Virus record (IMG/VR): IMGVR_UViG_3300031134_000004
Coordinates: 160,655 to 224,654 of that record
DNA length: 64,000 nucleotides
From: a virus
Taxonomy: Duplodnaviria > Caudoviricetes
Reading direction: 5' to 3' (one strand)
Numbering within the stretch: position 1 is the first letter of the stretch; each line of letters begins with the position of its first letter. The translations under genes were made by a program, and so were the position numbers. This document shows positions 1 through 64,000 of this stretch, one piece after another. The notes beneath the pieces are model-generated. The model did not search any database. It saw only the letters and a program-made list of their open reading frames with translations, and had not been told where the DNA came from.

Positions 1-11
1 CCGAAGAAGGC

Positions 12-2063
12 ATGATCTCGGAAATGGTGAAGAAACACTACGACCAAGCCGACGCAATCGTTGTTGTGTCTTCGAACCTGATGTACTTCAAACGCAGTTT
101 CAGCCCGGAGCGCTTGGCGTACATCATTCCTGCTGCGATTGCGCGCTCGACGATCACGAAAGAAAAGATCGCCGCTTTCAAGAACAACTTCCACCGCCAA
201 CAACGCGAGCAATTGCTCGACCGCATCAACGTTCCACAACTCGATAACAAGGAAACCACCATGTCCACTACCCAACAGCAACTGCACGACCAAGCCACTG
301 TCCTCATCTGGACCCTGGCACACCAAGGCTACGGCACCTTCCACGCACTGCGCGAGGTTGCCCTTAACACCATCGACAACGTCGAACACATCAACCAAGT
401 GTGGGAAGAAAACAAGAAGTACCTGCACATGAAAAAGCGCGGTGTCGACATCGGCATCATGACGCCGTTTGGCAACCAGAAGGAGCCGATCACGATCGAA
501 CAGATCAACGAGTTCCGTGCTCGCTTCGACGAACAACGCAACCCGCTCGATGCGGAAGTGATCAAGAACATCACGCTGCACGATGGTCCGCTGCGCGCCA
601 TGTGGTTGCTCATGAGCGACTGCAAGAAACACTTCAGCCATGACGTGTTTGATGCAATGTACCAAATCGGCTTTAGCGACATGAGTGTGAACGCCGGTCG
701 TGAACAGATGATGCGTCTGTATGCCATGGAAGAACACAAAGGCATTGGCGGCCCTGTCTACAAACTCGACGTGCCTGGTGAAATGCCGGAGCCAACCATG
801 CAAATCATCGACGGTATCGACCCACTCAAAGGGTACGACCACGCCATCTGGAAAGCACTCTCGGGCGGCAAGACCTACGTGATGAGTGACCTGGTGAACC
901 TGCTGACCAAGACCGGCCTGAACGCCGACATGGTGCGCGACCGCATGATGCTGCTCGCTGGCGATGCTGGTTATCTGGAAATCGACAACGGCTTTGGCGG
1001 CATGACCTTCAAACTCGCAGAAGGCGCGAAGGAACCAAAAGCGGGCGGCAAGGCTGAACCGGTGAAGACGAAGTACCGTGTCAATCCTGATACGGGCTTT
1101 AACTACAACCTGTACAAGCTGCTCGAGCAAGGGGCAATGTCGTCGAGGGACGTGATTCAGGCATTTGCAGACAAAGGCTGGAATGCTGACGTCGTGGTTG
1201 CTCTCTTGGCCCTGGCCACCAAAGAAGGTTTCACGCGCATGGACGGCACTGCTGGTATGATTCAACTGATGGCTACTACGACCGAGCCGAAGAAACGCGT
1301 CGACATCGCTGACGTCAAGGTGGTCGATGGTCTGGCGTACTCGACCTGGCTGCTGCTGTCGGACCGTAACCTTAACACGGTGGAAATCGTGGTCGATGCA
1401 CTGTCGATGGCTGGTTTCGAAGTGAGCCGGGCGCGTGACTACGTGGTGCAAGAAGTCGAAAAGAAAGACGGCCTGTACGAGACCCTCGAATTTGCAGGGT
1501 CCACGGCAATTCGCCTGAAAGCCAATCGTCCTGCACCGGCGAAGGAAGAACCGAAAGAAGAAGAGCGTCGTGGCGCTCCTGCTTCCTCGGGCTTCCACTC
1601 GTACGAAGCAAACGCTGCGCAGACCAAGGTGCCAATGCAGCAAGCCGACAACCAAGACGAATCGTTGGTGCAAGTGTCGATCACGGTGGCTGGCATGCGC
1701 ATGAACGTCGCGCAGCTGGTGCAACTGCGTGATGAACTGCGCGCAGCTGGTTACAACCACACCGCGCCGTGGGCTCGTTCGCAGTCGAACCGCGTCCTGC
1801 AGTCGCAGCACAGCATCAACGGCAAGCTCTTTACCGAGAGCGAAGTGCGTCAGCTGGCTGAAGAAGTTTCCATCGCTGTCTCGCCGATGGTGTCGTCAAC
1901 GGACGTGGAACTGTTGCAGCATGCTGAACTCAAGCGTCGGCTTGCTGAAACGCATCGTCCAGGTGGCCGGGTCAATCTCAACCACTTGCAACACCCGGCG
2001 CGCGGCTTTGACAACGGCTACGACTTCGTCTCGGAAATGCAAATGGGGGGTCGTCGGTTTTAA
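12..2063 (+). CDS. Hypothetical protein with several repeated helical (winged-helix-like) modules; frame is open at the window edge, so it may be 5-prime truncated
   Basis: 683-aa ORF with phage-typical codon bias; no stop upstream of 12 in frame; internal AAGGA RBS before ATG at 261; repeated xxWxxLxxG/D helical motifs. Confidence 0.75.
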   Translation: MISEMVKKHYDQADAIVVVSSNLMYFKRSFSPERLAYIIPAAIARSTITKEKIAAFKNNFHRQQREQLLDRINVPQLDNKETTMSTTQQQLHDQATVLIWTLAHQGYGTFHALREVALNTIDNVEHINQVWEENKKYLHMKKRGVDIGIMTPFGNQKEPITIEQINEFRARFDEQRNPLDAEVIKNITLHDGPLRAMWLLMSDCKKHFSHDVFDAMYQIGFSDMSVNAGREQMMRLYAMEEHKGIGGPVYKLDVPGEMPEPTMQIIDGIDPLKGYDHAIWKALSGGKTYVMSDLVNLLTKTGLNADMVRDRMMLLAGDAGYLEIDNGFGGMTFKLAEGAKEPKAGGKAEPVKTKYRVNPDTGFNYNLYKLLEQGAMSSRDVIQAFADKGWNADVVVALLALATKEGFTRMDGTAGMIQLMATTTEPKKRVDIADVKVVDGLAYSTWLLLSDRNLNTVEIVVDALSMAGFEVSRARDYVVQEVEKKDGLYETLEFAGSTAIRLKANRPAPAKEEPKEEERRGAPASSGFHSYEANAAQTKVPMQQADNQDESLVQVSITVAGMRMNVAQLVQLRDELRAAGYNHTAPWARSQSNRVLQSQHSINGKLFTESEVRQLAEEVSIAVSPMVSSTDVELLQHAELKRRLAETHRPGGRVNLNHLQHPARGFDNGYDFVSEMQMGGRRF

Positions 2064-2067
2064 TGTA

Positions 2068-2118
2068 GCGTAAGGCGGGGGAGAGTAACTTCTCCCTCGC
2101 TTTATGCTTTTCTTTTTT
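2068..2118 (+). terminator. Intrinsic terminator with TATGC flank
   Basis: GCGTAAGGCGGGGGAGAG-TAA-CTTCTCCCTCGCTTTATGC followed by a T-run. Confidence 0.7.
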
Positions 2119-2129
2119 TAGAAGGTATC

Positions 2130-2459
2130 ATGGAACAAGTGTGTTTTGCAGGCTCGGCAAACTTTGAGCGCGATATTGAAATTGTCTCGGAGATTTTGTT
2201 GGGGGCAACCAAGCAGCAAGTAGCCACCAAATACAAATTGAACAAAGACCGTGTCGGCGTTATTGTGGAGAAGTTAGGCGCGACTATGCTGAGCAATTGG
2301 CAGACGCGCCATCCTACACAAGTGTATCCGGGCCCGCATGACGACAAGTCCCAACCCGTTGTCGGGCAAATTACTGACATGCGTAAGATCATGTTCTTCT
2401 GGGTGCCACGGGTACAAGAACTTCACGCAGACTATACAAAAACGAAAGGAGCATCATGA
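2130..2459 (+). CDS. Putative helix-turn-helix DNA-binding protein
   Basis: RBS GAAGG; RDIEIVSEILLGATKQQVATKYKLNKDRVGVIVEK resembles a sigma-region-4/Mor-type HTH. Confidence 0.6.
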   Translation: MEQVCFAGSANFERDIEIVSEILLGATKQQVATKYKLNKDRVGVIVEKLGATMLSNWQTRHPTQVYPGPHDDKSQPVVGQITDMRKIMFFWVPRVQELHADYTKTKGAS

Positions 2460-2803
2460 GTTTGAATTTTAACGACAACCCTTTGACGGACATTCCGCCT
2501 AACTACAAGCCTTTTTCTTTCCGGGCTGAATCAGGCATTGATGTCATCACGTTCATCAAGCGCGCTTACCGGCACGTCATTGAAATGAATGAAGGCGAGA
2601 CGCGTAGTGTCTCGATCACGGCGCTGCGTCTGGAGCAAGACTGGAAGACGGGCGAAGTCGGTGGTGAGTTTTATACGAACTTGACGCTGGAAGTGCTGCG
2701 TGAAATTGCGCGTACCGTTGAAGACGGTTACGTGTTGTTCCAGACACTGCGCGCCGTTCCCTTCAAAGACAATTCGCTCGAACGTGACAAGAGCATCCAA
2801 TAG
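2456..2803 (+). CDS. Hypothetical protein, tandem paralog A
   Basis: ATGA overlap with upstream gene, RBS AAGGAG; shares PFSFRxE and QTLR...NSxERDxS motifs with the next gene. Confidence 0.8.
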   Translation: MSLNFNDNPLTDIPPNYKPFSFRAESGIDVITFIKRAYRHVIEMNEGETRSVSITALRLEQDWKTGEVGGEFYTNLTLEVLREIARTVEDGYVLFQTLRAVPFKDNSLERDKSIQ

Positions 2804-2814
2804 GAACATTAACC

Positions 2815-3189
2815 ATGTATCACACTTACCGACCCTTCTCGCAAGAAGAACCTTACAACTTGCGTCCTTTCTCGTTTCGTTCTGAAGGACCTGCTGATGC
2901 TGTTCAGTTTCTCGGACTGATCGCAAGAAAGATTCAGCTTACGCACTTGAGTGAAGACGAGCGTGTGAAGAAGCTTTACTTCACCGAGCTGTTCATCGAA
3001 ACCGACACCCGCACTCACGAAAGTGTCGTTGAGTTCCAAAGCAACATGAAGCTCGAAGAGATGCAGAAAATCATCCGCTCGAGCGTGGAGATGAAAGAGT
3101 CGCACCAAGAGTACATGGAAGTTGTTCTTCAAACGCTGCGCGAACAACCTGCCCATCTGAACTCGATGGAGCGCGACCGTTCGCTTTAA
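2815..3189 (+). CDS. Hypothetical protein, tandem paralog B
   Basis: RBS TAGGA; shares PFSFRSE and QTLR...NSMERDRS motifs with the previous gene. Confidence 0.8.
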   Translation: MYHTYRPFSQEEPYNLRPFSFRSEGPADAVQFLGLIARKIQLTHLSEDERVKKLYFTELFIETDTRTHESVVEFQSNMKLEEMQKIIRSSVEMKESHQEYMEVVLQTLREQPAHLNSMERDRSL

Positions 3190-3241
3190 CGGCATAAAGC
3201 CAGGGGAAGTTCCCCTGGCTCGTATGACCTCTTTTTTTTTT
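3190..3241. terminator. Convergent terminator, CATA/TATG-flanked hairpin
   Basis: CGGCATAAA-GCCAGGGGA-agt-TCCCCTGGC-TCGTATGAC then T10. Confidence 0.8.
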
Positions 3242-3249
3242 GCTCGTTT

Positions 3250-3930
3250 CTAGTCGAGCATGCCTTGGTATTTCTTGGAACGGGATTCCACACGACCAGG
3301 GTACTTACTATTGATCATGCAGAATGATTCCCCGTAGCCGGCAACCTTGACATTCGATTGAGCGCACTTGGTTTCAAGGTTACCATACCAGTACTCCGGA
3401 TCACACTTAGCGTCCATGCGACACAACCGGATGCGTTTGGAAATGCTACCAGCCCCGCCATTGTATTTGGCAGCCTCGCAGGCAAGTGCTTCACGCGGAT
3501 TGGCCATCTGTACTTCGCAACTACGGTAACCAGCCTTTTGCTTGAGAAGCATTGCACGCAACTGGTATTGTGCGTTGGTGCAGTCTTCCCAGCTCCATTC
3601 CTTCAAGGACGGATGCAATCGTTTGGTTTCTTCCAGCGCGTCGAAACGCACCTTGCCGTTCTTGTCGTAGGCGATGGTAAATTGCCCGAAGCCACATCCC
3701 CATTCACGGGAGGTCTTCAATTGCGCATTGACCTTCCACAAGCTCTCTTGTTCGACCGAGCCTGCTGCGTGTTCGCGCAGTGGGTGCCATGCCCAGTGGG
3801 TGTCGATCTCGTACTTGAGCAAGGGGAGGTATTGCTCGGCTTGATTCGGAAGCTTAACCGAACCTGCTGCTGGCGAACACAGCAGGAACATGGTCAAGAT
3901 CAGAAACAGCCAGTTAGTCAGACGTTTCAC
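3250..3930 (-). CDS. SLT-family lytic transglycosylase with N-terminal signal/anchor (candidate endolysin)
   Basis: GTG start at 3930 overlapping the upstream TGA (GTGA); hydrophobic N-terminus; catalytic-type VEQES, GFGQF and AKYNGGAG motifs of the lysozyme-like SLT fold. Confidence 0.8.
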   Translation of the reverse strand: MKRLTNWLFLILTMFLLCSPAAGSVKLPNQAEQYLPLLKYEIDTHWAWHPLREHAAGSVEQESLWKVNAQLKTSREWGCGFGQFTIAYDKNGKVRFDALEETKRLHPSLKEWSWEDCTNAQYQLRAMLLKQKAGYRSCEVQMANPREALACEAAKYNGGAGSISKRIRLCRMDAKCDPEYWYGNLETKCAQSNVKVAGYGESFCMINSKYPGRVESRSKKYQGMLD

Positions 3931-4304
3931 AGCAGCCCCGACATCAAGAGGACAAGGACAATCCGGGTGAGCGTCGTGAGCGTGTTGATCGCATAGACAG
4001 CGATGCCGGCGCGGGTATCGTTGTTCATGATTGCCATACACGCAAGCTCTTGAAGATCAACCTTGGGCTGGAACGTAACGCGAATCCAGATCACGGAGAT
4101 CTCGACCCAGGTCAAGAGCGTCAAGGCGCCCAGGACCATCATGACTTCTGGGAACTGAGAGACGAAATCGCCGTGGTTTTGGCGAGCGTACTCGACCATG
4201 AAGTGCATCGCGAAGAAGCCGATGACGGTCAGGGCGAGCAGGACGGCCGAGCGCAGGAACAGACGCTTGGTCATTTCTTTGGTTTTCTTCGAAACGTTTT
4301 GCAT
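3927..4304 (-). CDS. Membrane protein with about 3 TM segments (candidate holin)
   Basis: RBS AGGA before ATG 4304; basic N-terminus, three hydrophobic stretches; translationally coupled to the transglycosylase. Confidence 0.6.
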   Translation of the reverse strand: MQNVSKKTKEMTKRLFLRSAVLLALTVIGFFAMHFMVEYARQNHGDFVSQFPEVMMVLGALTLLTWVEISVIWIRVTFQPKVDLQELACMAIMNNDTRAGIAVYAINTLTTLTRIVLVLLMSGLL

Positions 4305-4327
4305 GATACTTCCTAGTAATGAAATTA

Positions 4328-4362
4328 AAAGAACCGAGGGAAGCAAATAGTTTCCCTCGGGC
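4328..4362 (-). terminator. Intrinsic terminator after the tail-fibre gene
   Basis: CCGAGGGAAGC/GTTTCCCTCGG stem with an A-run on the plus strand (U-tract on minus). Confidence 0.7.
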
Positions 4363-4386
4363 ACTACATGATTACTACATTTTCAT

Positions 4387-7300
4387 TTACACTCCTGTGG
4401 ATTCAGAGTACAACTTCACACGGAATCGCACGAACTTGTTGGTGTTACTCTTAGCCCGGATCGTAATTTCCATCTCACCACTCTGTGGGTTGACAGCTGC
4501 ATTAGATCCAGTATTTGCTTGAGCAAGCCAACCACGGTCCAGAGCATACCAGCCAGAATTACCAGGCGGGATCGGGAAGGAAATAGCACTCAGTGGCGAG
4601 TAGTACAGTTCGTAATCAGACGCTTTAGATCCTTGTGGAATCCAGCGACCGCGAGCTGTTGCGCTATTTACACCGTAGCCGTAGAACGTACCGTCAGGAT
4701 TGATTTCGAAGATAACCGACGCACCGCCATCGCTAACGCCTCTGAAATTCAGATTTTCGTTAGGGTATGGCATCATTGGCGCTGCAATTGGGTCGTATCC
4801 GCAATCAACACTGTTGTACTGCAAGACGTCAGGATACTCGCCGTAGTTACCGTCAGCCCGAACAGCAACCAACGTTGTACCGTCACAATAGCGACGCAGT
4901 TCCGTACCACGAGGCGTTGGTGCAACATAACCGCAAGACACACTGTTGTATTCGGCCACTTCCACGTAATAGCTACCAGTGCCATCAGCACGACGACGCA
5001 TCAAGTTAAGACCCTCGCAGAACGTTCCCAGATCCGTACCAGCTGCTGGTGGTGGAATGTAACCGCAATCAGTGCTATTAGGGAATGGACGCTCAGTAAA
5101 GAAGCCATCGCCATTTGCAACACGAATAACCAACGTCGTGCCAGAGCAATAGCGCGACAGTTCTACACCAGCATTGGTGAAGTCCATGTACATGCTAATG
5201 GCATCGGACCATTCGCTTGTCAAACCGTTGTTGCTATTGTGACGCATCCGCACCAAGTACCACGAACCGTCAATCAGGTCTTGCGTTGTCGTACGAGCAG
5301 CAGTTGCACTACCACCTTCAGTCCACTCGCGAATCACACGCGTAGCATCACCGTTCAAGATCTGGTAAGTCTTGGACTTCCAGCTATCGTTCGGGTTCGT
5401 ACCACTCATGGCAAAGTCGGAATTGGTAAAGAAGATACCGTTACTTGCGTACGAGTCACCATACGAGCGACCCGACTCTGGCGAGATGATCGTTGGCTTG
5501 GCCACAAACGGCACAACGTAACCGCAGTAACCAGCGTTTCGTTCAAGCAGCGTTTTGATTTCACCGTAGTTACCATCAGAACGTTTATCGTACTTGTCGT
5601 AGCCTTCGCAGAACGTATCGAGCAAGGTGCCCGCTGCTGGCGAATTTGGCCACTCTGCACGGAAGTTGAGCCACTCCGACCATTTCGAGGACGGCAGCTT
5701 CATGCCGTTGTGACGCACACGCAGACGATAATCCGTGTGGTTTGTCAACATCGCTGACGGCAAGATGAACTGCTCACTGTTATCGTACACGAAGCCGTTC
5801 TTAAACAGCTGCGTACCCAAGTACAGTTCCCACTCAAGGTTATCGAATTGCTCCGAACCGAACGTGATTTGGAATGGCGAGCACATTGCTTTAAACGCAC
5901 CCAGACGGTCGGTCTGTTGTGTGTTGTTTGGTGTAGCCCACACTGGCGTTTTGATTTCTGCTGGTGCAAAGCCGCACACCGCACTGTACTCTTCTGCCAG
6001 AATCCACGTACTACCGTAGTTCCCGTCAGAGACAAGATTGTACAGATCAAAACCTTCGCACTCAGTCTTTAAGACTGTACCGGCAGCAGGTGAGGCAATC
6101 TTGGTGGTAAAGGCAATCGAGTTGGACCAACCCGACAGACCCATGTTCACACCCTTGTACTGCACCCGCGCATGGTACATCGTGCCATACGTGAGAGCAC
6201 CTGAAGGAATCGATACTGCCATTTTGCTGACAGCATCGTTGTAACGTGACCACACAAGTGTACCAGTGCCATTTGGACCCGTCCAGATTTCCCAGTCCGT
6301 AGAAGCATGGGTGTCCGTGCCTTTTGTCGCTGCAAAGACAGACGAAGTCAAGCCAGGTTGAAGAGCAGTCTCTGTAGCGCCGTTGACAGGGGCAGTAATA
6401 CTTGGCTGGCGAATCGCACCTTCAATCGTACTAAAGACCGTTGGGTTCGACCAGTCGGACCATTCGTTCTCAGCATTCATGTAGCGTACTCGCCAGTAGT
6501 AGCGCATCACCACACCAAGTGTCGTCGACAAGGTGTATGACAAAACGGGACTATTGATGGTTTCGTTCACCACCAAACTCTTCATGTCTTCCGTACTGGA
6601 GACTTGGAACTGGCTGGCTTTGTGAGGCACCCGGTAGATCGAACCATAGTCGTCCGACACGAGCGTCGCTTTAAGCACCACATTCGTTTCGTCCTTGGCA
6701 GGCAGGCGATTGACCGGCTGACGCACCTTTGGATAGACGGGCTTTTCATCACGGCGGAAATACTGCGGATGAGGATCGCGCTCTTTGCGGTGAAAGGCAA
6801 TGGCTGAACGCATCGACAACTGAGCGCGTTCAACCAAGTCAGGGGTGATGAGACCGATGTTCGCTTCGAGATACGCGTAGACACTATCGTAACCGACAGC
6901 GCTACCGGCGAGCAAGCTTGCGTTGATGCGGTCAAGTGCTTGCACCACATACTCAAACCCAAAGCGCGTGCCTTTGCCCATCAAGCGCACACTCTCTGGC
7001 GTGTCTTCTACACTCCATACTGGCAGTGGCCACGCTGGGTTGCGTTGATCGAAGTTGAAACTATTTAGTACAGCCGCCAGATCATCGTCACTGTTACTGT
7101 ATTGTGCACCTACACTTTGGTACGAGAGCGTAACGCCACCACTGGCTGGGACATTTTTCAGTACCAGTAAGCCCGCCACGTCCTTGTCAGACAAGCCCGT
7201 TGGAATAGCGTGCAGCTCAGTGATGATGTAATCTCGTCCGCGTGAGAGGACTTGTTTCGTTGCGGTATTAACGACACGCATCGAATCGACATAGAAGGGT

Positions 7301-7422
7301 CCATACACCGGAGCGATGGCAACGACCTTCTTTACAGGAAAACGATGTTCTTCTGCCCGCACCAAGTTAGCTTCACTCGTGCCGGACAGATCAAGCGGAT
7401 AGGTAACGCTAGGGATTGTCAT
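4387..7422 (-). CDS. Tail fibre / virion structural protein with FN3-like domains and five Cys-paired repeats
   Basis: N-terminal YPLDLSG...N motif shared with the next two minus-strand virion genes, as seen in phiKZ-like tail proteins; YWRVRY...WSDWS FN3-like motifs; repeated GxxLxxxCxG...ADG...CG modules. Confidence 0.8.
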   Translation of the reverse strand: MTIPSVTYPLDLSGTSEANLVRAEEHRFPVKKVVAIAPVYGPFYVDSMRVVNTATKQVLSRGRDYIITELHAIPTGLSDKDVAGLLVLKNVPASGGVTLSYQSVGAQYSNSDDDLAAVLNSFNFDQRNPAWPLPVWSVEDTPESVRLMGKGTRFGFEYVVQALDRINASLLAGSAVGYDSVYAYLEANIGLITPDLVERAQLSMRSAIAFHRKERDPHPQYFRRDEKPVYPKVRQPVNRLPAKDETNVVLKATLVSDDYGSIYRVPHKASQFQVSSTEDMKSLVVNETINSPVLSYTLSTTLGVVMRYYWRVRYMNAENEWSDWSNPTVFSTIEGAIRQPSITAPVNGATETALQPGLTSSVFAATKGTDTHASTDWEIWTGPNGTGTLVWSRYNDAVSKMAVSIPSGALTYGTMYHARVQYKGVNMGLSGWSNSIAFTTKIASPAAGTVLKTECEGFDLYNLVSDGNYGSTWILAEEYSAVCGFAPAEIKTPVWATPNNTQQTDRLGAFKAMCSPFQITFGSEQFDNLEWELYLGTQLFKNGFVYDNSEQFILPSAMLTNHTDYRLRVRHNGMKLPSSKWSEWLNFRAEWPNSPAAGTLLDTFCEGYDKYDKRSDGNYGEIKTLLERNAGYCGYVVPFVAKPTIISPESGRSYGDSYASNGIFFTNSDFAMSGTNPNDSWKSKTYQILNGDATRVIREWTEGGSATAARTTTQDLIDGSWYLVRMRHNSNNGLTSEWSDAISMYMDFTNAGVELSRYCSGTTLVIRVANGDGFFTERPFPNSTDCGYIPPPAAGTDLGTFCEGLNLMRRRADGTGSYYVEVAEYNSVSCGYVAPTPRGTELRRYCDGTTLVAVRADGNYGEYPDVLQYNSVDCGYDPIAAPMMPYPNENLNFRGVSDGGASVIFEINPDGTFYGYGVNSATARGRWIPQGSKASDYELYYSPLSAISFPIPPGNSGWYALDRGWLAQANTGSNAAVNPQSGEMEITIRAKSNTNKFVRFRVKLYSESTGV

Positions 7423-7448
7423 GCTTACCCTCTCCTTGTGGAAATGAA

Positions 7449-7483
7449 TAAAAAGGGGAGGGCACTGCCCTCCCCAGTATGCC
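7449..7483 (-). terminator. Intrinsic terminator between the two tail-fibre genes
   Basis: GGGGAGGGC/GCCCTCCCC stem, U-tract on minus strand, TATGCC on the plus-strand 3-prime side. Confidence 0.75.
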
Positions 7484-9631
7484 TTACGTTTTTGGAATCA
7501 AACGAATAGCACGGATACGCGTTGCCACGTTCTTCGCACCATTGGTTACAGCACCAGTGGACATGTTCACGCGCCGATGGTCAAACACAGGCGTACGAAC
7601 GTCGTGGTAAGCACCAGGGGTATAACCGACAACTTCAGTGCGGTATTCCGACACCGCGCAGTTCCAGTTCACTTCCCAGTAACCGACGTATTCGCCCCAC
7701 GGCATTTGCTGACCGTTGGTACTAAAGTGCGACTGTACATCGTTCGGACCTTGTTCGCCACGGGAGCACTTGACAGACGAACTTGGATAAGCCGACTCAC
7801 CTTGCGGACCTGCACTGTAGCTACGCGGTGAAGCGTACTGGTGCAGATACGAACTGTAAATCGGCGTATCTGGGTCGCTGTAACTATCGTTACGGATGTA
7901 GTCGTAGGGCGAGGACGAACCATGCACGACAGCATTCATCGCTTGGGCTGCACCGGTTTTGAAGATCACTGGTGAAGTAGCGCGAGTTGGACCCACGTTA
8001 GTGTAGATCGACTGAAGCGCGGCCAGTGAAGGTACTTGCCAGTCGCTAAAGCCACCCAAGGTCAATGCCTTGGCCCAGTTCGCAGCATCACTACCGAACG
8101 CTTTGAGGTTGGTGGTATTAAGCACCGAGTCAGCGTCGTTACCGGCCACCTTCGTCGTTGCATTGGCCATCTTCAAGTCCGTCTCACCACCAATCTTCGG
8201 TGCGAGAATGATGCCGTACGTAGTGGGACCAACCACCACATCGCCTGCGTAATAACCACCACCATAGCTCTCGCCAATGGTAGTTGGAAACGGCGGGTAG
8301 TCCACCAGCAACGAACGATTTGCCGACCAAGCCGACGCACCCACAACTGCACCTTTGTGAGCAACACGCGGGTAGTACGTGGTTTTGTTTGCCAAAATCG
8401 TGTGCGGTACTTGGATACTGGTTTTGTTGACCGTGTCGTTGTACGAGCTAAACAGAAGGTTGCCAGTACCATTCTCACCAGACCAGATTTCCCAATCGGT
8501 TGAGACGTGGGTGTCAGTCATGCCTTGCACAGCGAACGCTGAACTGGTCATGGTAAAGCCATTGGTGACGACTTTCTGTCCGTTGACCGGTGCGGTGATG
8601 GATGGTTGCATCACAAACACAGCGCCGGTATCGAACGACCATGTGGCTGACCACTTCGACTTCTTCTTGTCCACATCGAAGTGACGCATGCGCCAGTAAT
8701 ACGTCGTAGACGCATCCAAGCGTGGCAACTGGTACGACTTGAGATTCGCTCCATTGAGAACCTGGTCCACCACCATTTGACCTGCGAAGTTTGCCTGCTT
8801 AGACACCTGCACTTCGATCCCGCCTTGCGAGAGTGCGTACAAGGAATAAAACGGCGACGTCTCCACCGTGATGGCAAGACCTGCGCGTTGCAAGCCATTG
8901 GTTGGTGCGATGTTGATTGGCTGACGTACCATCGGGATGATGATGTCGTCCGCTTCTACTTTCGTCAAGTACTGAACGTGTGGATCAGGATGGTCAACGT
9001 GCGTCTTCATGACCGCCGTAACCGATTCTGCAATCTTGGCCAGCACTTGTGGCGAGACGAACCCAACAGCCAGATCGATGTACGCATAGAGCGAATCGAG
9101 CTTGGCAGCATCGCGCAGCTTCATCGACGAATTGACCCGTTCAAGGGCATTGTAGATGAATTCCCAACCGTACGTATCGCCCACATCGTGCAAGTGGTGG
9201 CTAGGTTTAAATTCAGATGGCCAGTCAACGATGTCGTTTTTCGACACAGGACGCTCATCGAGCATCAAGGCAGTTACGAGCTGCTCAATTGCTTTGGCAT
9301 AGTTACACCAAGGACCACCAGCTGCTTGGTATTGGATGGTAACTTCATCGTGCACGTTCGTATCGGTGATGAGGATGAGTGAACACACTTCCTTACCCGA
9401 CAGTTCCGTGGGGTCCTCGAGCATTTCCGTGGCAACGAATTGCTTGTTAATGTCGAGCACTTTTTGGGTAGCGGTATCGACAATGCGCAGCGACTCAGTA
9501 AAGAAGCCGCCGTGCACTGGAGCGATTGCCCGCACCTTCCGACGGACCATCTGGTGAACCTCCCCTTGGACAAGGTTATTTTGGTTCGTACCAGACAAGT
9601 CCTCCGGGTACTTAATAATGACGGGCGCCAT
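7484..9631 (-). CDS. Tail fibre / virion structural protein with C-terminal DUF1566-like (C-type-lectin-fold) domain
   Basis: N-terminal half paralogous to 4387-7422; GESYGGGYYAG, GGFSDWQVPSLAAL and terminal VNMSTG...K...RIRAIR motifs typical of DUF1566. Confidence 0.75.
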   Translation of the reverse strand: MAPVIIKYPEDLSGTNQNNLVQGEVHQMVRRKVRAIAPVHGGFFTESLRIVDTATQKVLDINKQFVATEMLEDPTELSGKEVCSLILITDTNVHDEVTIQYQAAGGPWCNYAKAIEQLVTALMLDERPVSKNDIVDWPSEFKPSHHLHDVGDTYGWEFIYNALERVNSSMKLRDAAKLDSLYAYIDLAVGFVSPQVLAKIAESVTAVMKTHVDHPDPHVQYLTKVEADDIIIPMVRQPINIAPTNGLQRAGLAITVETSPFYSLYALSQGGIEVQVSKQANFAGQMVVDQVLNGANLKSYQLPRLDASTTYYWRMRHFDVDKKKSKWSATWSFDTGAVFVMQPSITAPVNGQKVVTNGFTMTSSAFAVQGMTDTHVSTDWEIWSGENGTGNLLFSSYNDTVNKTSIQVPHTILANKTTYYPRVAHKGAVVGASAWSANRSLLVDYPPFPTTIGESYGGGYYAGDVVVGPTTYGIILAPKIGGETDLKMANATTKVAGNDADSVLNTTNLKAFGSDAANWAKALTLGGFSDWQVPSLAALQSIYTNVGPTRATSPVIFKTGAAQAMNAVVHGSSSPYDYIRNDSYSDPDTPIYSSYLHQYASPRSYSAGPQGESAYPSSSVKCSRGEQGPNDVQSHFSTNGQQMPWGEYVGYWEVNWNCAVSEYRTEVVGYTPGAYHDVRTPVFDHRRVNMSTGAVTNGAKNVATRIRAIRLIPKT

Positions 9632-9685
9632 AGTTAAAGCTCCTACTAATAAGAGTGAGTGGTCGGCTAGTTGGCCGACCTTGTA

Positions 9686-9862
9686 TTACGCTGCAGAGGT
9701 CTTAACGAGTTCTGCACTCACCGTGTATTCGCCCGGATTGGTCGTCGAGAAGACGCCTTTGTCCGTGACCCAGCCTTTGGCTTTGGTGTCGTAACGTGGT
9801 TGGGTAGCACCCACAGGGATTTTCTTGCCCGCAGCATGCAGGAAGTACGTCTTGGTGTTCAT
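9686..9862 (-). CDS. Small 58-aa hypothetical protein not in the ORF track (MNTKTYFLHAAGKKIPVG...KTSAA)
   Basis: ATG overlaps the upstream TGA (TGATG), RBS AAAGGA, typical codon usage, TAA at 9686-9688 followed by a hairpin. Confidence 0.7.
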   Translation of the reverse strand: MNTKTYFLHAAGKKIPVGATQPRYDTKAKGWVTDKGVFSTTNPGEYTVSAELVKTSAA

Positions 9863-11442
9863 CAGTGGATTCCTTTCAGGAACGCAGTATCGCCAACAAC
9901 GGCCAGGTACTGACCCGGAATCGCTGCTTCACGATGGTCGCCCCGGTAAGGGAGCTTAAATGGCGTATTGATCTGCACATCGCCTTCGATGGCAACGACG
10001 ATGGTTTCGCCGTCAGAATATGCTTCTTGCTGCGCCACGCCAAGTACGCTTTGCGCTTGGATGGTGTAGGTAGCCATGATGTCGATTTGCACCATCTCGT
10101 TGTCAACGTTACCGCCCGCAAAGAGCATGGTCGATCCTTGGTAGGGCAGCGTGCTGGCGATCTCACCAACAACAATTGCGCTATACGGATTAGCCGCCTC
10201 CACAGCCGTCATGGCGACGTCGCCGTACATCAGTGGACCGACATGGCCTGCGTACAGTTGCAGCGTGCCATCGTCCTCGTTGATGCCTTGGAAGGCAACC
10301 ACAGCACCTTCGGCCGCAGCAGCTACTGCTACCGAACCTGCCGAGCGACCGAAGTAAGCGCGGGTAAAGACTGGGTGACCTTGTGGCGTGTAGACCGAGC
10401 CGTAGACGTAGTCGGTTGCAAAGAGCACACCGATGTTGCCGTTGGACAGTTGGGTCAAGGCCAGACGGTTGGGTTTTTGGTAGTTGTCGAACGGGGCCAG
10501 GATGATGTTGTTGCCGTTGATGTCGCCCGAGGCTGCAACGATGTTAAGTTGGAAGCCCGGACCGACACCACCGTAACTACCAACAGCAAAGCCACCTTCT
10601 GCCAGACCGAATGCCGTGACGAATGGTGCATCTTCACAGCGTGCGATGTTTTCACCCACTTGGTGACGAGGACGCGTTTCCACGCCGCCGTTACTGTAGA
10701 GCTTGAAGAACACCTTACCGTCCACACCGTCGGTTGCGCCGTACACAACAGCAAAGCCTTCGGTCAATGCAGTGACAGCGACGCTTTGTTTGTAGGTGGT
10801 GACTTTGTCGAAGAAGTCCACACGACGCATGCCACCAACTGCTTCAGCATTGTCTTTAAAGACTGCGAAGTTGATTTCATGGCGGGACTTGTCGTTAGCG
10901 TACACGGCGACCGCATTACCGTTACTCAGGGTAGCGATACTGATCGACGAGGAATCTTCACTCTGCCCGATCAAGGCCGAATCGATCTTCTTGCCTTCTT
11001 CATCGAGGACAACAACGTCCACGCAACCGCTCGAACCAGCTTTGATGGCCACAGCAATTTTGCTATTGGCAAAGCCAGCCAGTGCGATTTCAGCATCCGT
11101 CGAAGCAAAGCCCAGGTCGGTCTTGCTGATCAGATTGCCTTCGTGCGAATACAGGGCAACTTTGTATTTGGTATCAGCCGTGAAACCGACAGCATAATTG
11201 CCATTGGCCAGTGTCACGCTCGACATGGCTTTTTGATCTTGACCTGGCACCGGACTCATGCCCAAAATGAAGGCCGTCTGAGTCTTGCTTTTCTCTTCGA
11301 TGCGTTGTGCTTGGAACAGGGGACGCGCTTGTGCGCCTGGGGTGTTGGGTTCGAGGACGTAGCGTACTTTGCCGTCTTGACCAACAGCGACGATATCACC
11401 TTGCTTGATCGCTTCGCCTGCAACCACTTTGGTAGTCTTCAT
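9862..11442 (-). CDS. Putative virion decoration protein: beta-propeller-like repeats flanked by DUF2190/cement-like termini
   Basis: N-terminus VAGEAIKQGDIVAV and C-terminus LGVAQQEA..GETIVVAIEGDV; about seven LxNGxxAVxY-type repeats in between. Confidence 0.55.
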   Translation of the reverse strand: MKTTKVVAGEAIKQGDIVAVGQDGKVRYVLEPNTPGAQARPLFQAQRIEEKSKTQTAFILGMSPVPGQDQKAMSSVTLANGNYAVGFTADTKYKVALYSHEGNLISKTDLGFASTDAEIALAGFANSKIAVAIKAGSSGCVDVVVLDEEGKKIDSALIGQSEDSSSISIATLSNGNAVAVYANDKSRHEINFAVFKDNAEAVGGMRRVDFFDKVTTYKQSVAVTALTEGFAVVYGATDGVDGKVFFKLYSNGGVETRPRHQVGENIARCEDAPFVTAFGLAEGGFAVGSYGGVGPGFQLNIVAASGDINGNNIILAPFDNYQKPNRLALTQLSNGNIGVLFATDYVYGSVYTPQGHPVFTRAYFGRSAGSVAVAAAAEGAVVAFQGINEDDGTLQLYAGHVGPLMYGDVAMTAVEAANPYSAIVVGEIASTLPYQGSTMLFAGGNVDNEMVQIDIMATYTIQAQSVLGVAQQEAYSDGETIVVAIEGDVQINTPFKLPYRGDHREAAIPGQYLAVVGDTAFLKGIH

Positions 11443-11495
11443 TCTTTTATCCTAAATAGAAAGACCGACAGCAATGACGCTGCCGGCCGAAGGTA

Positions 11496-12170
11496 TTACA
11501 GTTCGTCGATACGGGTATTGACGCGTTGGAACATCAAGTCGATTTCACGCTTGTCGTACGCTCCCACGTCCACCGCTTGGGTGCCGTGTGGATTACGTGC
11601 GTTCTTGTGCGCTTCAAAACCATCGACCAAGCTACTGCGAATAGCAGCGGCAATGTCGGTCATCTTGGCAGTCACAGAACTCATACCGACCATGTCTGCC
11701 AGATTCCATTCATGGTCAATGACCGGGAACGAATAAGGCATGTCGACAACCACATCCCACGACGTCTTGCGTGGATTGTGCAAACGGTCAGCCAAGATTT
11801 GTGCGATCTTCGCTTCGTTCTGGGTCCACACACCACCGACTGTTTGGTAATCGATAGTGATGGTGCCCACGAGTTGCAGATCGAAGAAGCTGATCGAACC
11901 GTAAAGGGGATTAGTGCAAGCACGGGACGCGCTGATGAACCAGTGCGAGAATTGGTAGTCCACCCCGAGGACTAGCGTACGGACATTACCTTGCGTATCC
12001 TTGTACGTCACCTTGGCGCCGTCAGTAAAGAGCGGTGCCATTTTGGGGACGATAAAGTGAAAGTCGCGGTAATTGGACGAGGTCAGCGCATGCTGTTCGC
12101 CCACGATTTTGTTGGTGACCTTCTTACCTGTGGGGTCAAACGGGTAAGACGTAGTCAAGTCGGCCGGCAT
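11496..12170 (-). CDS. phiKZ-like virion structural protein
   Basis: YPFDPTG...N N-terminal motif shared with the two tail-fibre genes; HxxxxNPH-type motif near the C-terminus. Confidence 0.75.
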   Translation of the reverse strand: MPADLTTSYPFDPTGKKVTNKIVGEQHALTSSNYRDFHFIVPKMAPLFTDGAKVTYKDTQGNVRTLVLGVDYQFSHWFISASRACTNPLYGSISFFDLQLVGTITIDYQTVGGVWTQNEAKIAQILADRLHNPRKTSWDVVVDMPYSFPVIDHEWNLADMVGMSSVTAKMTDIAAAIRSSLVDGFEAHKNARNPHGTQAVDVGAYDKREIDLMFQRVNTRIDEL

Positions 12171-12262
12171 TTGAGCCCTCCAGAAGTATTCAAATATGTT
12201 ATAGGCTGAGTCTTTCGACTATATAATTTGCAGTTTTTTGCTTCCAGTAAAGGCAATTTTCC

Positions 12263-13501
12263 ATGTACCAACTCATTTCTGCAATCGCCAAACCACTCGG
12301 CGGCGATGGCCACTGGATTAACGTGGAGATCGGTAACGTGCCGATGCATGTTCTTTATTCCACTTATTCCCGCATCTGGGCTATCTTGTCCAACCCATTT
12401 CTACCCACGAACGTAGCGCTTGACGTGGAGTTAATTCGGATTGACCACGGCGGTAAATCCACCACCTTTAACGAAGTGCTTGAAAGCATCGGTAGCCACG
12501 CGCTGCCAACGACCAAGAAGATTCCTACAATCCAACCACGCTACGCCAAGTACCAAGACTTGTTCCGGGCTGGTTACCAAGTCTCACCGATCCATCCACA
12601 TTACTCGCTCGATGCACCAGTGCCAGATGCTGACAGAACTTGGCTTCACATCACCCGCCCTGAACTGGATCATCAACTGTTCTACAAGAACTGTTTGGTC
12701 AACATCAACGGCTTTTACCATTTGACCGATGCAAGTGATGAAGCGGTGTATGTGGTCGACGGCATGAAGTCGGTTCGCTTGGCGCGTGAAAACCAACTGG
12801 GTTTCGTTAGCTTTGCAAGCTTGGGTAACATCAAGCTCGTGCCGATTAAAACGGACATGATCTACAAGCAAACTGATGAACAACTGTTTCGTCACACCGC
12901 TTACGTCGACCTGAAAGAAGATCTGGAAGGCAAAACCGTAATGCTCGTGTTGGGTGGTTATCTGCACGCCATCGACAATGCGACCTTTAGCCGGGTTGGC
13001 AATTCTTCCTTCATGATCGACTTTGCCAACCTGCCTTTCATCGAGCGGTACTTGGAGTCCAAGCACTTCATCGATCTGTCTTCGATGAATTTGTCGACAA
13101 CGGATCGCAACAAGAACCAAGTCTCGTTGGATGAACTCATGGGTGACGAAGCGATTACTGCGTACTTGACGCTGTCGCAATCTTTCTTCGTGATTTTGAA
13201 CCACAACGACATCTTCGCTGAACTCGAACCGATGGAGCCGTCGGTTATCCCGAATCTGTTTGTCACTGATGAAGTGCCTATCTACCCAATGGTAACGGGA
13301 GTTGGGCGGACAGCGAACTATTGGAGTAAGTTCGATCACGGTAAGTACGCACTCTTTACCGGGGAGAACTTGCGGGATCGTCCTTTGCACAAAACGATGC
13401 ACCCAACAGGTTTGCGTTCGGTAACAGACCAACGTGTTCCATCAAAGCCTGTCTACTACGCTAACGCAGCGTTCTTTAAGATCGGCACCGACTTGTCTTA
13501 A
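12263..13501 (+). CDS. Conserved phiKZ-like virion structural protein (putative)
   Basis: 412-aa ORF with RBS AAGG; LVxINGFYH motif recalled from jumbo-phage virion proteins; located in the tail cluster. Confidence 0.6.
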   Translation: MYQLISAIAKPLGGDGHWINVEIGNVPMHVLYSTYSRIWAILSNPFLPTNVALDVELIRIDHGGKSTTFNEVLESIGSHALPTTKKIPTIQPRYAKYQDLFRAGYQVSPIHPHYSLDAPVPDADRTWLHITRPELDHQLFYKNCLVNINGFYHLTDASDEAVYVVDGMKSVRLARENQLGFVSFASLGNIKLVPIKTDMIYKQTDEQLFRHTAYVDLKEDLEGKTVMLVLGGYLHAIDNATFSRVGNSSFMIDFANLPFIERYLESKHFIDLSSMNLSTTDRNKNQVSLDELMGDEAITAYLTLSQSFFVILNHNDIFAELEPMEPSVIPNLFVTDEVPIYPMVTGVGRTANYWSKFDHGKYALFTGENLRDRPLHKTMHPTGLRSVTDQRVPSKPVYYANAAFFKIGTDLS

Positions 13502-13543
13502 CGGCATAAGCCCCCGGCTAGTAAGGCCGGGGGTCTATGACGC
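13502..13543. terminator. Convergent CATA/TATG-flanked hairpin
   Basis: CGGCATAA-GCCCCCGGC...GCCGGGGGT-CTATGACG; no U-tract on either strand. Confidence 0.7.
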
Positions 13544-13551
13544 CATGAGCG

Positions 13552-14154
13552 TTAATTGAGCTTGTCTTGCAGATCCATGAGGGCCGTACGAATGGAAGCG
13601 AGGTGGTTGTCGAATTCCTCTTCCTGCATCGCGTCCATCGGACCATGGTCTTTGTCGAGCTTACCTTCTGGGCTGATGTAGTACATGAGCACTTCGGTTC
13701 CCGGCAACGATTCGATCATGTAGATGCCGTTGGCAATGAGCAGCAACTGCGTCTCTTTGGTCCGTGCGTTACGGTAGAACCCTTCTGGCCAACTGAGTAT
13801 CCGGCCAGTTGGCGTACTCATCAAGCATTCCTCAAATTGAGCAAGCTTGGGTCCGGCTTCGATAATGCCAGTGCCGCCATCAATTGCAGTAGGCGACAAG
13901 TAAAGACGCAGCAGCGTAGCGAGCTTTTGCTGCCGATCAGTGTGGATTGCTTTGTCCATATCGAGCTGACGCTTAGCCTCGAGTTGGGCGAGCATCTCTT
14001 GCATCTCTTCTGGACTTGTACTGGTCACGTCAACCGTGGTGCCAAACTGTTGTTTAACCAACAGCGTCAATTCCTTCAGCTCTTGCTGAAAGAGATCCGC
14101 AAACTGGTGTAAGCGGACCATGCGCTGCAGAATTGTCTGTTCGCTCTCTTTCAT
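13552..14154 (-). CDS. Hypothetical protein
   Basis: 200-aa ORF with RBS GGAG directly downstream of the SbcC-like gene. Confidence 0.75.
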   Translation of the reverse strand: MKESEQTILQRMVRLHQFADLFQQELKELTLLVKQQFGTTVDVTSTSPEEMQEMLAQLEAKRQLDMDKAIHTDRQQKLATLLRLYLSPTAIDGGTGIIEAGPKLAQFEECLMSTPTGRILSWPEGFYRNARTKETQLLLIANGIYMIESLPGTEVLMYYISPEGKLDKDHGPMDAMQEEEFDNHLASIRTALMDLQDKLN

Positions 14155-14166
14155 GTTACTCCTTTT

Positions 14167-16734
14167 CTAGTATTCGATGGTGACGTGCTGGTTGTATTTC
14201 GATTCAGCAGGGGTGGTAATGTTGTTGGGACAGGTTACGCAGATCTCGGCGTTGGTAAAGGAACCGTGGGTGGACTCGTAGTGGGAGATCATGAACAGCT
14301 GGGTAAATGGCTTTTGGTCGAGCAAGGATTTGATGACATGCATCGCTTGGGTACGGTGCACTTCGTCAAACGTCTTACCGAATTCATCCATGTACAGTGG
14401 CGACTCTTGCAGACCCAAGTAAAACATGGCGGTCACTTTAAACGCCAAGTCCACAATTTCAATCATGCCACTAGAACCCTTAGACACGTCTGAGACCACA
14501 TTCGATTCCTTATTCACCATGAGGGGGAACTTGTAATCGAGTTCAGCACCAGTACTACCTGCAACACCACAGTCAAGCACCTTTAACGGATACGCCCAGA
14601 TCTTGCGGATAAGCGTATTCATCTGGCTATTGAATTTGCGGATGAAGCCAAAGAGTCCTTCAGCGATCAATCCGTCCGTGGGGGACAGTTCCACAACCAG
14701 TGCCTTGGCCGCTTCTTCTTCAGTTGTCAAGCGCTTGATCTCGTTTTCCAAGCTCACGATCAAAGCACGTTGGGTATTGGCAGCGTTGAGCGTGTCTTGC
14801 TTAACAGCGAGCGTGTGGGACAGTTTGTCGATGCAATGGCTAAGCGTTTCACGACGCATCATCTCAACCATGTCAGCGGTGCACTTTTCTGCCCCTACCA
14901 TTAAATCCTTGATCTTCTTAGACAGCGATTCGGCTTCCATTACTTGCGAGCGATACCGCATGTAGTTACCGATCTTGCCCCGCAATTCTGTCAACGCTGC
15001 CGTCATGGTGCTAATCTGTAACGAGCAATCATCGAGCTTGTGCTTGGTGTCAGTCAAATCTGCATCACCGACTTTCTGCGCTGACTCGATCAACTTCATC
15101 GTCTCAAGGATACTGTCCTCAATCTTAGCTGCTTGACGCTCCAACTCCAAGTCAGCACGAAACACACCCATCTCAGACAAAGCTTTGCGTGGACTGGTAA
15201 TGACGTAATCGGACTCGGTCAGGTAATTCCAAAACGGTTGCAAGACGGGCCAGTTACGCACGCAGTTCATGTAGTCGCGGTACATGGTGCTGTACTCTTG
15301 GATCTTAACGATCTCTTCGTGTACATCGACCACTTGCTTATCAATCGCCACCATCTCATCTTCCAGCGTTTGGATGTGAGCGTTGTATTCTGCAATGCGA
15401 CCAGCATCGTATCCGGGACGCCAACTGTGCACACACTTCGGACAGGTAATGGCTTCAGCATCCTTGTGGGATTCCAAATGCGAACGACGAGCAATAATCA
15501 TCGTTTGCTTTTGCAGCTTTTGTGCCCGCTCATGCTTGAGCTTATCGTGCTGCTCTTGCAGTTCTTGTAAGCGTACCCGCGAATAGCGCTTGTCTTCATT
15601 TGAAGGAATCGCACTAAAGACTTCCGTTAAGATGTCTTGCACCGAATTTAATGCACTGATCGCATCACGCGCATTGATGCCTTCGATGTGGAGCTTACGA
15701 CGCGACAAGACCTCATCGCGTTCTTGCCGTTGCACCCGCATCTTCTCTTGCAGGGACGCCACACCTTCTTTACCAGTACGCTCAAGAATCGCCACCATCT
15801 CTTCAAGCTTGGTATGTTCTTGCACCGCTTTGTTAATAAGCGTTTCTTTGGACGTGGCTTCGTGACGCAGTTGGTCTACCAGACTGTCAATGTCTTCGAT
15901 TGAGGAAAACACAGGGTAAATCAATTCACGCCATTCGTCTCGCTCGACTGGCCGACGTGGGTCAATCGAGTAAGGGTCCGTGACACCGTAAGGCGCCGCT
16001 ACTTTCAGCCGCACCAAGCGTTGGGACAGGCGATGCAGTTCATCTAAGATACTGCGTTGGTTTTCTTGGTACGTCGAGACAGGTCGGTCAAGTGGTGCTG
16101 ACTGCGAAATGAGAAGACGCAATTCCTTGGTCGTCTCTTCCACGTCTTTACGAAGCCGCCCTTCTTCTTCAGCGCTAATGATCTTGGCTGTCTCGATAAC
16201 GATACGCTTTTTGTTGTTACGCAAAGCACCGGTCGTATCGCGACTATAGTCTTTGAGCTTACCGAAGATCGACAAGGCAAAGTCGTAACTGATGTCTGAT
16301 AAACGCGTGAACCATTCACGACGCTTTGTTGCCCCCATTTGCGTGAAGGTGATTTCATCCGTCAAAAGTTTGTGCACATCAGGAGTGAGGTTAAATTCTT
16401 TCTCACACAGCGTCATGAACGCGCCGACCGTGCCACCTGGGTTTTGTTCTTCCCCGTCTTTGACGAACGAGTGGTGTGGGGTCTTTTGTTCAAACGTGGA
16501 CTTTAAAGCGTAGTCGCTACCCCGGTGTTCTATTTCTATGAATTTCCAGCCATTCTTACGAAAGTCTTCTTTATCAGGAGGAAGTGGGGTGAGCATCTTG
16601 ACGATCGAACTCTTTCCACTGCCATTGCTGCCCAAAATCAATTGGACGAGTTGCTTAGGGCGAATCACAAAACGCTGAATGCTTTTGGTATTCAGACGAT
16701 TGCATTCGACCAATTCGAGCGACTTAATCCGCAC
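14167..16734 (-). CDS. sbcC: SbcC/Rad50-like SMC ATPase
   Basis: Walker A GSNGSGKS, long coiled coils, central CPKC zinc-hook, signature-like VSKGSSG, Walker B LYMDE, H-loop ISH. Confidence 0.92.
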   Translation of the reverse strand: MRIKSLELVECNRLNTKSIQRFVIRPKQLVQLILGSNGSGKSSIVKMLTPLPPDKEDFRKNGWKFIEIEHRGSDYALKSTFEQKTPHHSFVKDGEEQNPGGTVGAFMTLCEKEFNLTPDVHKLLTDEITFTQMGATKRREWFTRLSDISYDFALSIFGKLKDYSRDTTGALRNNKKRIVIETAKIISAEEEGRLRKDVEETTKELRLLISQSAPLDRPVSTYQENQRSILDELHRLSQRLVRLKVAAPYGVTDPYSIDPRRPVERDEWRELIYPVFSSIEDIDSLVDQLRHEATSKETLINKAVQEHTKLEEMVAILERTGKEGVASLQEKMRVQRQERDEVLSRRKLHIEGINARDAISALNSVQDILTEVFSAIPSNEDKRYSRVRLQELQEQHDKLKHERAQKLQKQTMIIARRSHLESHKDAEAITCPKCVHSWRPGYDAGRIAEYNAHIQTLEDEMVAIDKQVVDVHEEIVKIQEYSTMYRDYMNCVRNWPVLQPFWNYLTESDYVITSPRKALSEMGVFRADLELERQAAKIEDSILETMKLIESAQKVGDADLTDTKHKLDDCSLQISTMTAALTELRGKIGNYMRYRSQVMEAESLSKKIKDLMVGAEKCTADMVEMMRRETLSHCIDKLSHTLAVKQDTLNAANTQRALIVSLENEIKRLTTEEEAAKALVVELSPTDGLIAEGLFGFIRKFNSQMNTLIRKIWAYPLKVLDCGVAGSTGAELDYKFPLMVNKESNVVSDVSKGSSGMIEIVDLAFKVTAMFYLGLQESPLYMDEFGKTFDEVHRTQAMHVIKSLLDQKPFTQLFMISHYESTHGSFTNAEICVTCPNNITTPAESKYNQHVTIEY

Positions 16735-16805
16735 AGAAAACTCCTAGTAGTCGTTAATCAAAGAATGAGCCGGGCAAGTATTTTTACGAATAAATAAGGT
16801 TAGCC

Positions 16806-17732
16806 ATGGATATCTCTAAACTGCGGTTCTATTCTATCGGCACGGTTGCTGAGAATAAACTGCCGGGCAGTAACACGATTGAAGTCGTGGCATTAGAAGT
16901 AACGTCGTTTGTGGATGGGGAACTTACCAGTAACGTGGACATGAGTAAGACCAGTGCTACAGACGCCAATGGTGAATCGTACCAGTGTGAAGTAGAAACA
17001 ACGGTGACGTTGCCCGCTACGTGGTTAGCGATCGGGCAAAGTAACCGCTTAACCGCCCCTGACGTAGAGCGTGGTGCAACGGTGGTACTGTACCGCTTAG
17101 GAAATGACGACACCATCTGGTGGACGACACTCCAAAACGACATGCATTTGCGGCGCTTGGAAACGGTGATCTTCGGAATCAAAGCGACCAAGAAACTGGA
17201 CGAAGAACCTAACGCTAACAACATGTACTGGATTGAATGGTCTTCCCACAAGAAGCTCATTCACTTACACACATCCAAAGCCGATGGTGAATTTTGTACG
17301 TACGACTTCCAGATCGATACCAAGAATGGCAAGGTAGCCTGGCAAGACGACGTGGGTAATGAATTTTGCTTTGACTCGAAAGAGCGGCGCATCGAAATGC
17401 TCAATGCTGATGGTTCGCACATCGACATGAACAAAACGAAGATCCGCATCTTTGCCAAAGACCAAATCGACATCGAATCGAAAGTCATTAACTTGACAGC
17501 CGGTGAGACAATCAACGAGAAATCGAAGACGCACAACGTCGAGTCGACCAAAATCAATATCAAAGCGAGCACCGTGGCAAGCGTGGCAACGTGGAGTCAC
17601 AAAGGCACGATGGCATCGACCGGTATCATCAAGAGTGATGAAGATGTTAAAGCAGGCGACATCTCCCTTACAAAACACCGTCACACCGGTGTGCGTGGTG
17701 GTAGCGACACGAGTGCAGGTCCTGTGGCATAA
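16806..17732 (+). CDS. Baseplate central spike (gpV / phiKZ gp164-like)
   Basis: OB-fold-like N-terminus, beta-helix-like repeats, C-terminal ISLTKHRHTGVRGG with the HxH metal-binding apex. Confidence 0.85.
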   Translation: MDISKLRFYSIGTVAENKLPGSNTIEVVALEVTSFVDGELTSNVDMSKTSATDANGESYQCEVETTVTLPATWLAIGQSNRLTAPDVERGATVVLYRLGNDDTIWWTTLQNDMHLRRLETVIFGIKATKKLDEEPNANNMYWIEWSSHKKLIHLHTSKADGEFCTYDFQIDTKNGKVAWQDDVGNEFCFDSKERRIEMLNADGSHIDMNKTKIRIFAKDQIDIESKVINLTAGETINEKSKTHNVESTKINIKASTVASVATWSHKGTMASTGIIKSDEDVKAGDISLTKHRHTGVRGGSDTSAGPVA

Positions 17733-17773
17733 CGTCATAAGCCCCCGGCTCAAGTGGCCGGGGGTGTATGCCG
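17733..17773. terminator. Convergent CATA/TATG-flanked hairpin
   Basis: CGTCATAA-GCCCCCGGC...GCCGGGGGG-TGTATGCCG. Confidence 0.7.
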
Positions 17774-17776
17774 CCA

Positions 17777-18397
17777 TTAGCGGGCAGGAGGCAAACTCCT
17801 GATGAACGTTTCCAACTCAGCGATCTTTTCCTGGGCTGATTCGAGTTGTCGTTGGGCTTGCACGTACTTGGTGTAGTCCGTAATTACCACATCGATTTTC
17901 GATTGGCGGGCTGACTCGACGATCTTGGCTTGGTCAACGGTAAGCAGGGTTGGCAAAGACAACGCGACAAGCTGCGTAACAGCATCCACACCCAATAGTT
18001 CAAGTACATCGTCAGAGATCTTTTGTTTGACCACGGACAAGTCTTGACTATTAGGTAGCGCACCGAGCTTAATGGTGAGCATGAGGGCAGTGTATGGCAC
18101 ACCACCGACTTCTGGGTGACCCAAGATAAAGGTACTTGGCACTTGGACAGCATCGTAGCCTGCCGCTTCGAGTGTGACGATCGTAGCGTTGGTCGATGCA
18201 TCGCGTGCAAAGTCTTCATCGGTCAATCCATACGGGGTGTAGAACTGTTCTTGCGGATTACCACCACCACCTGTGATCTCCGAGAGCTTACGCAGCGCTG
18301 TGCATGCGTAAGACACTTGTGGCACCATGAGCGTATCGAACGGTGCTTTCAGTTGGTAGATTCCCGCCGTACCGTACGTTGGGATGAATTCGCTCAT
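17777..18397 (-). CDS. Conserved jumbo-phage hypothetical / virion protein
   Basis: 206-aa ORF, 4-nt overlap with upstream gene, C-terminal coiled coil. Confidence 0.7.
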   Translation of the reverse strand: MSEFIPTYGTAGIYQLKAPFDTLMVPQVSYACTALRKLSEITGGGGNPQEQFYTPYGLTDEDFARDASTNATIVTLEAAGYDAVQVPSTFILGHPEVGGVPYTALMLTIKLGALPNSQDLSVVKQKISDDVLELLGVDAVTQLVALSLPTLLTVDQAKIVESARQSKIDVVITDYTKYVQAQRQLESAQEKIAELETFIRSLPPAR

Positions 18398-19731
18398 TGC
18401 AACACTTCCACCGGCGCGGCTGGTGCGTTGAAGTTCATCTTAGCAGCCACGAGGTAATTGATGTTCTCGTAGCGTGCTGCCAGATAAAGCACACCGTTAC
18501 GCGTGAGCTTACTCATCTCCAGTGGGATGGACGTGTACTGCCCCATCTTTTCCGCTTCGATCAACATGCGGTGCAAGAGCTTGGCCCAGTTCTGCGTCTT
18601 CAAGCTCATACGGCCAAAGTCACTGCTCGTAGTCGAGACAGCAATGTAGTCCGAGAAGATATCGAGCAGCTCGTAGAGTTGGTCACGGTTGTCGACACTA
18701 CCGATCACTGCCAGAGCAAGCGATTTGAACGGATGGTGCGTCACGTTCAAGTGTTCATCAATATGAGCACCTGGGTAGCTCGAGACGACTTGCTTGATGA
18801 GTGCAGGCACGCTCTTCAAGTTAGTCGTTGGCGAGTGTATGCCTGCTTGCAACGTACGCTCAGCAATAGCGTAGTTGCGCCACATTGGCACGATGATGAA
18901 TTCCGTGCGACGGAACAAGTCCGGCAGGATCTTAATCCACTCTTCCCGCGTGCGGGTGCTGTTGGTGAGCAAGTGCTCGACGATCGCATCGTTGATGTTG
19001 TCGATGTTGTCGCCCGCAGCGCCGTAGATCAGAACGTGAAACGGTGCTTGTGCTTTGAGCCGGCTCTCGTACGGATCATGGTAATCGTACGATTCAGCGC
19101 GGATGGTCGTCTCTGGATAACCGCCCTTGGCTTCTTGCACAGCGTACATGACGTCGCGGGCAGTGCGGGCCGAGAGCATCTTGACCACATCGTCGCCGAC
19201 TTTGAAGAATTCTTCGAGGTTGTCCGTTGGGGGAATGACGACAATTTCAAAGCCATCATACTGACGACGAAACGCATCGTCGCATGTCCAGACCTTGATG
19301 TAGTTCTCACCAGTGATACCTGGAACATCGCGTGCTTTCCAAGCCACCGATTCAGGCATCCAGTAACCGTTGTTGTCCTCGACCATTTCGCCAAGTTCAA
19401 AGCTCTCAGCGCGGTCCGAGAACTTCAGGAGCAAACTGGCGTACAGTTCGTCCGTATAGAGTTCACCAGCCACAGCCAAGCTGCTGTCGTAGATGAACTT
19501 CAAGATACCAGCGATATGATCCACCTGCTCCTGGGTCAGTACCGCGTGCTCTGCGTTATTTGCCGTGGTGAAGGTGAACAACTCCATCTCCGCTGACAAG
19601 TTTGACTTGTAGATGCCTTTTTCACGGGCATAAGTCAATGCAAGAGTCGAAATTTCACCGAACGCTGCAACTTCACCGAAGGTGTTGTCAGCGAATCGGG
19701 AGTGAGGCATGAAGCCTTTAATTACCAACAT
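18394..19731 (-). CDS. phiKZ-like virion structural protein (putative)
   Basis: RBS GGAG before ATG 19731; IGEISxxxxTY-like and W...FPDLF.TEF motifs recalled from jumbo-phage virion proteins. Confidence 0.65.
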   Translation of the reverse strand: MLVIKGFMPHSRFADNTFGEVAAFGEISTLALTYAREKGIYKSNLSAEMELFTFTTANNAEHAVLTQEQVDHIAGILKFIYDSSLAVAGELYTDELYASLLLKFSDRAESFELGEMVEDNNGYWMPESVAWKARDVPGITGENYIKVWTCDDAFRRQYDGFEIVVIPPTDNLEEFFKVGDDVVKMLSARTARDVMYAVQEAKGGYPETTIRAESYDYHDPYESRLKAQAPFHVLIYGAAGDNIDNINDAIVEHLLTNSTRTREEWIKILPDLFRRTEFIIVPMWRNYAIAERTLQAGIHSPTTNLKSVPALIKQVVSSYPGAHIDEHLNVTHHPFKSLALAVIGSVDNRDQLYELLDIFSDYIAVSTTSSDFGRMSLKTQNWAKLLHRMLIEAEKMGQYTSIPLEMSKLTRNGVLYLAARYENINYLVAAKMNFNAPAAPVEVLQ

Positions 19732-19845
19732 GATTTCTCCTGCGATACGCACGATACGCTTGACGTAACGGTGCGTTTTCTGTTAGACAATTCGTTTCAT
19801 TATGGTTATAATGAACCTATAAAATACGTCGGAAAAAGGACTACT

Positions 19846-20328
19846 ATGTCACTTATTAAAATCTTCCTATTCATCTGGCCTTTCATTAAGGAAATGGTGC
19901 TGGGTGAAAAATCGATGCGTGAAGCTGCGCGCGATAACAAAATGAAAGTGTTGCTGGCCATTGTGCTCTCGTGCTCTTTGGTGGTGAACATCTTTTCAGT
20001 GAACCGGCTGTGGACGCTCTCGCAAGAGTATCTGGATTTGCGTAAGGAGCATGCGCTCTTGGACGGCAAATACAAGAAGATTGCTTCGGGTGAACACAGT
20101 CCCCTCAAACCTGTGGCAGCCATTCGACCACCGCAAGTGATTGATGAATCGCCTGACGCACCAGTTACAAAGAAGCCAGCTAAGAAGCACAAATCCAAAA
20201 AGACCACTCACACGGAACCGGAGGATATCGACGACATCAATGCTGAACGTATTCGTCAATTGAAACAAGACTTCGAGAAGATTAAACAACGTGAAGAAAG
20301 CCACAACAAAACTGTGGCCAGCCATTAA
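19846..20328 (+). CDS. Membrane-anchored coiled-coil protein (candidate i-spanin)
   Basis: RBS AAGGA; hydrophobic segment KVLLAIVLSCSLVVNIFSV, then helix, Pro/Lys linker and a second helix. Confidence 0.55.
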   Translation: MSLIKIFLFIWPFIKEMVLGEKSMREAARDNKMKVLLAIVLSCSLVVNIFSVNRLWTLSQEYLDLRKEHALLDGKYKKIASGEHSPLKPVAAIRPPQVIDESPDAPVTKKPAKKHKSKKTTHTEPEDIDDINAERIRQLKQDFEKIKQREESHNKTVASH

Positions 20329-20343
20329 TACGAGGAACTGATC

Positions 20344-20742
20344 ATGAAACGACCTTACGCAATTGCTTTGATGATTGTCGCGATGACTTTCATTAGTAGC
20401 TGCAATAGCTTTAACCACTACGTGCTGCCAAACACACCCACACCTACCATCATTGCACCAGCGCCTGCGCCAACGCACAATGTTGCTGTGGAGAGCAGTC
20501 TGAGTAAGCAGTGCGAGATGTACATCTTGCCTGCTTTCACGGGTACGCCGGATTTGCCGTTTGATGAAATCTTGGCAGCCGATAAGGATAACCCCAAGTC
20601 GCTTGACAAGATTAACAGCAAACATATCTCAGAACTGCGTGATTACATTGCGCGGTTTAAGTCCGACATCCGGGCATCGCACAACGAATACTTGCGTCGC
20701 TGCTACCGGGATCACGGCATTCGTTACCCTGGCGAGAAGTAA
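20344..20742 (+). CDS. Lipoprotein (candidate o-spanin)
   Basis: RBS GAGG; signal peptide II with lipobox ISSC, Pro-rich stretch after the Cys, two further Cys. Confidence 0.65.
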   Translation: MKRPYAIALMIVAMTFISSCNSFNHYVLPNTPTPTIIAPAPAPTHNVAVESSLSKQCEMYILPAFTGTPDLPFDEILAADKDNPKSLDKINSKHISELRDYIARFKSDIRASHNEYLRRCYRDHGIRYPGEK

Positions 20743-20800
20743 CGGCGCTTTTTTACGAGGCTGGCTCATCCTGTAGTTGACACTCATTGGAGAAGATTGC

Positions 20801-22408
20801 ATGGCTCAGGATACCATTTTGCCTACCGAAGTAACACAGGGCATGGTCGCATACACGGACGGCGGCGCACGTCCTACCAATCCCGGTTATGCGGGATCGG
20901 GCATTCACGGCTACCTGTATTTGGCTGAACCGCCAAAGAAACCAGCTGGCGTACCGGATCACATCGTGACGATGCGTGGCTACGTTGCCAAGACCGACGC
21001 ACAAACACAACCGAAAGCGGTGAAAGAAGAACTCGGCATCACGGGCGAGATGGCACCAGCACCGGGTGGCAAAGAACGCCGCAGTTACGACCGTATCATC
21101 GAAGTCACGCCAGTGCACTACTTCGACATCTACGCAGCTTACGACGACCCGAAGACGAGCAACAACGCGGCTGAAATGAGTGCGGCGAAGTTCGCCATGC
21201 TCCACGCGCTGGACTACGACGTCAAAGAACTGCAAATCCTCTCGGACAGTGAATATACCTGCAAGGGGATGAACGAGTGGGTCAAGGATTGGAAAGGCAA
21301 CAACTGGCAAAAGGCCAGCGGTGAAATTCCCAAGAACGTCGAACTGTGGAAAGAACTGGAAGAAGTGCGTGAGCGTCTCGTGCAACGGGGCATTCGTGTT
21401 CGCTTTAACTGGGTCAAGGCGCACACCAAGATCAGTGACGAACTGTTCCACCTCGGTAACAACATGGCGGACTGCTTGGCCACCATCGGTTGCATTGCTT
21501 CGATGCGCCTGCAAGAGTCGCGTGTGGTCAAGAGTGTTCGGGTGGCTGAAGGCTATTGGAAGTACAGTGTCGATAAGCATCCATTCATCTCGCATCGCCG
21601 GATGTATTTCAACACGATGCGTGAACACTTGATCCCTGGTGAATACTACCTGGGCGACCATGGCAAGGATGACGACCTGCTCGGTAAGCGCACGAGCGAT
21701 GGTTCGTTTGCCGTTGTCATGCTCGAACAACCCGATCCTGTTCTTGAAGGTTTGCGGATGTTCCAATCTGATCTGGCAGAAGGCACTGACCAGATTATCT
21801 TTGCCCGACTCGATTCACTATACCGGGCAGAGACGCATCGCCAACTGGCAGAATACGGTATGCTCGCTACCGAACAAGCCAACAAGTACCGTCTCGATCT
21901 GCGCTGCATTGACAAGGAACCGTTGACCCGTCAGTGCCAGCCAGCCAAGCTTGCCATGCGTGCTGTAGACTCAGTTAGTCTGCTCGCGGCAAAACTGCAT
22001 CAGTATCTGCGCGGTGACGCAAATGTCATTGTAACGAATCTGACGCCTATACTCTATGAGACCACCGGCAAAGTCAATAAGAAAGGGGAGACCCTAACTG
22101 AGATGAAGCTGAAGGCTGAGTACAACGTGGGTTACGCAGCCTTAAATGTCGACGCTTACTACGCTTGCGGTGATGTGAAGGATGAGCTTAAAGCAGCTCC
22201 CATCACGCTCACGCTTGGCATTGACATGCTGGATCGGAATTCTCTGAAACGGCTGGAAGATCGCAATCCTAAAGTATCCTTGATTACGTGGCGGGAATCT
22301 CCTACGGTTTTCCGTTACGCTACGGTTGTCGAATGTGGCAACGACAAAGGTATTTGGGCGGGCGTGTACTCCAACATGCGTGTGGTCTCGGAAAAAGTAG
22401 CGAAGTAA
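20801..22408 (+). CDS. rnhA: Ribonuclease HI with long C-terminal extension
   Basis: YTDGG, NNAAE, ILSDSEY, NVELW, WVKAH and GNNMAD motifs of RNase H. Confidence 0.92.
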   Translation: MAQDTILPTEVTQGMVAYTDGGARPTNPGYAGSGIHGYLYLAEPPKKPAGVPDHIVTMRGYVAKTDAQTQPKAVKEELGITGEMAPAPGGKERRSYDRIIEVTPVHYFDIYAAYDDPKTSNNAAEMSAAKFAMLHALDYDVKELQILSDSEYTCKGMNEWVKDWKGNNWQKASGEIPKNVELWKELEEVRERLVQRGIRVRFNWVKAHTKISDELFHLGNNMADCLATIGCIASMRLQESRVVKSVRVAEGYWKYSVDKHPFISHRRMYFNTMREHLIPGEYYLGDHGKDDDLLGKRTSDGSFAVVMLEQPDPVLEGLRMFQSDLAEGTDQIIFARLDSLYRAETHRQLAEYGMLATEQANKYRLDLRCIDKEPLTRQCQPAKLAMRAVDSVSLLAAKLHQYLRGDANVIVTNLTPILYETTGKVNKKGETLTEMKLKAEYNVGYAALNVDAYYACGDVKDELKAAPITLTLGIDMLDRNSLKRLEDRNPKVSLITWRESPTVFRYATVVECGNDKGIWAGVYSNMRVVSEKVAK

Positions 22409-22472
22409 CATTCCTTTAACCATTTGTATTGGGCACTCCTCGTAGGGGGTGCTCGCCCCCACAGGAGTATCC

Positions 22473-22895
22473 ATGACTATGTCAGGATTAAGTTGTGCCA
22501 TCAAGGGTTGCTTTGGCAACTTCTTGGAAAAGCACTTACCCAACCGCACTAAGCGGATGATGTTTATTGCTTCCCTTAGTGCACGTCTCAAAGGAACGGA
22601 AACTTTCGATAACATCACGCTGCTCAAACTCAATCAAGTAATGGCGCTGAGCAATACCGAATCAGCGCTGAAGTTGCCAGTCCAGCTAAGTCGCGCAATC
22701 TGGCGCGGGAGGTCCTCGTATGAGATCTTCAATGCCGATGTGCAGAAGGAGTCAACCCAACCATCTCGCATCAAAGACATGGCTGTACAGGCCGCTGGCA
22801 GCATGCCTGCTTGGCTGCGTTACGACAAAAACGAAGGCATCGAAGACGATGTCGTCCTTTTGCTCAACAACAGCAAAGTTGTTCTCGGGGTCTAA
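22473..22895 (+). CDS. Hypothetical protein
   Basis: RBS AGGAG before ATG 22473; ends at a hairpin. Confidence 0.7.
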   Translation: MTMSGLSCAIKGCFGNFLEKHLPNRTKRMMFIASLSARLKGTETFDNITLLKLNQVMALSNTESALKLPVQLSRAIWRGRSSYEIFNADVQKESTQPSRIKDMAVQAAGSMPAWLRYDKNEGIEDDVVLLLNNSKVVLGV

Positions 22896-22903
22896 GTCCC
22901 TTG

Positions 22904-22954
22904 CGTCATAAACCCTACCCGTGCCTCACAAGCATCGGGTAGGGTCCTATGCCC
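22904..22954. terminator. Convergent CATA/TATG-flanked hairpin
   Basis: CGTCATAA-ACCCTACCCG...CGGGTAGGGT-CCTATGCCC. Confidence 0.7.
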
Positions 22955-22966
22955 GTAAAACGGGAG

Positions 22967-23785
22967 TTACTTCTTGAACACGCCTTCGAAGTGCTCGATG
23001 GTGCGGTTCAGGGAATTGGCAAACGCTTCGACCTTGTAGTAGATGGCCGAGAAGAATTCCAGTTCGGATGCGATCTCGTAAGCACCGGATGCGAGGTTGT
23101 CAAACGACTGTGGGGACAGGTCGTCAAATTCACCACGACGCACCATCTCCATGATCTTTTCCAGCAGCAGCGTGCACTCTTCGACTTTCTTGTTGAGCAC
23201 CTTGCGATCCACGCCATTCATCAGGCGCATCATGTTTTCGCTGTTGGCAAAGATATGCTGCCAGTCGCCATTACGTTCGGTGACTTTACCCAGGGTCGAT
23301 TCAGCTTCGGTCGAACCCTTTGCGAAACACTTGCCCAGTTTTGCATTGTGCTTTTCGCGCTCAGCAGCCAGTTCCTTGTGCACCTTGCTCGAAGAGAGCG
23401 TCGAGAGACGTTGCTCTTTGTTCGTGACGATCTGGCTCAGGAACACCGTGTAGGCGGACATGGGGCCGGACAGGACACGCGAAGCATGCATGACTGCTAT
23501 TAGCAACTCGCTCGAATACTCGAAGTACGTAGCGTTCATGCCTTCTGGAACATACGCTTTGAGGGCGGAGATTTCCATGTAGGCGTGTTTGCCGAGCGAA
23601 CGGATGAAGTCGTTTTGCTTGGAGGTCAGTTTGATGCCCGAATCATTCGGGGAGAAATGATTGAAGAAGCCCTTGACTTCTCCGATGAACGAAGGGAAGG
23701 ACTTGGTCAAGAGCGCTTTGATATCCGCGCCGGACATTGCCTCAAGCGCGAGACGGTCGCGCTGGATACGAAGCGAGTTATTCAT
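22967..23785 (-). CDS. Putative internal head protein
   Basis: Helical protein of about 272 aa with an N-terminal ALE motif (phiKZ protease-type cleavage site); start uncertain (23785 or 23836). Confidence 0.5.
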   Translation of the reverse strand: MNNSLRIQRDRLALEAMSGADIKALLTKSFPSFIGEVKGFFNHFSPNDSGIKLTSKQNDFIRSLGKHAYMEISALKAYVPEGMNATYFEYSSELLIAVMHASRVLSGPMSAYTVFLSQIVTNKEQRLSTLSSSKVHKELAAEREKHNAKLGKCFAKGSTEAESTLGKVTERNGDWQHIFANSENMMRLMNGVDRKVLNKKVEECTLLLEKIMEMVRRGEFDDLSPQSFDNLASGAYEIASELEFFSAIYYKVEAFANSLNRTIEHFEGVFKK

Positions 23786-23908
23786 GGTAGAATCCAGAGA
23801 AATGTTACGTGATGAAAAATACTGCAATGATTGCACAACATAAAATTACTGAGTGGCGAAATTATTTGTAGAGGCCGCATACCGGTCGCCAACTAACAAG
23901 GAACTTTA

Positions 23909-24250
23909 ATGAATAAGCCAATACTACAAGGTGACGACAAGTACGACATCTTGCACGACTTCCCGGCCCACTATACTGTCCGCGCCGTGTATGTGAAAGA
24001 CGTTCGCTCCGAGTCGCATATCCCTGAAGATAAGATCCTCAAAGTCTTCACACGTTTTGAAGCTGACGTCGTTGCAGCAGACGGCAAGGAATACACGATG
24101 GTGTTTGACAACCTCGAATTCCTCAAGCACTTCCGTGTGTGGAAAGACAGCTACATCGTTATGTTCCCATTCGGCGACGTTCGCTGCATGGCAGCATCGA
24201 GTTTCCAGAAACTGTACGGCACGCCACCTGCGCCCGTTCAAAACCCATAA
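23909..24250 (+). CDS. Hypothetical protein
   Basis: RBS AAGGA, 113-aa ORF. Confidence 0.75.
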   Translation: MNKPILQGDDKYDILHDFPAHYTVRAVYVKDVRSESHIPEDKILKVFTRFEADVVAADGKEYTMVFDNLEFLKHFRVWKDSYIVMFPFGDVRCMAASSFQKLYGTPPAPVQNP

Positions 24251-24270
24251 GACGGAGTACCATCTTGCAC

Positions 24271-25860
24271 ATGCCCCAAATTAACCAGCTGCTGCGCCCT
24301 GTGCATCAAGCGGCACCTTCTATTAAGATCATGCTCAATGTCGGTGCATGTCTTGATATCCCAACCGGCGTCTTCCTTGAAGGTCCAAATGGCGAACACA
24401 TCTTAAATGGCGGCTTGGCCCCATTGACCGGCGTGGTCGGCATTGGCAACAACTTCAAGTCCACGCTCATGCACTACATGATGCTCACGGCAATGTCGCG
24501 TATGGCAGGTTCGACCGCTTCGACGTATGACACCGAAGTGAACATCCACGAGTGGCACTTGGCTGAGATGATCCGTCGTCAGATCGCCTTCTGCGGTGAA
24601 GATGTTCTCCAGACTTCGCGCTGGGTCATTACCGACAAGACGATGTACACCGGCGACGAGTGGTACAAGATGCAGAAGGACTTCCTCGAAAGCAAGATCA
24701 AGCACGCTGCCAAGATCGAAGTCATCACGCCATTCTGGAACCGCGATCGTTCGGGTCCAATGAAGATGCCAGTGCCAACGTTCACCGAAGTCGATTCGTT
24801 CACTGAGTTCGAAACGTCCGACGTCATCGACATGCAAGAACACGACCTGGGTGACTCGAAAGGCAATACCATCCACATGCGTCAAGGTCTGGCCAAGCTG
24901 CGCTTCTTGATGGAAGCCCCGCGTCTGAATGCCGGTTCGTACAACTACCTGCTCATGACGGCGCACATCGGCAAAGAGTCGACGATGCAAAACGCTGGTC
25001 CAGCAGGTTCGGTCCCAATCGTCAAGCTCAAGCACTTGAAGAACGGCGACAAGATCAAGGGCACGACCGACAAGTTCACCTTCATCACGCACAACTGCTG
25101 GCACTCGTACAACGCCAATCCACTGATGGCGGCAGACAAGAACGGCCCAGAGTACCCACGCGATGCAGACGACAAGGCAAAGCTCGATACCGACTTGAAC
25201 ACGGTCTCGGTGCGTAACCTGCGTAGCAAGTCCGGTCCATCGGGCATGGCCATTACGCTGATCGTCTCGCAAACTGAAGGCGTGCTGCCATCCTTGACCG
25301 AGTTCCACTACATCAAGGAAATGGGTCGCTTTGGTCTGGAAGGCTCAAACATCAACTACGCGCTTTCCCTGCTGCCAGAAGTCAAGCTGGGTCGTACGAC
25401 GGTGCGCTCGAAGATCGACGCCGACGCTAAGCTGCGCCGCGCTCTGAACATCACTTCGGAGATGTGCCAGATGGGCGAGATGTGGCATCACCTCGATGGT
25501 GACCTGCTGTGCACGCCTAAGCAACTGTACGATGATCTGAAGGCCATGGGTTACGACTGGGATCGCCTGCTCAATACGCGTGGCTGGTGGACGTACGACA
25601 ACGACAAACAGACCGATCCATTCCTGTCGTCGATGGACTTGCTGCGCATGCGTATGGGTTGGTATCACCCGTACTGGATGGAACTGCTGCCAGGCATGAC
25701 CGAGCGTCCAACCAAGGACAATCCAAACCCACTGGCAAAAGCCAACGGTGGTGGTCTGGATAAAGAAGCACTCGTGGCCAAGGCAACGGCTGACGCAGTG
25801 TTCGCTGCCATCCGCAACCGTGTCAAAGAGCAGGAAGCTGCTGAAGAAGAACTGGCGTAA
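24271..25860 (+). CDS. uvsX: UvsX/RecA-like recombinase (phiKZ gp152-like)
   Basis: LDIPTG, divergent P-loop GIGNNFKST, YDTE, Walker-B-like TEVDSF; RBS GGAG; strong codon bias. Confidence 0.8.
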   Translation: MPQINQLLRPVHQAAPSIKIMLNVGACLDIPTGVFLEGPNGEHILNGGLAPLTGVVGIGNNFKSTLMHYMMLTAMSRMAGSTASTYDTEVNIHEWHLAEMIRRQIAFCGEDVLQTSRWVITDKTMYTGDEWYKMQKDFLESKIKHAAKIEVITPFWNRDRSGPMKMPVPTFTEVDSFTEFETSDVIDMQEHDLGDSKGNTIHMRQGLAKLRFLMEAPRLNAGSYNYLLMTAHIGKESTMQNAGPAGSVPIVKLKHLKNGDKIKGTTDKFTFITHNCWHSYNANPLMAADKNGPEYPRDADDKAKLDTDLNTVSVRNLRSKSGPSGMAITLIVSQTEGVLPSLTEFHYIKEMGRFGLEGSNINYALSLLPEVKLGRTTVRSKIDADAKLRRALNITSEMCQMGEMWHHLDGDLLCTPKQLYDDLKAMGYDWDRLLNTRGWWTYDNDKQTDPFLSSMDLLRMRMGWYHPYWMELLPGMTERPTKDNPNPLAKANGGGLDKEALVAKATADAVFAAIRNRVKEQEAAEEELA

Positions 25861-25867
25861 TGCCAAT

Positions 25868-25892
25868 GAGCCGGGCCTTCGGGTCCGGCTTA
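25868..25892 (+). terminator. UUCG-capped hairpin after uvsX
   Basis: AGCCGGGCC-TTCG-GGTCCGGCT. Confidence 0.65.
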
Positions 25893-25909
25893 TTCCACCG
25901 GGAACTAAA

Positions 25910-26296
25910 ATGAATACCAAACAACCAAAATACAATACGGGTGACATTCTGTCTTCCAATGGCCAATTAGCTCTGGTCAAAGAGAACTGTGGCGAAGTGG
26001 AGATGAATTGCAGCTTCATTGAAGTCTACCAACTCGAATTCTTTGCGCCTGACGGCAAGACACGCATTGCGTATGTGGAACCGGAATTCGTGGAAAAGTT
26101 CTTCAAGCCAGCTACGATGGTCAACGGTCAACCATTACCGGCTGATGGCTGGAACAAAACTGCAGTCACGCCAATGCAAGTTGGTTGGGTCGTTAAACGC
26201 TGGAACAAACCGACCGGTCCCGTTGTCTGGGCTGGCTATTATAACGGCAGCGCCAAGTTGGCAAGCTGCGATGAGTGGCTCGCCCTCTCCCTTTAG
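25910..26296 (+). CDS. Hypothetical protein
   Basis: ATG 25910 after GGGA, downstream of a terminator. Confidence 0.65.
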   Translation: MNTKQPKYNTGDILSSNGQLALVKENCGEVEMNCSFIEVYQLEFFAPDGKTRIAYVEPEFVEKFFKPATMVNGQPLPADGWNKTAVTPMQVGWVVKRWNKPTGPVVWAGYYNGSAKLASCDEWLALSL

Positions 26297-26304
26297 GATC
26301 TATC

Positions 26305-27096
26305 ATGCACACCAAAGAATCTTTCCCTCCCAATAGCGACAGCGAATACGTAGCGCGGCTGCCGGAGAAGGACGAGAAGGCATCGACACTCGTTTCGGGT
26401 CAATACGTACCAGGCGTGGGTTTTGCTACCGTCATCGAATCAAATGGTCGTTTGCTCGAAGCAGTCTACCCTATCACGAGTGGCGACAGCATCCGTGAAA
26501 TCACCCGCGAGGATTTCGAATCCCGCTACCAACAACCGATCGACCCACTGCACCCCAAGTTCGGGTTCATGCAACGTATCCGTGAGGAGATCACGGGGAT
26601 CGTCTCGATCGTTCTGGGCTGCCCATCGGACAACTACGTGCTCGGTGAAACGCTGGAACCTGCGTACATCATCACAGAAGCACCAGGATCGGCTTGGGGC
26701 GATATTCAGATGCATCCCAAGAAGATCATCACGCAAAAGAAGATCGAGCGTGTGGGGGCTTACACGCTGGTTGAAGAGCGTGTCGGTAAAGGAAGTAATC
26801 CTGCCATTGAATACAAGCAAAGTTTCCCACTCGGTGTGAACAACCCGACAGAGACTGTGGATTTCTTGCAAAACGCTGGTAGCCTGAACCGTCAACAACC
26901 AACGTCGACCGGGGAAGCCCAACCTGTGAAAGCGCGCGGTATGAATAGCGCAATCTTCCACATCGACGACTTGGGCTTTGCTCCAGCACAAGGCATCACT
27001 CCGCCTCGTACTGACCCGGACGCCTACATGCGTGGCCACACCCCGATTGCCGGCATTCTTCAACCTATCGTCGCGGACGACCAAGCCAGCTATTAA
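26305..27096 (+). CDS. Hypothetical protein
   Basis: RBS TAGGA before ATG 26305. Confidence 0.7.
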   Translation: MHTKESFPPNSDSEYVARLPEKDEKASTLVSGQYVPGVGFATVIESNGRLLEAVYPITSGDSIREITREDFESRYQQPIDPLHPKFGFMQRIREEITGIVSIVLGCPSDNYVLGETLEPAYIITEAPGSAWGDIQMHPKKIITQKKIERVGAYTLVEERVGKGSNPAIEYKQSFPLGVNNPTETVDFLQNAGSLNRQQPTSTGEAQPVKARGMNSAIFHIDDLGFAPAQGITPPRTDPDAYMRGHTPIAGILQPIVADDQASY

Positions 27097-27099
27097 ATC

Positions 27100-27438
27100 A
27101 TGCCGTTTCAGAAACTTACCATTCCTATCGTGTATCCCATCAAGTTTGGTTTGCACGATACTGTCCGTCATCAAAAGGGCGGACACTACGAGATCTGTGG
27201 TTTGCCTGACGAACTCGTGATCGAAGAGACGGGGGAACCAGCTTACGCGTATCGTGGACCGGATCAACGTGTGTGGATTCGTGCACAGTCCAAAATGGAA
27301 GATGGTCGCTTTGAACTGATCAAGACGGCCAACTACATCAAACTGGAAAAGCGTCAGAAGCAGCAACGCTTTGACAACATCATACTCGGAACGATACTGT
27401 TCTTGATTGGTGTTTTCTGGTGGTGCTCGAAACACTGA
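27100..27438 (+). CDS. DUF1653-like SH3-barrel protein with C-terminal TM segment
   Basis: VRHQKGGHYEI...EETGE..YAY.....VWIR..S.MEDGRF matches the DUF1653 pattern; hydrophobic tail IILGTILFLIGVFWW. Confidence 0.7.
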   Translation: MPFQKLTIPIVYPIKFGLHDTVRHQKGGHYEICGLPDELVIEETGEPAYAYRGPDQRVWIRAQSKMEDGRFELIKTANYIKLEKRQKQQRFDNIILGTILFLIGVFWWCSKH

Positions 27439-27493
27439 TCTTTTTTACATGCCATGCATCTTTTTGTGAACGAGACCATTTACAAGGAGACGC

Positions 27494-27823
27494 ATGGATC
27501 ATCCGGAACGTGAACGCTACGGCAAACTCGTAGAAGAAGGTGGTGAGGTCGGCCAAGCAATTGGCAAGCTTGTTGTGTATGGTCGAGAACCAGTAGCCGG
27601 TGGTATCAAGTACAACAATGTCGGCAATCTGGAAAAGGAGTTGGGTCAGTTCTTTGCTGTTGTCGACATGCTCGTCATGGCAGGCGACATTAATCGGGCA
27701 AGTATTGAAATTGCTCGTGCTGATAAACTAGCTCTTCTTCCTACCACACTGAACCACCAGTCTCCCGAGTTAGCAGCAGCAATGTACCTCGAAGCAAAGT
27801 CGATCTGGGCGAAACAGTTGTAA
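27494..27823 (+). CDS. MazG-like nucleotide pyrophosphohydrolase
   Basis: KLVEEGGEVGQAIGK and LEKELGQ motifs (EExxE...ExxD/Q all-alpha NTP-PPase pattern); RBS AAGGAG. Confidence 0.75.
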   Translation: MDHPERERYGKLVEEGGEVGQAIGKLVVYGREPVAGGIKYNNVGNLEKELGQFFAVVDMLVMAGDINRASIEIARADKLALLPTTLNHQSPELAAAMYLEAKSIWAKQL

Positions 27824-27881
27824 AACGTTTCCTTCAGTAAATCAATTTCCTAGTTGCAATTTTATTAAGTAAAAAATTACC

Positions 27882-28220
27882 ATGAATAACCATAATGTAG
27901 AACAGAATCCGACCACTGAGTCGGTGGTGCCTTCCCCTTACATCGACAAGCTTACCGCTGCGCTGGCCGCAGCTGGTCATGTGAATCCTGAAAGCTGGAA
28001 GCAACACCTGGAAGCGGATGCGTACATCACCAACGATGACGACATCCAGCGTTTCCTGATCAACCGTGCCCTGCGTTTGTGCTTGTCGCAAGCGCCAGTG
28101 TCAACGATGGACGAGCGTTATTGCTTGGTTGATAAAGGCGACATTCCTCGCTGGTTCGAACTCGTGGAACAAAAGGTCGTGCCGTGTCTGGTTCAGCACA
28201 GCCTGCCTCCCACGAAGTAA
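27882..28220 (+). CDS. Hypothetical protein
   Basis: 112-aa ORF after an AT-rich spacer. Confidence 0.7.
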   Translation: MNNHNVEQNPTTESVVPSPYIDKLTAALAAAGHVNPESWKQHLEADAYITNDDDIQRFLINRALRLCLSQAPVSTMDERYCLVDKGDIPRWFELVEQKVVPCLVQHSLPPTK

Positions 28221-28675
28221 TCTTCGACTACTCTATTCGGTACGTTGTTGCAGGTTCGCGTGGTTACGATGACTACGTGTTCTTTAGTAAGGCCATCTGG
28301 GATACGGTGGCTTTGCATGAAGGGATTGACATCCTCTTCATTTCAGGCGCTGCTCGAACGGGCGCTGATGCAATGATTATTCGGTTCTGCAAAGAGCATG
28401 GATTTACCTGGGTAGAGTTCCCGGCTGATTGGGACCAGTTTGGTAAGCGGGCAGGATACCTACGAAATACAGAAATGGCACAGGTGTGTACACATCTTCT
28501 TACTTTTTATGATGGAGCAAGTCGCGGCACGAAACACATGATCGAAGCATGTGAAAAACTCGAGCGCGACGTGTTCACGATTTTAATCGACATAAAAAGG
28601 AAGAGCCATGCCTGGCAATCGCAAAGCGGCGGAGAAAGTGATTCTCGAGTACATCGAGAAACTTCTGCCTGGTAG
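28184..28675 (+). CDS. SLOG-family (DUF2493/YspA-like) protein
   Basis: VAGSR, ISGAARTGAD, FPADW..GKRAG..RN.EMA and DGASRGTKHMI motifs; start uncertain. Confidence 0.85.
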   Translation: MSGSAQPASHEVIFDYSIRYVVAGSRGYDDYVFFSKAIWDTVALHEGIDILFISGAARTGADAMIIRFCKEHGFTWVEFPADWDQFGKRAGYLRNTEMAQVCTHLLTFYDGASRGTKHMIEACEKLERDVFTILIDIKRKSHAWQSQSGGESDSRVHRETSAW

Positions 28676-29276
28676 CCCCAATACCCAACTGTACAAAGAT
28701 TTGTTTGCCGCGCAAAGCGACAAGCAGTTCGATGACTTCATGAAGGGAATCGAAGACGGTTCGATTCGATTGGCGATCATTGCCCCGAACTTCGGTGAGC
28801 AAAGTTTGTCGAAAGAGCGTAACCTTGACTTGGCTGATGAACTTGGCCATGACTTCTTCGAACGTATCTGGATTAATCCGGGTAACGACATTCCACCTTA
28901 CTTGTCTCCGATCAAATACTTGGTCGTGGATTTGCCGCTGCGTCGTCAAGCGCAGCTGCTCGTGAAGAAGATCTCCATTCCGGAAGACAATAAATCAACT
29001 GACGATTACACCGGTCAACCGACTGGCAAATCCAAGGGTAGCAAAATCTCCTACCCGGAGACTCAGATCCTCGCGGCGTTGAATCTTGACGCTAACTTGA
29101 CGGAACTGCTCAAACTCCGGGGTGGTGATAACAAGAGCTTCGATGCCATGAACACTGTCATTTCCCAAACGGGTAGTGTCAGTCAAGAGGCCATCAAGCA
29201 TTTGGGTGGACGGGTTAAGTCGACGGAAACGTTGGCTATTTTCTTAACCTGCATGCATTTGGGAACGACACTGTGA
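28608..29276 (+). CDS. rpoB: Virion RNA polymerase beta subunit, C-terminal piece (phiKZ gp149-like)
   Basis: KKISIPEDNKS.D.YTGQPTGKSKGSKISYPETQILAA...LTELLKLRGGD aligns by eye to the beta C-terminal QQP..GK..GGQRFGEME..AL..YG...LQE.L..KSDD region. Confidence 0.85.
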   Translation: MPGNRKAAEKVILEYIEKLLPGSPNTQLYKDLFAAQSDKQFDDFMKGIEDGSIRLAIIAPNFGEQSLSKERNLDLADELGHDFFERIWINPGNDIPPYLSPIKYLVVDLPLRRQAQLLVKKISIPEDNKSTDDYTGQPTGKSKGSKISYPETQILAALNLDANLTELLKLRGGDNKSFDAMNTVISQTGSVSQEAIKHLGGRVKSTETLAIFLTCMHLGTTL

Positions 29277-29746
29277 ACACACTGAACCATGAAGGCATGA
29301 TGGTAGTTGCCGAGACGTTTATCGACGCCTATCAACACGTCATATCGAACTACACCCAAGAGCAGCGTGATTTAGCCAAGCGCTTTACCGCTGAACTGGT
29401 CATGAAGTACGTGTGCTTTACAGCAGTGACGCCTGACGGTATCGCTAAGCTGAAAGATGCAGTATTTGGTCGTGATGAAAATCGCGACTTTATCTTGACG
29501 CTCACGTTCGTGACGTTTTCCCGACTCGGGATGGATGAAGATGGTATCGAGGCTTTAGCCAAGAACATCGCGCGCAGTATCTCCATTCCCATGAAAGTCG
29601 ATGACGTCATGATCCCGGATGACAACATGAAACGTCTGGCTTCGTTTGACGATGTCTGGACCATCCTGAAATCCAATCTCTGGCTTATCACCATTCTTCT
29701 CATGCAACTGTTCATCACGGCAGCAAATGAAGATGTGAAGAAATAA
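29273..29746 (+). CDS. Hypothetical protein
   Basis: GTGA overlap with the RNAP gene, 157 aa. Confidence 0.7.
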   Translation: MNTLNHEGMMVVAETFIDAYQHVISNYTQEQRDLAKRFTAELVMKYVCFTAVTPDGIAKLKDAVFGRDENRDFILTLTFVTFSRLGMDEDGIEALAKNIARSISIPMKVDDVMIPDDNMKRLASFDDVWTILKSNLWLITILLMQLFITAANEDVKK

Positions 29747-29804
29747 CGAACTCTGCACCCTTCGGGGTGTGGGGCTTCCCTCGTCCAAAACGGAAGCTTG
29801 AAAG

Positions 29805-30515
29805 ATGACGAAAACAAAAAGAATCGACGCGATCTTAGTATCGCTCGACGTGTTACTCGACACAAGGATTGGTACGGTTGCACGTATCAGTCAAGAAGCA
29901 GCAAGTTACTTGCTCGCCTCAGGGAAGTATTACCAACGCTCGACCGATCGTTTCCCTGGTGTCGATGTTGAAGAGTACAAAAAGCTTTACGCAGAACGTG
30001 ACACTGTAACGTTGGCGCATTCCCAAGTCACCAATGCAATCGAGTGGTTAAGACGCCTTAGGGGCGTGTTGGCGGATCATGCAATCGAACGGCCGTACAA
30101 CGACGGCACGAAGATTGTCGTAAATGTCTATCCGTACCAATTAACCGGTGAGGAGAAGGACGAACTGGTCAAGGCCATTGGGGCCTGGTTGAATTACGAG
30201 CTTCTTGTCGAACTCGTGTCAATCCGTACCGAAGATCTCACTCCAGAGCACTGCAAATCGTCGTACGCGATGATGATGTTTTACGACTTTGAAGACTGGA
30301 TGGAAATCCACGCAAAGGCGTTCGAACAAACGCGCTTACCTGAAGTAACGCTGTTCGCACCTGCTTTGTACTTCAATAAAGAACCATCGGCAAAAGAACT
30401 AGAAAAAGCAGTTAAGGACGCAGGGCATCCGATGAAAGCATTGGAGCTTCTCGCATCACCACTGATTGACCTCAAGCTAATTGATGTCAAGTTCTTTAGC
30501 ATCCTACAGAAGTAA
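29805..30515 (+). CDS. Conserved jumbo-phage hypothetical protein (possible degenerate HAD-like fold)
   Basis: N-terminal ILVSLDVLLDTR strand-Asp motif; 236 aa. Confidence 0.65.
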   Translation: MTKTKRIDAILVSLDVLLDTRIGTVARISQEAASYLLASGKYYQRSTDRFPGVDVEEYKKLYAERDTVTLAHSQVTNAIEWLRRLRGVLADHAIERPYNDGTKIVVNVYPYQLTGEEKDELVKAIGAWLNYELLVELVSIRTEDLTPEHCKSSYAMMMFYDFEDWMEIHAKAFEQTRLPEVTLFAPALYFNKEPSAKELEKAVKDAGHPMKALELLASPLIDLKLIDVKFFSILQK

Positions 30516-30530
30516 GAAACCAGCACATGC

Positions 30531-30745
30531 AGTCCATCCTCGACCCATCCCACTTACTCCAGGGATACGGGTCGAGGGGACTCACAGGCTTTGGTTTCGA
30601 GTCCAGTAGTGGCGTGATCCTTTCGAGGGTTGCTGCTACAACAGTCTCGTAGGAGCCCGTTGGAGAAAAGCAGCACTCGAGCGCTCAGGCGCTCGAGTGT
30701 ATGCCGCGGCATAAAGAGAAGCCCGGTTGCCCAGACTCCTCTTTA
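30531..30745. ncRNA. Candidate structured intergenic RNA plus back-to-back terminators
   Basis: Four stems in 215 nt of non-coding DNA, with G-U pairs and UUCG/GCAA tetraloops. Confidence 0.35.
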
Positions 30746-30751
30746 GGGAAA

Positions 30752-31177
30752 TTACTCAGGTTCGGTCATGCGTGAGCGGAACATCTCAACGTTCTCTTGG
30801 ATGTAGGCTGTACTCGTTTCACCATCGACCAGCACTGGGTCAGGAATATCGCTGCCCAGCATCGGGATCTCACGTTCGACAGGCGCTTCTGCTTGACGGT
30901 GACGGGTGCCAGAGGCTTGTTGCAACAGCTGAGCAATGATACCGGCGGCTGCTTCTTGGTTGTTGTTGGCTTTCTCTTCAACCTTGATGCGCTTACGACC
31001 CAGGGCCGAGGCGTCCATGTCTTTGAGCGTTGAGAGCAGCAACTTACGGTCGTCTGGTTCAAGAGGCAGCTGGTTGTTCTTAAACAGTTCCCCGACCATT
31101 GCCACACGTACGGCGTGGGTCTGGGCAAGGATTTGATCTTCTTCTACCAATGCTGGCAAGACTTCGATCTGGTTCAT
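30752..31177 (-). CDS. Hypothetical protein
   Basis: RBS GGAG before ATG 31177; helical. Confidence 0.7.
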   Translation of the reverse strand: MNQIEVLPALVEEDQILAQTHAVRVAMVGELFKNNQLPLEPDDRKLLLSTLKDMDASALGRKRIKVEEKANNNQEAAAGIIAQLLQQASGTRHRQAEAPVEREIPMLGSDIPDPVLVDGETSTAYIQENVEMFRSRMTEPE

Positions 31178-31308
31178 GGGTAACTCCAAAATTCATATAA
31201 GGGGGAAAGCACCGTAACACATTCTAAATATGTTTGGTAACATATCATTCAAGTAGCATTACCCGTAGTATCCATTAACTTTATCACTAATTAGCATTGG
31301 AACAATCA

Positions 31309-31833
31309 ATGTGGTTCACTAATCTCTTTACGAAATTCTTTGCACGCAAACGTCTTAAGACTTTGATCGAGTTGCAAAAAGATCTCTCGCCGTTGCAGCC
31401 TAATCGGCGGGCCTGTCAAGCAATGCTCACGCAATTGCGGCCTGACTTCTTCTACCACTACAATCCCCGTCAGGGTGCGCAGCGGGTGGAATTCTTCTAT
31501 GCCAATATTGAAGAGTACACCAACAAGCTCAAGGAAATCAATCGCCAGATCCGCAACGAAAAAGCGATCAGTCCTGATTGGCTGGCAGAGATTCGCCATA
31601 GTGTCAAGACAGTCGATTCGTTCTTTGTCTCAGCCGACAAGCATTACCTTGACCCAGCCAAAGCAGTAGCGGAGTTTAAGCTTTACGCATTGGAACTGTG
31701 TCACCTGATGCAAGAATCGGACACAGCAGCGCATGGCTTACATGAACACAATTTACGTATGCTCACACAACTGTTTGTCAACCTGCGCGTTGTAACTCGG
31801 CGTCTGGTAGAGACAAGCCTCACTAAAGTGTAA
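31309..31833 (+). CDS. Hypothetical protein
   Basis: ORF after an AT-rich divergent intergenic region. Confidence 0.7.
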   Translation: MWFTNLFTKFFARKRLKTLIELQKDLSPLQPNRRACQAMLTQLRPDFFYHYNPRQGAQRVEFFYANIEEYTNKLKEINRQIRNEKAISPDWLAEIRHSVKTVDSFFVSADKHYLDPAKAVAEFKLYALELCHLMQESDTAAHGLHEHNLRMLTQLFVNLRVVTRRLVETSLTKV

Positions 31834-31871
31834 CCTTTCTACGGTTACCGATCACTAAAGGACCATTTATC

Positions 31872-32399
31872 ATGGCGAAGAATAAACTTGACCGGATGCT
31901 GGCTGCACCGGATAAGGAAGTAAAGAAGACATCTGGTGCTAACGGCGTACTAGCCCGTTTGTTCAGGATCATTCTGCTGAACTTGAACGTGACGCCTTCA
32001 CGCTTTGGTTCGTTACTCCAGCAGTACATTCTGGACCCACGTAACCAGGTGCCTAACAACAAGAAAGACCAGACCAGTGCGCGCGGGAACTTGACCAAAG
32101 AGTTCTACAAGCCACAAATGACGTGGAAGGTCTTCCTCAAAGCAATGCGGTTTTTGCGGGTGTGGAAACTTGTATTCATTGTGGAACTGCACCACTCAGG
32201 TCCGGCAAACAAAACAACCTTGCATTCCACGGAAGTCAATCTGGGCGACCCTGGTATGATCGAAGCGCTCGAACAACTCGACGACGGCATGACCATCGAA
32301 CAAGAGATGGAAGAAGTCGAAGAACTCAAGCGCCAGGGGCTGGGTGTCCAATATTTGGACAGCGACATGGCCAAGGAACAAAATAAGGAAGAGGAATAA
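31872..32399 (+). CDS. Conserved jumbo-phage hypothetical protein
   Basis: RBS AAGGA; 175 aa with acidic tail. Confidence 0.75.
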   Translation: MAKNKLDRMLAAPDKEVKKTSGANGVLARLFRIILLNLNVTPSRFGSLLQQYILDPRNQVPNNKKDQTSARGNLTKEFYKPQMTWKVFLKAMRFLRVWKLVFIVELHHSGPANKTTLHSTEVNLGDPGMIEALEQLDDGMTIEQEMEEVEELKRQGLGVQYLDSDMAKEQNKEEE

Positions 32400-32400
32400 A

Positions 32401-32955
32401 ATGATGACGAACCCGAGCGCACCTTACGGGCATTTGAGGCTGAAGAAGAAAAATCCCATTAACCCGGACGATGGCGTGACCCACATCAACATTTGGCTGC
32501 ACGGCCAAGAACCTTTGGGTCGCATGTTGTCGCACTTTTACAAGATGCACTTCACGCATCCTGTTCTCGGTCCGTTCAATTCTATGGAAGGCTTGTGGTA
32601 CTACGTGAAAGCCGTACACCCCGAGACCGGCAAGAAGGACGACACGCTGCGTAAGCTTTATGGCATCAAAGCCAAAGACCGCGGCAAACAACTGAAGAAC
32701 ATGTACGTGGAGAATTTCCGTGACATCATCATCGCGGCTAACTTCTACAAGATCGAGCAAAATCCGGACTTGTTGAAACAATTCACCGAATCGACGCTGC
32801 CATTTAAGATGTACTTCTACTACAACGACGTGCTCGTTGAACAGCCAGAATACGACTGGTTGGTAGAAGGCTTCGAAGAGATCCGTCGCATGTTCAAAGA
32901 AAACCGTCGTCCAAAAGAATTGGACTACAGTTATGCTTTGGCTACCAAGGCGTAA
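32401..32955 (+). CDS. NADAR-like (T4 gp30.3-type) protein
   Basis: HINIW..G...LGRMLSHF...F.HP.LGPFNSMEGLWYYVK and KIEQNPDL..F.ESTLPF fit the NADAR pattern (LSNF...F.S.E...K...K..QN..L...L..T). Confidence 0.6.
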   Translation: MMTNPSAPYGHLRLKKKNPINPDDGVTHINIWLHGQEPLGRMLSHFYKMHFTHPVLGPFNSMEGLWYYVKAVHPETGKKDDTLRKLYGIKAKDRGKQLKNMYVENFRDIIIAANFYKIEQNPDLLKQFTESTLPFKMYFYYNDVLVEQPEYDWLVEGFEEIRRMFKENRRPKELDYSYALATKA

Positions 32956-32956
32956 C

Positions 32957-33003
32957 TAAAGAAAAGAGAGACTTCGGTCTCTCTCTTTTTTTTTTTTGGC
33001 TTT
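32957..33003 (+). terminator. Bidirectional intrinsic terminator
   Basis: AAAGAAAAGAGAGAC-TTCG-GTCTCTCTC followed by T12. Confidence 0.85.
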
Positions 33004-33016
33004 GGAGAAACGAATT

Positions 33017-34375
33017 ATGGCGCGTAGCTTAGCCTCACCGTCATTCATGACGGGACCGCAGGACGACCTTGCGGCACCAGACATTTACACCATCAGTAAT
33101 GCGGAGACAATTAACAAAGTTGCGCCGTTTGCTGTCATGGACGAAGTCAAGGTGCAACAAGTTTCGGTATTGCAAGGTGGTAAAGCAATGCTGGAAAAAG
33201 CGCGTGAGGGTTTAAAGCTCGCGCAATCAGTACAAGGATTAAATGCCAAGGGCACGGGTGCGTTTGATAAACTGATGAATTCGGCAGGTAGCTTATCAAA
33301 CGTCATGCGTAACTTGCCGACAGGTGCGTCTGGTTTGTCAAAAGAACTGGGGGTACTTGTCAATGCTGCTTCTGGCATTGTGCAAAAAGGCCAAGGCGCA
33401 GTTGCGCAGATCAATGGCGTGAAGCAAACATTCAACCAGCTCAAATCAGGTAACGTCTTTGCCAAGATCGATTCGATCGGTAGCATGATCAATACCTTGT
33501 CGGGCGACTCGGGTGTTTTCTCGATCAGCAACATCAAAGAACAAGCCAGCACCATTGCAGGCGTGGTCAATCTCGCTTCTGCCAATGGCATCAAAGGAGC
33601 GTTCGGTGCGATACTGAAAGACAGTACCGACAGTGCGCTTCTTAATAAGGTCGCATCGGCGTGCTTATCAACAACGGCAATCACAAGCGACTTGGCGTCA
33701 TTGTCGAGCATGGCGGACAAACTCAAGCCGGGCGTGATCATGGGATTTAATCCCAATATCTTGGGTGACTTTAGCAAGCAATACATCCGACCTATTGAAG
33801 AGACCGTCGGTTCTGCTACTCGGGAAACGTTTGGTGCGATTAAAGACACGTTCGGTAAGATCAATCCGAACTGGTTGACCGCTTCGCGCAATGGTGAAGA
33901 GATCACCGACTTGACGTGCGTGATGGGTTCGAGCAAAGACTTCCAGAAAACCATGGCAACAGCGATCATGACCGATCCCCAAGCCACGGACAAAGACCAC
34001 GCTATGCTGGCGGTACTGGGAGAAAAGCCAACGGATGTTCATCGTGAAATTGTGCAACAGTTCCCGATGCTCACTTCACTTCAAGTTACTCCAACTACCG
34101 TTACAACAAGTCCGAATGCTTCAACGTCGACTTCGCAGCAAACACCTGATGCGTACCTTAAAGTCTCGTTACCGCAAGCGTCAACGTTGACTGATCCACC
34201 AGCACGTAATCCAGCATGGTCCGCAGCCGACCAAGCAGCGGTGGCAGCAATTAATAAGCGCTACGGTTACGATGTAGTCAAGGTCGCCAAGTATGCCAAG
34301 AGCTTTAGTATGAAAGAATGGCTTGCTGAAAGAATCACGGAAGAAGAGAAGAGTCTCATGGACCGCGCCCCATAA
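33017..34375 (+). CDS. phiKZ-like virion structural protein (putative)
   Basis: RBS GGAG; LA.P.F.TGPQDDLAA.DIY motif recalled from jumbo-phage tail-associated proteins; convergent with the hub-like gene. Confidence 0.55.
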   Translation: MARSLASPSFMTGPQDDLAAPDIYTISNAETINKVAPFAVMDEVKVQQVSVLQGGKAMLEKAREGLKLAQSVQGLNAKGTGAFDKLMNSAGSLSNVMRNLPTGASGLSKELGVLVNAASGIVQKGQGAVAQINGVKQTFNQLKSGNVFAKIDSIGSMINTLSGDSGVFSISNIKEQASTIAGVVNLASANGIKGAFGAILKDSTDSALLNKVASACLSTTAITSDLASLSSMADKLKPGVIMGFNPNILGDFSKQYIRPIEETVGSATRETFGAIKDTFGKINPNWLTASRNGEEITDLTCVMGSSKDFQKTMATAIMTDPQATDKDHAMLAVLGEKPTDVHREIVQQFPMLTSLQVTPTTVTTSPNASTSTSQQTPDAYLKVSLPQASTLTDPPARNPAWSAADQAAVAAINKRYGYDVVKVAKYAKSFSMKEWLAERITEEEKSLMDRAP

Positions 34376-34380
34376 AGGCA

Positions 34381-34419
34381 GCATAGACCCCCGGCGCATC
34401 TGGCCGGGGGCTTATGACG
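34381..34419. terminator. Convergent CATA/TATG-flanked hairpin
   Basis: GCATAGA-CCCCCGGC...GCCGGGGG-CTTATGACG. Confidence 0.7.
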
Positions 34420-34425
34420 CTTAAG

Positions 34426-36480
34426 TTAGCGTTGTGTTCCTTTGAACACGGCAGAAGCAAGTCTGGCAGGTAATGTGTCCCCCGCAAAACTGGCCCATCG
34501 AGCAGGACTTGTCCAACTCTCGAAGTTGCCCATCTGTTTGGTCAGATTGAGTTTAAGCTTTCGCCATTGATAGATTTGGTCAGCCAACCCCAAACCGGCG
34601 AGCACACCCATGTAGTCAGAAAAGACAGTGTCTTCATCGAACGTACCTTGGAATGCTTTGGCTGCATTACCGATTGCATCAATGCCTGTACCGATTGCTG
34701 TACCGGCTGCTGCGCCTGCGGTAGCGCCTGCGACTGCACCAACCACACCACCAGCACCCAAGCCGACTGCACCACCAGCAACGCCACCAATCTTTGCACC
34801 AGCCAAAGCCGCACCCATGCTAAAGCCTTGGTTAATCGGCATGTGCATGATCGACGACAAGTCTTTCACGGTGAACGTAACATCCACACCCATCACGTTG
34901 CCATCGTTATTAAAACCAAGGCTCGTGGTGCCGCGCGTGACGGTCAAGGAATCGATGATCCCCAAACGTGTCTGGCAGCGACCTTGATCGTAGAGTTCGA
35001 CCAAGAACGGACTCGTGTACGATTGCTTACCCGTGGACAATGGCAAAGCACCGGCCAAGAGCATGCACAAAGGCAGATGGATATTGAACAGTTGCGACAA
35101 TGGATTGCCGTACGCACTGGTCAAATGGATGGTGTACGACGACTGAGGAAGCGTAGCGACGGACGACTCCCAGTGTTCTGGAATATCCGTAAATGCCGCA
35201 CCGCCCAATGCCGCAATACCCGCCACACCGAACTGAGTGGAGACACCACTTGCAAAGTCTTTCGCTGCCTGCATGACAGCGCCCAAGGTTTTACCAACGA
35301 TACCATCGTCGATATTGCCCCCTGCAATACTGAACATCGTCGAGCGCGATTGGCTAGACGTACTGTTCATTTTGTTTTGCAAGTCAGACTGGCGCGTGGA
35401 GCTACTAAAGCTTTCACTAACTTGTCCCGTGGAGTTGACCCGGAACGAAGCGAAGGCACCACCGTCTTCAAGTTCTGCTTTCAAGAAGTCAAAGAAACCA
35501 TCGTCGTTGGCTGAGGCAGCGCCCAATTGCTCGGTTGCCGTACCTTCACCATCGACAACAGGCTGCGATGCACCAGCACCAAACCACTTGTCAAGATACT
35601 GTTGCCAGACTGGACGCTTTTCCACCAGCACCGGACCATAGAACTTTTGCACCATCTGATCGAAACTCAAATCAGAGTCGGCTGCAGCTCGTTGGTTTTG
35701 AATGTCAGCAAAGGCCAAACGCTGTGCGCGGTTAGCCAATGCATAGACGTCGATACTGCCACTCTTATTGATGACGTCGGGCATGAGTTTGTGCATCTTT
35801 TCACGCGCTGCATCATCGAACTGGTAGCCACCATTTAAGTCTGCTTGGTCAGCACCACCCAAACGCGGAACGATACCACGGTTCACGGCGATCTGGTTGA
35901 GCATGGTTGCCACGGCATTCCAATAAAGTGGCATCGTGGGTTTCAAGTAGTAGAACTTACTCGAAGGCATACCAAAAGCAAAGCGGGCACCCACACCCAA
36001 GGCATGAACTGCCAAGAGTTGCCAACTCATGATCGAGACCACAAAGCCAGCAGCACGACCAATCAAATAGAACGCGCTGTTAGCACGACCTGTGCGGGCC
36101 AATTGTCCTGCACCAGTATCGTAAAAGCCGGTAAAGAATTGGGTGAGTGAATTGAACTGCGCCACACCAAAGCGCATGTGAATGATCTGCGAATTGTCGT
36201 CGATCGCTTCACTGTAATACCGCCCCATCCCTTTGTACGAGAGCAAACCCGTACCACCGTTAAAGCGACCGCGTACTTTTGGATCAGCTGAGCGGGTAAA
36301 TTGAGGAGGAGGATTGATTGCGTAGTTACCACCAGGCGTTGTGTCCACGAATTTCAGACGCGCGCTAGAAGCAATGCGCTGTTGTAGATCCACCGCTTCG
36401 ATCAGTGGATTCCCTTTACTATCTGTAGGAAGCCGGAACGAATGGCGAATCCAACTAGCGTCCTTTAACATGGGACCCAT
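34426..36480 (-). CDS. Tail/baseplate protein following the tape measure (phiKZ gp182-like)
   Basis: KFVDTTPGGNYAINPPPQFTR.AD and GMGRYYSEAIDDN motifs; synteny downstream of the tape-measure transglycosylase. Confidence 0.75.
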   Translation of the reverse strand: MGPMLKDASWIRHSFRLPTDSKGNPLIEAVDLQQRIASSARLKFVDTTPGGNYAINPPPQFTRSADPKVRGRFNGGTGLLSYKGMGRYYSEAIDDNSQIIHMRFGVAQFNSLTQFFTGFYDTGAGQLARTGRANSAFYLIGRAAGFVVSIMSWQLLAVHALGVGARFAFGMPSSKFYYLKPTMPLYWNAVATMLNQIAVNRGIVPRLGGADQADLNGGYQFDDAAREKMHKLMPDVINKSGSIDVYALANRAQRLAFADIQNQRAAADSDLSFDQMVQKFYGPVLVEKRPVWQQYLDKWFGAGASQPVVDGEGTATEQLGAASANDDGFFDFLKAELEDGGAFASFRVNSTGQVSESFSSSTRQSDLQNKMNSTSSQSRSTMFSIAGGNIDDGIVGKTLGAVMQAAKDFASGVSTQFGVAGIAALGGAAFTDIPEHWESSVATLPQSSYTIHLTSAYGNPLSQLFNIHLPLCMLLAGALPLSTGKQSYTSPFLVELYDQGRCQTRLGIIDSLTVTRGTTSLGFNNDGNVMGVDVTFTVKDLSSIMHMPINQGFSMGAALAGAKIGGVAGGAVGLGAGGVVGAVAGATAGAAAGTAIGTGIDAIGNAAKAFQGTFDEDTVFSDYMGVLAGLGLADQIYQWRKLKLNLTKQMGNFESWTSPARWASFAGDTLPARLASAVFKGTQR

Positions 36481-36492
36481 GAATTTCTCCAA

Positions 36493-36534
36493 TAAAAAAG
36501 AAGAAGATTAGGGGTGGTGTGACCCACCCCTAAT
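36493..36534 (-). terminator. Terminator after the tape-measure gene
   Basis: ATTAGGGGTGG/CCACCCCTAAT stem with a U-rich tail on the minus strand. Confidence 0.7.
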
Positions 36535-36537
36535 GCT

Positions 36538-39500
36538 TCAGTAAGAAGGCTTGGCCATCGAAACGACAGCCTTCGGCGCAGCTTGTGGAATCTTTGCGGT
36601 GCTTTGCACAGATGCCTGAGCTGGTGGTGCTTTGGCCTCATCCTTACCCACACCCAAGCGCTCGAGCAAGGTGTTTCGGATGGTCTCCATGACCTTAAGG
36701 GTATCTTGCTGGACCTTAAGGCTTTTCTTCGACACATCTTCAATACTACCCAAGAGTTTGTCTTTCGTCTCTTGCTGGTATTGGGCTTGGACTTGGGCAT
36801 CACGAGCACGGGGTGACATGAAGCCTGCCATTGCTGCTGCATCTGCCGGAACAGGTTGCGCAGTTTGTGGTTCGGCAGGCGCCATGGCCGTAACAGTCGG
36901 TGCTGCTTGCTTTTGCGTCTGAGCGCCCGGTGCTTGGTTTGCAACAGGTACTGACAACGCATTGGCTGACTTACCACCCATGTTCGTAACTGGCGGAGCG
37001 CCATTGGATGCAGCACCTGCGGCAGCAACGACGCCGCCTGCAACACCTTCTGCCGTAGCAGGCGGCGGAGTATCAGTTGACTTACTACCTGCCAACTTGA
37101 TGCCTTCTGCACCAGCATCCAAACCGAAGGACTTGCCGCGGGAACGCACCTTGTTGTTCATCAATGCGTACACTTCAGACACAGTGCGAGGACGCCCGTT
37201 ATCAAAGAAGATGCTTGCATTGGCTCGCGCTTCCTTAGGCATGGCATTAGCTGCCAATGCATTCGGGTCAAGCGAGAAGAACTTCTTAGCACCACCCGAA
37301 CCCAAGAAGTGCGCCATGTACACGTCAGTGTCCGTGATTGGACGATTCACCGTCTTTTGCAAGTGGTGAATGTTGAGCTTCATGTACTCAGCACCCATCA
37401 AGGCGTTGGCACGCGGATCGGTCTGTGGGGTGTTTGGCGCAATGCCGTACTTCGGACCGTATCGCTGGAGCATCCATTGCCATGTGCTGTCAATGAATTG
37501 GTACAGACCCGAGGCGCTTGACGTCTTGGCTTTTACTGTGTAGTCAAAGCCCGACTCAATTGCTGCCATGGTCGCCATCATCTTCTCATCCACACCAACC
37601 ATCTTTGCCGCGGCAGTGATGGTGTCTTTCAGTGCTGCCCACGATTTGTTACCCGTTGGCTTTGGAATTGAATTGATGTCACCGCCCGTTCCACCTCCCG
37701 GCTGGACGATGTCGCGACCCCCATTGGTGTCTTGCGTTTTTGGACCACCAAAGAAACCAGTGACCGTATCTTTCACGCTGGTCCATGCTTCTGAAATAGC
37801 CCGCTTGGTTTGACCCAAGAAGGTTTTCGGTTCAGCAGGATTGGCATGCGCATCTTGACCTTTAGGCGTTTTCCCCGTCTGCTCATCGAGCACGATGCGT
37901 TTGGCTTCTTCTTTCAAGCCATTCACATTGCCTTCTACGGACTTAACATCGCTGTTCAATTCGTAGTTCGGCCACGGAGACGACGGCATTTGCCAGACAG
38001 AGGACGAGCTACCATTAAAGGCACTACTCGTCGTGTAGACAGCAATAGCCACATCCACCATTTGCGCAGGCTTTAAGACCGTGTACGCCATGGCGATGTC
38101 AGTCTTGTTCGTCGCATTGGCAAGCGCGGTGAGGTAGTTCATGTACACCGGCAAGAAACGCTTGGAGAACCACGCCATCCAATTTGCAGAGTCGTTATTC
38201 GTACCAGCATCCACGCCAAATGCAGGACCGGCAGTTTTCAGCGCAGTCTCAACAGAACCTTCCCACTTAGCCACATTGCCTTTGCCCCACTGGACTTCCT
38301 TGTTCACATAGCGTTCAAGAGAATCCAATGCCCGCGCTTTGTCCAAGACCAGTTCTTTCAAACCGTACGTCTTGTAACGAATCGCAGGAAGTGCATCGAC
38401 TTTACCAGTAGCGAACTGGTTATTGCCAATGGACACACCCATCGCGCTAATGACACCACGCGAATCGACCAGGCCTGTTGCCGAATCCACTGCTGTGACG
38501 CCAGCCAACATACCTGCGCTAATCTTGCCCGGTTCTTTGCTTTGGTTAGCGGTAGGCGCCATCATCGAAGCAGCTGCAGCCATCCCGACAGGTGCAACCA
38601 TGCCAGTAGGAGAATCTGCTTTTGTACCGAGCTGCTTTTCGATTTCGGTTTGCGCTTGTTCTGCAAAGGCTTTTACATGCTCACCCGTAGCAGGCAGCAT
38701 CTTCAAGTCAGCAAACGGTGAAGTGCGGGCATCGTACGGACCTGTTGGGAACTTCGCGATCGACAGGTATTCTTTCTTTTGCTCAGGCTTTAAGTCCGCA
38801 ATGTCATTCAACGTCTTTTGCGGGGCTACTTTATTGATAGCCGACATGTGCACAAGGTACACAGGCTTAAAGCGCTCAAGGAACCACTTGAGCCATGCGT
38901 TGACTTGATTCCCGTCTTTAAGGTCAACGTCAAACTTCTTGACGACTTCCTTAAAATCGATCTTCTTCTCATCGAGCCTTGCAACGCCATTGTCGTAGAC
39001 CAACCCTTTGACCAACTCGTCTTCCAGACCGAGCACAGTTTGCAGATGGGTCTCATCATCTGGCATGAAGCCGTACTGCGCGTAACGCATCTTGGAAAAC
39101 GCATCCAAGCGCTTACGAGTGATGTGGCCGTACGCTTTGTATGCACCATAGCCCAAAGCGCCGACTGCCAAACCCGTCAAGAGGATAGGCGCACTAATTA
39201 ATGCACCCGCCCCTGCCAAGAGCGCACCACCAGCCGTCATGATACCACCACCGATTGCACTAGCAGTTGCACCAATGCCCACGGTAGATGCCGCCAGACC
39301 AGCAGCAGACAAACCAGCATCTACGGCAGCCTCACCGTAGTTACCTTGTTGAAGGTTTTGGTATGCACTGTAGCCACCATAAGCAGCACCTGCCAGACCC
39401 AAGGATTTACCCAATCCACCCCAACCGATTTTACTACCCATGCGCTTGAGTAGGCCAGGACGACCACCACCGCGCGGACCACGTCCACGGCGACCACGTC

Positions 39501-42500
39501 GCTTCTTCTTACCTTTCTTACCATCCCCATCGCCATCCATACGGTCAGCAATGGCTTCACCGGCAGCGTTTTCCGCCACACCTTCGAGGAAGCCGTCTTC
39601 ATCATCCTCGTCGTCCTCTTCCTCATCCCCCTTCTTGCGACCGAGCATGGCCATCAAGCCTTTCATGCCGCCTAACTTGCTCAGCATGCCGGCTTCACCA
39701 TCAGCTTTCTTCCCCATTCCCAGTCGGTCTTTGAGCGCGTCTTTCTTTTTGCGCAAGGTATCCATGTAACTACCTTCACGCACGCCGTCACCATCGGCGT
39801 CGCCCAACACTTTCTTTTTCGCTTCAGGAAGGCGCTCGCGGATTTCTGCCAACACATCTGCCACCTTGGTCATGCCTGAGACTTCCAGACCGTCCTTCTT
39901 GGCAAACACACCGAACATCTTCTTGGTGCGTTCAGTCAGGTTCTTCAACCCTTCTTTGGCTCGCTCCTTAAAGCTACCAGCGCGCGACTTGGTCAGAGCA
40001 AACAGCTCTTCACCCATTTCCTTTGCGATCTCAGCCTTGGACAACCCTTTGTCTTTCAGGTTCTGGTACATCTCCTTGGCTTTGAGAATGGTTTCGGGAC
40101 TGACCTTGGTTTTGCCACGAAGGCGCGACCAGAGACCAGCACCGCGTTCTTTCATCGAACGCATGGTGTCTTCACCAAACTCTTTGTCGTCAAAGCTTGT
40201 CGGTTCTCCGGGCAAACGGGTATTGAGCAAGTCACGGATTTGGAGCAAGAGCTTTTTACTGCTATTGCCACCCACGGAATTGTTACTAAACATTCCCGTA
40301 CCGATATTGATCCCGCCAGTGCCTTTGAACCAGTCACCCATCCCTTTGACTAAGTGACTGCCTTTGTCCCACAATCCTTGACCGAGCTTTTTAGCACGGG
40401 CCGAGATATTCTGGTAAGCGCCTTTAACAGCGCCGACAATCTTACCCAGTCCAGTTTTGATCGGCTTACCGTTTTTATCCAGCAGACCCTTGGCGATGTC
40501 TTCTGCCGAAAGGACGACTTGGCCGGTGCTATCAACGACAGGGCCGTCAATGTCCGAGACCTTACGGATTTCATTACTCGTAATACGTGAGGAGTAACCA
40601 CCAACACGCATCGTGCGAGCGAGAAGCACTGGATCAGGATTGCCTTGAATGTAGACGTCTTGTGGACCGTCAAGCAGCATGTCGTACGCTTTCTTAGCCA
40701 AGTCTTGAGCAGTACCGAATACACCCGGCAACCGCGCCAGTCCTTGACCGATCTTACGCGCACCCCATTCACGCACCTTGGCCACGGTAGACAAGAGCTT
40801 ACGCACTGGTCCTGCCTTATAGAACGCTTTCTTTGCGTCTTCAGCCGACATGACAAGTTCACCGGCGCGATCAAACACGTCGCCCGTAATGTCCGTGATG
40901 TCTTTAACGAACTTCTTCTTTCCGTCTTCGATGACGTAGTAGTAGTCGCCCGCTTTGAGCTTTAGTGCTTGGATGCGTGGGATGAGTTCGCCATCGACAT
41001 ACACGTCCTTGTACTTCTTGGCCTTGTCCCAACCTTTCTCGCCCAGATCCTTGGCAAAGCCCCAACCCTTCTTAGCGTTACCCAAGATCGAGTCAGCCGT
41101 ATTACCAGCAAACTTACGACCAGCACCGAAGCCTTTCTTACCCAGCTCCCAGCCACCATTTGCCATGTCGCCCAGTGAGCGCTGCCACCAACGAGAACCA
41201 CCACCACCTGGCCCGCCACCCATATCGGCTTGACCACCCGGACCAGCACCAGCGCCGAAGTTAATCGTCACGCCTTGCTTGATCTTCTCTTCAATACGCA
41301 AGAGCGTATCGCTCATGGTAGTGGTGATGGCTTTGCTGCTGTGCTCTTTAATTGCTGCAATGGTTTCCGCTGCCGTACTCTTAATAGCGTCAATCATTTC
41401 CGTCACTTGAATCGTAACAGGACTAGGGGCAGGTGCACTACGAGCATCAGGAGCACTTGGTGCAGGCAGACTCGGCAATGGTGGAGGTGGTGGACCCATG
41501 AATGGGCTGTGACCGCCAGCATTAGGGCGCTGCGGATCGTCAGGCGAGATCGTTGCGTTTTCACCAGCCATGTATTCACGCAAACGCTGCATGTTAATGG
41601 CGTCGCTACCTGGCTTTAAGATCCCGAGTTCTTCGAGCACATCGCGGTTACCCGTGTTGATGTGGTCTTGCACGATCGCTTTGGCGTCACTGATGTTCGT
41701 ACCCAAGCGATTATGCATGCGTGAGAAGCGCAAGTTCTTTACGCCCTTCTCATTGTCAGCAAAGTAGTCCGAGAACAAATCGGAGAAAGTACCAGCATGA
41801 CGACCAGCTTTACCCGTGTAGGTATCGTAGTCTTTCAGGCGGCCTTCACTGGAAGAATTGTTCGACAAGTTATTATCGAGCAGGAATTCACCCAATGCTT
41901 TACGCTGCGCAGGATTGAGCTTGGTGCCGTCTGGATCAACTTCTTTGAGGATCTCATCGAGTTGGTCTTTCGTGGCCTTTTGCTCAGACTCTTTAACGAT
42001 GCTACGAAACACACTGTTTTTGAGTTGCGTCTTTTCTACGAACTTGTTGCTCGCGAAATCGTACGCTGTCAATTGAATGGTCTCATCACCCGTGCGGGTA
42101 ATTTGCAGTTCACGCAACATCCGGGCCAAGTAGCCTGGGATGATTTCCGTGATCGACTTGTGAGCACTGCGGTTGTAAGGAATCGGGTCTTGCATCGAGC
42201 GCATGGAGTCGCCCAGTACCGTAGTGTCTTCCCGGTTTGCACCGAAGATCGCATCCTTAAAGGTACGTACCAAGCCATCGAACATTCCGCCAGTTTCATG
42301 CTTATCGCTCTTGGCATAATCGACAAGCGTTTGTGGTACGTTCTCAGCAAAGTACTGCAAGCTGTTGCCTGCCTTGTCAACACGTCCTTCGGTATCGAAG
42401 CGGTTAATGAGCTTACGCACACCTTTACCTGCCCGCTTACCGATGGATTCAGCTGCCACACTACCAGCGATTTGTCCTGCCATTTCACCACGGCTTGGAC

Positions 42501-43527
42501 CACCACCCATCTCAGCCATTTCACGCTGCATCTCTTGCAGGTCAGCCAATCCGTCTGCTGCTCCGATGCCGTCACGGAAGTTATCCATGAAGCCACGGAA
42601 CTTTTCCATGGCAGCGTTACTCATGTTTTTACCAACGCGACCAATCATTTCCCGACGACGTGCAAAGACCGTGTCGTTCATGTTGTCGATGAACTTGTTA
42701 CGCAGCGCTTCATGCAAGCGTTCTGAGTTCTTCAGTTTCACAAAGTCCGGCAATGCCGTGTTCTTCATGATGGCATCGAGATTGGTCTTACTCTCAGCGT
42801 TGTACTTCTTTTGTTCTTCCAGCGCATCGACCGCCACAAAGTAGTGACGGTACTGAACTTCTAGACTTTTGCGCTTGTAGGCAACATCCACCTTTTCTTG
42901 GTAACTGGCGAGTTGTTGCAAGCTGACACGCATTGCATCGAGCTGACCGAGCATGTCGCGATGGCGATCATGCTGAACGCTGTCACGAATTGTTTCACGA
43001 GTTTCATTTTCTGCCTTATCTTGCTGTTGTTGTTGTGATTGGAATTTGAAGATATCGCCCAGCTGTGCTTGCAGGGATGCTTCACGCATCTGCTCTGCAT
43101 TCATGCCAGCGAATCCTTTGTCCGGATCGTTTTCTGACCACTTCTTAATCTTCTCGGCCATCTTGCGCGGCATGGCTGCTTCTACTGCGGGAAGCAAGCG
43201 CTTGGTCACGCGTTTCATGTCCTTAATGACTGGCTTGGCCTCTTTGGCAGCGTCATTGTATAGATTCCCGATCGTGCCAGCGGTTTGATCTGCCAAATCC
43301 ATGGCAGAGCCGTAGCCATCAGGGAGAGATTTTCTGATCAGTTTGCGGATAAAGCTCGGGCTCATGACCGAGTCTTTCACGCCATCTTTGAAACCCGACG
43401 CGACCTTGGTGAGCGCTTTGCGATCATCCTTGATGTCCGTGGAATCAAAGTTCATATCCGGCATGTCCAAGTCGCCGTCGAACCCAAATTCATCTCCGAG
43501 TTCGAATTGCTGCTTTTTCTTTGCCAT
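36538..43527 (-). CDS. Tape-measure-like tail protein with C-terminal lytic transglycosylase (phiKZ gp181-like)
   Basis: 2330 aa, mostly helical or low complexity; SLT motifs MAAIESGF, ASGLYQF, YMAHFLG; RBS AGGAG; divergent from the RNAP genes. Confidence 0.9.
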   Translation of the reverse strand: MAKKKQQFELGDEFGFDGDLDMPDMNFDSTDIKDDRKALTKVASGFKDGVKDSVMSPSFIRKLIRKSLPDGYGSAMDLADQTAGTIGNLYNDAAKEAKPVIKDMKRVTKRLLPAVEAAMPRKMAEKIKKWSENDPDKGFAGMNAEQMREASLQAQLGDIFKFQSQQQQQDKAENETRETIRDSVQHDRHRDMLGQLDAMRVSLQQLASYQEKVDVAYKRKSLEVQYRHYFVAVDALEEQKKYNAESKTNLDAIMKNTALPDFVKLKNSERLHEALRNKFIDNMNDTVFARRREMIGRVGKNMSNAAMEKFRGFMDNFRDGIGAADGLADLQEMQREMAEMGGGPSRGEMAGQIAGSVAAESIGKRAGKGVRKLINRFDTEGRVDKAGNSLQYFAENVPQTLVDYAKSDKHETGGMFDGLVRTFKDAIFGANREDTTVLGDSMRSMQDPIPYNRSAHKSITEIIPGYLARMLRELQITRTGDETIQLTAYDFASNKFVEKTQLKNSVFRSIVKESEQKATKDQLDEILKEVDPDGTKLNPAQRKALGEFLLDNNLSNNSSSEGRLKDYDTYTGKAGRHAGTFSDLFSDYFADNEKGVKNLRFSRMHNRLGTNISDAKAIVQDHINTGNRDVLEELGILKPGSDAINMQRLREYMAGENATISPDDPQRPNAGGHSPFMGPPPPPLPSLPAPSAPDARSAPAPSPVTIQVTEMIDAIKSTAAETIAAIKEHSSKAITTTMSDTLLRIEEKIKQGVTINFGAGAGPGGQADMGGGPGGGGSRWWQRSLGDMANGGWELGKKGFGAGRKFAGNTADSILGNAKKGWGFAKDLGEKGWDKAKKYKDVYVDGELIPRIQALKLKAGDYYYVIEDGKKKFVKDITDITGDVFDRAGELVMSAEDAKKAFYKAGPVRKLLSTVAKVREWGARKIGQGLARLPGVFGTAQDLAKKAYDMLLDGPQDVYIQGNPDPVLLARTMRVGGYSSRITSNEIRKVSDIDGPVVDSTGQVVLSAEDIAKGLLDKNGKPIKTGLGKIVGAVKGAYQNISARAKKLGQGLWDKGSHLVKGMGDWFKGTGGINIGTGMFSNNSVGGNSSKKLLLQIRDLLNTRLPGEPTSFDDKEFGEDTMRSMKERGAGLWSRLRGKTKVSPETILKAKEMYQNLKDKGLSKAEIAKEMGEELFALTKSRAGSFKERAKEGLKNLTERTKKMFGVFAKKDGLEVSGMTKVADVLAEIRERLPEAKKKVLGDADGDGVREGSYMDTLRKKKDALKDRLGMGKKADGEAGMLSKLGGMKGLMAMLGRKKGDEEEDDEDDEDGFLEGVAENAAGEAIADRMDGDGDGKKGKKKRRGRRGRGPRGGGRPGLLKRMGSKIGWGGLGKSLGLAGAAYGGYSAYQNLQQGNYGEAAVDAGLSAAGLAASTVGIGATASAIGGGIMTAGGALLAGAGALISAPILLTGLAVGALGYGAYKAYGHITRKRLDAFSKMRYAQYGFMPDDETHLQTVLGLEDELVKGLVYDNGVARLDEKKIDFKEVVKKFDVDLKDGNQVNAWLKWFLERFKPVYLVHMSAINKVAPQKTLNDIADLKPEQKKEYLSIAKFPTGPYDARTSPFADLKMLPATGEHVKAFAEQAQTEIEKQLGTKADSPTGMVAPVGMAAAASMMAPTANQSKEPGKISAGMLAGVTAVDSATGLVDSRGVISAMGVSIGNNQFATGKVDALPAIRYKTYGLKELVLDKARALDSLERYVNKEVQWGKGNVAKWEGSVETALKTAGPAFGVDAGTNNDSANWMAWFSKRFLPVYMNYLTALANATNKTDIAMAYTVLKPAQMVDVAIAVYTTSSAFNGSSSSVWQMPSSPWPNYELNSDVKSVEGNVNGLKEEAKRIVLDEQTGKTPKGQDAHANPAEPKTFLGQTKRAISEAWTSVKDTVTGFFGGPKTQDTNGGRDIVQPGGGTGGDINSIPKPTGNKSWAALKDTITAAAKMVGVDEKMMATMAAIESGFDYTVKAKTSSASGLYQFIDSTWQWMLQRYGPKYGIAPNTPQTDPRANALMGAEYMKLNIHHLQKTVNRPITDTDVYMAHFLGSGGAKKFFSLDPNALAANAMPKEARANASIFFDNGRPRTVSEVYALMNNKVRSRGKSFGLDAGAEGIKLAGSKSTDTPPPATAEGVAGGVVAAAGAASNGAPPVTNMGGKSANALSVPVANQAPGAQTQKQAAPTVTAMAPAEPQTAQPVPADAAAMAGFMSPRARDAQVQAQYQQETKDKLLGSIEDVSKKSLKVQQDTLKVMETIRNTLLERLGVGKDEAKAPPAQASVQSTAKIPQAAPKAVVSMAKPSY

Positions 43528-43600
43528 GAAATACACTCCTAGTGGATGGGTCAAACAGCGACCCCTTCATAGTTTTACGTTTATTCAAGGAAATACAATA

Positions 43601-45229
43601 ATGGTAGCCCGTTCAGAAATTCCATTTAACGTGAGTATCTTGGACCTGACGGCCAAGAAGCTCGAAGCGTTACGGCCGGTGCGTTCACTCGATATTTTCG
43701 AAGGTGGTGGCGGGTCGAACTTCCACGACGACGGTCTGTTTAGTGTCAGTATCTTCGGTAAGGTCGGTGACGAAAAGCGCAGCCAGCGTTACTCGTACAT
43801 CGACATCAAAATCCCAATCTTCCATCCGGTCATCTATAAAGCACTGCTGCAATTGAAACGCCTTTATGGCGGCATTATGGCAGGCACCGAATATGCCCTG
43901 TGGAACGACGACTTGCAAGACTTCGAGCGCTCAGACCCAGTCAATGGCAAAACCGGGTACGCTTACTTCATGCAGTATTGGAAGGCCATCAAGTTCGAAG
44001 AGACCAAGAGCGATGCGCGGCAACAGAACATCTTGATGCTCGAAAAGTACAAAGCCCAAGCCATGACGGACAAGATCGTCGTGATGCCTGCTGGTTTGCG
44101 TGACGTGGAAATCAACAATGATAACCGCGTTGAGAAAGACGAGATCAACAACTTCTACCTGCGCCTGTTGGGTGTAGCAAACACTATCTCTGACGTCTCG
44201 GCCCGTACCAATCCCGAGATGCTTAACAATGCACGTTACTCACTGCAGTCGACCTTTAACGAACTGTTCGAATACATCGAGCGCATGATCGAAGGTAAGA
44301 AGAAGCTCTTGATGGGCAAGTGGGCATCGCGTCGTATCTGGAATGGCACGCGTAACGTTATCACGGCCATGGACACGAGTACGCCGTACTTGGGTGGCAA
44401 TGGTGCAGTGCGCTTTAACAACACCGTGCTGGGTCTGTACCAAGGCTTGAAATCGATTATGCCGGTAGCGCGCTATCTGGTTCGCAATGGCTTCTTGTCG
44501 AAGGTCTTCACATCGGTCGATGCACCTGCTCGCTTGGTGGACAAGAAAACACGCAAGCTTGTGGAAGTCAAACTCAAGCCGCAGTACTTTGACCGCTACA
44601 TGACCGATGAAGGTATCGAGAAAGTCATCACGGCGTTCGGTGAAGAAGACATGCGTCACAAACCACTGGAGATCGAAGGCCATTACGTGGGCTTGATCTA
44701 CAAGGGACCAGACGGCACGTTCAAGATCATCCAGGACATCGACGACATTCCCGACACACGCAGTAAGCTCGACGTGTCACCCTTGACCTTCTGTGAGCTG
44801 CTGTACTTGTCGTGCTACAAAGACCTGAATAAGTATCCACTCTTTGTCACGCGTTACCCGATCACGGGCGTGGGTAGTATCTACCCAAGTAAAATGTATG
44901 TAAAGACCACCATCAAATCCGACGTGCGACGTGAATTGTCCGACGCATGGGAACCGATGGATGATGCACACGTAGCGTACTCCTTCCCTGAAAAGGGCGG
45001 GGCGTTTGTCAATAGCTTGGTGCCGCACTCGGCCAAACTTGATGGCTTGACCGCTGACTTCGATGGCGACACCGCCTCGGGCAATGCGACGTACTCGGAC
45101 GAATCCATCAAAGAAGTCGATACGTACTTCCAGCAAAAGAAAGCCTACGTCGGCACGGACGGTAACTTTATTTCGTCAGTGGCTGTAGCTACTGTGGAAC
45201 TCGTTCTGTATAACCTCACAGACGACTAA
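43601..45229 (+). CDS. rpoC: Virion RNA polymerase beta-prime subunit, N-terminal piece (phiKZ gp180-like)
   Basis: Catalytic ADFDGD, DGLFS..IFG, TRYP and GK...RR..NGTRNVIT motifs. Confidence 0.93.
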   Translation: MVARSEIPFNVSILDLTAKKLEALRPVRSLDIFEGGGGSNFHDDGLFSVSIFGKVGDEKRSQRYSYIDIKIPIFHPVIYKALLQLKRLYGGIMAGTEYALWNDDLQDFERSDPVNGKTGYAYFMQYWKAIKFEETKSDARQQNILMLEKYKAQAMTDKIVVMPAGLRDVEINNDNRVEKDEINNFYLRLLGVANTISDVSARTNPEMLNNARYSLQSTFNELFEYIERMIEGKKKLLMGKWASRRIWNGTRNVITAMDTSTPYLGGNGAVRFNNTVLGLYQGLKSIMPVARYLVRNGFLSKVFTSVDAPARLVDKKTRKLVEVKLKPQYFDRYMTDEGIEKVITAFGEEDMRHKPLEIEGHYVGLIYKGPDGTFKIIQDIDDIPDTRSKLDVSPLTFCELLYLSCYKDLNKYPLFVTRYPITGVGSIYPSKMYVKTTIKSDVRRELSDAWEPMDDAHVAYSFPEKGGAFVNSLVPHSAKLDGLTADFDGDTASGNATYSDESIKEVDTYFQQKKAYVGTDGNFISSVAVATVELVLYNLTDD

Positions 45230-45242
45230 CCGAAAGAATAAC

Positions 45243-48200
45243 ATGTACGAAAGCCCTATCAACATTGCGCGTGAACTTCAACTCATCGCGCGTGGCACAC
45301 GTTCGCTTGCGAGCATGTTGCCTGCTAATTTTGTCAAGCGTTCCTCACCCGTCATGGAGTCGATCGATTCCATTTACGGTACGGTCTCGCTTGAGTCGAT
45401 GCAGTTCTACGACTTCTTCTACAAGCGTTTCGGTGTGCGTCGTGCTGACCATTTGACTGCACCTGTGATGCCAGAACTGGAAGCGCTGGAGTTGCCTAAG
45501 CAATCGATCCTGCATTACGTGTCGATGAGTCCAATGGAATCGGGCCCAGCAGCGGACGACTTCCTGTTTCGCAATATCACCATCCCTATTCAAATGGGGC
45601 ATGTGACGGAAAACGGCGATAGCAAAGGCGTACCACGTAAATTGACCGTGGCAACCTCGACCTTGATCAGTTCGTACCACATCAAGAACCGGCGTTTTCG
45701 CCAGATGCGTAACTTGGATGCGGCAACGCGTGATCCTAATACGCTGCTCGTGTACAACTACGGCTTCATTCCTCAGCTCTACCATTATGCGCGTTCGTTT
45801 TATAGCGAGTACTACAAGTGGTGGAACATTCAGTCGGCGTTGTGGAAGAGTGTGGCGCAAGTGGCCAAAGGAACCGACCGTCACCAATTCATCGTCTGCA
45901 AGTTGCCGACGGTGTTGCCGAGCATTCCTGACTTGGCCATTGGTACGGGTCCAATTTCGCAAAAGGTCGTCAAGATCTTTAGCACGCCTGAATCACTCAT
46001 GCTCTTGGAGCTGTGGAAATGGTTCGGTGAGCAGCGTTTGGAATCGGTCATTAACCATGTACCGGTGGACCAGTTGAACAAGGTCAACCTGATCTTCCAA
46101 GAATCGGGTCGTTGGTTCGTCATGAACTTGGGTCTGCTCAATAGCTGGCGTAAAGCGACGGACAAGGAACTGGAATCGCAAAGTAATGCGAACACCAAGG
46201 GTCTGGATGCCAAACTGTTCCAGCGCCGCTTCCTGCGCCTGACCATGGCATTGTTCCAAGTGCGTAGCGTAGCTTCGCCTGAAGTGCAAGCCATGACGGA
46301 CGGTAAGAAAGGCAACGAAAAGACCCCGGTGGAAAACACCGTGCAAGTTGTCAAGCAAGACCCGACGATTCCGCAAACGAATGGTGGTGTGGCATCGGTG
46401 CCAACCAAAACCCAGAAGCTGCCAACTGCAGCGACCATGGGGCAAGGGATGGATGCGCCTGACCATACAGCAGAAGACATGGAGCACGATGAAGCGTCTG
46501 ATGCACAGCTGACGAAAGACTTGGCTGAGCTGGAAATCATTTCGAAGAACCACGTCGGTCCGCACGAAGGTGAAGCGGTTGAAGAAGAACTGGTGGTTGA
46601 ACCCAAGACGCTGGAAGAAGGCGTCATGCGGGTGTGCGATCGTTTGGCTGACCAAGGTCTCTTGTCGGCTGCGCAGTACCGTCACTACGACGAACTGGCC
46701 AAGACGTACCGCACCATCACCGCACCAGATGGCAAGACTAACCTGGCTGACTTCATCAAGATCAGTAATGAGACGCTTGTTATTAAAGAGTCGCCAAGCA
46801 TTCCGGACATCAAAGCTGTCGTTGACAAGACGATGCTTAAATCCAGTTTGCATGTGTTCGATTCGCGTTACATTACCGAAGTCATGGACCGCGACGTGGC
46901 CTCGATGGTGCTTAACCTGCAAAACGCAGGCATTGCCATTACCCACTACGAAAAAGAACGCATTGAAGATGTTGTCGGTGCATTCGATTCGTACACGGTG
47001 CGCTTAACGCCAGTGCAGGGTGTCTCAACGACGTGGCGGTTCAAACTGCCAGCGCTCAATGAAGACGGCAGCTACATGGCCAACGGTGTTAAGTACCGCA
47101 TGCGTAAGCAGCGTGGTGACTTGCCGATTCGTAAGATCGGACCGGATCGCGTGGCAATGACGAGTTACTACGGTAAAGTCTTTGCCAGCCGTTCGAGTAA
47201 GCGTGTCAACGACTACGGTCAGTGGCTGCGCAATTCGATCATGGCAATGGGTCTGGACGATGTGAATACGACGGTGACGAATCTGCAACCGTCGCCTGTG
47301 TTTGATAAGCTCTTTAAAGCGCCGCGTCTTTACACCACGATCGCCATGGGTTTCCGTGCGTTCACCATCAAACCAGTGCAAACACCACCGGGCATGAAGA
47401 GCATTGCGTTTGACTGCTCGTTCGATCACACCAAGCGTGAATTCCTGTTTGGTAAAGAAGCCATCGCCAAATACGAAAAGGACGGTATCATCCTGATCGG
47501 TCACGATGTGTCTTCGCAGCGCTACTTGGCAATGGATGCCAACGGTTTGCTGTACGTGTCGAACTTGGACGCCCTGATGGACTTTGGTACGATCGAGTCG
47601 ATCCTGGGCCTGCCATCGGAAAAAGCGCCAGTGGACTTTGCTGAACTGAAGGTGCTGGGTGTGAGTATTCCAATCGGTGTTATTCTCGGTTACGTCATGG
47701 GCTTGGATAAACTCATGAAGTTGCTGAAGGTCACGCCGCGTCGGGTAACGGCAGGTACGCGTGTCAACTTGGGTCCGCATGAATACGAACTTGTCTTTAG
47801 TGATGAGACGCTTGTGCTGAACCGAGAAGATCGCTTGGCCACGATGGTGCTCGCTGGCTTTAACGAATACCACCGCGCGATTCGTAGCTACAGCGTGTAC
47901 GAGTTCGACAAAGACGCCGTGTACTTAAACGTCATGGAGTCGGGCGGCGCTGGTGTACGTTATTTGCGTGAGATTGAACACCTGTTTAATCTCTTCATCG
48001 ATTCGATCACGCGTGACTTGCTGATCGAGATGAAAGAGCCAACGAACTTCCGTGGTCTGCTTTTGCGTAGTTGCGAGATGCTGCTTACGGACGACCACCC
48101 TGACGAACTCGATCCTGCGTTCATGCGCATTAAAGGTTACGAGCGGATGGCAGGGGCAGTCTATAGTGAACTGATTCGCGCTGTGCGTTCACACGCTGGC

Positions 48201-49709
48201 CGGGCTGGTAAATCGAAGCTGCCAATTGACCTGCATCCTTACGCTGTGTGGAAGAACATCGCGCAAGATCCATCGATCGCCATCGTCAACGAAATCAACC
48301 CAATCCAGGACTTGAAAGAAATGGAAGCCGTGACGTATAACGGCGTGGGTGGACGTAATAGCCGTTCGATGACCAAGCACACGCGTGTCTACCATCGCAA
48401 CGATATGGGCACGATGTCTGAATCGACCGTTGACTCCTCGGACGTGGGTATCAACACGTACTTGAGCGCTGACCCGCAATTTACGTCGCTGCGCGGGATG
48501 AGTCGTGGTTACGAGATCGGTAAGACTGGTCACACTGCACTGCTCTCAACGTCGGCGTTGATTTCAGTCGGCTCGAACTTCGATGATCCGAAACGGGTGA
48601 ACTTCGTGGGTATTCAACACGGTCACGGTATTGCTTGTTCAGCTTACAAGCAGTCGCCAGTTCGCACTGGTTACGAACAGATCGTCGCGCATCGCACGAG
48701 TGATTTGTTTGCAGTCACAGCCAAGAAGTCCGGTAAAGTCGTTGCCGTTAGTGAAGACGGTATTGTCATTCAGTACGACGATGAGAAAGAACCGCGTGGC
48801 TTTGAACTGGGTCGTCGCTTCGGTAACGCATCCGGTCTTACCATTCCGCACAATGTCATCTCGGAAATGAAGGTCGGGCAGAAATTCAAAGAAGGCGAAG
48901 TCATCAGCTACAACGACGGGTTCTTCGAGAAAGACTTGCTCAACCCAAGTAACGTGGTGTGGAAAGCCGGTATCATGGTCAAGACCGTACTCTTGGAGTC
49001 AACCCAAACGCTGGAAGATGCATCGAGTATCTCCCAACGCGTGGCAACGCTCTTGAGCACCAAGGCCACGAAGGTCAAAAACGTGATGGTGCGCTTCGAT
49101 CAATCGGTACGTAAGCTGGTCAAAATGAACCAAGCTGTCGAGCCGGAGGATATTTTATGCATAATTGAAGATGCCGTCACCGCAAACAGTGGTCTGTTTG
49201 ACGACGCTTCGCTCGATACGCTGCGTGTCATGAGTGGGCAAACCCCACAGGCGAAAGCCAAAGGCACGATTGAGCGGATCGAAGTGTACTACCATGGCGA
49301 TAAGGAAGACATGTCCGAATCCCTGCGTGCACTGGCTACTGCGTCGGACCGTGAAATGATTCGTCGTAAGAAAGCTGCAGGCAAGAAAGCGTTCCCCGGT
49401 AGCACGGATGAAGGTTTCCGTGTCGATGGCGAACCGCTTGCGCTCGATACTGCCGTGATCAAGATTTACGTAACTGCCGATGTTGCTGCTGGTGTGGGTG
49501 ACAAAGGTGTGTTCTGTAACCAGATGAAGACTGTCTTCTCTGAAGTCATGACCGGCGAGACGACCACTGAAACTGGTAAGACCATCGACGCTGTCTTCGG
49601 GCAGAAATCCATTGCCGACCGTATCGTCAATTCGCCAGACATCATTGGTACGACCGCGACTCTTTTGGATGTGATTGGTAAGAAGGCACTTGCAGCGTAT
49701 CGCTCGTAA
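45243..49709 (+). CDS. rpoB: Virion RNA polymerase beta subunit, large N-terminal piece (phiKZ gp178-like)
   Basis: 1488 aa; YYGK.F..R, SESTVDSSDVG, DDPKRVNF..IQ, RTGYE, GDK...NQ.KT and D.VFG motifs of beta. Confidence 0.92.
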   Translation: MYESPINIARELQLIARGTRSLASMLPANFVKRSSPVMESIDSIYGTVSLESMQFYDFFYKRFGVRRADHLTAPVMPELEALELPKQSILHYVSMSPMESGPAADDFLFRNITIPIQMGHVTENGDSKGVPRKLTVATSTLISSYHIKNRRFRQMRNLDAATRDPNTLLVYNYGFIPQLYHYARSFYSEYYKWWNIQSALWKSVAQVAKGTDRHQFIVCKLPTVLPSIPDLAIGTGPISQKVVKIFSTPESLMLLELWKWFGEQRLESVINHVPVDQLNKVNLIFQESGRWFVMNLGLLNSWRKATDKELESQSNANTKGLDAKLFQRRFLRLTMALFQVRSVASPEVQAMTDGKKGNEKTPVENTVQVVKQDPTIPQTNGGVASVPTKTQKLPTAATMGQGMDAPDHTAEDMEHDEASDAQLTKDLAELEIISKNHVGPHEGEAVEEELVVEPKTLEEGVMRVCDRLADQGLLSAAQYRHYDELAKTYRTITAPDGKTNLADFIKISNETLVIKESPSIPDIKAVVDKTMLKSSLHVFDSRYITEVMDRDVASMVLNLQNAGIAITHYEKERIEDVVGAFDSYTVRLTPVQGVSTTWRFKLPALNEDGSYMANGVKYRMRKQRGDLPIRKIGPDRVAMTSYYGKVFASRSSKRVNDYGQWLRNSIMAMGLDDVNTTVTNLQPSPVFDKLFKAPRLYTTIAMGFRAFTIKPVQTPPGMKSIAFDCSFDHTKREFLFGKEAIAKYEKDGIILIGHDVSSQRYLAMDANGLLYVSNLDALMDFGTIESILGLPSEKAPVDFAELKVLGVSIPIGVILGYVMGLDKLMKLLKVTPRRVTAGTRVNLGPHEYELVFSDETLVLNREDRLATMVLAGFNEYHRAIRSYSVYEFDKDAVYLNVMESGGAGVRYLREIEHLFNLFIDSITRDLLIEMKEPTNFRGLLLRSCEMLLTDDHPDELDPAFMRIKGYERMAGAVYSELIRAVRSHAGRAGKSKLPIDLHPYAVWKNIAQDPSIAIVNEINPIQDLKEMEAVTYNGVGGRNSRSMTKHTRVYHRNDMGTMSESTVDSSDVGINTYLSADPQFTSLRGMSRGYEIGKTGHTALLSTSALISVGSNFDDPKRVNFVGIQHGHGIACSAYKQSPVRTGYEQIVAHRTSDLFAVTAKKSGKVVAVSEDGIVIQYDDEKEPRGFELGRRFGNASGLTIPHNVISEMKVGQKFKEGEVISYNDGFFEKDLLNPSNVVWKAGIMVKTVLLESTQTLEDASSISQRVATLLSTKATKVKNVMVRFDQSVRKLVKMNQAVEPEDILCIIEDAVTANSGLFDDASLDTLRVMSGQTPQAKAKGTIERIEVYYHGDKEDMSESLRALATASDREMIRRKKAAGKKAFPGSTDEGFRVDGEPLALDTAVIKIYVTADVAAGVGDKGVFCNQMKTVFSEVMTGETTTETGKTIDAVFGQKSIADRIVNSPDIIGTTATLLDVIGKKALAAYRS

Positions 49710-49792
49710 GTTTCTTTGGGGGGTGTTCTTAGGAGCACCTCTTCCAATCACCCGGCACTCAACAACACTTTCAGTTCGTAATAGGAAACCCC

Positions 49793-49987
49793 ATGAAACA
49801 CCAACAGTCGCAACAGTCAGTCTCGACCCTGGCAAACGGTGCTGAGCTGGTGAACGCCATCGTTCAAGGCTTGGTTGGCAATGAAATCGCCGACACCATC
49901 AACGGCTCGCCGCTCACGCGCAGCCTCGTCTACACGATGTCCCAAACGCAATTCCATGGGTCGGTCGCCAAACAAATCGGAGCGTAA
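49793..49987 (+). CDS. Small hypothetical protein
   Basis: RBS TAGGA, 64 aa, stop 3 nt before the next gene. Confidence 0.6.
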   Translation: MKHQQSQQSVSTLANGAELVNAIVQGLVGNEIADTINGSPLTRSLVYTMSQTQFHGSVAKQIGA

Positions 49988-49990
49988 AGC

Positions 49991-51433
49991 ATGCTGACTA
50001 TCGAAGCGCTCAACAGCGCATTGCCATTGACCGAACTGCTCGATGCAAAAGGTCTTAAGATCGTGCCAATTACCGGCACGCCCCTGGAACGCCTGGTGCA
50101 AGCTACGCGTTCGGACGATAACTTCTTCATGGCTGGTGACGGTGGTTTCGTCCCTGGTCTGTCGGACATCGCCTACATCGCCAACGCCAAGGATGAAGTC
50201 CTGGGTGGTTCGCCACACGACATGGCCTTCGACAACATCGTCGAGCCTGCCATCGCTGCAGTGCGTGAACACATGGTCTTCGCGCGCAACGTCGTGCGTC
50301 CTGCCGTGGAAGAACTGGTGGTTGGTACTGCCAACTATCTGCAAAACCAAACGGCGTCAAGCCTGCTGGGTATGGAAGTCGTTACCTACAATCCACCGCT
50401 GCCACTCATGAATAGCGGCCTGGAAAAGCTGGTGCACAACTTCCAAGAAACGCCGTTCGATGTGCCGACCATGCGCATGCGTTGCCCAACGCTGCCTGCG
50501 TCTGAAATCATCGAGCTGATGAAGACCGGTTCGTCTTCGCTGGACCGTGACATCGAGCAATGGATCGCAGCAGTCGGCGAGACGTGCGTGATGAAGATCT
50601 GGGAAAACGTGTTCCAGGTCACCCAGGCTGGTCTGAACGATGCAGTCGTGTCGTTCCGCGACTACACCGAAGACAAGGCATGCGGCGTGGATAACGCCCT
50701 CATGATCTTCCTGCTGGCCCGCCGCCTGCTGGACGATATCCTGCCGGGTACGGAAATGGATCAGCGCGTGTACTCGAACCTGATGGCGGAATACCGCAAC
50801 CAGGCTGGTGCCCGTCTGTGCCGCGCGATCGCTGAAGTCGACAAGATCACCCGCGCTAAAACGCTGGTCAAGTCGGTCAACGGTTCGACCACCACGGTCT
50901 ACGGTTTCATCTACGACAAGTGGCTCAAAGACGGTGGCAGTAACGAAGTGTTGTTCGGCAACATGCTCGCTACGCCATTCATCTCGACGGTGGAAAACCT
51001 CAACGCCAAAGCTGAAGAGCTGAAAGCCAAGTGGGCCCGCCACAGCGTCATGACCAACACGCTCGAAGCGAACCGCAAGTTCCTGCGCACGAAAGAAGCG
51101 CTGGTGCTGAGCTTTGAAAAGCAAATCCGTGAAGCCGGCGAATCGTTCATCGAAGAAGCCACCATCGGCAACCGCGACGCTGTCGTCAAGCGTTTCCGCT
51201 CCTTGGTGGAAGATGTGCGTGCTGACGAGATCAACGACCTGTGGGGTCTGTCCCTGCGCCTGGTGTGCCGTTCGCGTTTTGCTCGTACGGACGCCGAAGT
51301 GATCCTGGCCGGTATCGACCGCGTGATGCGTGCTAACCCAGACATCGATCTGCGTGAAGCAGCTGCCGTGTCGATTCGTGAGTACGTCGGCATCTGGGTT
51401 GCTTCGCAGATGAAAGTCGAACAGGCGATCTAA
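49991..51433 (+). CDS. Conserved phiKZ-like (virion) protein
   Basis: 480 aa, strong codon bias; position between vRNAP beta and protease matches phiKZ gp177 synteny. Confidence 0.65.
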   Translation: MLTIEALNSALPLTELLDAKGLKIVPITGTPLERLVQATRSDDNFFMAGDGGFVPGLSDIAYIANAKDEVLGGSPHDMAFDNIVEPAIAAVREHMVFARNVVRPAVEELVVGTANYLQNQTASSLLGMEVVTYNPPLPLMNSGLEKLVHNFQETPFDVPTMRMRCPTLPASEIIELMKTGSSSLDRDIEQWIAAVGETCVMKIWENVFQVTQAGLNDAVVSFRDYTEDKACGVDNALMIFLLARRLLDDILPGTEMDQRVYSNLMAEYRNQAGARLCRAIAEVDKITRAKTLVKSVNGSTTTVYGFIYDKWLKDGGSNEVLFGNMLATPFISTVENLNAKAEELKAKWARHSVMTNTLEANRKFLRTKEALVLSFEKQIREAGESFIEEATIGNRDAVVKRFRSLVEDVRADEINDLWGLSLRLVCRSRFARTDAEVILAGIDRVMRANPDIDLREAAAVSIREYVGIWVASQMKVEQAI

Positions 51434-51441
51434 ACAACAGC

Positions 51442-52167
51442 ATGAACCCAAAACAGCTCATTCACGATCAGTCCAAGGTTCATGCTGTGCTTAAAGAGTT
51501 ACCTGATGGCCGTCTCGTAACGACGAAGGGGTGTAAGATCTACATTCCTTCGCGTTACGCAGAACGTGGTTTGGCCTTCATCGGGATTGAAACACAGATC
51601 GTCGGTATCTTCGCCATCTCGGTTGAAGACAAGTATTACGGTATCCACATGGTCAACGCCATGGTCCGGATCGAGCCGACGTCAACTTCAAAGATCATGA
51701 TCAATGAAGAAGAGCATTACGAGTTTGAATTTGAACCCGGTGCACCTGTGATTTCTTCGACCATGCTCGTGAAAACCGACACCTTGGTCTACCGGATCTC
51801 CAACGAGATTGTGACGAAAGGTCGGGTGCCTTGGTACTTGAACTACTTCACACTCAGTGAACTCTTTGACACCGCACGATACCACGCTGGTGCGAACATT
51901 GGTCAGAACCATGAAGTAACGGAACTGCTCATCTCGATGATTGCCCGTAACCCGGACGATCGCCACCAGTACTACCGGAGTTCTGTCAAGAGTCTTGATG
52001 ACATTGAAAAGAAACCGCCTGCATTTGTCGCGCTGCGTAGCGTGATTTATTCTGCAACCAATACCACCAATAAGTTGGCCGGCTCGTATTTCCACGAAGG
52101 CTTGGTCAGTGCACTGGTGACGCCTACCGAACGCGTTGAGCGTATCGAAGATCTCCTCCGCCGGTAA
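51442..52167 (+). CDS. Conserved phiKZ-like hypothetical protein
   Basis: 241 aa; G..P.YL.Y and EGLVSAL..P...E.IE.LLR motifs; synteny upstream of the protease. Confidence 0.65.
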   Translation: MNPKQLIHDQSKVHAVLKELPDGRLVTTKGCKIYIPSRYAERGLAFIGIETQIVGIFAISVEDKYYGIHMVNAMVRIEPTSTSKIMINEEEHYEFEFEPGAPVISSTMLVKTDTLVYRISNEIVTKGRVPWYLNYFTLSELFDTARYHAGANIGQNHEVTELLISMIARNPDDRHQYYRSSVKSLDDIEKKPPAFVALRSVIYSATNTTNKLAGSYFHEGLVSALVTPTERVERIEDLLRR

Positions 52168-52184
52168 GTTTTAGAAAGAAGATC

Positions 52185-52958
52185 ATGAGTTTGAATTCCA
52201 TTCGTTTTGCCTGCACGTCGTTGGCTGGAGTCAACAAAGCAGGCACGCTCAAGAAGGACGGCCAAGGCTACTATGAAGTCGTGGTCGGCGCTTTGAACGT
52301 GTACAATTCGGCTGGTCAGTACTACGTGTACGAACAAGCCAAAAAGCTCTTTGAGCAATCCTCGCAACTGATGCGTCGCGTTTCGCGTGGCGCCTTGCGT
52401 GGTGAATACGGTCATCCAAAATTCATGCCTGGCATGAGCAATGACCAATTCGCTAACCGCGTCATGTCGATCTATGAAGAGAATGTGTGCTGCCACTTCC
52501 GTGACATTACCATCGACTTCGATCGCGTGAAAGACGCTAACGGCAAACCTGTGATTGCGATCGTGGCCTGGGTGAAACCAGCCGGTCCTAACGCAGCAGC
52601 GCTGCAAGCATCGCTCGACAATCCGAACGAAAACGTGTGCTTCTCGATCCGTGCATTTACCGATGACTTCCGCGAAGGCGGCGTCACCAAGCGTATCTTG
52701 AAGACCATCGTGACGTGGGACTACGTGAATGAACCAGGCATTGCTGTGGCTGAGAAGTTCAGCGCACCATCGCTTGAATCGTTCTCGGAAACGACGTTCT
52801 CGCGCGGTGAAATCGAACGCAGTGTGAAAGTCGGCGCCATGATGGGTACGGCCACTGAGTCTTCGCTCATGACCGCTGGTGAACTGATGACTTCACTGGG
52901 CTGGGATGGCGTAGCACGCGCTGCTGCGAACAAGCCTAGCTGGGCTGCTTGGCACTAA
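52185..52958 (+). CDS. Prohead (capsid maturation) serine protease (phiKZ gp175-like)
   Basis: Catalytic-type GEYGHP (His), FSIRA (Ser) and TWDYVNEPG (Asp) motifs. Confidence 0.9.
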   Translation: MSLNSIRFACTSLAGVNKAGTLKKDGQGYYEVVVGALNVYNSAGQYYVYEQAKKLFEQSSQLMRRVSRGALRGEYGHPKFMPGMSNDQFANRVMSIYEENVCCHFRDITIDFDRVKDANGKPVIAIVAWVKPAGPNAAALQASLDNPNENVCFSIRAFTDDFREGGVTKRILKTIVTWDYVNEPGIAVAEKFSAPSLESFSETTFSRGEIERSVKVGAMMGTATESSLMTAGELMTSLGWDGVARAAANKPSWAAWH

Positions 52959-52961
52959 GGT

Positions 52962-52998
52962 GTCATACGGGCTGGGGAATTCCCCAGCCTTTATGCCG
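52962..52998 (+). terminator. CATA/TATG-flanked hairpin after the protease gene
   Basis: GTCATACG-GGCTGGGGA-AT-TCCCCAGCC-TTTATGCCG. Confidence 0.75.
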
Positions 52999-53003
52999 TC
53001 TTT

Positions 53004-53036
53004 AAAAAACTTTCAGACATATATCACAAAGTTGAG
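53004..53036 (+). promoter_or_regulatory. Candidate phage early promoter
   Basis: AAAAAACTTTCAGACATATATCACAAAG; TATATCAC resembles the published phiKZ early consensus TATATTAC. Confidence 0.45.
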
Positions 53037-53125
53037 CAAGTAGCATCAATGAGTTAAAAAATAACGCGTTGCTGCTTTCTATGCAAGAAGTCATTCCTCT
53101 TACAACCCAAGGAGATCTTTCATTC

Positions 53126-53632
53126 ATGAATCAATCGGATGCGGTACTGGACTTTAACGGTTACATGCACCGCCTTAACTCTGTCGTTAGTGCAGCCAAG
53201 GCATCCCGTCACGAGATCACCGTTAGCGCTGATCAAGTGCACAACTTCCTCGATACGTCGCGCGCCTTTGTGATCAACTGGCCAAACGACTTTAAAGTGC
53301 CAGACGACACACCAACGATCCTGTTCAAGTTCAATGGCAAGTTCATGATCTTGACCAACACCAACAAGTCGCTCCTCGATGGCAAGAAAGAAATCACGGG
53401 TCTGGTGATCTCGACGGTCGGTTTGAAGAACTGTCGCATTGCTGACGACCAGATCCCAACGGTCGTTCCACAAGACATTCTGGATGCTCGCAACAATGAG
53501 CGCGTTCGCAATGGTAACACTGACTGGCTGAAACACGCCGGCACGGTTCGTTCGATTCACACCCCAGCTGCTCCTGCTCATCCGCAAGAGTTCCGTAACG
53601 CACCGCGCTTCTCGACGAACAAGCGGTACTAA
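53126..53632 (+). CDS. Hypothetical protein
   Basis: RBS AAGGAG before ATG 53126; follows an early-promoter-like motif. Confidence 0.75.
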   Translation: MNQSDAVLDFNGYMHRLNSVVSAAKASRHEITVSADQVHNFLDTSRAFVINWPNDFKVPDDTPTILFKFNGKFMILTNTNKSLLDGKKEITGLVISTVGLKNCRIADDQIPTVVPQDILDARNNERVRNGNTDWLKHAGTVRSIHTPAAPAHPQEFRNAPRFSTNKRY

Positions 53633-53672
53633 TCTTTCCCCAACAACTATCCACTTCCGCTAGGAGATAATA

Positions 53673-54302
53673 ATGAACAACAAAGCCGCTCCGAAGAATG
53701 CCAAAACGCATCCTAAAAAGCAGCAGTCCAATGTTACCGGTCTGATCGTTGCCATCGGTCGCCGTGACTTCCGTTACGACGATGTGCGTAGCGCGACGCT
53801 GCATGCGCCGCTCGTGGACATCCCGATCGATCAACTGACGATCTTCCGTGACACCATGAAAGAGACCCAGCCGGATCTCAACACCAACGCAATCGACGAC
53901 GGCGTCATTCGCATCGTGCGTGTTCGTCCGGAACTGTACGAAGTCATCTCGGGTCGCAACCAAATCGTCGCTGCGATCTTCGACTACAAGAAAGCTGTCG
54001 CCGCTGCTGCTGAAGTGCCGGCCAACCAAGGCAAGAAAGTCGGCGAGCTGGTCAAGACGCCTACGCTGAAAATGCGCCTGGCTTCGTGGAAGCACCTGAA
54101 CCCGTGCGAACACCTCGGTCACAAACTCGATGCTGATCAGCTGAAAGAAAACCTGACGCAACTGGCTGCAACGTCGAGCGTCAAGATCAACCTGCCAAAA
54201 GAAAAGACGGTGCCGGTCGCAGCACTGTTCCAAAAACCAGCACCCAAAGCACCTGTTCCAAGCTCGGGCAAGTTCGGCCGCATCTTCGGCCAAGCTGCCT
54301 AA
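53673..54302 (+). CDS. Hypothetical protein with possible ParB/Srx-like segment
   Basis: RBS AGGAG; IPIDQL...IRIVRV....YEVISGRNQIVAA; basic termini. Confidence 0.7.
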   Translation: MNNKAAPKNAKTHPKKQQSNVTGLIVAIGRRDFRYDDVRSATLHAPLVDIPIDQLTIFRDTMKETQPDLNTNAIDDGVIRIVRVRPELYEVISGRNQIVAAIFDYKKAVAAAAEVPANQGKKVGELVKTPTLKMRLASWKHLNPCEHLGHKLDADQLKENLTQLAATSSVKINLPKEKTVPVAALFQKPAPKAPVPSSGKFGRIFGQAA

Positions 54303-54386
54303 TCCAAGAATCTGTCGTAGCACAGAACCCCTGACCAATTGGTCTTCACCCTGTAGTACCCTTACTTTAAAATCAAGGAAGAAATC

Positions 54387-54881
54387 ATGAGCACCGTCGA
54401 AACCACCGTCAAGTCGAAAATCACCGAAACCACCCGTTCGCTGGCTGACAAGCTGAAGGCCGAGATCACCGTCGACGTCACCACCGGCACGGTCGCCGAC
54501 CAGAAGTCGTTCTTCATGGACAACCTGCCTGAAGGCGTGACGCCGGAACTGGTCGCCACCTACGAAGGCTACAAGGACACCGTCGTCAAGGCCGGCGGCC
54601 TGGCCCTGGGCGAAGTCTCGATCGACGCGATGAAAGCGAACCCGGAACTGAACCGCGTGACGATGACCATCCCGACCGTCGGCAAGAGCTACATCGGCTA
54701 CGCCTTCGACCGCTCGCGCCAGGTGCCGAGCCGCAACGACGATGGCACCACCGGCACCCGCGAAAAGCTGGGCGCCCTGACCGTCGACGTCGTCACCTAC
54801 GGCACCAAGAACCGCGGCGAGTTCGCTGCTGTCAAGAACGAGCTGTCGGAAATGGCCCTGATGGGTCTGAGCAAGAAGTAA
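54387..54881 (+). CDS. Hypothetical protein with extreme codon optimisation (probably abundant)
   Basis: RBS AAGGA; almost all third positions C/G; followed by a UUCG hairpin. Confidence 0.8.
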   Translation: MSTVETTVKSKITETTRSLADKLKAEITVDVTTGTVADQKSFFMDNLPEGVTPELVATYEGYKDTVVKAGGLALGEVSIDAMKANPELNRVTMTIPTVGKSYIGYAFDRSRQVPSRNDDGTTGTREKLGALTVDVVTYGTKNRGEFAAVKNELSEMALMGLSKK

Positions 54882-54910
54882 TTCGGCGCCGGCTGTAATG
54901 TAACACGTAG

Positions 54911-54956
54911 AGAGCTGACCTTCGGGTCAGCTCTTTATGCCCTCTTTATTTTTTTC
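54911..54956 (+). terminator. UUCG-capped terminator with TATGCC flank
   Basis: AGAGCTGACC-TTCG-GGTCAGCTCT-TTATGCC then a T-run. Confidence 0.8.
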
Positions 54957-54973
54957 CTAGTTGAGTACCCTAT

Positions 54974-55450
54974 ATGACCCTCGCTCAAGACTTCGGCAAC
55001 CAGATGGCTGCCATCAACGAACAAATCGAACAAGCATCCATCGACCAACGTACTGATGGTTGGGTATTTGCCCAAAACGACATGTTCCGTCAATTCCGTC
55101 GTCTGCGTCACCACCTCACCCACTTCTCGAACAGCAGCGGGATGAGCAACAAAGAAATCGCTCAGGGCTTGCAAATCCCTGAAGAGCATGTCGAGATCAT
55201 GCTCCGTACCGCACTCATCCAAGTGCTGGAAGTCGGTTCGATCGTTCGTTCGAAAAACCCGGATCGCGACCCATTGCATTGCGGCTCCGGTACGTACCTC
55301 GAGGCCATCGTCGTGTCCATCGAACCGTTTGTCATGGTATCGGTCGATACCAGCATGCGTTGGAGTACTTGGACGCCTGATCGTATCGTTCCTGTAGCGA
55401 CTGCCGATGCAGAGTTGCTCGAGCTTTGCAGAAAACGTCTGGAAGATTAA
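54974..55450 (+). CDS. HTH-containing hypothetical protein
   Basis: GMSNKEIAQGLQIPEEHV closely matches the LuxR/sigma-r4 HTH pattern; beta-rich C-terminus. Confidence 0.6.
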   Translation: MTLAQDFGNQMAAINEQIEQASIDQRTDGWVFAQNDMFRQFRRLRHHLTHFSNSSGMSNKEIAQGLQIPEEHVEIMLRTALIQVLEVGSIVRSKNPDRDPLHCGSGTYLEAIVVSIEPFVMVSVDTSMRWSTWTPDRIVPVATADAELLELCRKRLED

Positions 55451-55455
55451 TTCAT

Positions 55456-55485
55456 GGAAGGGGGGTAGTCCTCCTTCTTTTTTTT
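55456..55485 (+). terminator. Intrinsic terminator before DHFR
   Basis: GAAGGGGG-gtagt-CCTCCTTC then T8. Confidence 0.6.
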
Positions 55486-55499
55486 GTGGAGAAGTAAAA

Positions 55500-56177
55500 A
55501 TGAGTCAGTACCCGATCGAACTGATTGTGGCCGCCACCCCTGACGGTGAGATCGGCTACGCCAATACTATCCCGTGGCATCTCAAAGGCGATTTAAAGCG
55601 CTTTAAAGAGACCACCATGGGTCACGTCGTCATCATGGGTCGCAAGACCTACGAATCACTTCCAGGCACGCTCAAGGGCCGCACAGTCGTTGTGGTGTCG
55701 GAGACGCTCTTGAAAGAAAACAAAGGACGACGTCACCCTGGTCCGGGCTTCATGAGTTTCGTCGATAGCATCCAGTGCAAGGTACTGTTTGCCATGAGTC
55801 TCATGGACGCATTGGCTGTGGCAATGGCAGAAGTCATCTTGATGCCTGAATGTAAAATCTTCGTTGCAGGTGGTGCTCGGCTCTACGAAGAAGCGCTTGA
55901 GATGATGGACGACAATCCCAACATGCGTTTGACGGTGCATTTGACGACCGTCTACAAAGACCCAGTTACCGAAGCGTACGACACTGTCATCAAGAACTTC
56001 GATCGACTCGACAGGTACGACCTTGTGGGTGATCCGATTGTTGTCTACGATGAAGAGTGGAAAGATCCACCTGCTCAACATCTGGACCCTGGTGGCTGGT
56101 ATTGGCCTGATCCACTGCCACGGCAATTGATTTCTCGTACCTTGTCCCACACTTACAGCACACTGGTTCGCAAGTAA
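55500..56177 (+). CDS. folA: Dihydrofolate reductase
   Basis: LIVAA...G.IG..N.IPWHL.GDL..FK..T.G..VIMGRKTYESLP and FVAGGARLY motifs; extended C-terminus. Confidence 0.95.
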   Translation: MSQYPIELIVAATPDGEIGYANTIPWHLKGDLKRFKETTMGHVVIMGRKTYESLPGTLKGRTVVVVSETLLKENKGRRHPGPGFMSFVDSIQCKVLFAMSLMDALAVAMAEVILMPECKIFVAGGARLYEEALEMMDDNPNMRLTVHLTTVYKDPVTEAYDTVIKNFDRLDRYDLVGDPIVVYDEEWKDPPAQHLDPGGWYWPDPLPRQLISRTLSHTYSTLVRK

Positions 56178-56364
56178 AAACTTACTTCATTCTTTGAGGA
56201 AATATCTCCTCGTTTTCTTAGAGAATGAATCATGAGTAAATATTCGCAAACGATGCACATCCCTGACCATCTGGGTGATCCTACGCACATTTTTGATCTC
56301 ATCATGAGTGGCGGTGCTGAAGGTGCTCCAACACAACTGTCGTTCCATGTCTTAAAGGACAGGT

Positions 56365-56739
56365 ATGAACCAAAAGGTCCAAGTGTGGACAATCCAAATA
56401 GCGAAGTGGAGGGTAGCGAAACAACGTGATATCTTCTTCTTAGATACGACTGCCAAGTCCGGTATGGCAGCGTTCGCTCCTGACTTTAGTGACGTCATGC
56501 GTTACAAACGTGGTGAGATGGATGAAGAAGAATACACGCGCATTTATATCGAACGAATGGAGCAATCCAAAATACGCTACCCACTGCGTTGGGAGTCTCT
56601 TGTAAAACGGCCAAGAATTGCCTTTGCTTGCTATTGTAAGCCAGGGCAATTCTGCCACCGTCATTTGTTCCTCGATATTGTCGAAAAACACTTCGCACCA
56701 CTAGGTTATGAAATCACTCGCATGGGTGAACTTGAATAA
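56365..56739 (+). CDS. DUF488-like protein
   Basis: AFAP...YK.G.M..EEY...Y.E.M and IAFACYCKPGQFCHRHL motifs (C...CHR); RBS AGGA. Confidence 0.7.
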   Translation: MNQKVQVWTIQIAKWRVAKQRDIFFLDTTAKSGMAAFAPDFSDVMRYKRGEMDEEEYTRIYIERMEQSKIRYPLRWESLVKRPRIAFACYCKPGQFCHRHLFLDIVEKHFAPLGYEITRMGELE

Positions 56740-56748
56740 GGAGCAGTC

Positions 56749-57057
56749 ATGAGTATTGTAATTAAGATCCGTAAGGGTGAGCCATTGAAACTGGTGCCTA
56801 CTGAAAGTGTTTCGGTACTGCCTACCAACACTGGTGCTGGAAAAGCAATGATGGATAAGTTGATGGCTGAATTCGATGGGGACCCGGACTACGTTCCTCC
56901 TGCGCCTATCAAAAAGCTCATCAAAGACTACGACAATCTCGTTGAGGCTGATTTGCAAAAGCGCCTTGCCAGTGGCGTTGTAAATCCAACCGAAGATCCA
57001 CTTACTGGTTTCGTGGAAGTCATTGCAAGCGTGGTTAAGAATCCACTCGATAAGTAA
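56749..57057 (+). CDS. Hypothetical protein
   Basis: RBS AAGGAG, 102 aa. Confidence 0.7.
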   Translation: MSIVIKIRKGEPLKLVPTESVSVLPTNTGAGKAMMDKLMAEFDGDPDYVPPAPIKKLIKDYDNLVEADLQKRLASGVVNPTEDPLTGFVEVIASVVKNPLDK

Positions 57058-57066
57058 GGAGTCATC

Positions 57067-57339
57067 ATGGCTGCAATCATTAAACGCATCCCCATCACGA
57101 AAGACTTGTTTCTTATCGACACATCGCGTATCGGTGTGTTTCCTCCTATGTCGCCTGAAATGACGAAGACGTGGATTGATGGGTTAAAAGAAGCAATGTC
57201 AGTGCCGCTGATGAGTATTGAAGAAGTTGTTGGGCACAATCCACAAGCAGCATTGGCCAAGGATTTGAAGCGTCGTTATAAAGTCCGTTATCCAACATCG
57301 CAACATGAAGAACGCCGTGACTTATTGAGTAAAGACTGA
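57067..57339 (+). CDS. Hypothetical protein
   Basis: RBS AAGGAG, 90 aa. Confidence 0.7.
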   Translation: MAAIIKRIPITKDLFLIDTSRIGVFPPMSPEMTKTWIDGLKEAMSVPLMSIEEVVGHNPQAALAKDLKRRYKVRYPTSQHEERRDLLSKD

Positions 57340-57680
57340 TGCAGCGGCAAATCCACGAAGACACTGTACGCCGGATGCATCCTGGTCAGCTATTGCAAAA
57401 CTACTTGTTATCCTCGTTCTGTTATTACGAACTGGACCAAAGTCCGATGACAGACAATGCCTTTGATCTGATGTGCAAGTTGCTTCACGGGGAGTTTGAT
57501 AACCTTGTGCATCCACACAAACACTTGACGAACAAAGAAAGTTTGGAAGCAGGTACGCTGTTACTGGCTCGGGACAAGTATCCAAGGATGATTGGTGTTT
57601 CAGTCGATGCTTACATGTTGTCTGTTGCAGATGGTTCGTTCTTTACCCGCATTGAACCCCATTTAAAGAACGCGGCATAA
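57339..57680 (+). CDS. Stand-alone NAD-dependent DNA ligase domain Ia-like protein
   Basis: TGATG coupling; YYELDQSPMTDNAFDLM matches LigA domain Ia YY..D.P.(I/V)SD.EYD.L. Confidence 0.6.
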   Translation: MQRQIHEDTVRRMHPGQLLQNYLLSSFCYYELDQSPMTDNAFDLMCKLLHGEFDNLVHPHKHLTNKESLEAGTLLLARDKYPRMIGVSVDAYMLSVADGSFFTRIEPHLKNAA

Positions 57681-57770
57681 GCCGAGAGAAACCCGCAAAG
57701 GTTTCTCTCGGCGTTTATGACGGCATTGCACCGTTGGGGTAAAAGAGAAGCGAACTCCTCTTTTTTTTCT
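57673..57770. terminator. Convergent terminator pair
   Basis: CGGCATAA-GCCGAGAGAAACC...GGTTTCTCTCGGC-GTTTATGACG, plus a second minus-strand UUCG hairpin AAGAGGAG-TTCG-CTTCTCTT. Confidence 0.75.
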
Positions 57771-57773
57771 TGC

Positions 57774-58637
57774 TTACAGCTTGACTGCGTTGGCAGCAGC
57801 GGACTTGATGCCAGGCGCGTGGCCCTTCTGCTGAGCCAGCACGTCAGCGCTGATGGCGTCGACGAATGCCGGACGCAGGTGTGGATTGGCACCGGTGATC
57901 TTCATGCCGTCGAGCATCTTCTGCGCGAAAGCGATCACGCCAGCACCCGATTGGGCGATGCCGGTGAAGTTGATGTCGTGCGTCACGGTTTCGTGAGCAG
58001 CGGTCAGATCACGACGACCATTGATCTCGCCCGAGGACTTTGGCCACATGTTGGTCACGAGCCAGGCTTTGAGCACTTTGGAGTGCAGCGCGTCTGGTTC
58101 GAAGAACAGCATGGTGGCTGCGTACATATCCGGCAGCATGTCCGGAGGCACGGTGCCCAGGGTGGCGATGGCTGGATACTTGGTATCCGGGTCCATGATC
58201 AGGTTGCGAATCCAACCTTCGAAGAAGTGGGCGAACGGCATGCCAGCTTTTTCCGGGATACGGAACACTGGCTGACTGCGTTGACGCTTGACGTCCACGA
58301 AGTCTTCTTGCATTTCGCCACCGCCGCCGACCGCGTTTTCAGCGGTTTCGACTTCGAGGGTACGGTTCAGACCGTCGATCGAAATCGGATGCAGCTCGAC
58401 AGCTGAGCGCAGCGTGCCGATCCAGTAGTCCTTGTTCGGCAGGAAGTTAAAGCCCTTCGGGGCTTCAACCAGCAGGCAGATCAAGTTACGACGAACGTAC
58501 GCTTGGTTACTGACCCATTCGGACAGATCCGGCATGTGACCGAACATCCCGCCGAAGCGGGGGTCAGCCATCGGTGCGTTCACGCCTGCATTGAATGCAG
58601 TGCCCGATTGGAGGATGGTATTCGAAAGACGGCTCAT
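57774..58637 (-). CDS. Tail tube protein (phiKZ gp30-like)
   Basis: Directly downstream of the sheath with 4-nt overlap; N..YVRRNLIC.L.EAP and WI..LIMDP.TK motifs; strong codon bias. Confidence 0.85.
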   Translation of the reverse strand: MSRLSNTILQSGTAFNAGVNAPMADPRFGGMFGHMPDLSEWVSNQAYVRRNLICLLVEAPKGFNFLPNKDYWIGTLRSAVELHPISIDGLNRTLEVETAENAVGGGGEMQEDFVDVKRQRSQPVFRIPEKAGMPFAHFFEGWIRNLIMDPDTKYPAIATLGTVPPDMLPDMYAATMLFFEPDALHSKVLKAWLVTNMWPKSSGEINGRRDLTAAHETVTHDINFTGIAQSGAGVIAFAQKMLDGMKITGANPHLRPAFVDAISADVLAQQKGHAPGIKSAAANAVKL

Positions 58638-60712
58638 TGTGCGAGATCCTCAATGCGGTATGCCTCGACACTCAGCGTACCCACGGTCTTCATGTTCGGA
58701 GCGTAGATCTGGATCGCAGTGGTCCAGGAGTAGCCACGCTGCTCGTCGGCCGAGGTGATGGTGGTGACGGGACGGATGATGAAACGGCCATCGAAACGAC
58801 CTTCGACTGCCTCGGTGATGTAGTCGTTGACTGCTTCGACGAACTGGGCGTTGGTCAGGTTCGACCGGCCCGAGAACTTGCGACGCGAACGATCGCCAAC
58901 CTTTTGCAGTTCGACGCAAGCCAGTGCGGTGAACATGCCGGTCAGGACGGACGAGTCGTCGTCGTACACGGTGTGGAACGCTGGGAAGTACACGCTACGC
59001 AGGTCGAACGATTCGACCCAGATCAGACCAGCAGCCCAATCCTTGTTACGCACCGACACCGGAGTGAAGGTTACGTTGATGTCGGTGAACATGTCCACTT
59101 CGTTCAGTGGGTGTTCATCGAAACCAGCGCCGCGTACCCACTGGCCGTTGCCAGCACCCATGTAGGCTGCGCACTTAGCAGCGATGTTGATCGCCAGTGG
59201 CAGGGGCTTCTTGAATTGGCTGTTGAGCATGCTGCCCGAACGACCGACGATAGCGCCGCGCATGACGGGCGTGCCGAAGTACTCCGATTCCGGATACATC
59301 TGCAAACGCGTACGCAGGGCCACGGCCAGTGCCGAATCTTCCGAAGCGGACAGCACAGGCTGACCGACGGTGTGGGTCGACAGGACAACGAACGTGTCCT
59401 TACGCTCTGCGATGAAGCTGCACAGCGCCTTCTTTCCTTCGAGCGGGAGGCCCGAGTCGTAGATGATCGATTCTGGATACTTGGCAGTATCCATCAGATT
59501 GCTGTTCGGGTTCGCGTATTCGACCACTTTGTCGATCACGAGCTGGGCGTACAGTTCGTCGTTCATCGTACCGTCACCACCACCAGCGGCGAAGATGGTC
59601 GAGTTTTCCGACAGACGCACGGTATCGCTACCGGCGCTTACGAACTGGTACGTGCGGTAAGGCACGTTAGCCGAGGACACGCCACCGATCAGGTTGAACA
59701 TGTGGTGTTCGTCAGCATCGCCCTGGAAGTCCGAGAACGCGTCGATGAACTGCGCTTCAGCAGCGTAGAACATTTGCAGCAGTTCTTCGATGACGTCTGA
59801 GTAGACGTGCATGCGGCCGAATGGGCCGTAGACTGGAGCGTAACCTGGACGGTTCACCAGCTGGTATGCTTGGATGAAACGGTCACCCACGTAAGCCAGA
59901 TCATCGTTGCCATCCAGGGTCTCTGGTTTGAGCACGGTGTTGACGTACTGCTCGCCCGACAGGGTTTCAACAACCTTGACAGTCGAGTTAGGGCTTGGAC
60001 GCTGCACGCAGGCCATGCGGATCGGGAAGACCTTTTGCTGGCTCAGCATGCGGCTGTCCATTGGGCTGGACGACTTGGTCGTTGGTGCCCACAGGCGCAG
60101 ACCGAGGTCGTTGCCGTACTTACCGAACGAGCTGACTTCGGAGTCGACGATTGGGAAGCGGGTCGACTGCACACCGTTTTCCACTTGGTCGCCATCTTCT
60201 TGGGTCGCAGCACCGAAGCTGGAATTGCCGTCAGCATCGACCGTCACTTGCGTGCGGACGAACTTGACTTTAAAGCCAGCGATGGTTTCACCGGTAGCTT
60301 TCGGTTGACCGTTACCGTCGAGTTTGACGGCGCCGTCGCTGTGACGTTCGTACACCGGCACTTGGGTCGGCAGGACGTCGAGCATCAGACGGATGGTCGC
60401 AGGTGGTGGCGCATCGTTTGGCTTGAGGCGTTCGTACATGCCTGCATTGCCTTGTGCGTTGATCGTGTTAGCCAGCACGGTCTGGTGGTTTGCGTAAGGC
60501 TTACGCAGGTCGAACGAGTTCACGCCGTACAGTGCGGTGCGCGCTGCGCCGACTGCCAGTTGCGGCGTCGTCGGGCCTTTTTCGGCATAGAAGTAAATCT
60601 TGGGGAGGTGCTGTGGGAGCGCCAATGGTTCCGCAACTGGCGGCCGCGTACTCATGTCTTGAGTACCCAGCAGTCGGGTCATCGGAGCGGCGTTCTGAAT
60701 CGTGGCCGTCAT
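58634..60712 (-). CDS. Tail sheath protein (phiKZ gp29-like)
   Basis: 692 aa; I.NAAP....G.QD.S, G..G....R, YDSG.P and C-terminal sheath-type TxIQIYAPNMKTV motifs. Confidence 0.9.
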   Translation of the reverse strand: MTATIQNAAPMTRLLGTQDMSTRPPVAEPLALPQHLPKIYFYAEKGPTTPQLAVGAARTALYGVNSFDLRKPYANHQTVLANTINAQGNAGMYERLKPNDAPPPATIRLMLDVLPTQVPVYERHSDGAVKLDGNGQPKATGETIAGFKVKFVRTQVTVDADGNSSFGAATQEDGDQVENGVQSTRFPIVDSEVSSFGKYGNDLGLRLWAPTTKSSSPMDSRMLSQQKVFPIRMACVQRPSPNSTVKVVETLSGEQYVNTVLKPETLDGNDDLAYVGDRFIQAYQLVNRPGYAPVYGPFGRMHVYSDVIEELLQMFYAAEAQFIDAFSDFQGDADEHHMFNLIGGVSSANVPYRTYQFVSAGSDTVRLSENSTIFAAGGGDGTMNDELYAQLVIDKVVEYANPNSNLMDTAKYPESIIYDSGLPLEGKKALCSFIAERKDTFVVLSTHTVGQPVLSASEDSALAVALRTRLQMYPESEYFGTPVMRGAIVGRSGSMLNSQFKKPLPLAINIAAKCAAYMGAGNGQWVRGAGFDEHPLNEVDMFTDINVTFTPVSVRNKDWAAGLIWVESFDLRSVYFPAFHTVYDDDSSVLTGMFTALACVELQKVGDRSRRKFSGRSNLTNAQFVEAVNDYITEAVEGRFDGRFIIRPVTTITSADEQRGYSWTTAIQIYAPNMKTVGTLSVEAYRIEDLAQ

Positions 60713-60931
60713 GTTTGTTCCTGTCGCTATAGATGAATGGTATGGTTTCGAAGACGATGCCCTGCATCATATTTATTTTAGAAAATATTTCGCTGGCATC
60801 GACCCCATCCAACCTCTTCGTTAAAAAATACAGAAAACGCAGTATATATTTTAACATAGAATGATTAGATAATTTCCGCTGATCAATCCATTTCCTCATG
60901 CCGTTAGGCACATCAACAAGGACTTTCAAAA

Positions 60932-61852
60932 ATGACTGTACTCAAAACTGCCTACGATACGACGGCATGCCGAGATTACCTGATGAAAAAGACGACCGAC
61001 GCCATCGAAGTGGCAGGGCTGAACGGTCAGCTTCCGGCCATGGCAGGCACCATTGGCGGCATTCAAGAAGTGCAAGGTGGTTCGGCAACTGTCGACGCTA
61101 TCCCTGCCTTTGCTCACCCAATCGCCGTCACTGAAGGTCAGACGCAGAAGATCGCTGTGGACGTGCGCCAGTACGGTAAGTGGGACCAACACCAAGCTGT
61201 GTTCCATGTGCGCAATGCCACGGACTACCGCCTGGCCCAACACCGTTCGAAACTGAACCACATCTGGCTGAACCATTCGCCAACCATCCTGCGCGACATC
61301 TCGCCGCTGCCCATGGCTGTGTTTGCTACCTGGATCAGTGAAGCCATCACCCGTTACAAGTCGCTCAATCCACAAGAGCAACTGAACTTAACTGTGCTGG
61401 CCGCTATCTGGTACAGCTCGCAGTTCACGGATGAAGAAACCTTCAGCGACCGTGAAAAGATGGGTCTGGCTAACCAGCTGCAAAAGACCTTGCGCATTTC
61501 GCCGGAAGTAACCATCGAGATGCTCGACGCGGTGCCGGTGGTGCAAAGCGCTCACCACTTCTGCGAACTGGCCCGTCAAGTTACGGACTCGGTACGCCTG
61601 CAAGACTTCACCACGGGTCTGCTCTTTGCCAACGTCGGTTCGGCGTTTGCCCGCAATGACTGGCGTGAACTGGTGGCAGTGGCACTGGAACACCCACCAA
61701 CCTGGATGGCTCTGGTCATGCTCGCTGTCACGGAGCGTACCTACAAGCACACGGTGGTCACGAAGATCACTGAACGCACCTCGTTCCGCGCTGATGCACA
61801 AAACTTCGTGCGCGCTGTGACGAAGATGAGCGAAACCCTGACCACTGCTTAA
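60932..61852 (+). CDS. phiKZ-like virion structural protein (putative)
   Basis: 306 aa divergent from the sheath; TAYDTT.C, IP.FAHP, ALEHPPTW motifs. Confidence 0.7.
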   Translation: MTVLKTAYDTTACRDYLMKKTTDAIEVAGLNGQLPAMAGTIGGIQEVQGGSATVDAIPAFAHPIAVTEGQTQKIAVDVRQYGKWDQHQAVFHVRNATDYRLAQHRSKLNHIWLNHSPTILRDISPLPMAVFATWISEAITRYKSLNPQEQLNLTVLAAIWYSSQFTDEETFSDREKMGLANQLQKTLRISPEVTIEMLDAVPVVQSAHHFCELARQVTDSVRLQDFTTGLLFANVGSAFARNDWRELVAVALEHPPTWMALVMLAVTERTYKHTVVTKITERTSFRADAQNFVRAVTKMSETLTTA

Positions 61853-61866
61853 CCCCCTCCCCTTCG

Positions 61867-61905
61867 CCACCACTCTCTCAAGGTAGAGGGTGGTGGTTAT
61901 TTTTC
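61867..61905 (+). terminator. Hairpin between virion genes
   Basis: CCACCACTCT...AGGGTGGTGG followed by TTATTTTT. Confidence 0.55.
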
Positions 61906-61919
61906 CTAAGGTTTTCCTC

Positions 61920-64000
61920 ATGACTGAATACCTTGTTGACCATGCAGTGAAGAACGTATGGTGCACACCGAATCAGGATCGGCAATCGCGCATTAAGGCG
62001 GTCAAGCTGACAGGGTATGGTGGCGCATGGAATTCACTGCGTGTGCTGCGTCGTACCATTTCTTTGCCGGAAGCAGGGCCACGTTTTCATGTCTACCAAA
62101 TTGGTAGCTTGGCACCATTCTTGCTCGGCCTTCTTGACTCGCACCGTAAATGGACGAGTCTGGCGCAAGCATGTAGTGCATCGAACATGGTGGCTAATGT
62201 CTACGTCAAGTCGGGTTTGCAATTGATGCTCTCCCAAGTGTGGTACATGATCACGCCTGAAAAGGACTTGATCTTGGCAGTAAAAGAACCAAACAAAATT
62301 CCAGTGGACTTAAACACCGAGGACTTGTTCTTGCGTGTCTACAGTAACGCCTACTTTAACAAGTCGCGTAACGCACTGGTGGATGATTCGATCAAAGTGA
62401 TCAGTAGCATCCCGCGCAATACCCAAGAGATCTTGGCACTGCAAAAGCAGTATGCGGCGTTTGCCGCTAAGCCAGGTGTGGTGACGGTGACGATCAATGG
62501 TGTCATTCGTCCTAAGGTGGATTTGGTCTCCATCGCAATCGGTGACAACGTGGAGTTTCTCTACGATAGTTCGGTAAGCATGACGGTGGATTTGCCACTG
62601 GCGAATTTGCCGTACTTTACCAGTACCTTGGACAAGAAGCAAAAGTACCTGCTGCATTATCCAGGCAACGGTAGCATGATCATCGATTACTTCGACGACA
62701 TCGACCTGTTCTTGATTAAGCCAGAACAAAACGGCCAGTACGCTGGTCTCTATTACCACTACAATGCTGAAGACGCTATCCGTATGGTCACGCACAAAGA
62801 CTATGCGGTGCCGGTGCCTTATGTGCACGCTTACCTTAACGGCCCGACTGGTTGGGAAAATAAAGATGAGCTGATGATTCGCATGGTGGTGCGTAAAGCT
62901 GGTTACGACCGTCCGCTCGTGGAAGAAAATAGCCGTATCAAAGAACTGTACAAGTTGCCTGACGGGGTGCTCATCGACGCCATGATTGGTCTGGACGCTG
63001 TGGTGCCGCATTGGACAGCAGCTGCACTGGAAGCATCGGCTTACACCGACTTGATGCGTGCTGACATTACCGAGATCAATAAGCAATTGGTCGAAGACGC
63101 TTACGGCTACAACGCCATCAGTAAGCTCATCGGCGATACCCCGCAACAAGTTACCTCGATCAATGGCCGACAAGGTGCGCGTGTTCCGTACGTCTTGCAA
63201 CGCCAGTCGACAGCGTACGAGTACGACGGCAATGGTTACCTGATTGGTTGGTACGACCACCCAGTCGGTCCTGTGTATTTCACGGTCAACGCCAATGCAA
63301 CGCTCGTTGAATTTGTCTCCGGCAGTACTCGCACAGGTCTGGATGATGTCTACGGTCAAGCAACCCAAACGCTGGACTTGAAGAATGACTACCGGATGTA
63401 CGTGTGTGATGTAACGCGTGGGGCGGCGAGTAACAAGTGGCGTGACGTCACTGGTAGCGGTCTGTACGCTGTTGTGGGTAACAAGCTCACCTGGTTCACT
63501 GACCCGACCAAACTCTATACCTTGGTGCGCAGCAATGCCCGCAACCATGGTTACGACGTGGGTCTGTCGATGCGGGACGGTATGTTGAAGTTTGCACTGA
63601 ACCAACACCAGATCCGTAAAGGGGAAGAGTCGCTGTGGGTCGCCCAAGTACCACAAGGCGAATACGACTTCTGGCTCAATGGTCGCAGCTTGATTGAAGG
63701 AATTGACTTCATCTTCAATTTCCCAGAGGTCGTCATCATCAGTAAGCGGCACTTGGTCAATGCAAGTGTGGGTACGCAAAAGCTCACCGTTCGCGGTACG
63801 GGTTTTTGTGATGCGAACTTCGGGCGTGTCAAAGCGCTGGACGTGGGTTACGTAGCTTACGGCGTCTTGTCACACAACAAGCGTTACAATCTGCGGGACG
63901 ACAAAGTCAACCGTATCGTGGTGGCAGGCAAAACCATGCATCGTAGTAGCTTGAAGTTCAGTGAAAACGATCCAACGGTCACGGTGCCCAATGCTGCCAA
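61920..64000 (+). CDS. Large phiKZ-like virion/baseplate protein, runs off the window end (absent from the ORF track)
   Basis: Manual translation MTEYLVDHAVKNVWCTPNQDRQ...FHVYQIG; same frame reads LKFSENDPTVTVPNAA at the window end; middle not checked codon by codon. Confidence 0.8.
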   Translation, partial: MTEYLVDHAVKNVWCTPNQDRQSRIKAVKLTGYGGAWNSLRVLRRTISLPEAGPRFHVYQIGSLAPFLLGLLDSHRKWTSLAQACSASNMVANVYVKSGLQLMLSQVWYMITPEKDLILAVKEPNKIPVDLNTEDLFLRVYSNAYFNKSRNALVDDSIKVISSIPRNTQEILALQKQYAAFAAKPGVVTVTINGVIRPKVDLVSIAIGDNVEFLYDSSVSMTVDLPLANLPYFTSTLDKKQKYLLHYPGNGSMIIDYFDDIDLFLIKPEQNGQYAGLYYHYNAEDAIRMVTHKDYAVPVPYVHAYLNGPTGWENKDELMIRMVVRKAGYDRPLVEENSRIKELYKLPDGVLIDAMIGLDAVVPHWTAAALEASAYTDLMRADITEINKQLVEDAYGYNAISKLIGDTPQQVTSINGRQGARVPYVLQRQSTAYEYDGNGYLIGWYDHPVGPVYFTVNANATLVEFVSGSTRTGLDDVYGQATQTLDLKNDYRMYVCDVTRGAASNKWRDVTGSGLYAVVGNKLTWFTDPTKLYTLVRSNARNHGYDVGLSMRDGMLKFALNQHQIRKGEESLWVAQVPQGEYDFWLNGRSLIEGIDFIFNFPEVVIISKRHLVNASVGTQKLTVRGTGFCDANFGRVKALDVGYVAYGVLSHNKRYNLRDDKVNRIVVAGKTMHRSSLKFSENDPTVTVPNAA

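Follow-up and report, generated by a model that had tools for sequence, protein, structure and literature searches.

Intergenic hairpins followed directly by TATG, the core of the phiKZ late promoter with its G at +1 (Yakunina et al. 2015; Chen et al. 2026), recur through a 64,000-nt stretch of phage DNA (positions 160,655 to 224,654 of IMG/VR record IMGVR_UViG_3300031134_000004; hereafter, the window). The locus raises the question of whether this combination stops transcription, starts it, or does both. An initial annotation of the window offered two answers: a signal that ends transcription by the phage RNA polymerases (RNAPs) with TATG in place of the U-tract, or a composite of terminator and late promoter, the latter driving antisense RNA into the convergent gene.

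Results

The source genome and its relatives

The window is part of the 224,654-bp genome of an uncultured jumbo phage. To judge from its sequence, the source is a phiKZ-like giant phage, nucleus-forming and of the Chimalliviridae type, that encodes its own multisubunit RNAPs. Its virion RNAP beta subunit, a 1488-aa beta-type gene product, has matches in 313 jumbo-phage records, the best being the counterpart in Burkholderia phage FLC9 (54% identity), and the gene order gp178-gp181-gp182 is the same as in phiKZ. FLC9, which infects Burkholderia glumae, is the closest relative in culture. GC content is 51.5%, versus 37% in phiKZ. A megablast search with 6 kb from the window against a phage collection returned zero matches, and relatives were found only by protein comparison. 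An Rfam scan of the window gave no family at gathering score.

Hairpins with a TATG tail

All 12 sites listed in the initial annotation have a GC-rich stem-loop with TATG 0-3 nt past the stem on one or both strands (Table 1), and the family is found along the entire length of the genome. Folded as RNA, these sites form two-tier stem-loops whose energies range from -26 to -48 kcal/mol; relative to shuffled sequences, the z-scores are -2.8 to -5.9. The annotation had also reported CATA upstream of the hairpin at convergent junctions; we find the same, because the hairpin there has a tail on each strand. It was likewise correct that the sites at 13502, 17733, 22904 and 34381 lack a U-tract on either strand. 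The coordinates 3190, 13502, 17733, 22904 and 57673 correspond to minus-strand TATG tails.

Table 1. Predicted terminators in the window (positions are those of the window)
Predicted class	Position	Strand	Context	Hairpin	Tail
One-sided	2073..2109	+	3′ of 1180-aa gene (end 2063)	2073-2102	TATGCTT, then T-run
Two-sided	3190..3229	both	Convergent	3197-3221	Minus TATGCCG (3190-3196); plus TATGACC (3223-3229), then T10
Canonical	7445..7484	-		7455-7475	U-tract on sense (minus) strand
Two-sided	13502..13542	both	Convergent	Stem CCCCCGGC/GCCGGGGG	Minus TATGCCG; plus TATGACG
Two-sided	17733..17773	both	Convergent, 3′ of baseplate assembly gene		Plus TATGCCG; minus TATGACG
Two-sided	22904..22954	both	Convergent	Long interrupted stem, 22911-22946	Plus TATGCCC; minus TATGACG
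One-sided	30674..30706	+	Serves plus-strand gene ending 30515	11-bp stem	TATGCCG
One-sided	30707..30743	-	Serves minus-strand gene ending 30752		TATGCCG
Two-sided	34379..34419	both	Convergent		Plus TATGACG; minus TATGCTG
Terminator	52961..52998	+	Tandem, 3′ of head maturation protease gene		Sense TATGCCGT; antisense TATGACA
One-sided	54910..54942	+	Tandem		TATGCCC, T-rich stretch after
Two-sided	57673..57722	both	Convergent	13-bp stem	Minus TATGCCG; plus TATGACG

Individual sites vary around this design. The site at 2068 (2073..2109), with three G·U pairs in its sense-strand hairpin and TATGCT running into a T-run, is close to a canonical terminator. At 7445..7484, TATGCCT (7478-7484) is present on the antisense plus strand only, the sense strand having GGCATA upstream. 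The stem at 17733 is the same as that at 13502. The element at 30707..30743 folds well on the minus strand only, owing to G·U pairs, and its tail adjoins that of 30674..30706 to form the palindrome TATGCCGCGGCATA.

We compared hexamers and controls genome-wide for a strong hairpin, defined as one with a minimum free energy of <= -13 kcal/mol; a folding cut-off of -9 kcal/mol gave a background of ~15% and was abandoned in favour of -11 and -13. TATG[C/A]C lies 0-4 nt past a strong hairpin in 66 of 116 instances (57%); the corresponding share is 3.3% among other TATGNN hexamers and 2-3% among control tetramers. Within the window, the heptamer TATGMCG shows no significant enrichment (15 observed versus 11.1 +/- 3.4 in shuffles), but 12 of the 15 adjoin a strong intergenic hairpin. 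The non-random property of the heptamer in the window is thus its placement, not its abundance, and the possibility raised in the annotation that the motif is no commoner beside hairpins than by chance does not hold.

The tail consensus is yTT-TATG-[C56/A29]-C74-G55-Y. TTATGYYG is found in 28 of the 66 half-sites, the full phiKZ tail in 9, and TATGACG in 13; the CCG/ACG extension occurs only at TATG linked to a hairpin. Instead of the ~7-9 nt U-tract directly past the stem that characterises canonical bacterial intrinsic terminators, the RNA has yUUAUG(C/A)CG; about a dozen separate hairpin-plus-T-run terminators are also present in the genome. The inner stems comprise 42 distinct sequences in which pairing is kept. 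Some have the C-rich arm first (CCCCCGGC/GCCGGGGG and CCCTCT types), and about half the G-rich arm.

Placement at gene ends and tuning of the sense strand

The elements lie just past stop codons and are two-sided between convergent genes. In a genome-wide census, hairpin+TATG[C/A]C was found at 17 of 18 convergent, 0 of 17 divergent and 27 of 205 tandem junctions, on a gene map that comes from an ORF and codon-usage heuristic rather than curation, such that the junction class of a few small genes may be wrong. The hairpin starts a median of ~12 nt past the stop codon, and the next gene is 22 to 2124 nt away.

Of 30 hairpins at tandem junctions, 25 fold more stably as sense-strand than as antisense-strand RNA (Wilcoxon p = 2.4e-4), and G·U pairs number 29 on the sense strand versus 2 on the antisense; at convergent junctions they are balanced (10 versus 9). 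We conclude that the hairpin at tandem junctions is selected as RNA on the sense strand.

These data bear on whether the family is a DNA-level repeat, either a mobile palindrome of the REP or MITE kind or a site that binds protein or forms a cruciform without any connection to transcription. Some stems do recur exactly (GGCTGGGG/CCCCAGCC and CCCCCGGC/GCCGGGGG), and the flanks have a fixed polarity, as such a repeat might. However, G·U pairs confined to one strand are meaningless in duplex DNA, and placement is strictly at gene 3′ ends. Rather than near-identical copies scattered regardless of gene ends, we found the 42 distinct stems, located at 3′ ends. Moreover, distant phages keep the element at syntenic junctions even though the stem sequences are unrelated. 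We therefore give this explanation almost no weight.

Relatives with mapped transcript ends

Termination motifs have been described in two related phages, as the initial annotation had suspected for the flanks. In phiKZ, ONT-cappable-seq mapped the ends at 61 terminators with the motif BCCYCCCCHWWDGGGRRGGBYTTATKYYGT, 6 of the 61 being two-sided and located between convergent genes (Putzeys et al. 2024, PMC10914365). Phage 201phi2-1 has a motif A (n = 59) and a second motif, B, that extends the stem; its motif-bearing terminators are active in vivo: set between two reporters in cells without phage, they blocked expression (PMC11512511). The tail consensus described here fits the phiKZ motif and motif A, the shared feature being a stem-loop with a TTAT(K)YYGT tail. 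We also found the same element in phiKZ, FLC9 and Ralstonia phage RP12, syntenic junctions included: the convergent FLC9 gp43/gp44 junction, syntenic to 34379..34419, has it with a different stem, and it adjoins the phiKZ protease gene gp175 as it adjoins the protease gene at 52961..52998.

We propose, with a probability of about 0.8, that the hairpin+TATG elements are phiKZ-type transcription terminators, two-sided at convergent junctions. Their anatomy, statistics, 3′-end placement, sense-strand tuning and conservation in relatives are observed directly; that they terminate transcription we infer from their homology to the motif mapped in phiKZ and 201phi2-1. The first answer given in the annotation, a stop signal for the phage RNAPs in the U-tract's stead, is accordingly favoured by the placement, the G·U asymmetry and the mapped motif.

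The mapped phiKZ 3′ ends could in principle be processing products instead, and the elements here could be RNA processing or stability elements, at which transcription reads through and the RNA is cleaved within the UAUG tail or shortened as far as the hairpin, which then shields its 3′ end. Selection of the hairpin as sense-strand RNA and a tail without a U-tract would both suit this scheme. A trimming stop would not need a conserved downstream tail, however, and the block between reporter genes by the related 201phi2-1 terminators took place without infection. The use of a two-sided design at 17 of the 18 convergent junctions also suits avoidance of polymerase collision. We consider processing very improbable.

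As phiKZ-type terminators, the elements would work as follows. A GC-rich RNA stem-loop would form directly past the stop codon, a short conserved tail, y-U-U-A-U-G-(C/A)-C-G-Y, would replace the long U-tract, and stem-loop and tail would together halt the phage's own multisubunit RNAPs. At a convergent junction, a single hairpin with one tail per strand would halt polymerases from both directions. More speculatively, the weak U-A-U pairs may be located where the hairpin invades the RNA:DNA hybrid, with release perhaps ~7-9 nt past the stem, near C-C-G.

TATG as a possible start signal

The tail spells the late-promoter core, and may conceivably have a second function. We reasoned about a stop-and-restart arrangement in which the upstream transcript terminates at the hairpin and TATG, adjoining it, is a late promoter for the non-virion RNAP, starting at the G and serving the next gene or, at convergent junctions, yielding antisense RNA. 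TATG does behave like a signal of its own in this phage. No tetramer is more strongly avoided in the genome. Within genes, its frequency is only 0.38x (sense strand) and 0.44x (antisense strand) of that in synonymous-codon shuffles; divergent gaps are rich in it, with 4.8 per kb on each strand. Furthermore, the ribosome-binding site begins 5-8 nt past TATG at four tandem junctions (genome positions 46990, 120113, 139231 and 140277), and since the start codon there is 22-23 nt past the hairpin, there is no space for another promoter.

Nevertheless, hairpin+TATG[C/A]C is missing from all 17 divergent junctions, and about half of the half-sites aim into a convergent gene from its 3′ end, on the antisense strand from which TATG is otherwise depleted. 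A late promoter would be expected upstream of, and aimed at, the gene to be expressed; 30 half-sites aim into convergent genes instead. The CCG/ACG extension is limited to hairpin-linked TATG, whereas published late-promoter logos have nothing conserved outside TATG and a hairpin is missing from P119L, the reference late promoter. In a promoter at the tail, positions -4 to -12 would fall in the GC-rich stem and resist melting. Lastly, several terminators have a distinct early-promoter-like motif 25-50 nt downstream. We therefore regard stop-and-restart as unlikely, and the annotation's second answer, a terminator fused to an antisense-firing late promoter, finds no support as a general reading; a fusion is possible at the few tandem junctions with a ribosome-binding site 5-8 nt past TATG.

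The two tails of a two-sided copy follow a pairing rule. In this genome, TATGCC is opposite a different tail in 21 of 21 copies (TATGAC in 19), never a second TATGCC. FLC9 has TATGCC/TATGAC in 7 of 7 copies, and all 5 RP12 copies are mismatched at tail position 5 or 6. In phiKZ, 0 of 28 copies are complementary at tail positions 5-6, but ~3 would be expected by chance given the degenerate tail, so the rule is statistically firm only for the phage described here and FLC9.

Discussion

The hairpin+TATG family is real, but it is probably a gene-end stop signal of a kind already mapped in phiKZ and 201phi2-1. What goes beyond the cited papers is the avoidance of TATG, the tail pairing rule of two-sided copies and the early-promoter-like motif past terminators. 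For annotation, the roughly 50 elements flag the ends of transcription units and almost every strand switch.

At late promoters, a beta-lobe pocket binds single-stranded non-template TATG (Chen et al. 2026). One tentative and rather doubtful scheme is that this pocket also reads the TATG tail, such that the elongating phage polymerase pauses and the hairpin releases the transcript. If so, the same four letters would be read as 'start' where the DNA melts easily and as 'stop' past a hairpin; pocket reading would account for avoidance of TATG on both strands, and might relate to the non-complementary tails of two-sided copies.

The phiKZ late promoter has the identical four letters, and the avoidance of TATG in genes and its enrichment in divergent gaps would be expected if TATG is read alone. 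In contrast to late promoters, which lack conserved flanks or a hairpin, the elements are at 3′ ends, carry CCG/ACG and do not occur in divergent promoter regions. In bacterial two-sided intrinsic terminators (A-tract, hairpin, U-tract), one hairpin is likewise used by both strands, and the flanks are near-complementary; here, UAUG(C/A)CG takes the U-tract's place and there is a constant mismatch directly past TATG. The closest likeness is to phiKZ and 201phi2-1: a GC-rich stem-loop followed directly by (Y)TTATG-YY-G-T and repeated dozens of times in each genome at the 3′ ends of genes, two-sided copies between convergent genes, an upstream CATAA half that extends the stem, and carriers that belong to one phage group. 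The differences are that tail position 5 is C or A here and C or T in phiKZ, that the G-rich arm leads in about half of the stems (GGCTGGGG/CCCCAGCC) whereas the phiKZ consensus is C-first (CCYCCCC ... GGGRRGG), and that 3′ ends were mapped in those phages whereas the element here is predicted from sequence. The hairpin+TATG design is kept from a Pseudomonas phage of 37% GC to Burkholderia and Ralstonia phage relatives of 52-56% GC.

Hairpins followed by TATG mark the 3′ ends of genes

The window is the final 64 kb of one contig of 224,654 bp (GC content 51.5%). One of its genes encodes a 1488-aa RNA polymerase beta-type subunit that matches 313 jumbo-phage records, the best being Burkholderia phage FLC9 (54% identity), followed by Ralstonia phages RP12 and RP31 (45%), and the surrounding genes keep the phiKZ order gp178, gp180, gp181, gp182. 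The source genome is that of a phiKZ-like jumbo phage.

All 12 sites listed in the initial annotation as hairpins with TATG proved real: each has a GC-rich stem of 8–13 bp and a loop of 3–8 nt, with TATG 0–3 nt past the stem. The CATA described upstream at convergent junctions was likewise found, as a mirror image preceding the stem. The RNAs fold into two-tier stem-loops of −26 to −48 kcal/mol (z-scores −2.8 to −5.9). Combining a perfect-stem scan with a TATG-anchored scan, we found about 50 elements genome-wide, with pairing kept across 42 distinct inner stem sequences. At a threshold of MFE ≤ −13 kcal/mol, a hairpin lies within 4 nt upstream of 66 of the 116 TATG[CA]C hexamers in the genome, as against 3.3% of other TATGNN sequences and 2–3% of control tetramers. 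By itself, the heptamer TATGMCG shows no over-representation in the window (15 versus 11.1 ± 3.4), and the signal therefore lies in its placement.

Genes were mapped by a heuristic based on ORFs and codon usage (241 genes, 88.6% coding). On this map, elements occupy 17/18 convergent, 27/205 tandem and 0/17 divergent junctions. The hairpin starts a median of ~12 nt after the stop codon, whereas the next start codon lies anywhere from 22 to 2124 nt away. Together with the junction census, these distances indicate that the element goes with gene 3′ ends and not with gene starts. Adjoining genes, as assigned by PHROG, include those for virion structural proteins, a baseplate assembly protein and the head maturation protease.

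Hairpins are selected as RNA

Tandem junctions favour the sense strand: its RNA hairpin is more stable than the antisense one in 25/30 cases (Wilcoxon p = 2.4e-4), and it has 29 G·U pairs versus 2. Between convergent genes, the two strands are balanced (10 versus 9). Since a single-strand G·U bias would be meaningless in duplex DNA, we conclude that selection acts on the hairpins as RNA, within the upstream gene's transcript. Site 30714 is a direct example: it folds well on the minus strand alone, and the gene ending beside it is encoded on that strand.

The two tails of two-sided elements are mismatched

Tails follow the consensus y-T-T-TATG-[C 56%/A 29%]-C 74%-G 55%-Y. One-sided tandem copies carry TATGCC as the sense tail in 19/24 cases. 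In two-sided copies, a TATGCC is always opposed by a different tail, never by a second TATGCC. Fully two-tailed convergent copies pair TATGCC with TATGAC in 13/13 cases, with one further copy TATGAC/TATGCT. Five of the seven two-tailed tandem copies combine sense TATGCC with antisense TATGAC; the sixth is TATGCC/TATGCT and the seventh (genome 158406) TATGAT/TATGCT. Counting genome 120113 (TATGAC/TATGTT) and window 22904, tail position 5 or 6 is mismatched in 21/21 two-sided copies, so that the flanks are always mismatched just past CATA/TATG. Independent choice of tails should make most copies fully complementary. The same tail rule holds in FLC9 (7/7 two-sided copies), and RP12 has a mismatch at position 5 or 6 in 5/5 copies; in phiKZ 0/28 copies are complementary, but this is near chance given the looser phiKZ tail.

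Counting each hairpin-adjoining tail as a half-site, runs of at least five T at +7 to +30 follow 18% of half-sites, compared with 5% of random intergenic windows. A tail subclass, TATGACCTC, is followed by 8–10 T beginning ~10 nt past the stem, a spacing too long for a canonical U-tract. Elsewhere, two one-sided terminators stand tail to tail, their abutting tails forming the perfect palindrome TATGCCGCGGCATA.

The hairpin-linked TATG is probably not a late promoter

The initial annotation offered two readings, a termination signal or a terminator fused to a late promoter, and correctly stated that phiKZ late promoters have a TATG core at the start site, with +1 at the G (PMC4666361). A 2026 structure has the beta-like subunit GP123 binding single-stranded non-template TATG (PMC12809450). 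In the present genome TATG appears to act as a signal by itself: TATG/CATA is the most under-represented tetramer genome-wide (observed/expected 0.58, z = −16.7; milder in phiKZ, 0.79), coding-sequence TATG falls to 0.38x (sense, z = −20) and 0.44x (antisense, z = −12) of synonymous-codon shuffles, and divergent gaps are rich in it (4.8 per kb per strand). However, none of the 17 divergent junctions carries the hairpin-linked form, about half of the half-sites aim into the 3′ end of a convergent gene, the CCG/ACG extension is confined to hairpin-linked TATG, no hairpin accompanies the reference promoter P119L, and a different, strongly conserved promoter-like motif lies 25–50 nt after several terminators. 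A promoter module is therefore not supported as a general reading of the hairpin-linked TATG. At four tandem junctions so tight that a ribosome-binding site follows TATG by 5–8 nt, transcription may restart at the tail G. The polymerase might also reuse its TATG pocket for pausing and termination, but this is rather unlikely.

The separate motif, ~30 nt long (TTCAnnCATATAT(T/C)(C/A)C...TGAG), has 10 copies genome-wide, every one intergenic and aimed at the downstream gene. It resembles an early (virion polymerase) promoter of this phage, given the extended consensus of phiKZ early promoters. Transcription units starting at it also terminate at TATG-tailed hairpins. One copy is followed by ~2.1 kb in which no gene was predicted; non-coding RNA, or small genes missed by the heuristic, could lie there. 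The ribosome-binding region has an unusually long common consensus, AACAAGGAA, in 27/150 regions upstream of start codons.

Coordinates of features in the window and in the whole-genome contig (G000:C1)
Feature	Window	G000:C1
RNA polymerase beta-type subunit gene	45243-49709	
TATGACCTC tails with T-run	3230-3242	48800, 58010, 145480, 158435
Tail-to-tail terminators, TATGCCGCGGCATA	30700-30713	
Early-promoter-like motif, window copy	53006-53040 (core CATATATCAC at 53018-53027)	
Early-promoter-like motif, nine other copies		9856, 12103, 33768, 45137, 83919, 133761, 134191, 154121, 158594
Stretch without predicted gene (outside window)		154121-156219
Counterpart of FLC9 gp43/gp44 element	34379-34419	

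Relation to mapped terminators of jumbo phages

ONT-cappable-seq mapped 133 termination regions in phiKZ, of which 61 have in common the motif BCCYCCCCHWWDGGGRRGGBYTTATKYYGT, in which a TTAT region comes after a stem-loop, and six two-sided terminators lie between convergent genes (Putzeys et al. 2024, PMC10914365). The tail of the present phage fits the phiKZ tail. Our own scans detected the same element in phiKZ, FLC9 and RP12, including at syntenic places: the FLC9 gp43/gp44 convergent junction has a counterpart in the window, and the head protease gene is adjoined by an element in both phiKZ and the present phage. In these syntenic pairs the stems are unrelated and the flanks conserved. 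We consider it probable (roughly 0.8) that the listed elements are terminators of the phiKZ type, two-sided where genes converge.

A motif similar to that of phiKZ, motif A (n = 59), occurs in 201phi2-1, where a second motif extends the stem. When eight strong terminators of that phage, five with two motifs combined, were assayed in vivo between two reporter genes, 6/8 equalled or outperformed the lambda T0 control, and multi-motif terminators were stronger than single-motif ones (PMC11512511). The element type is already known from phiKZ and 201phi2-1, and the present phage probably adds a further case.
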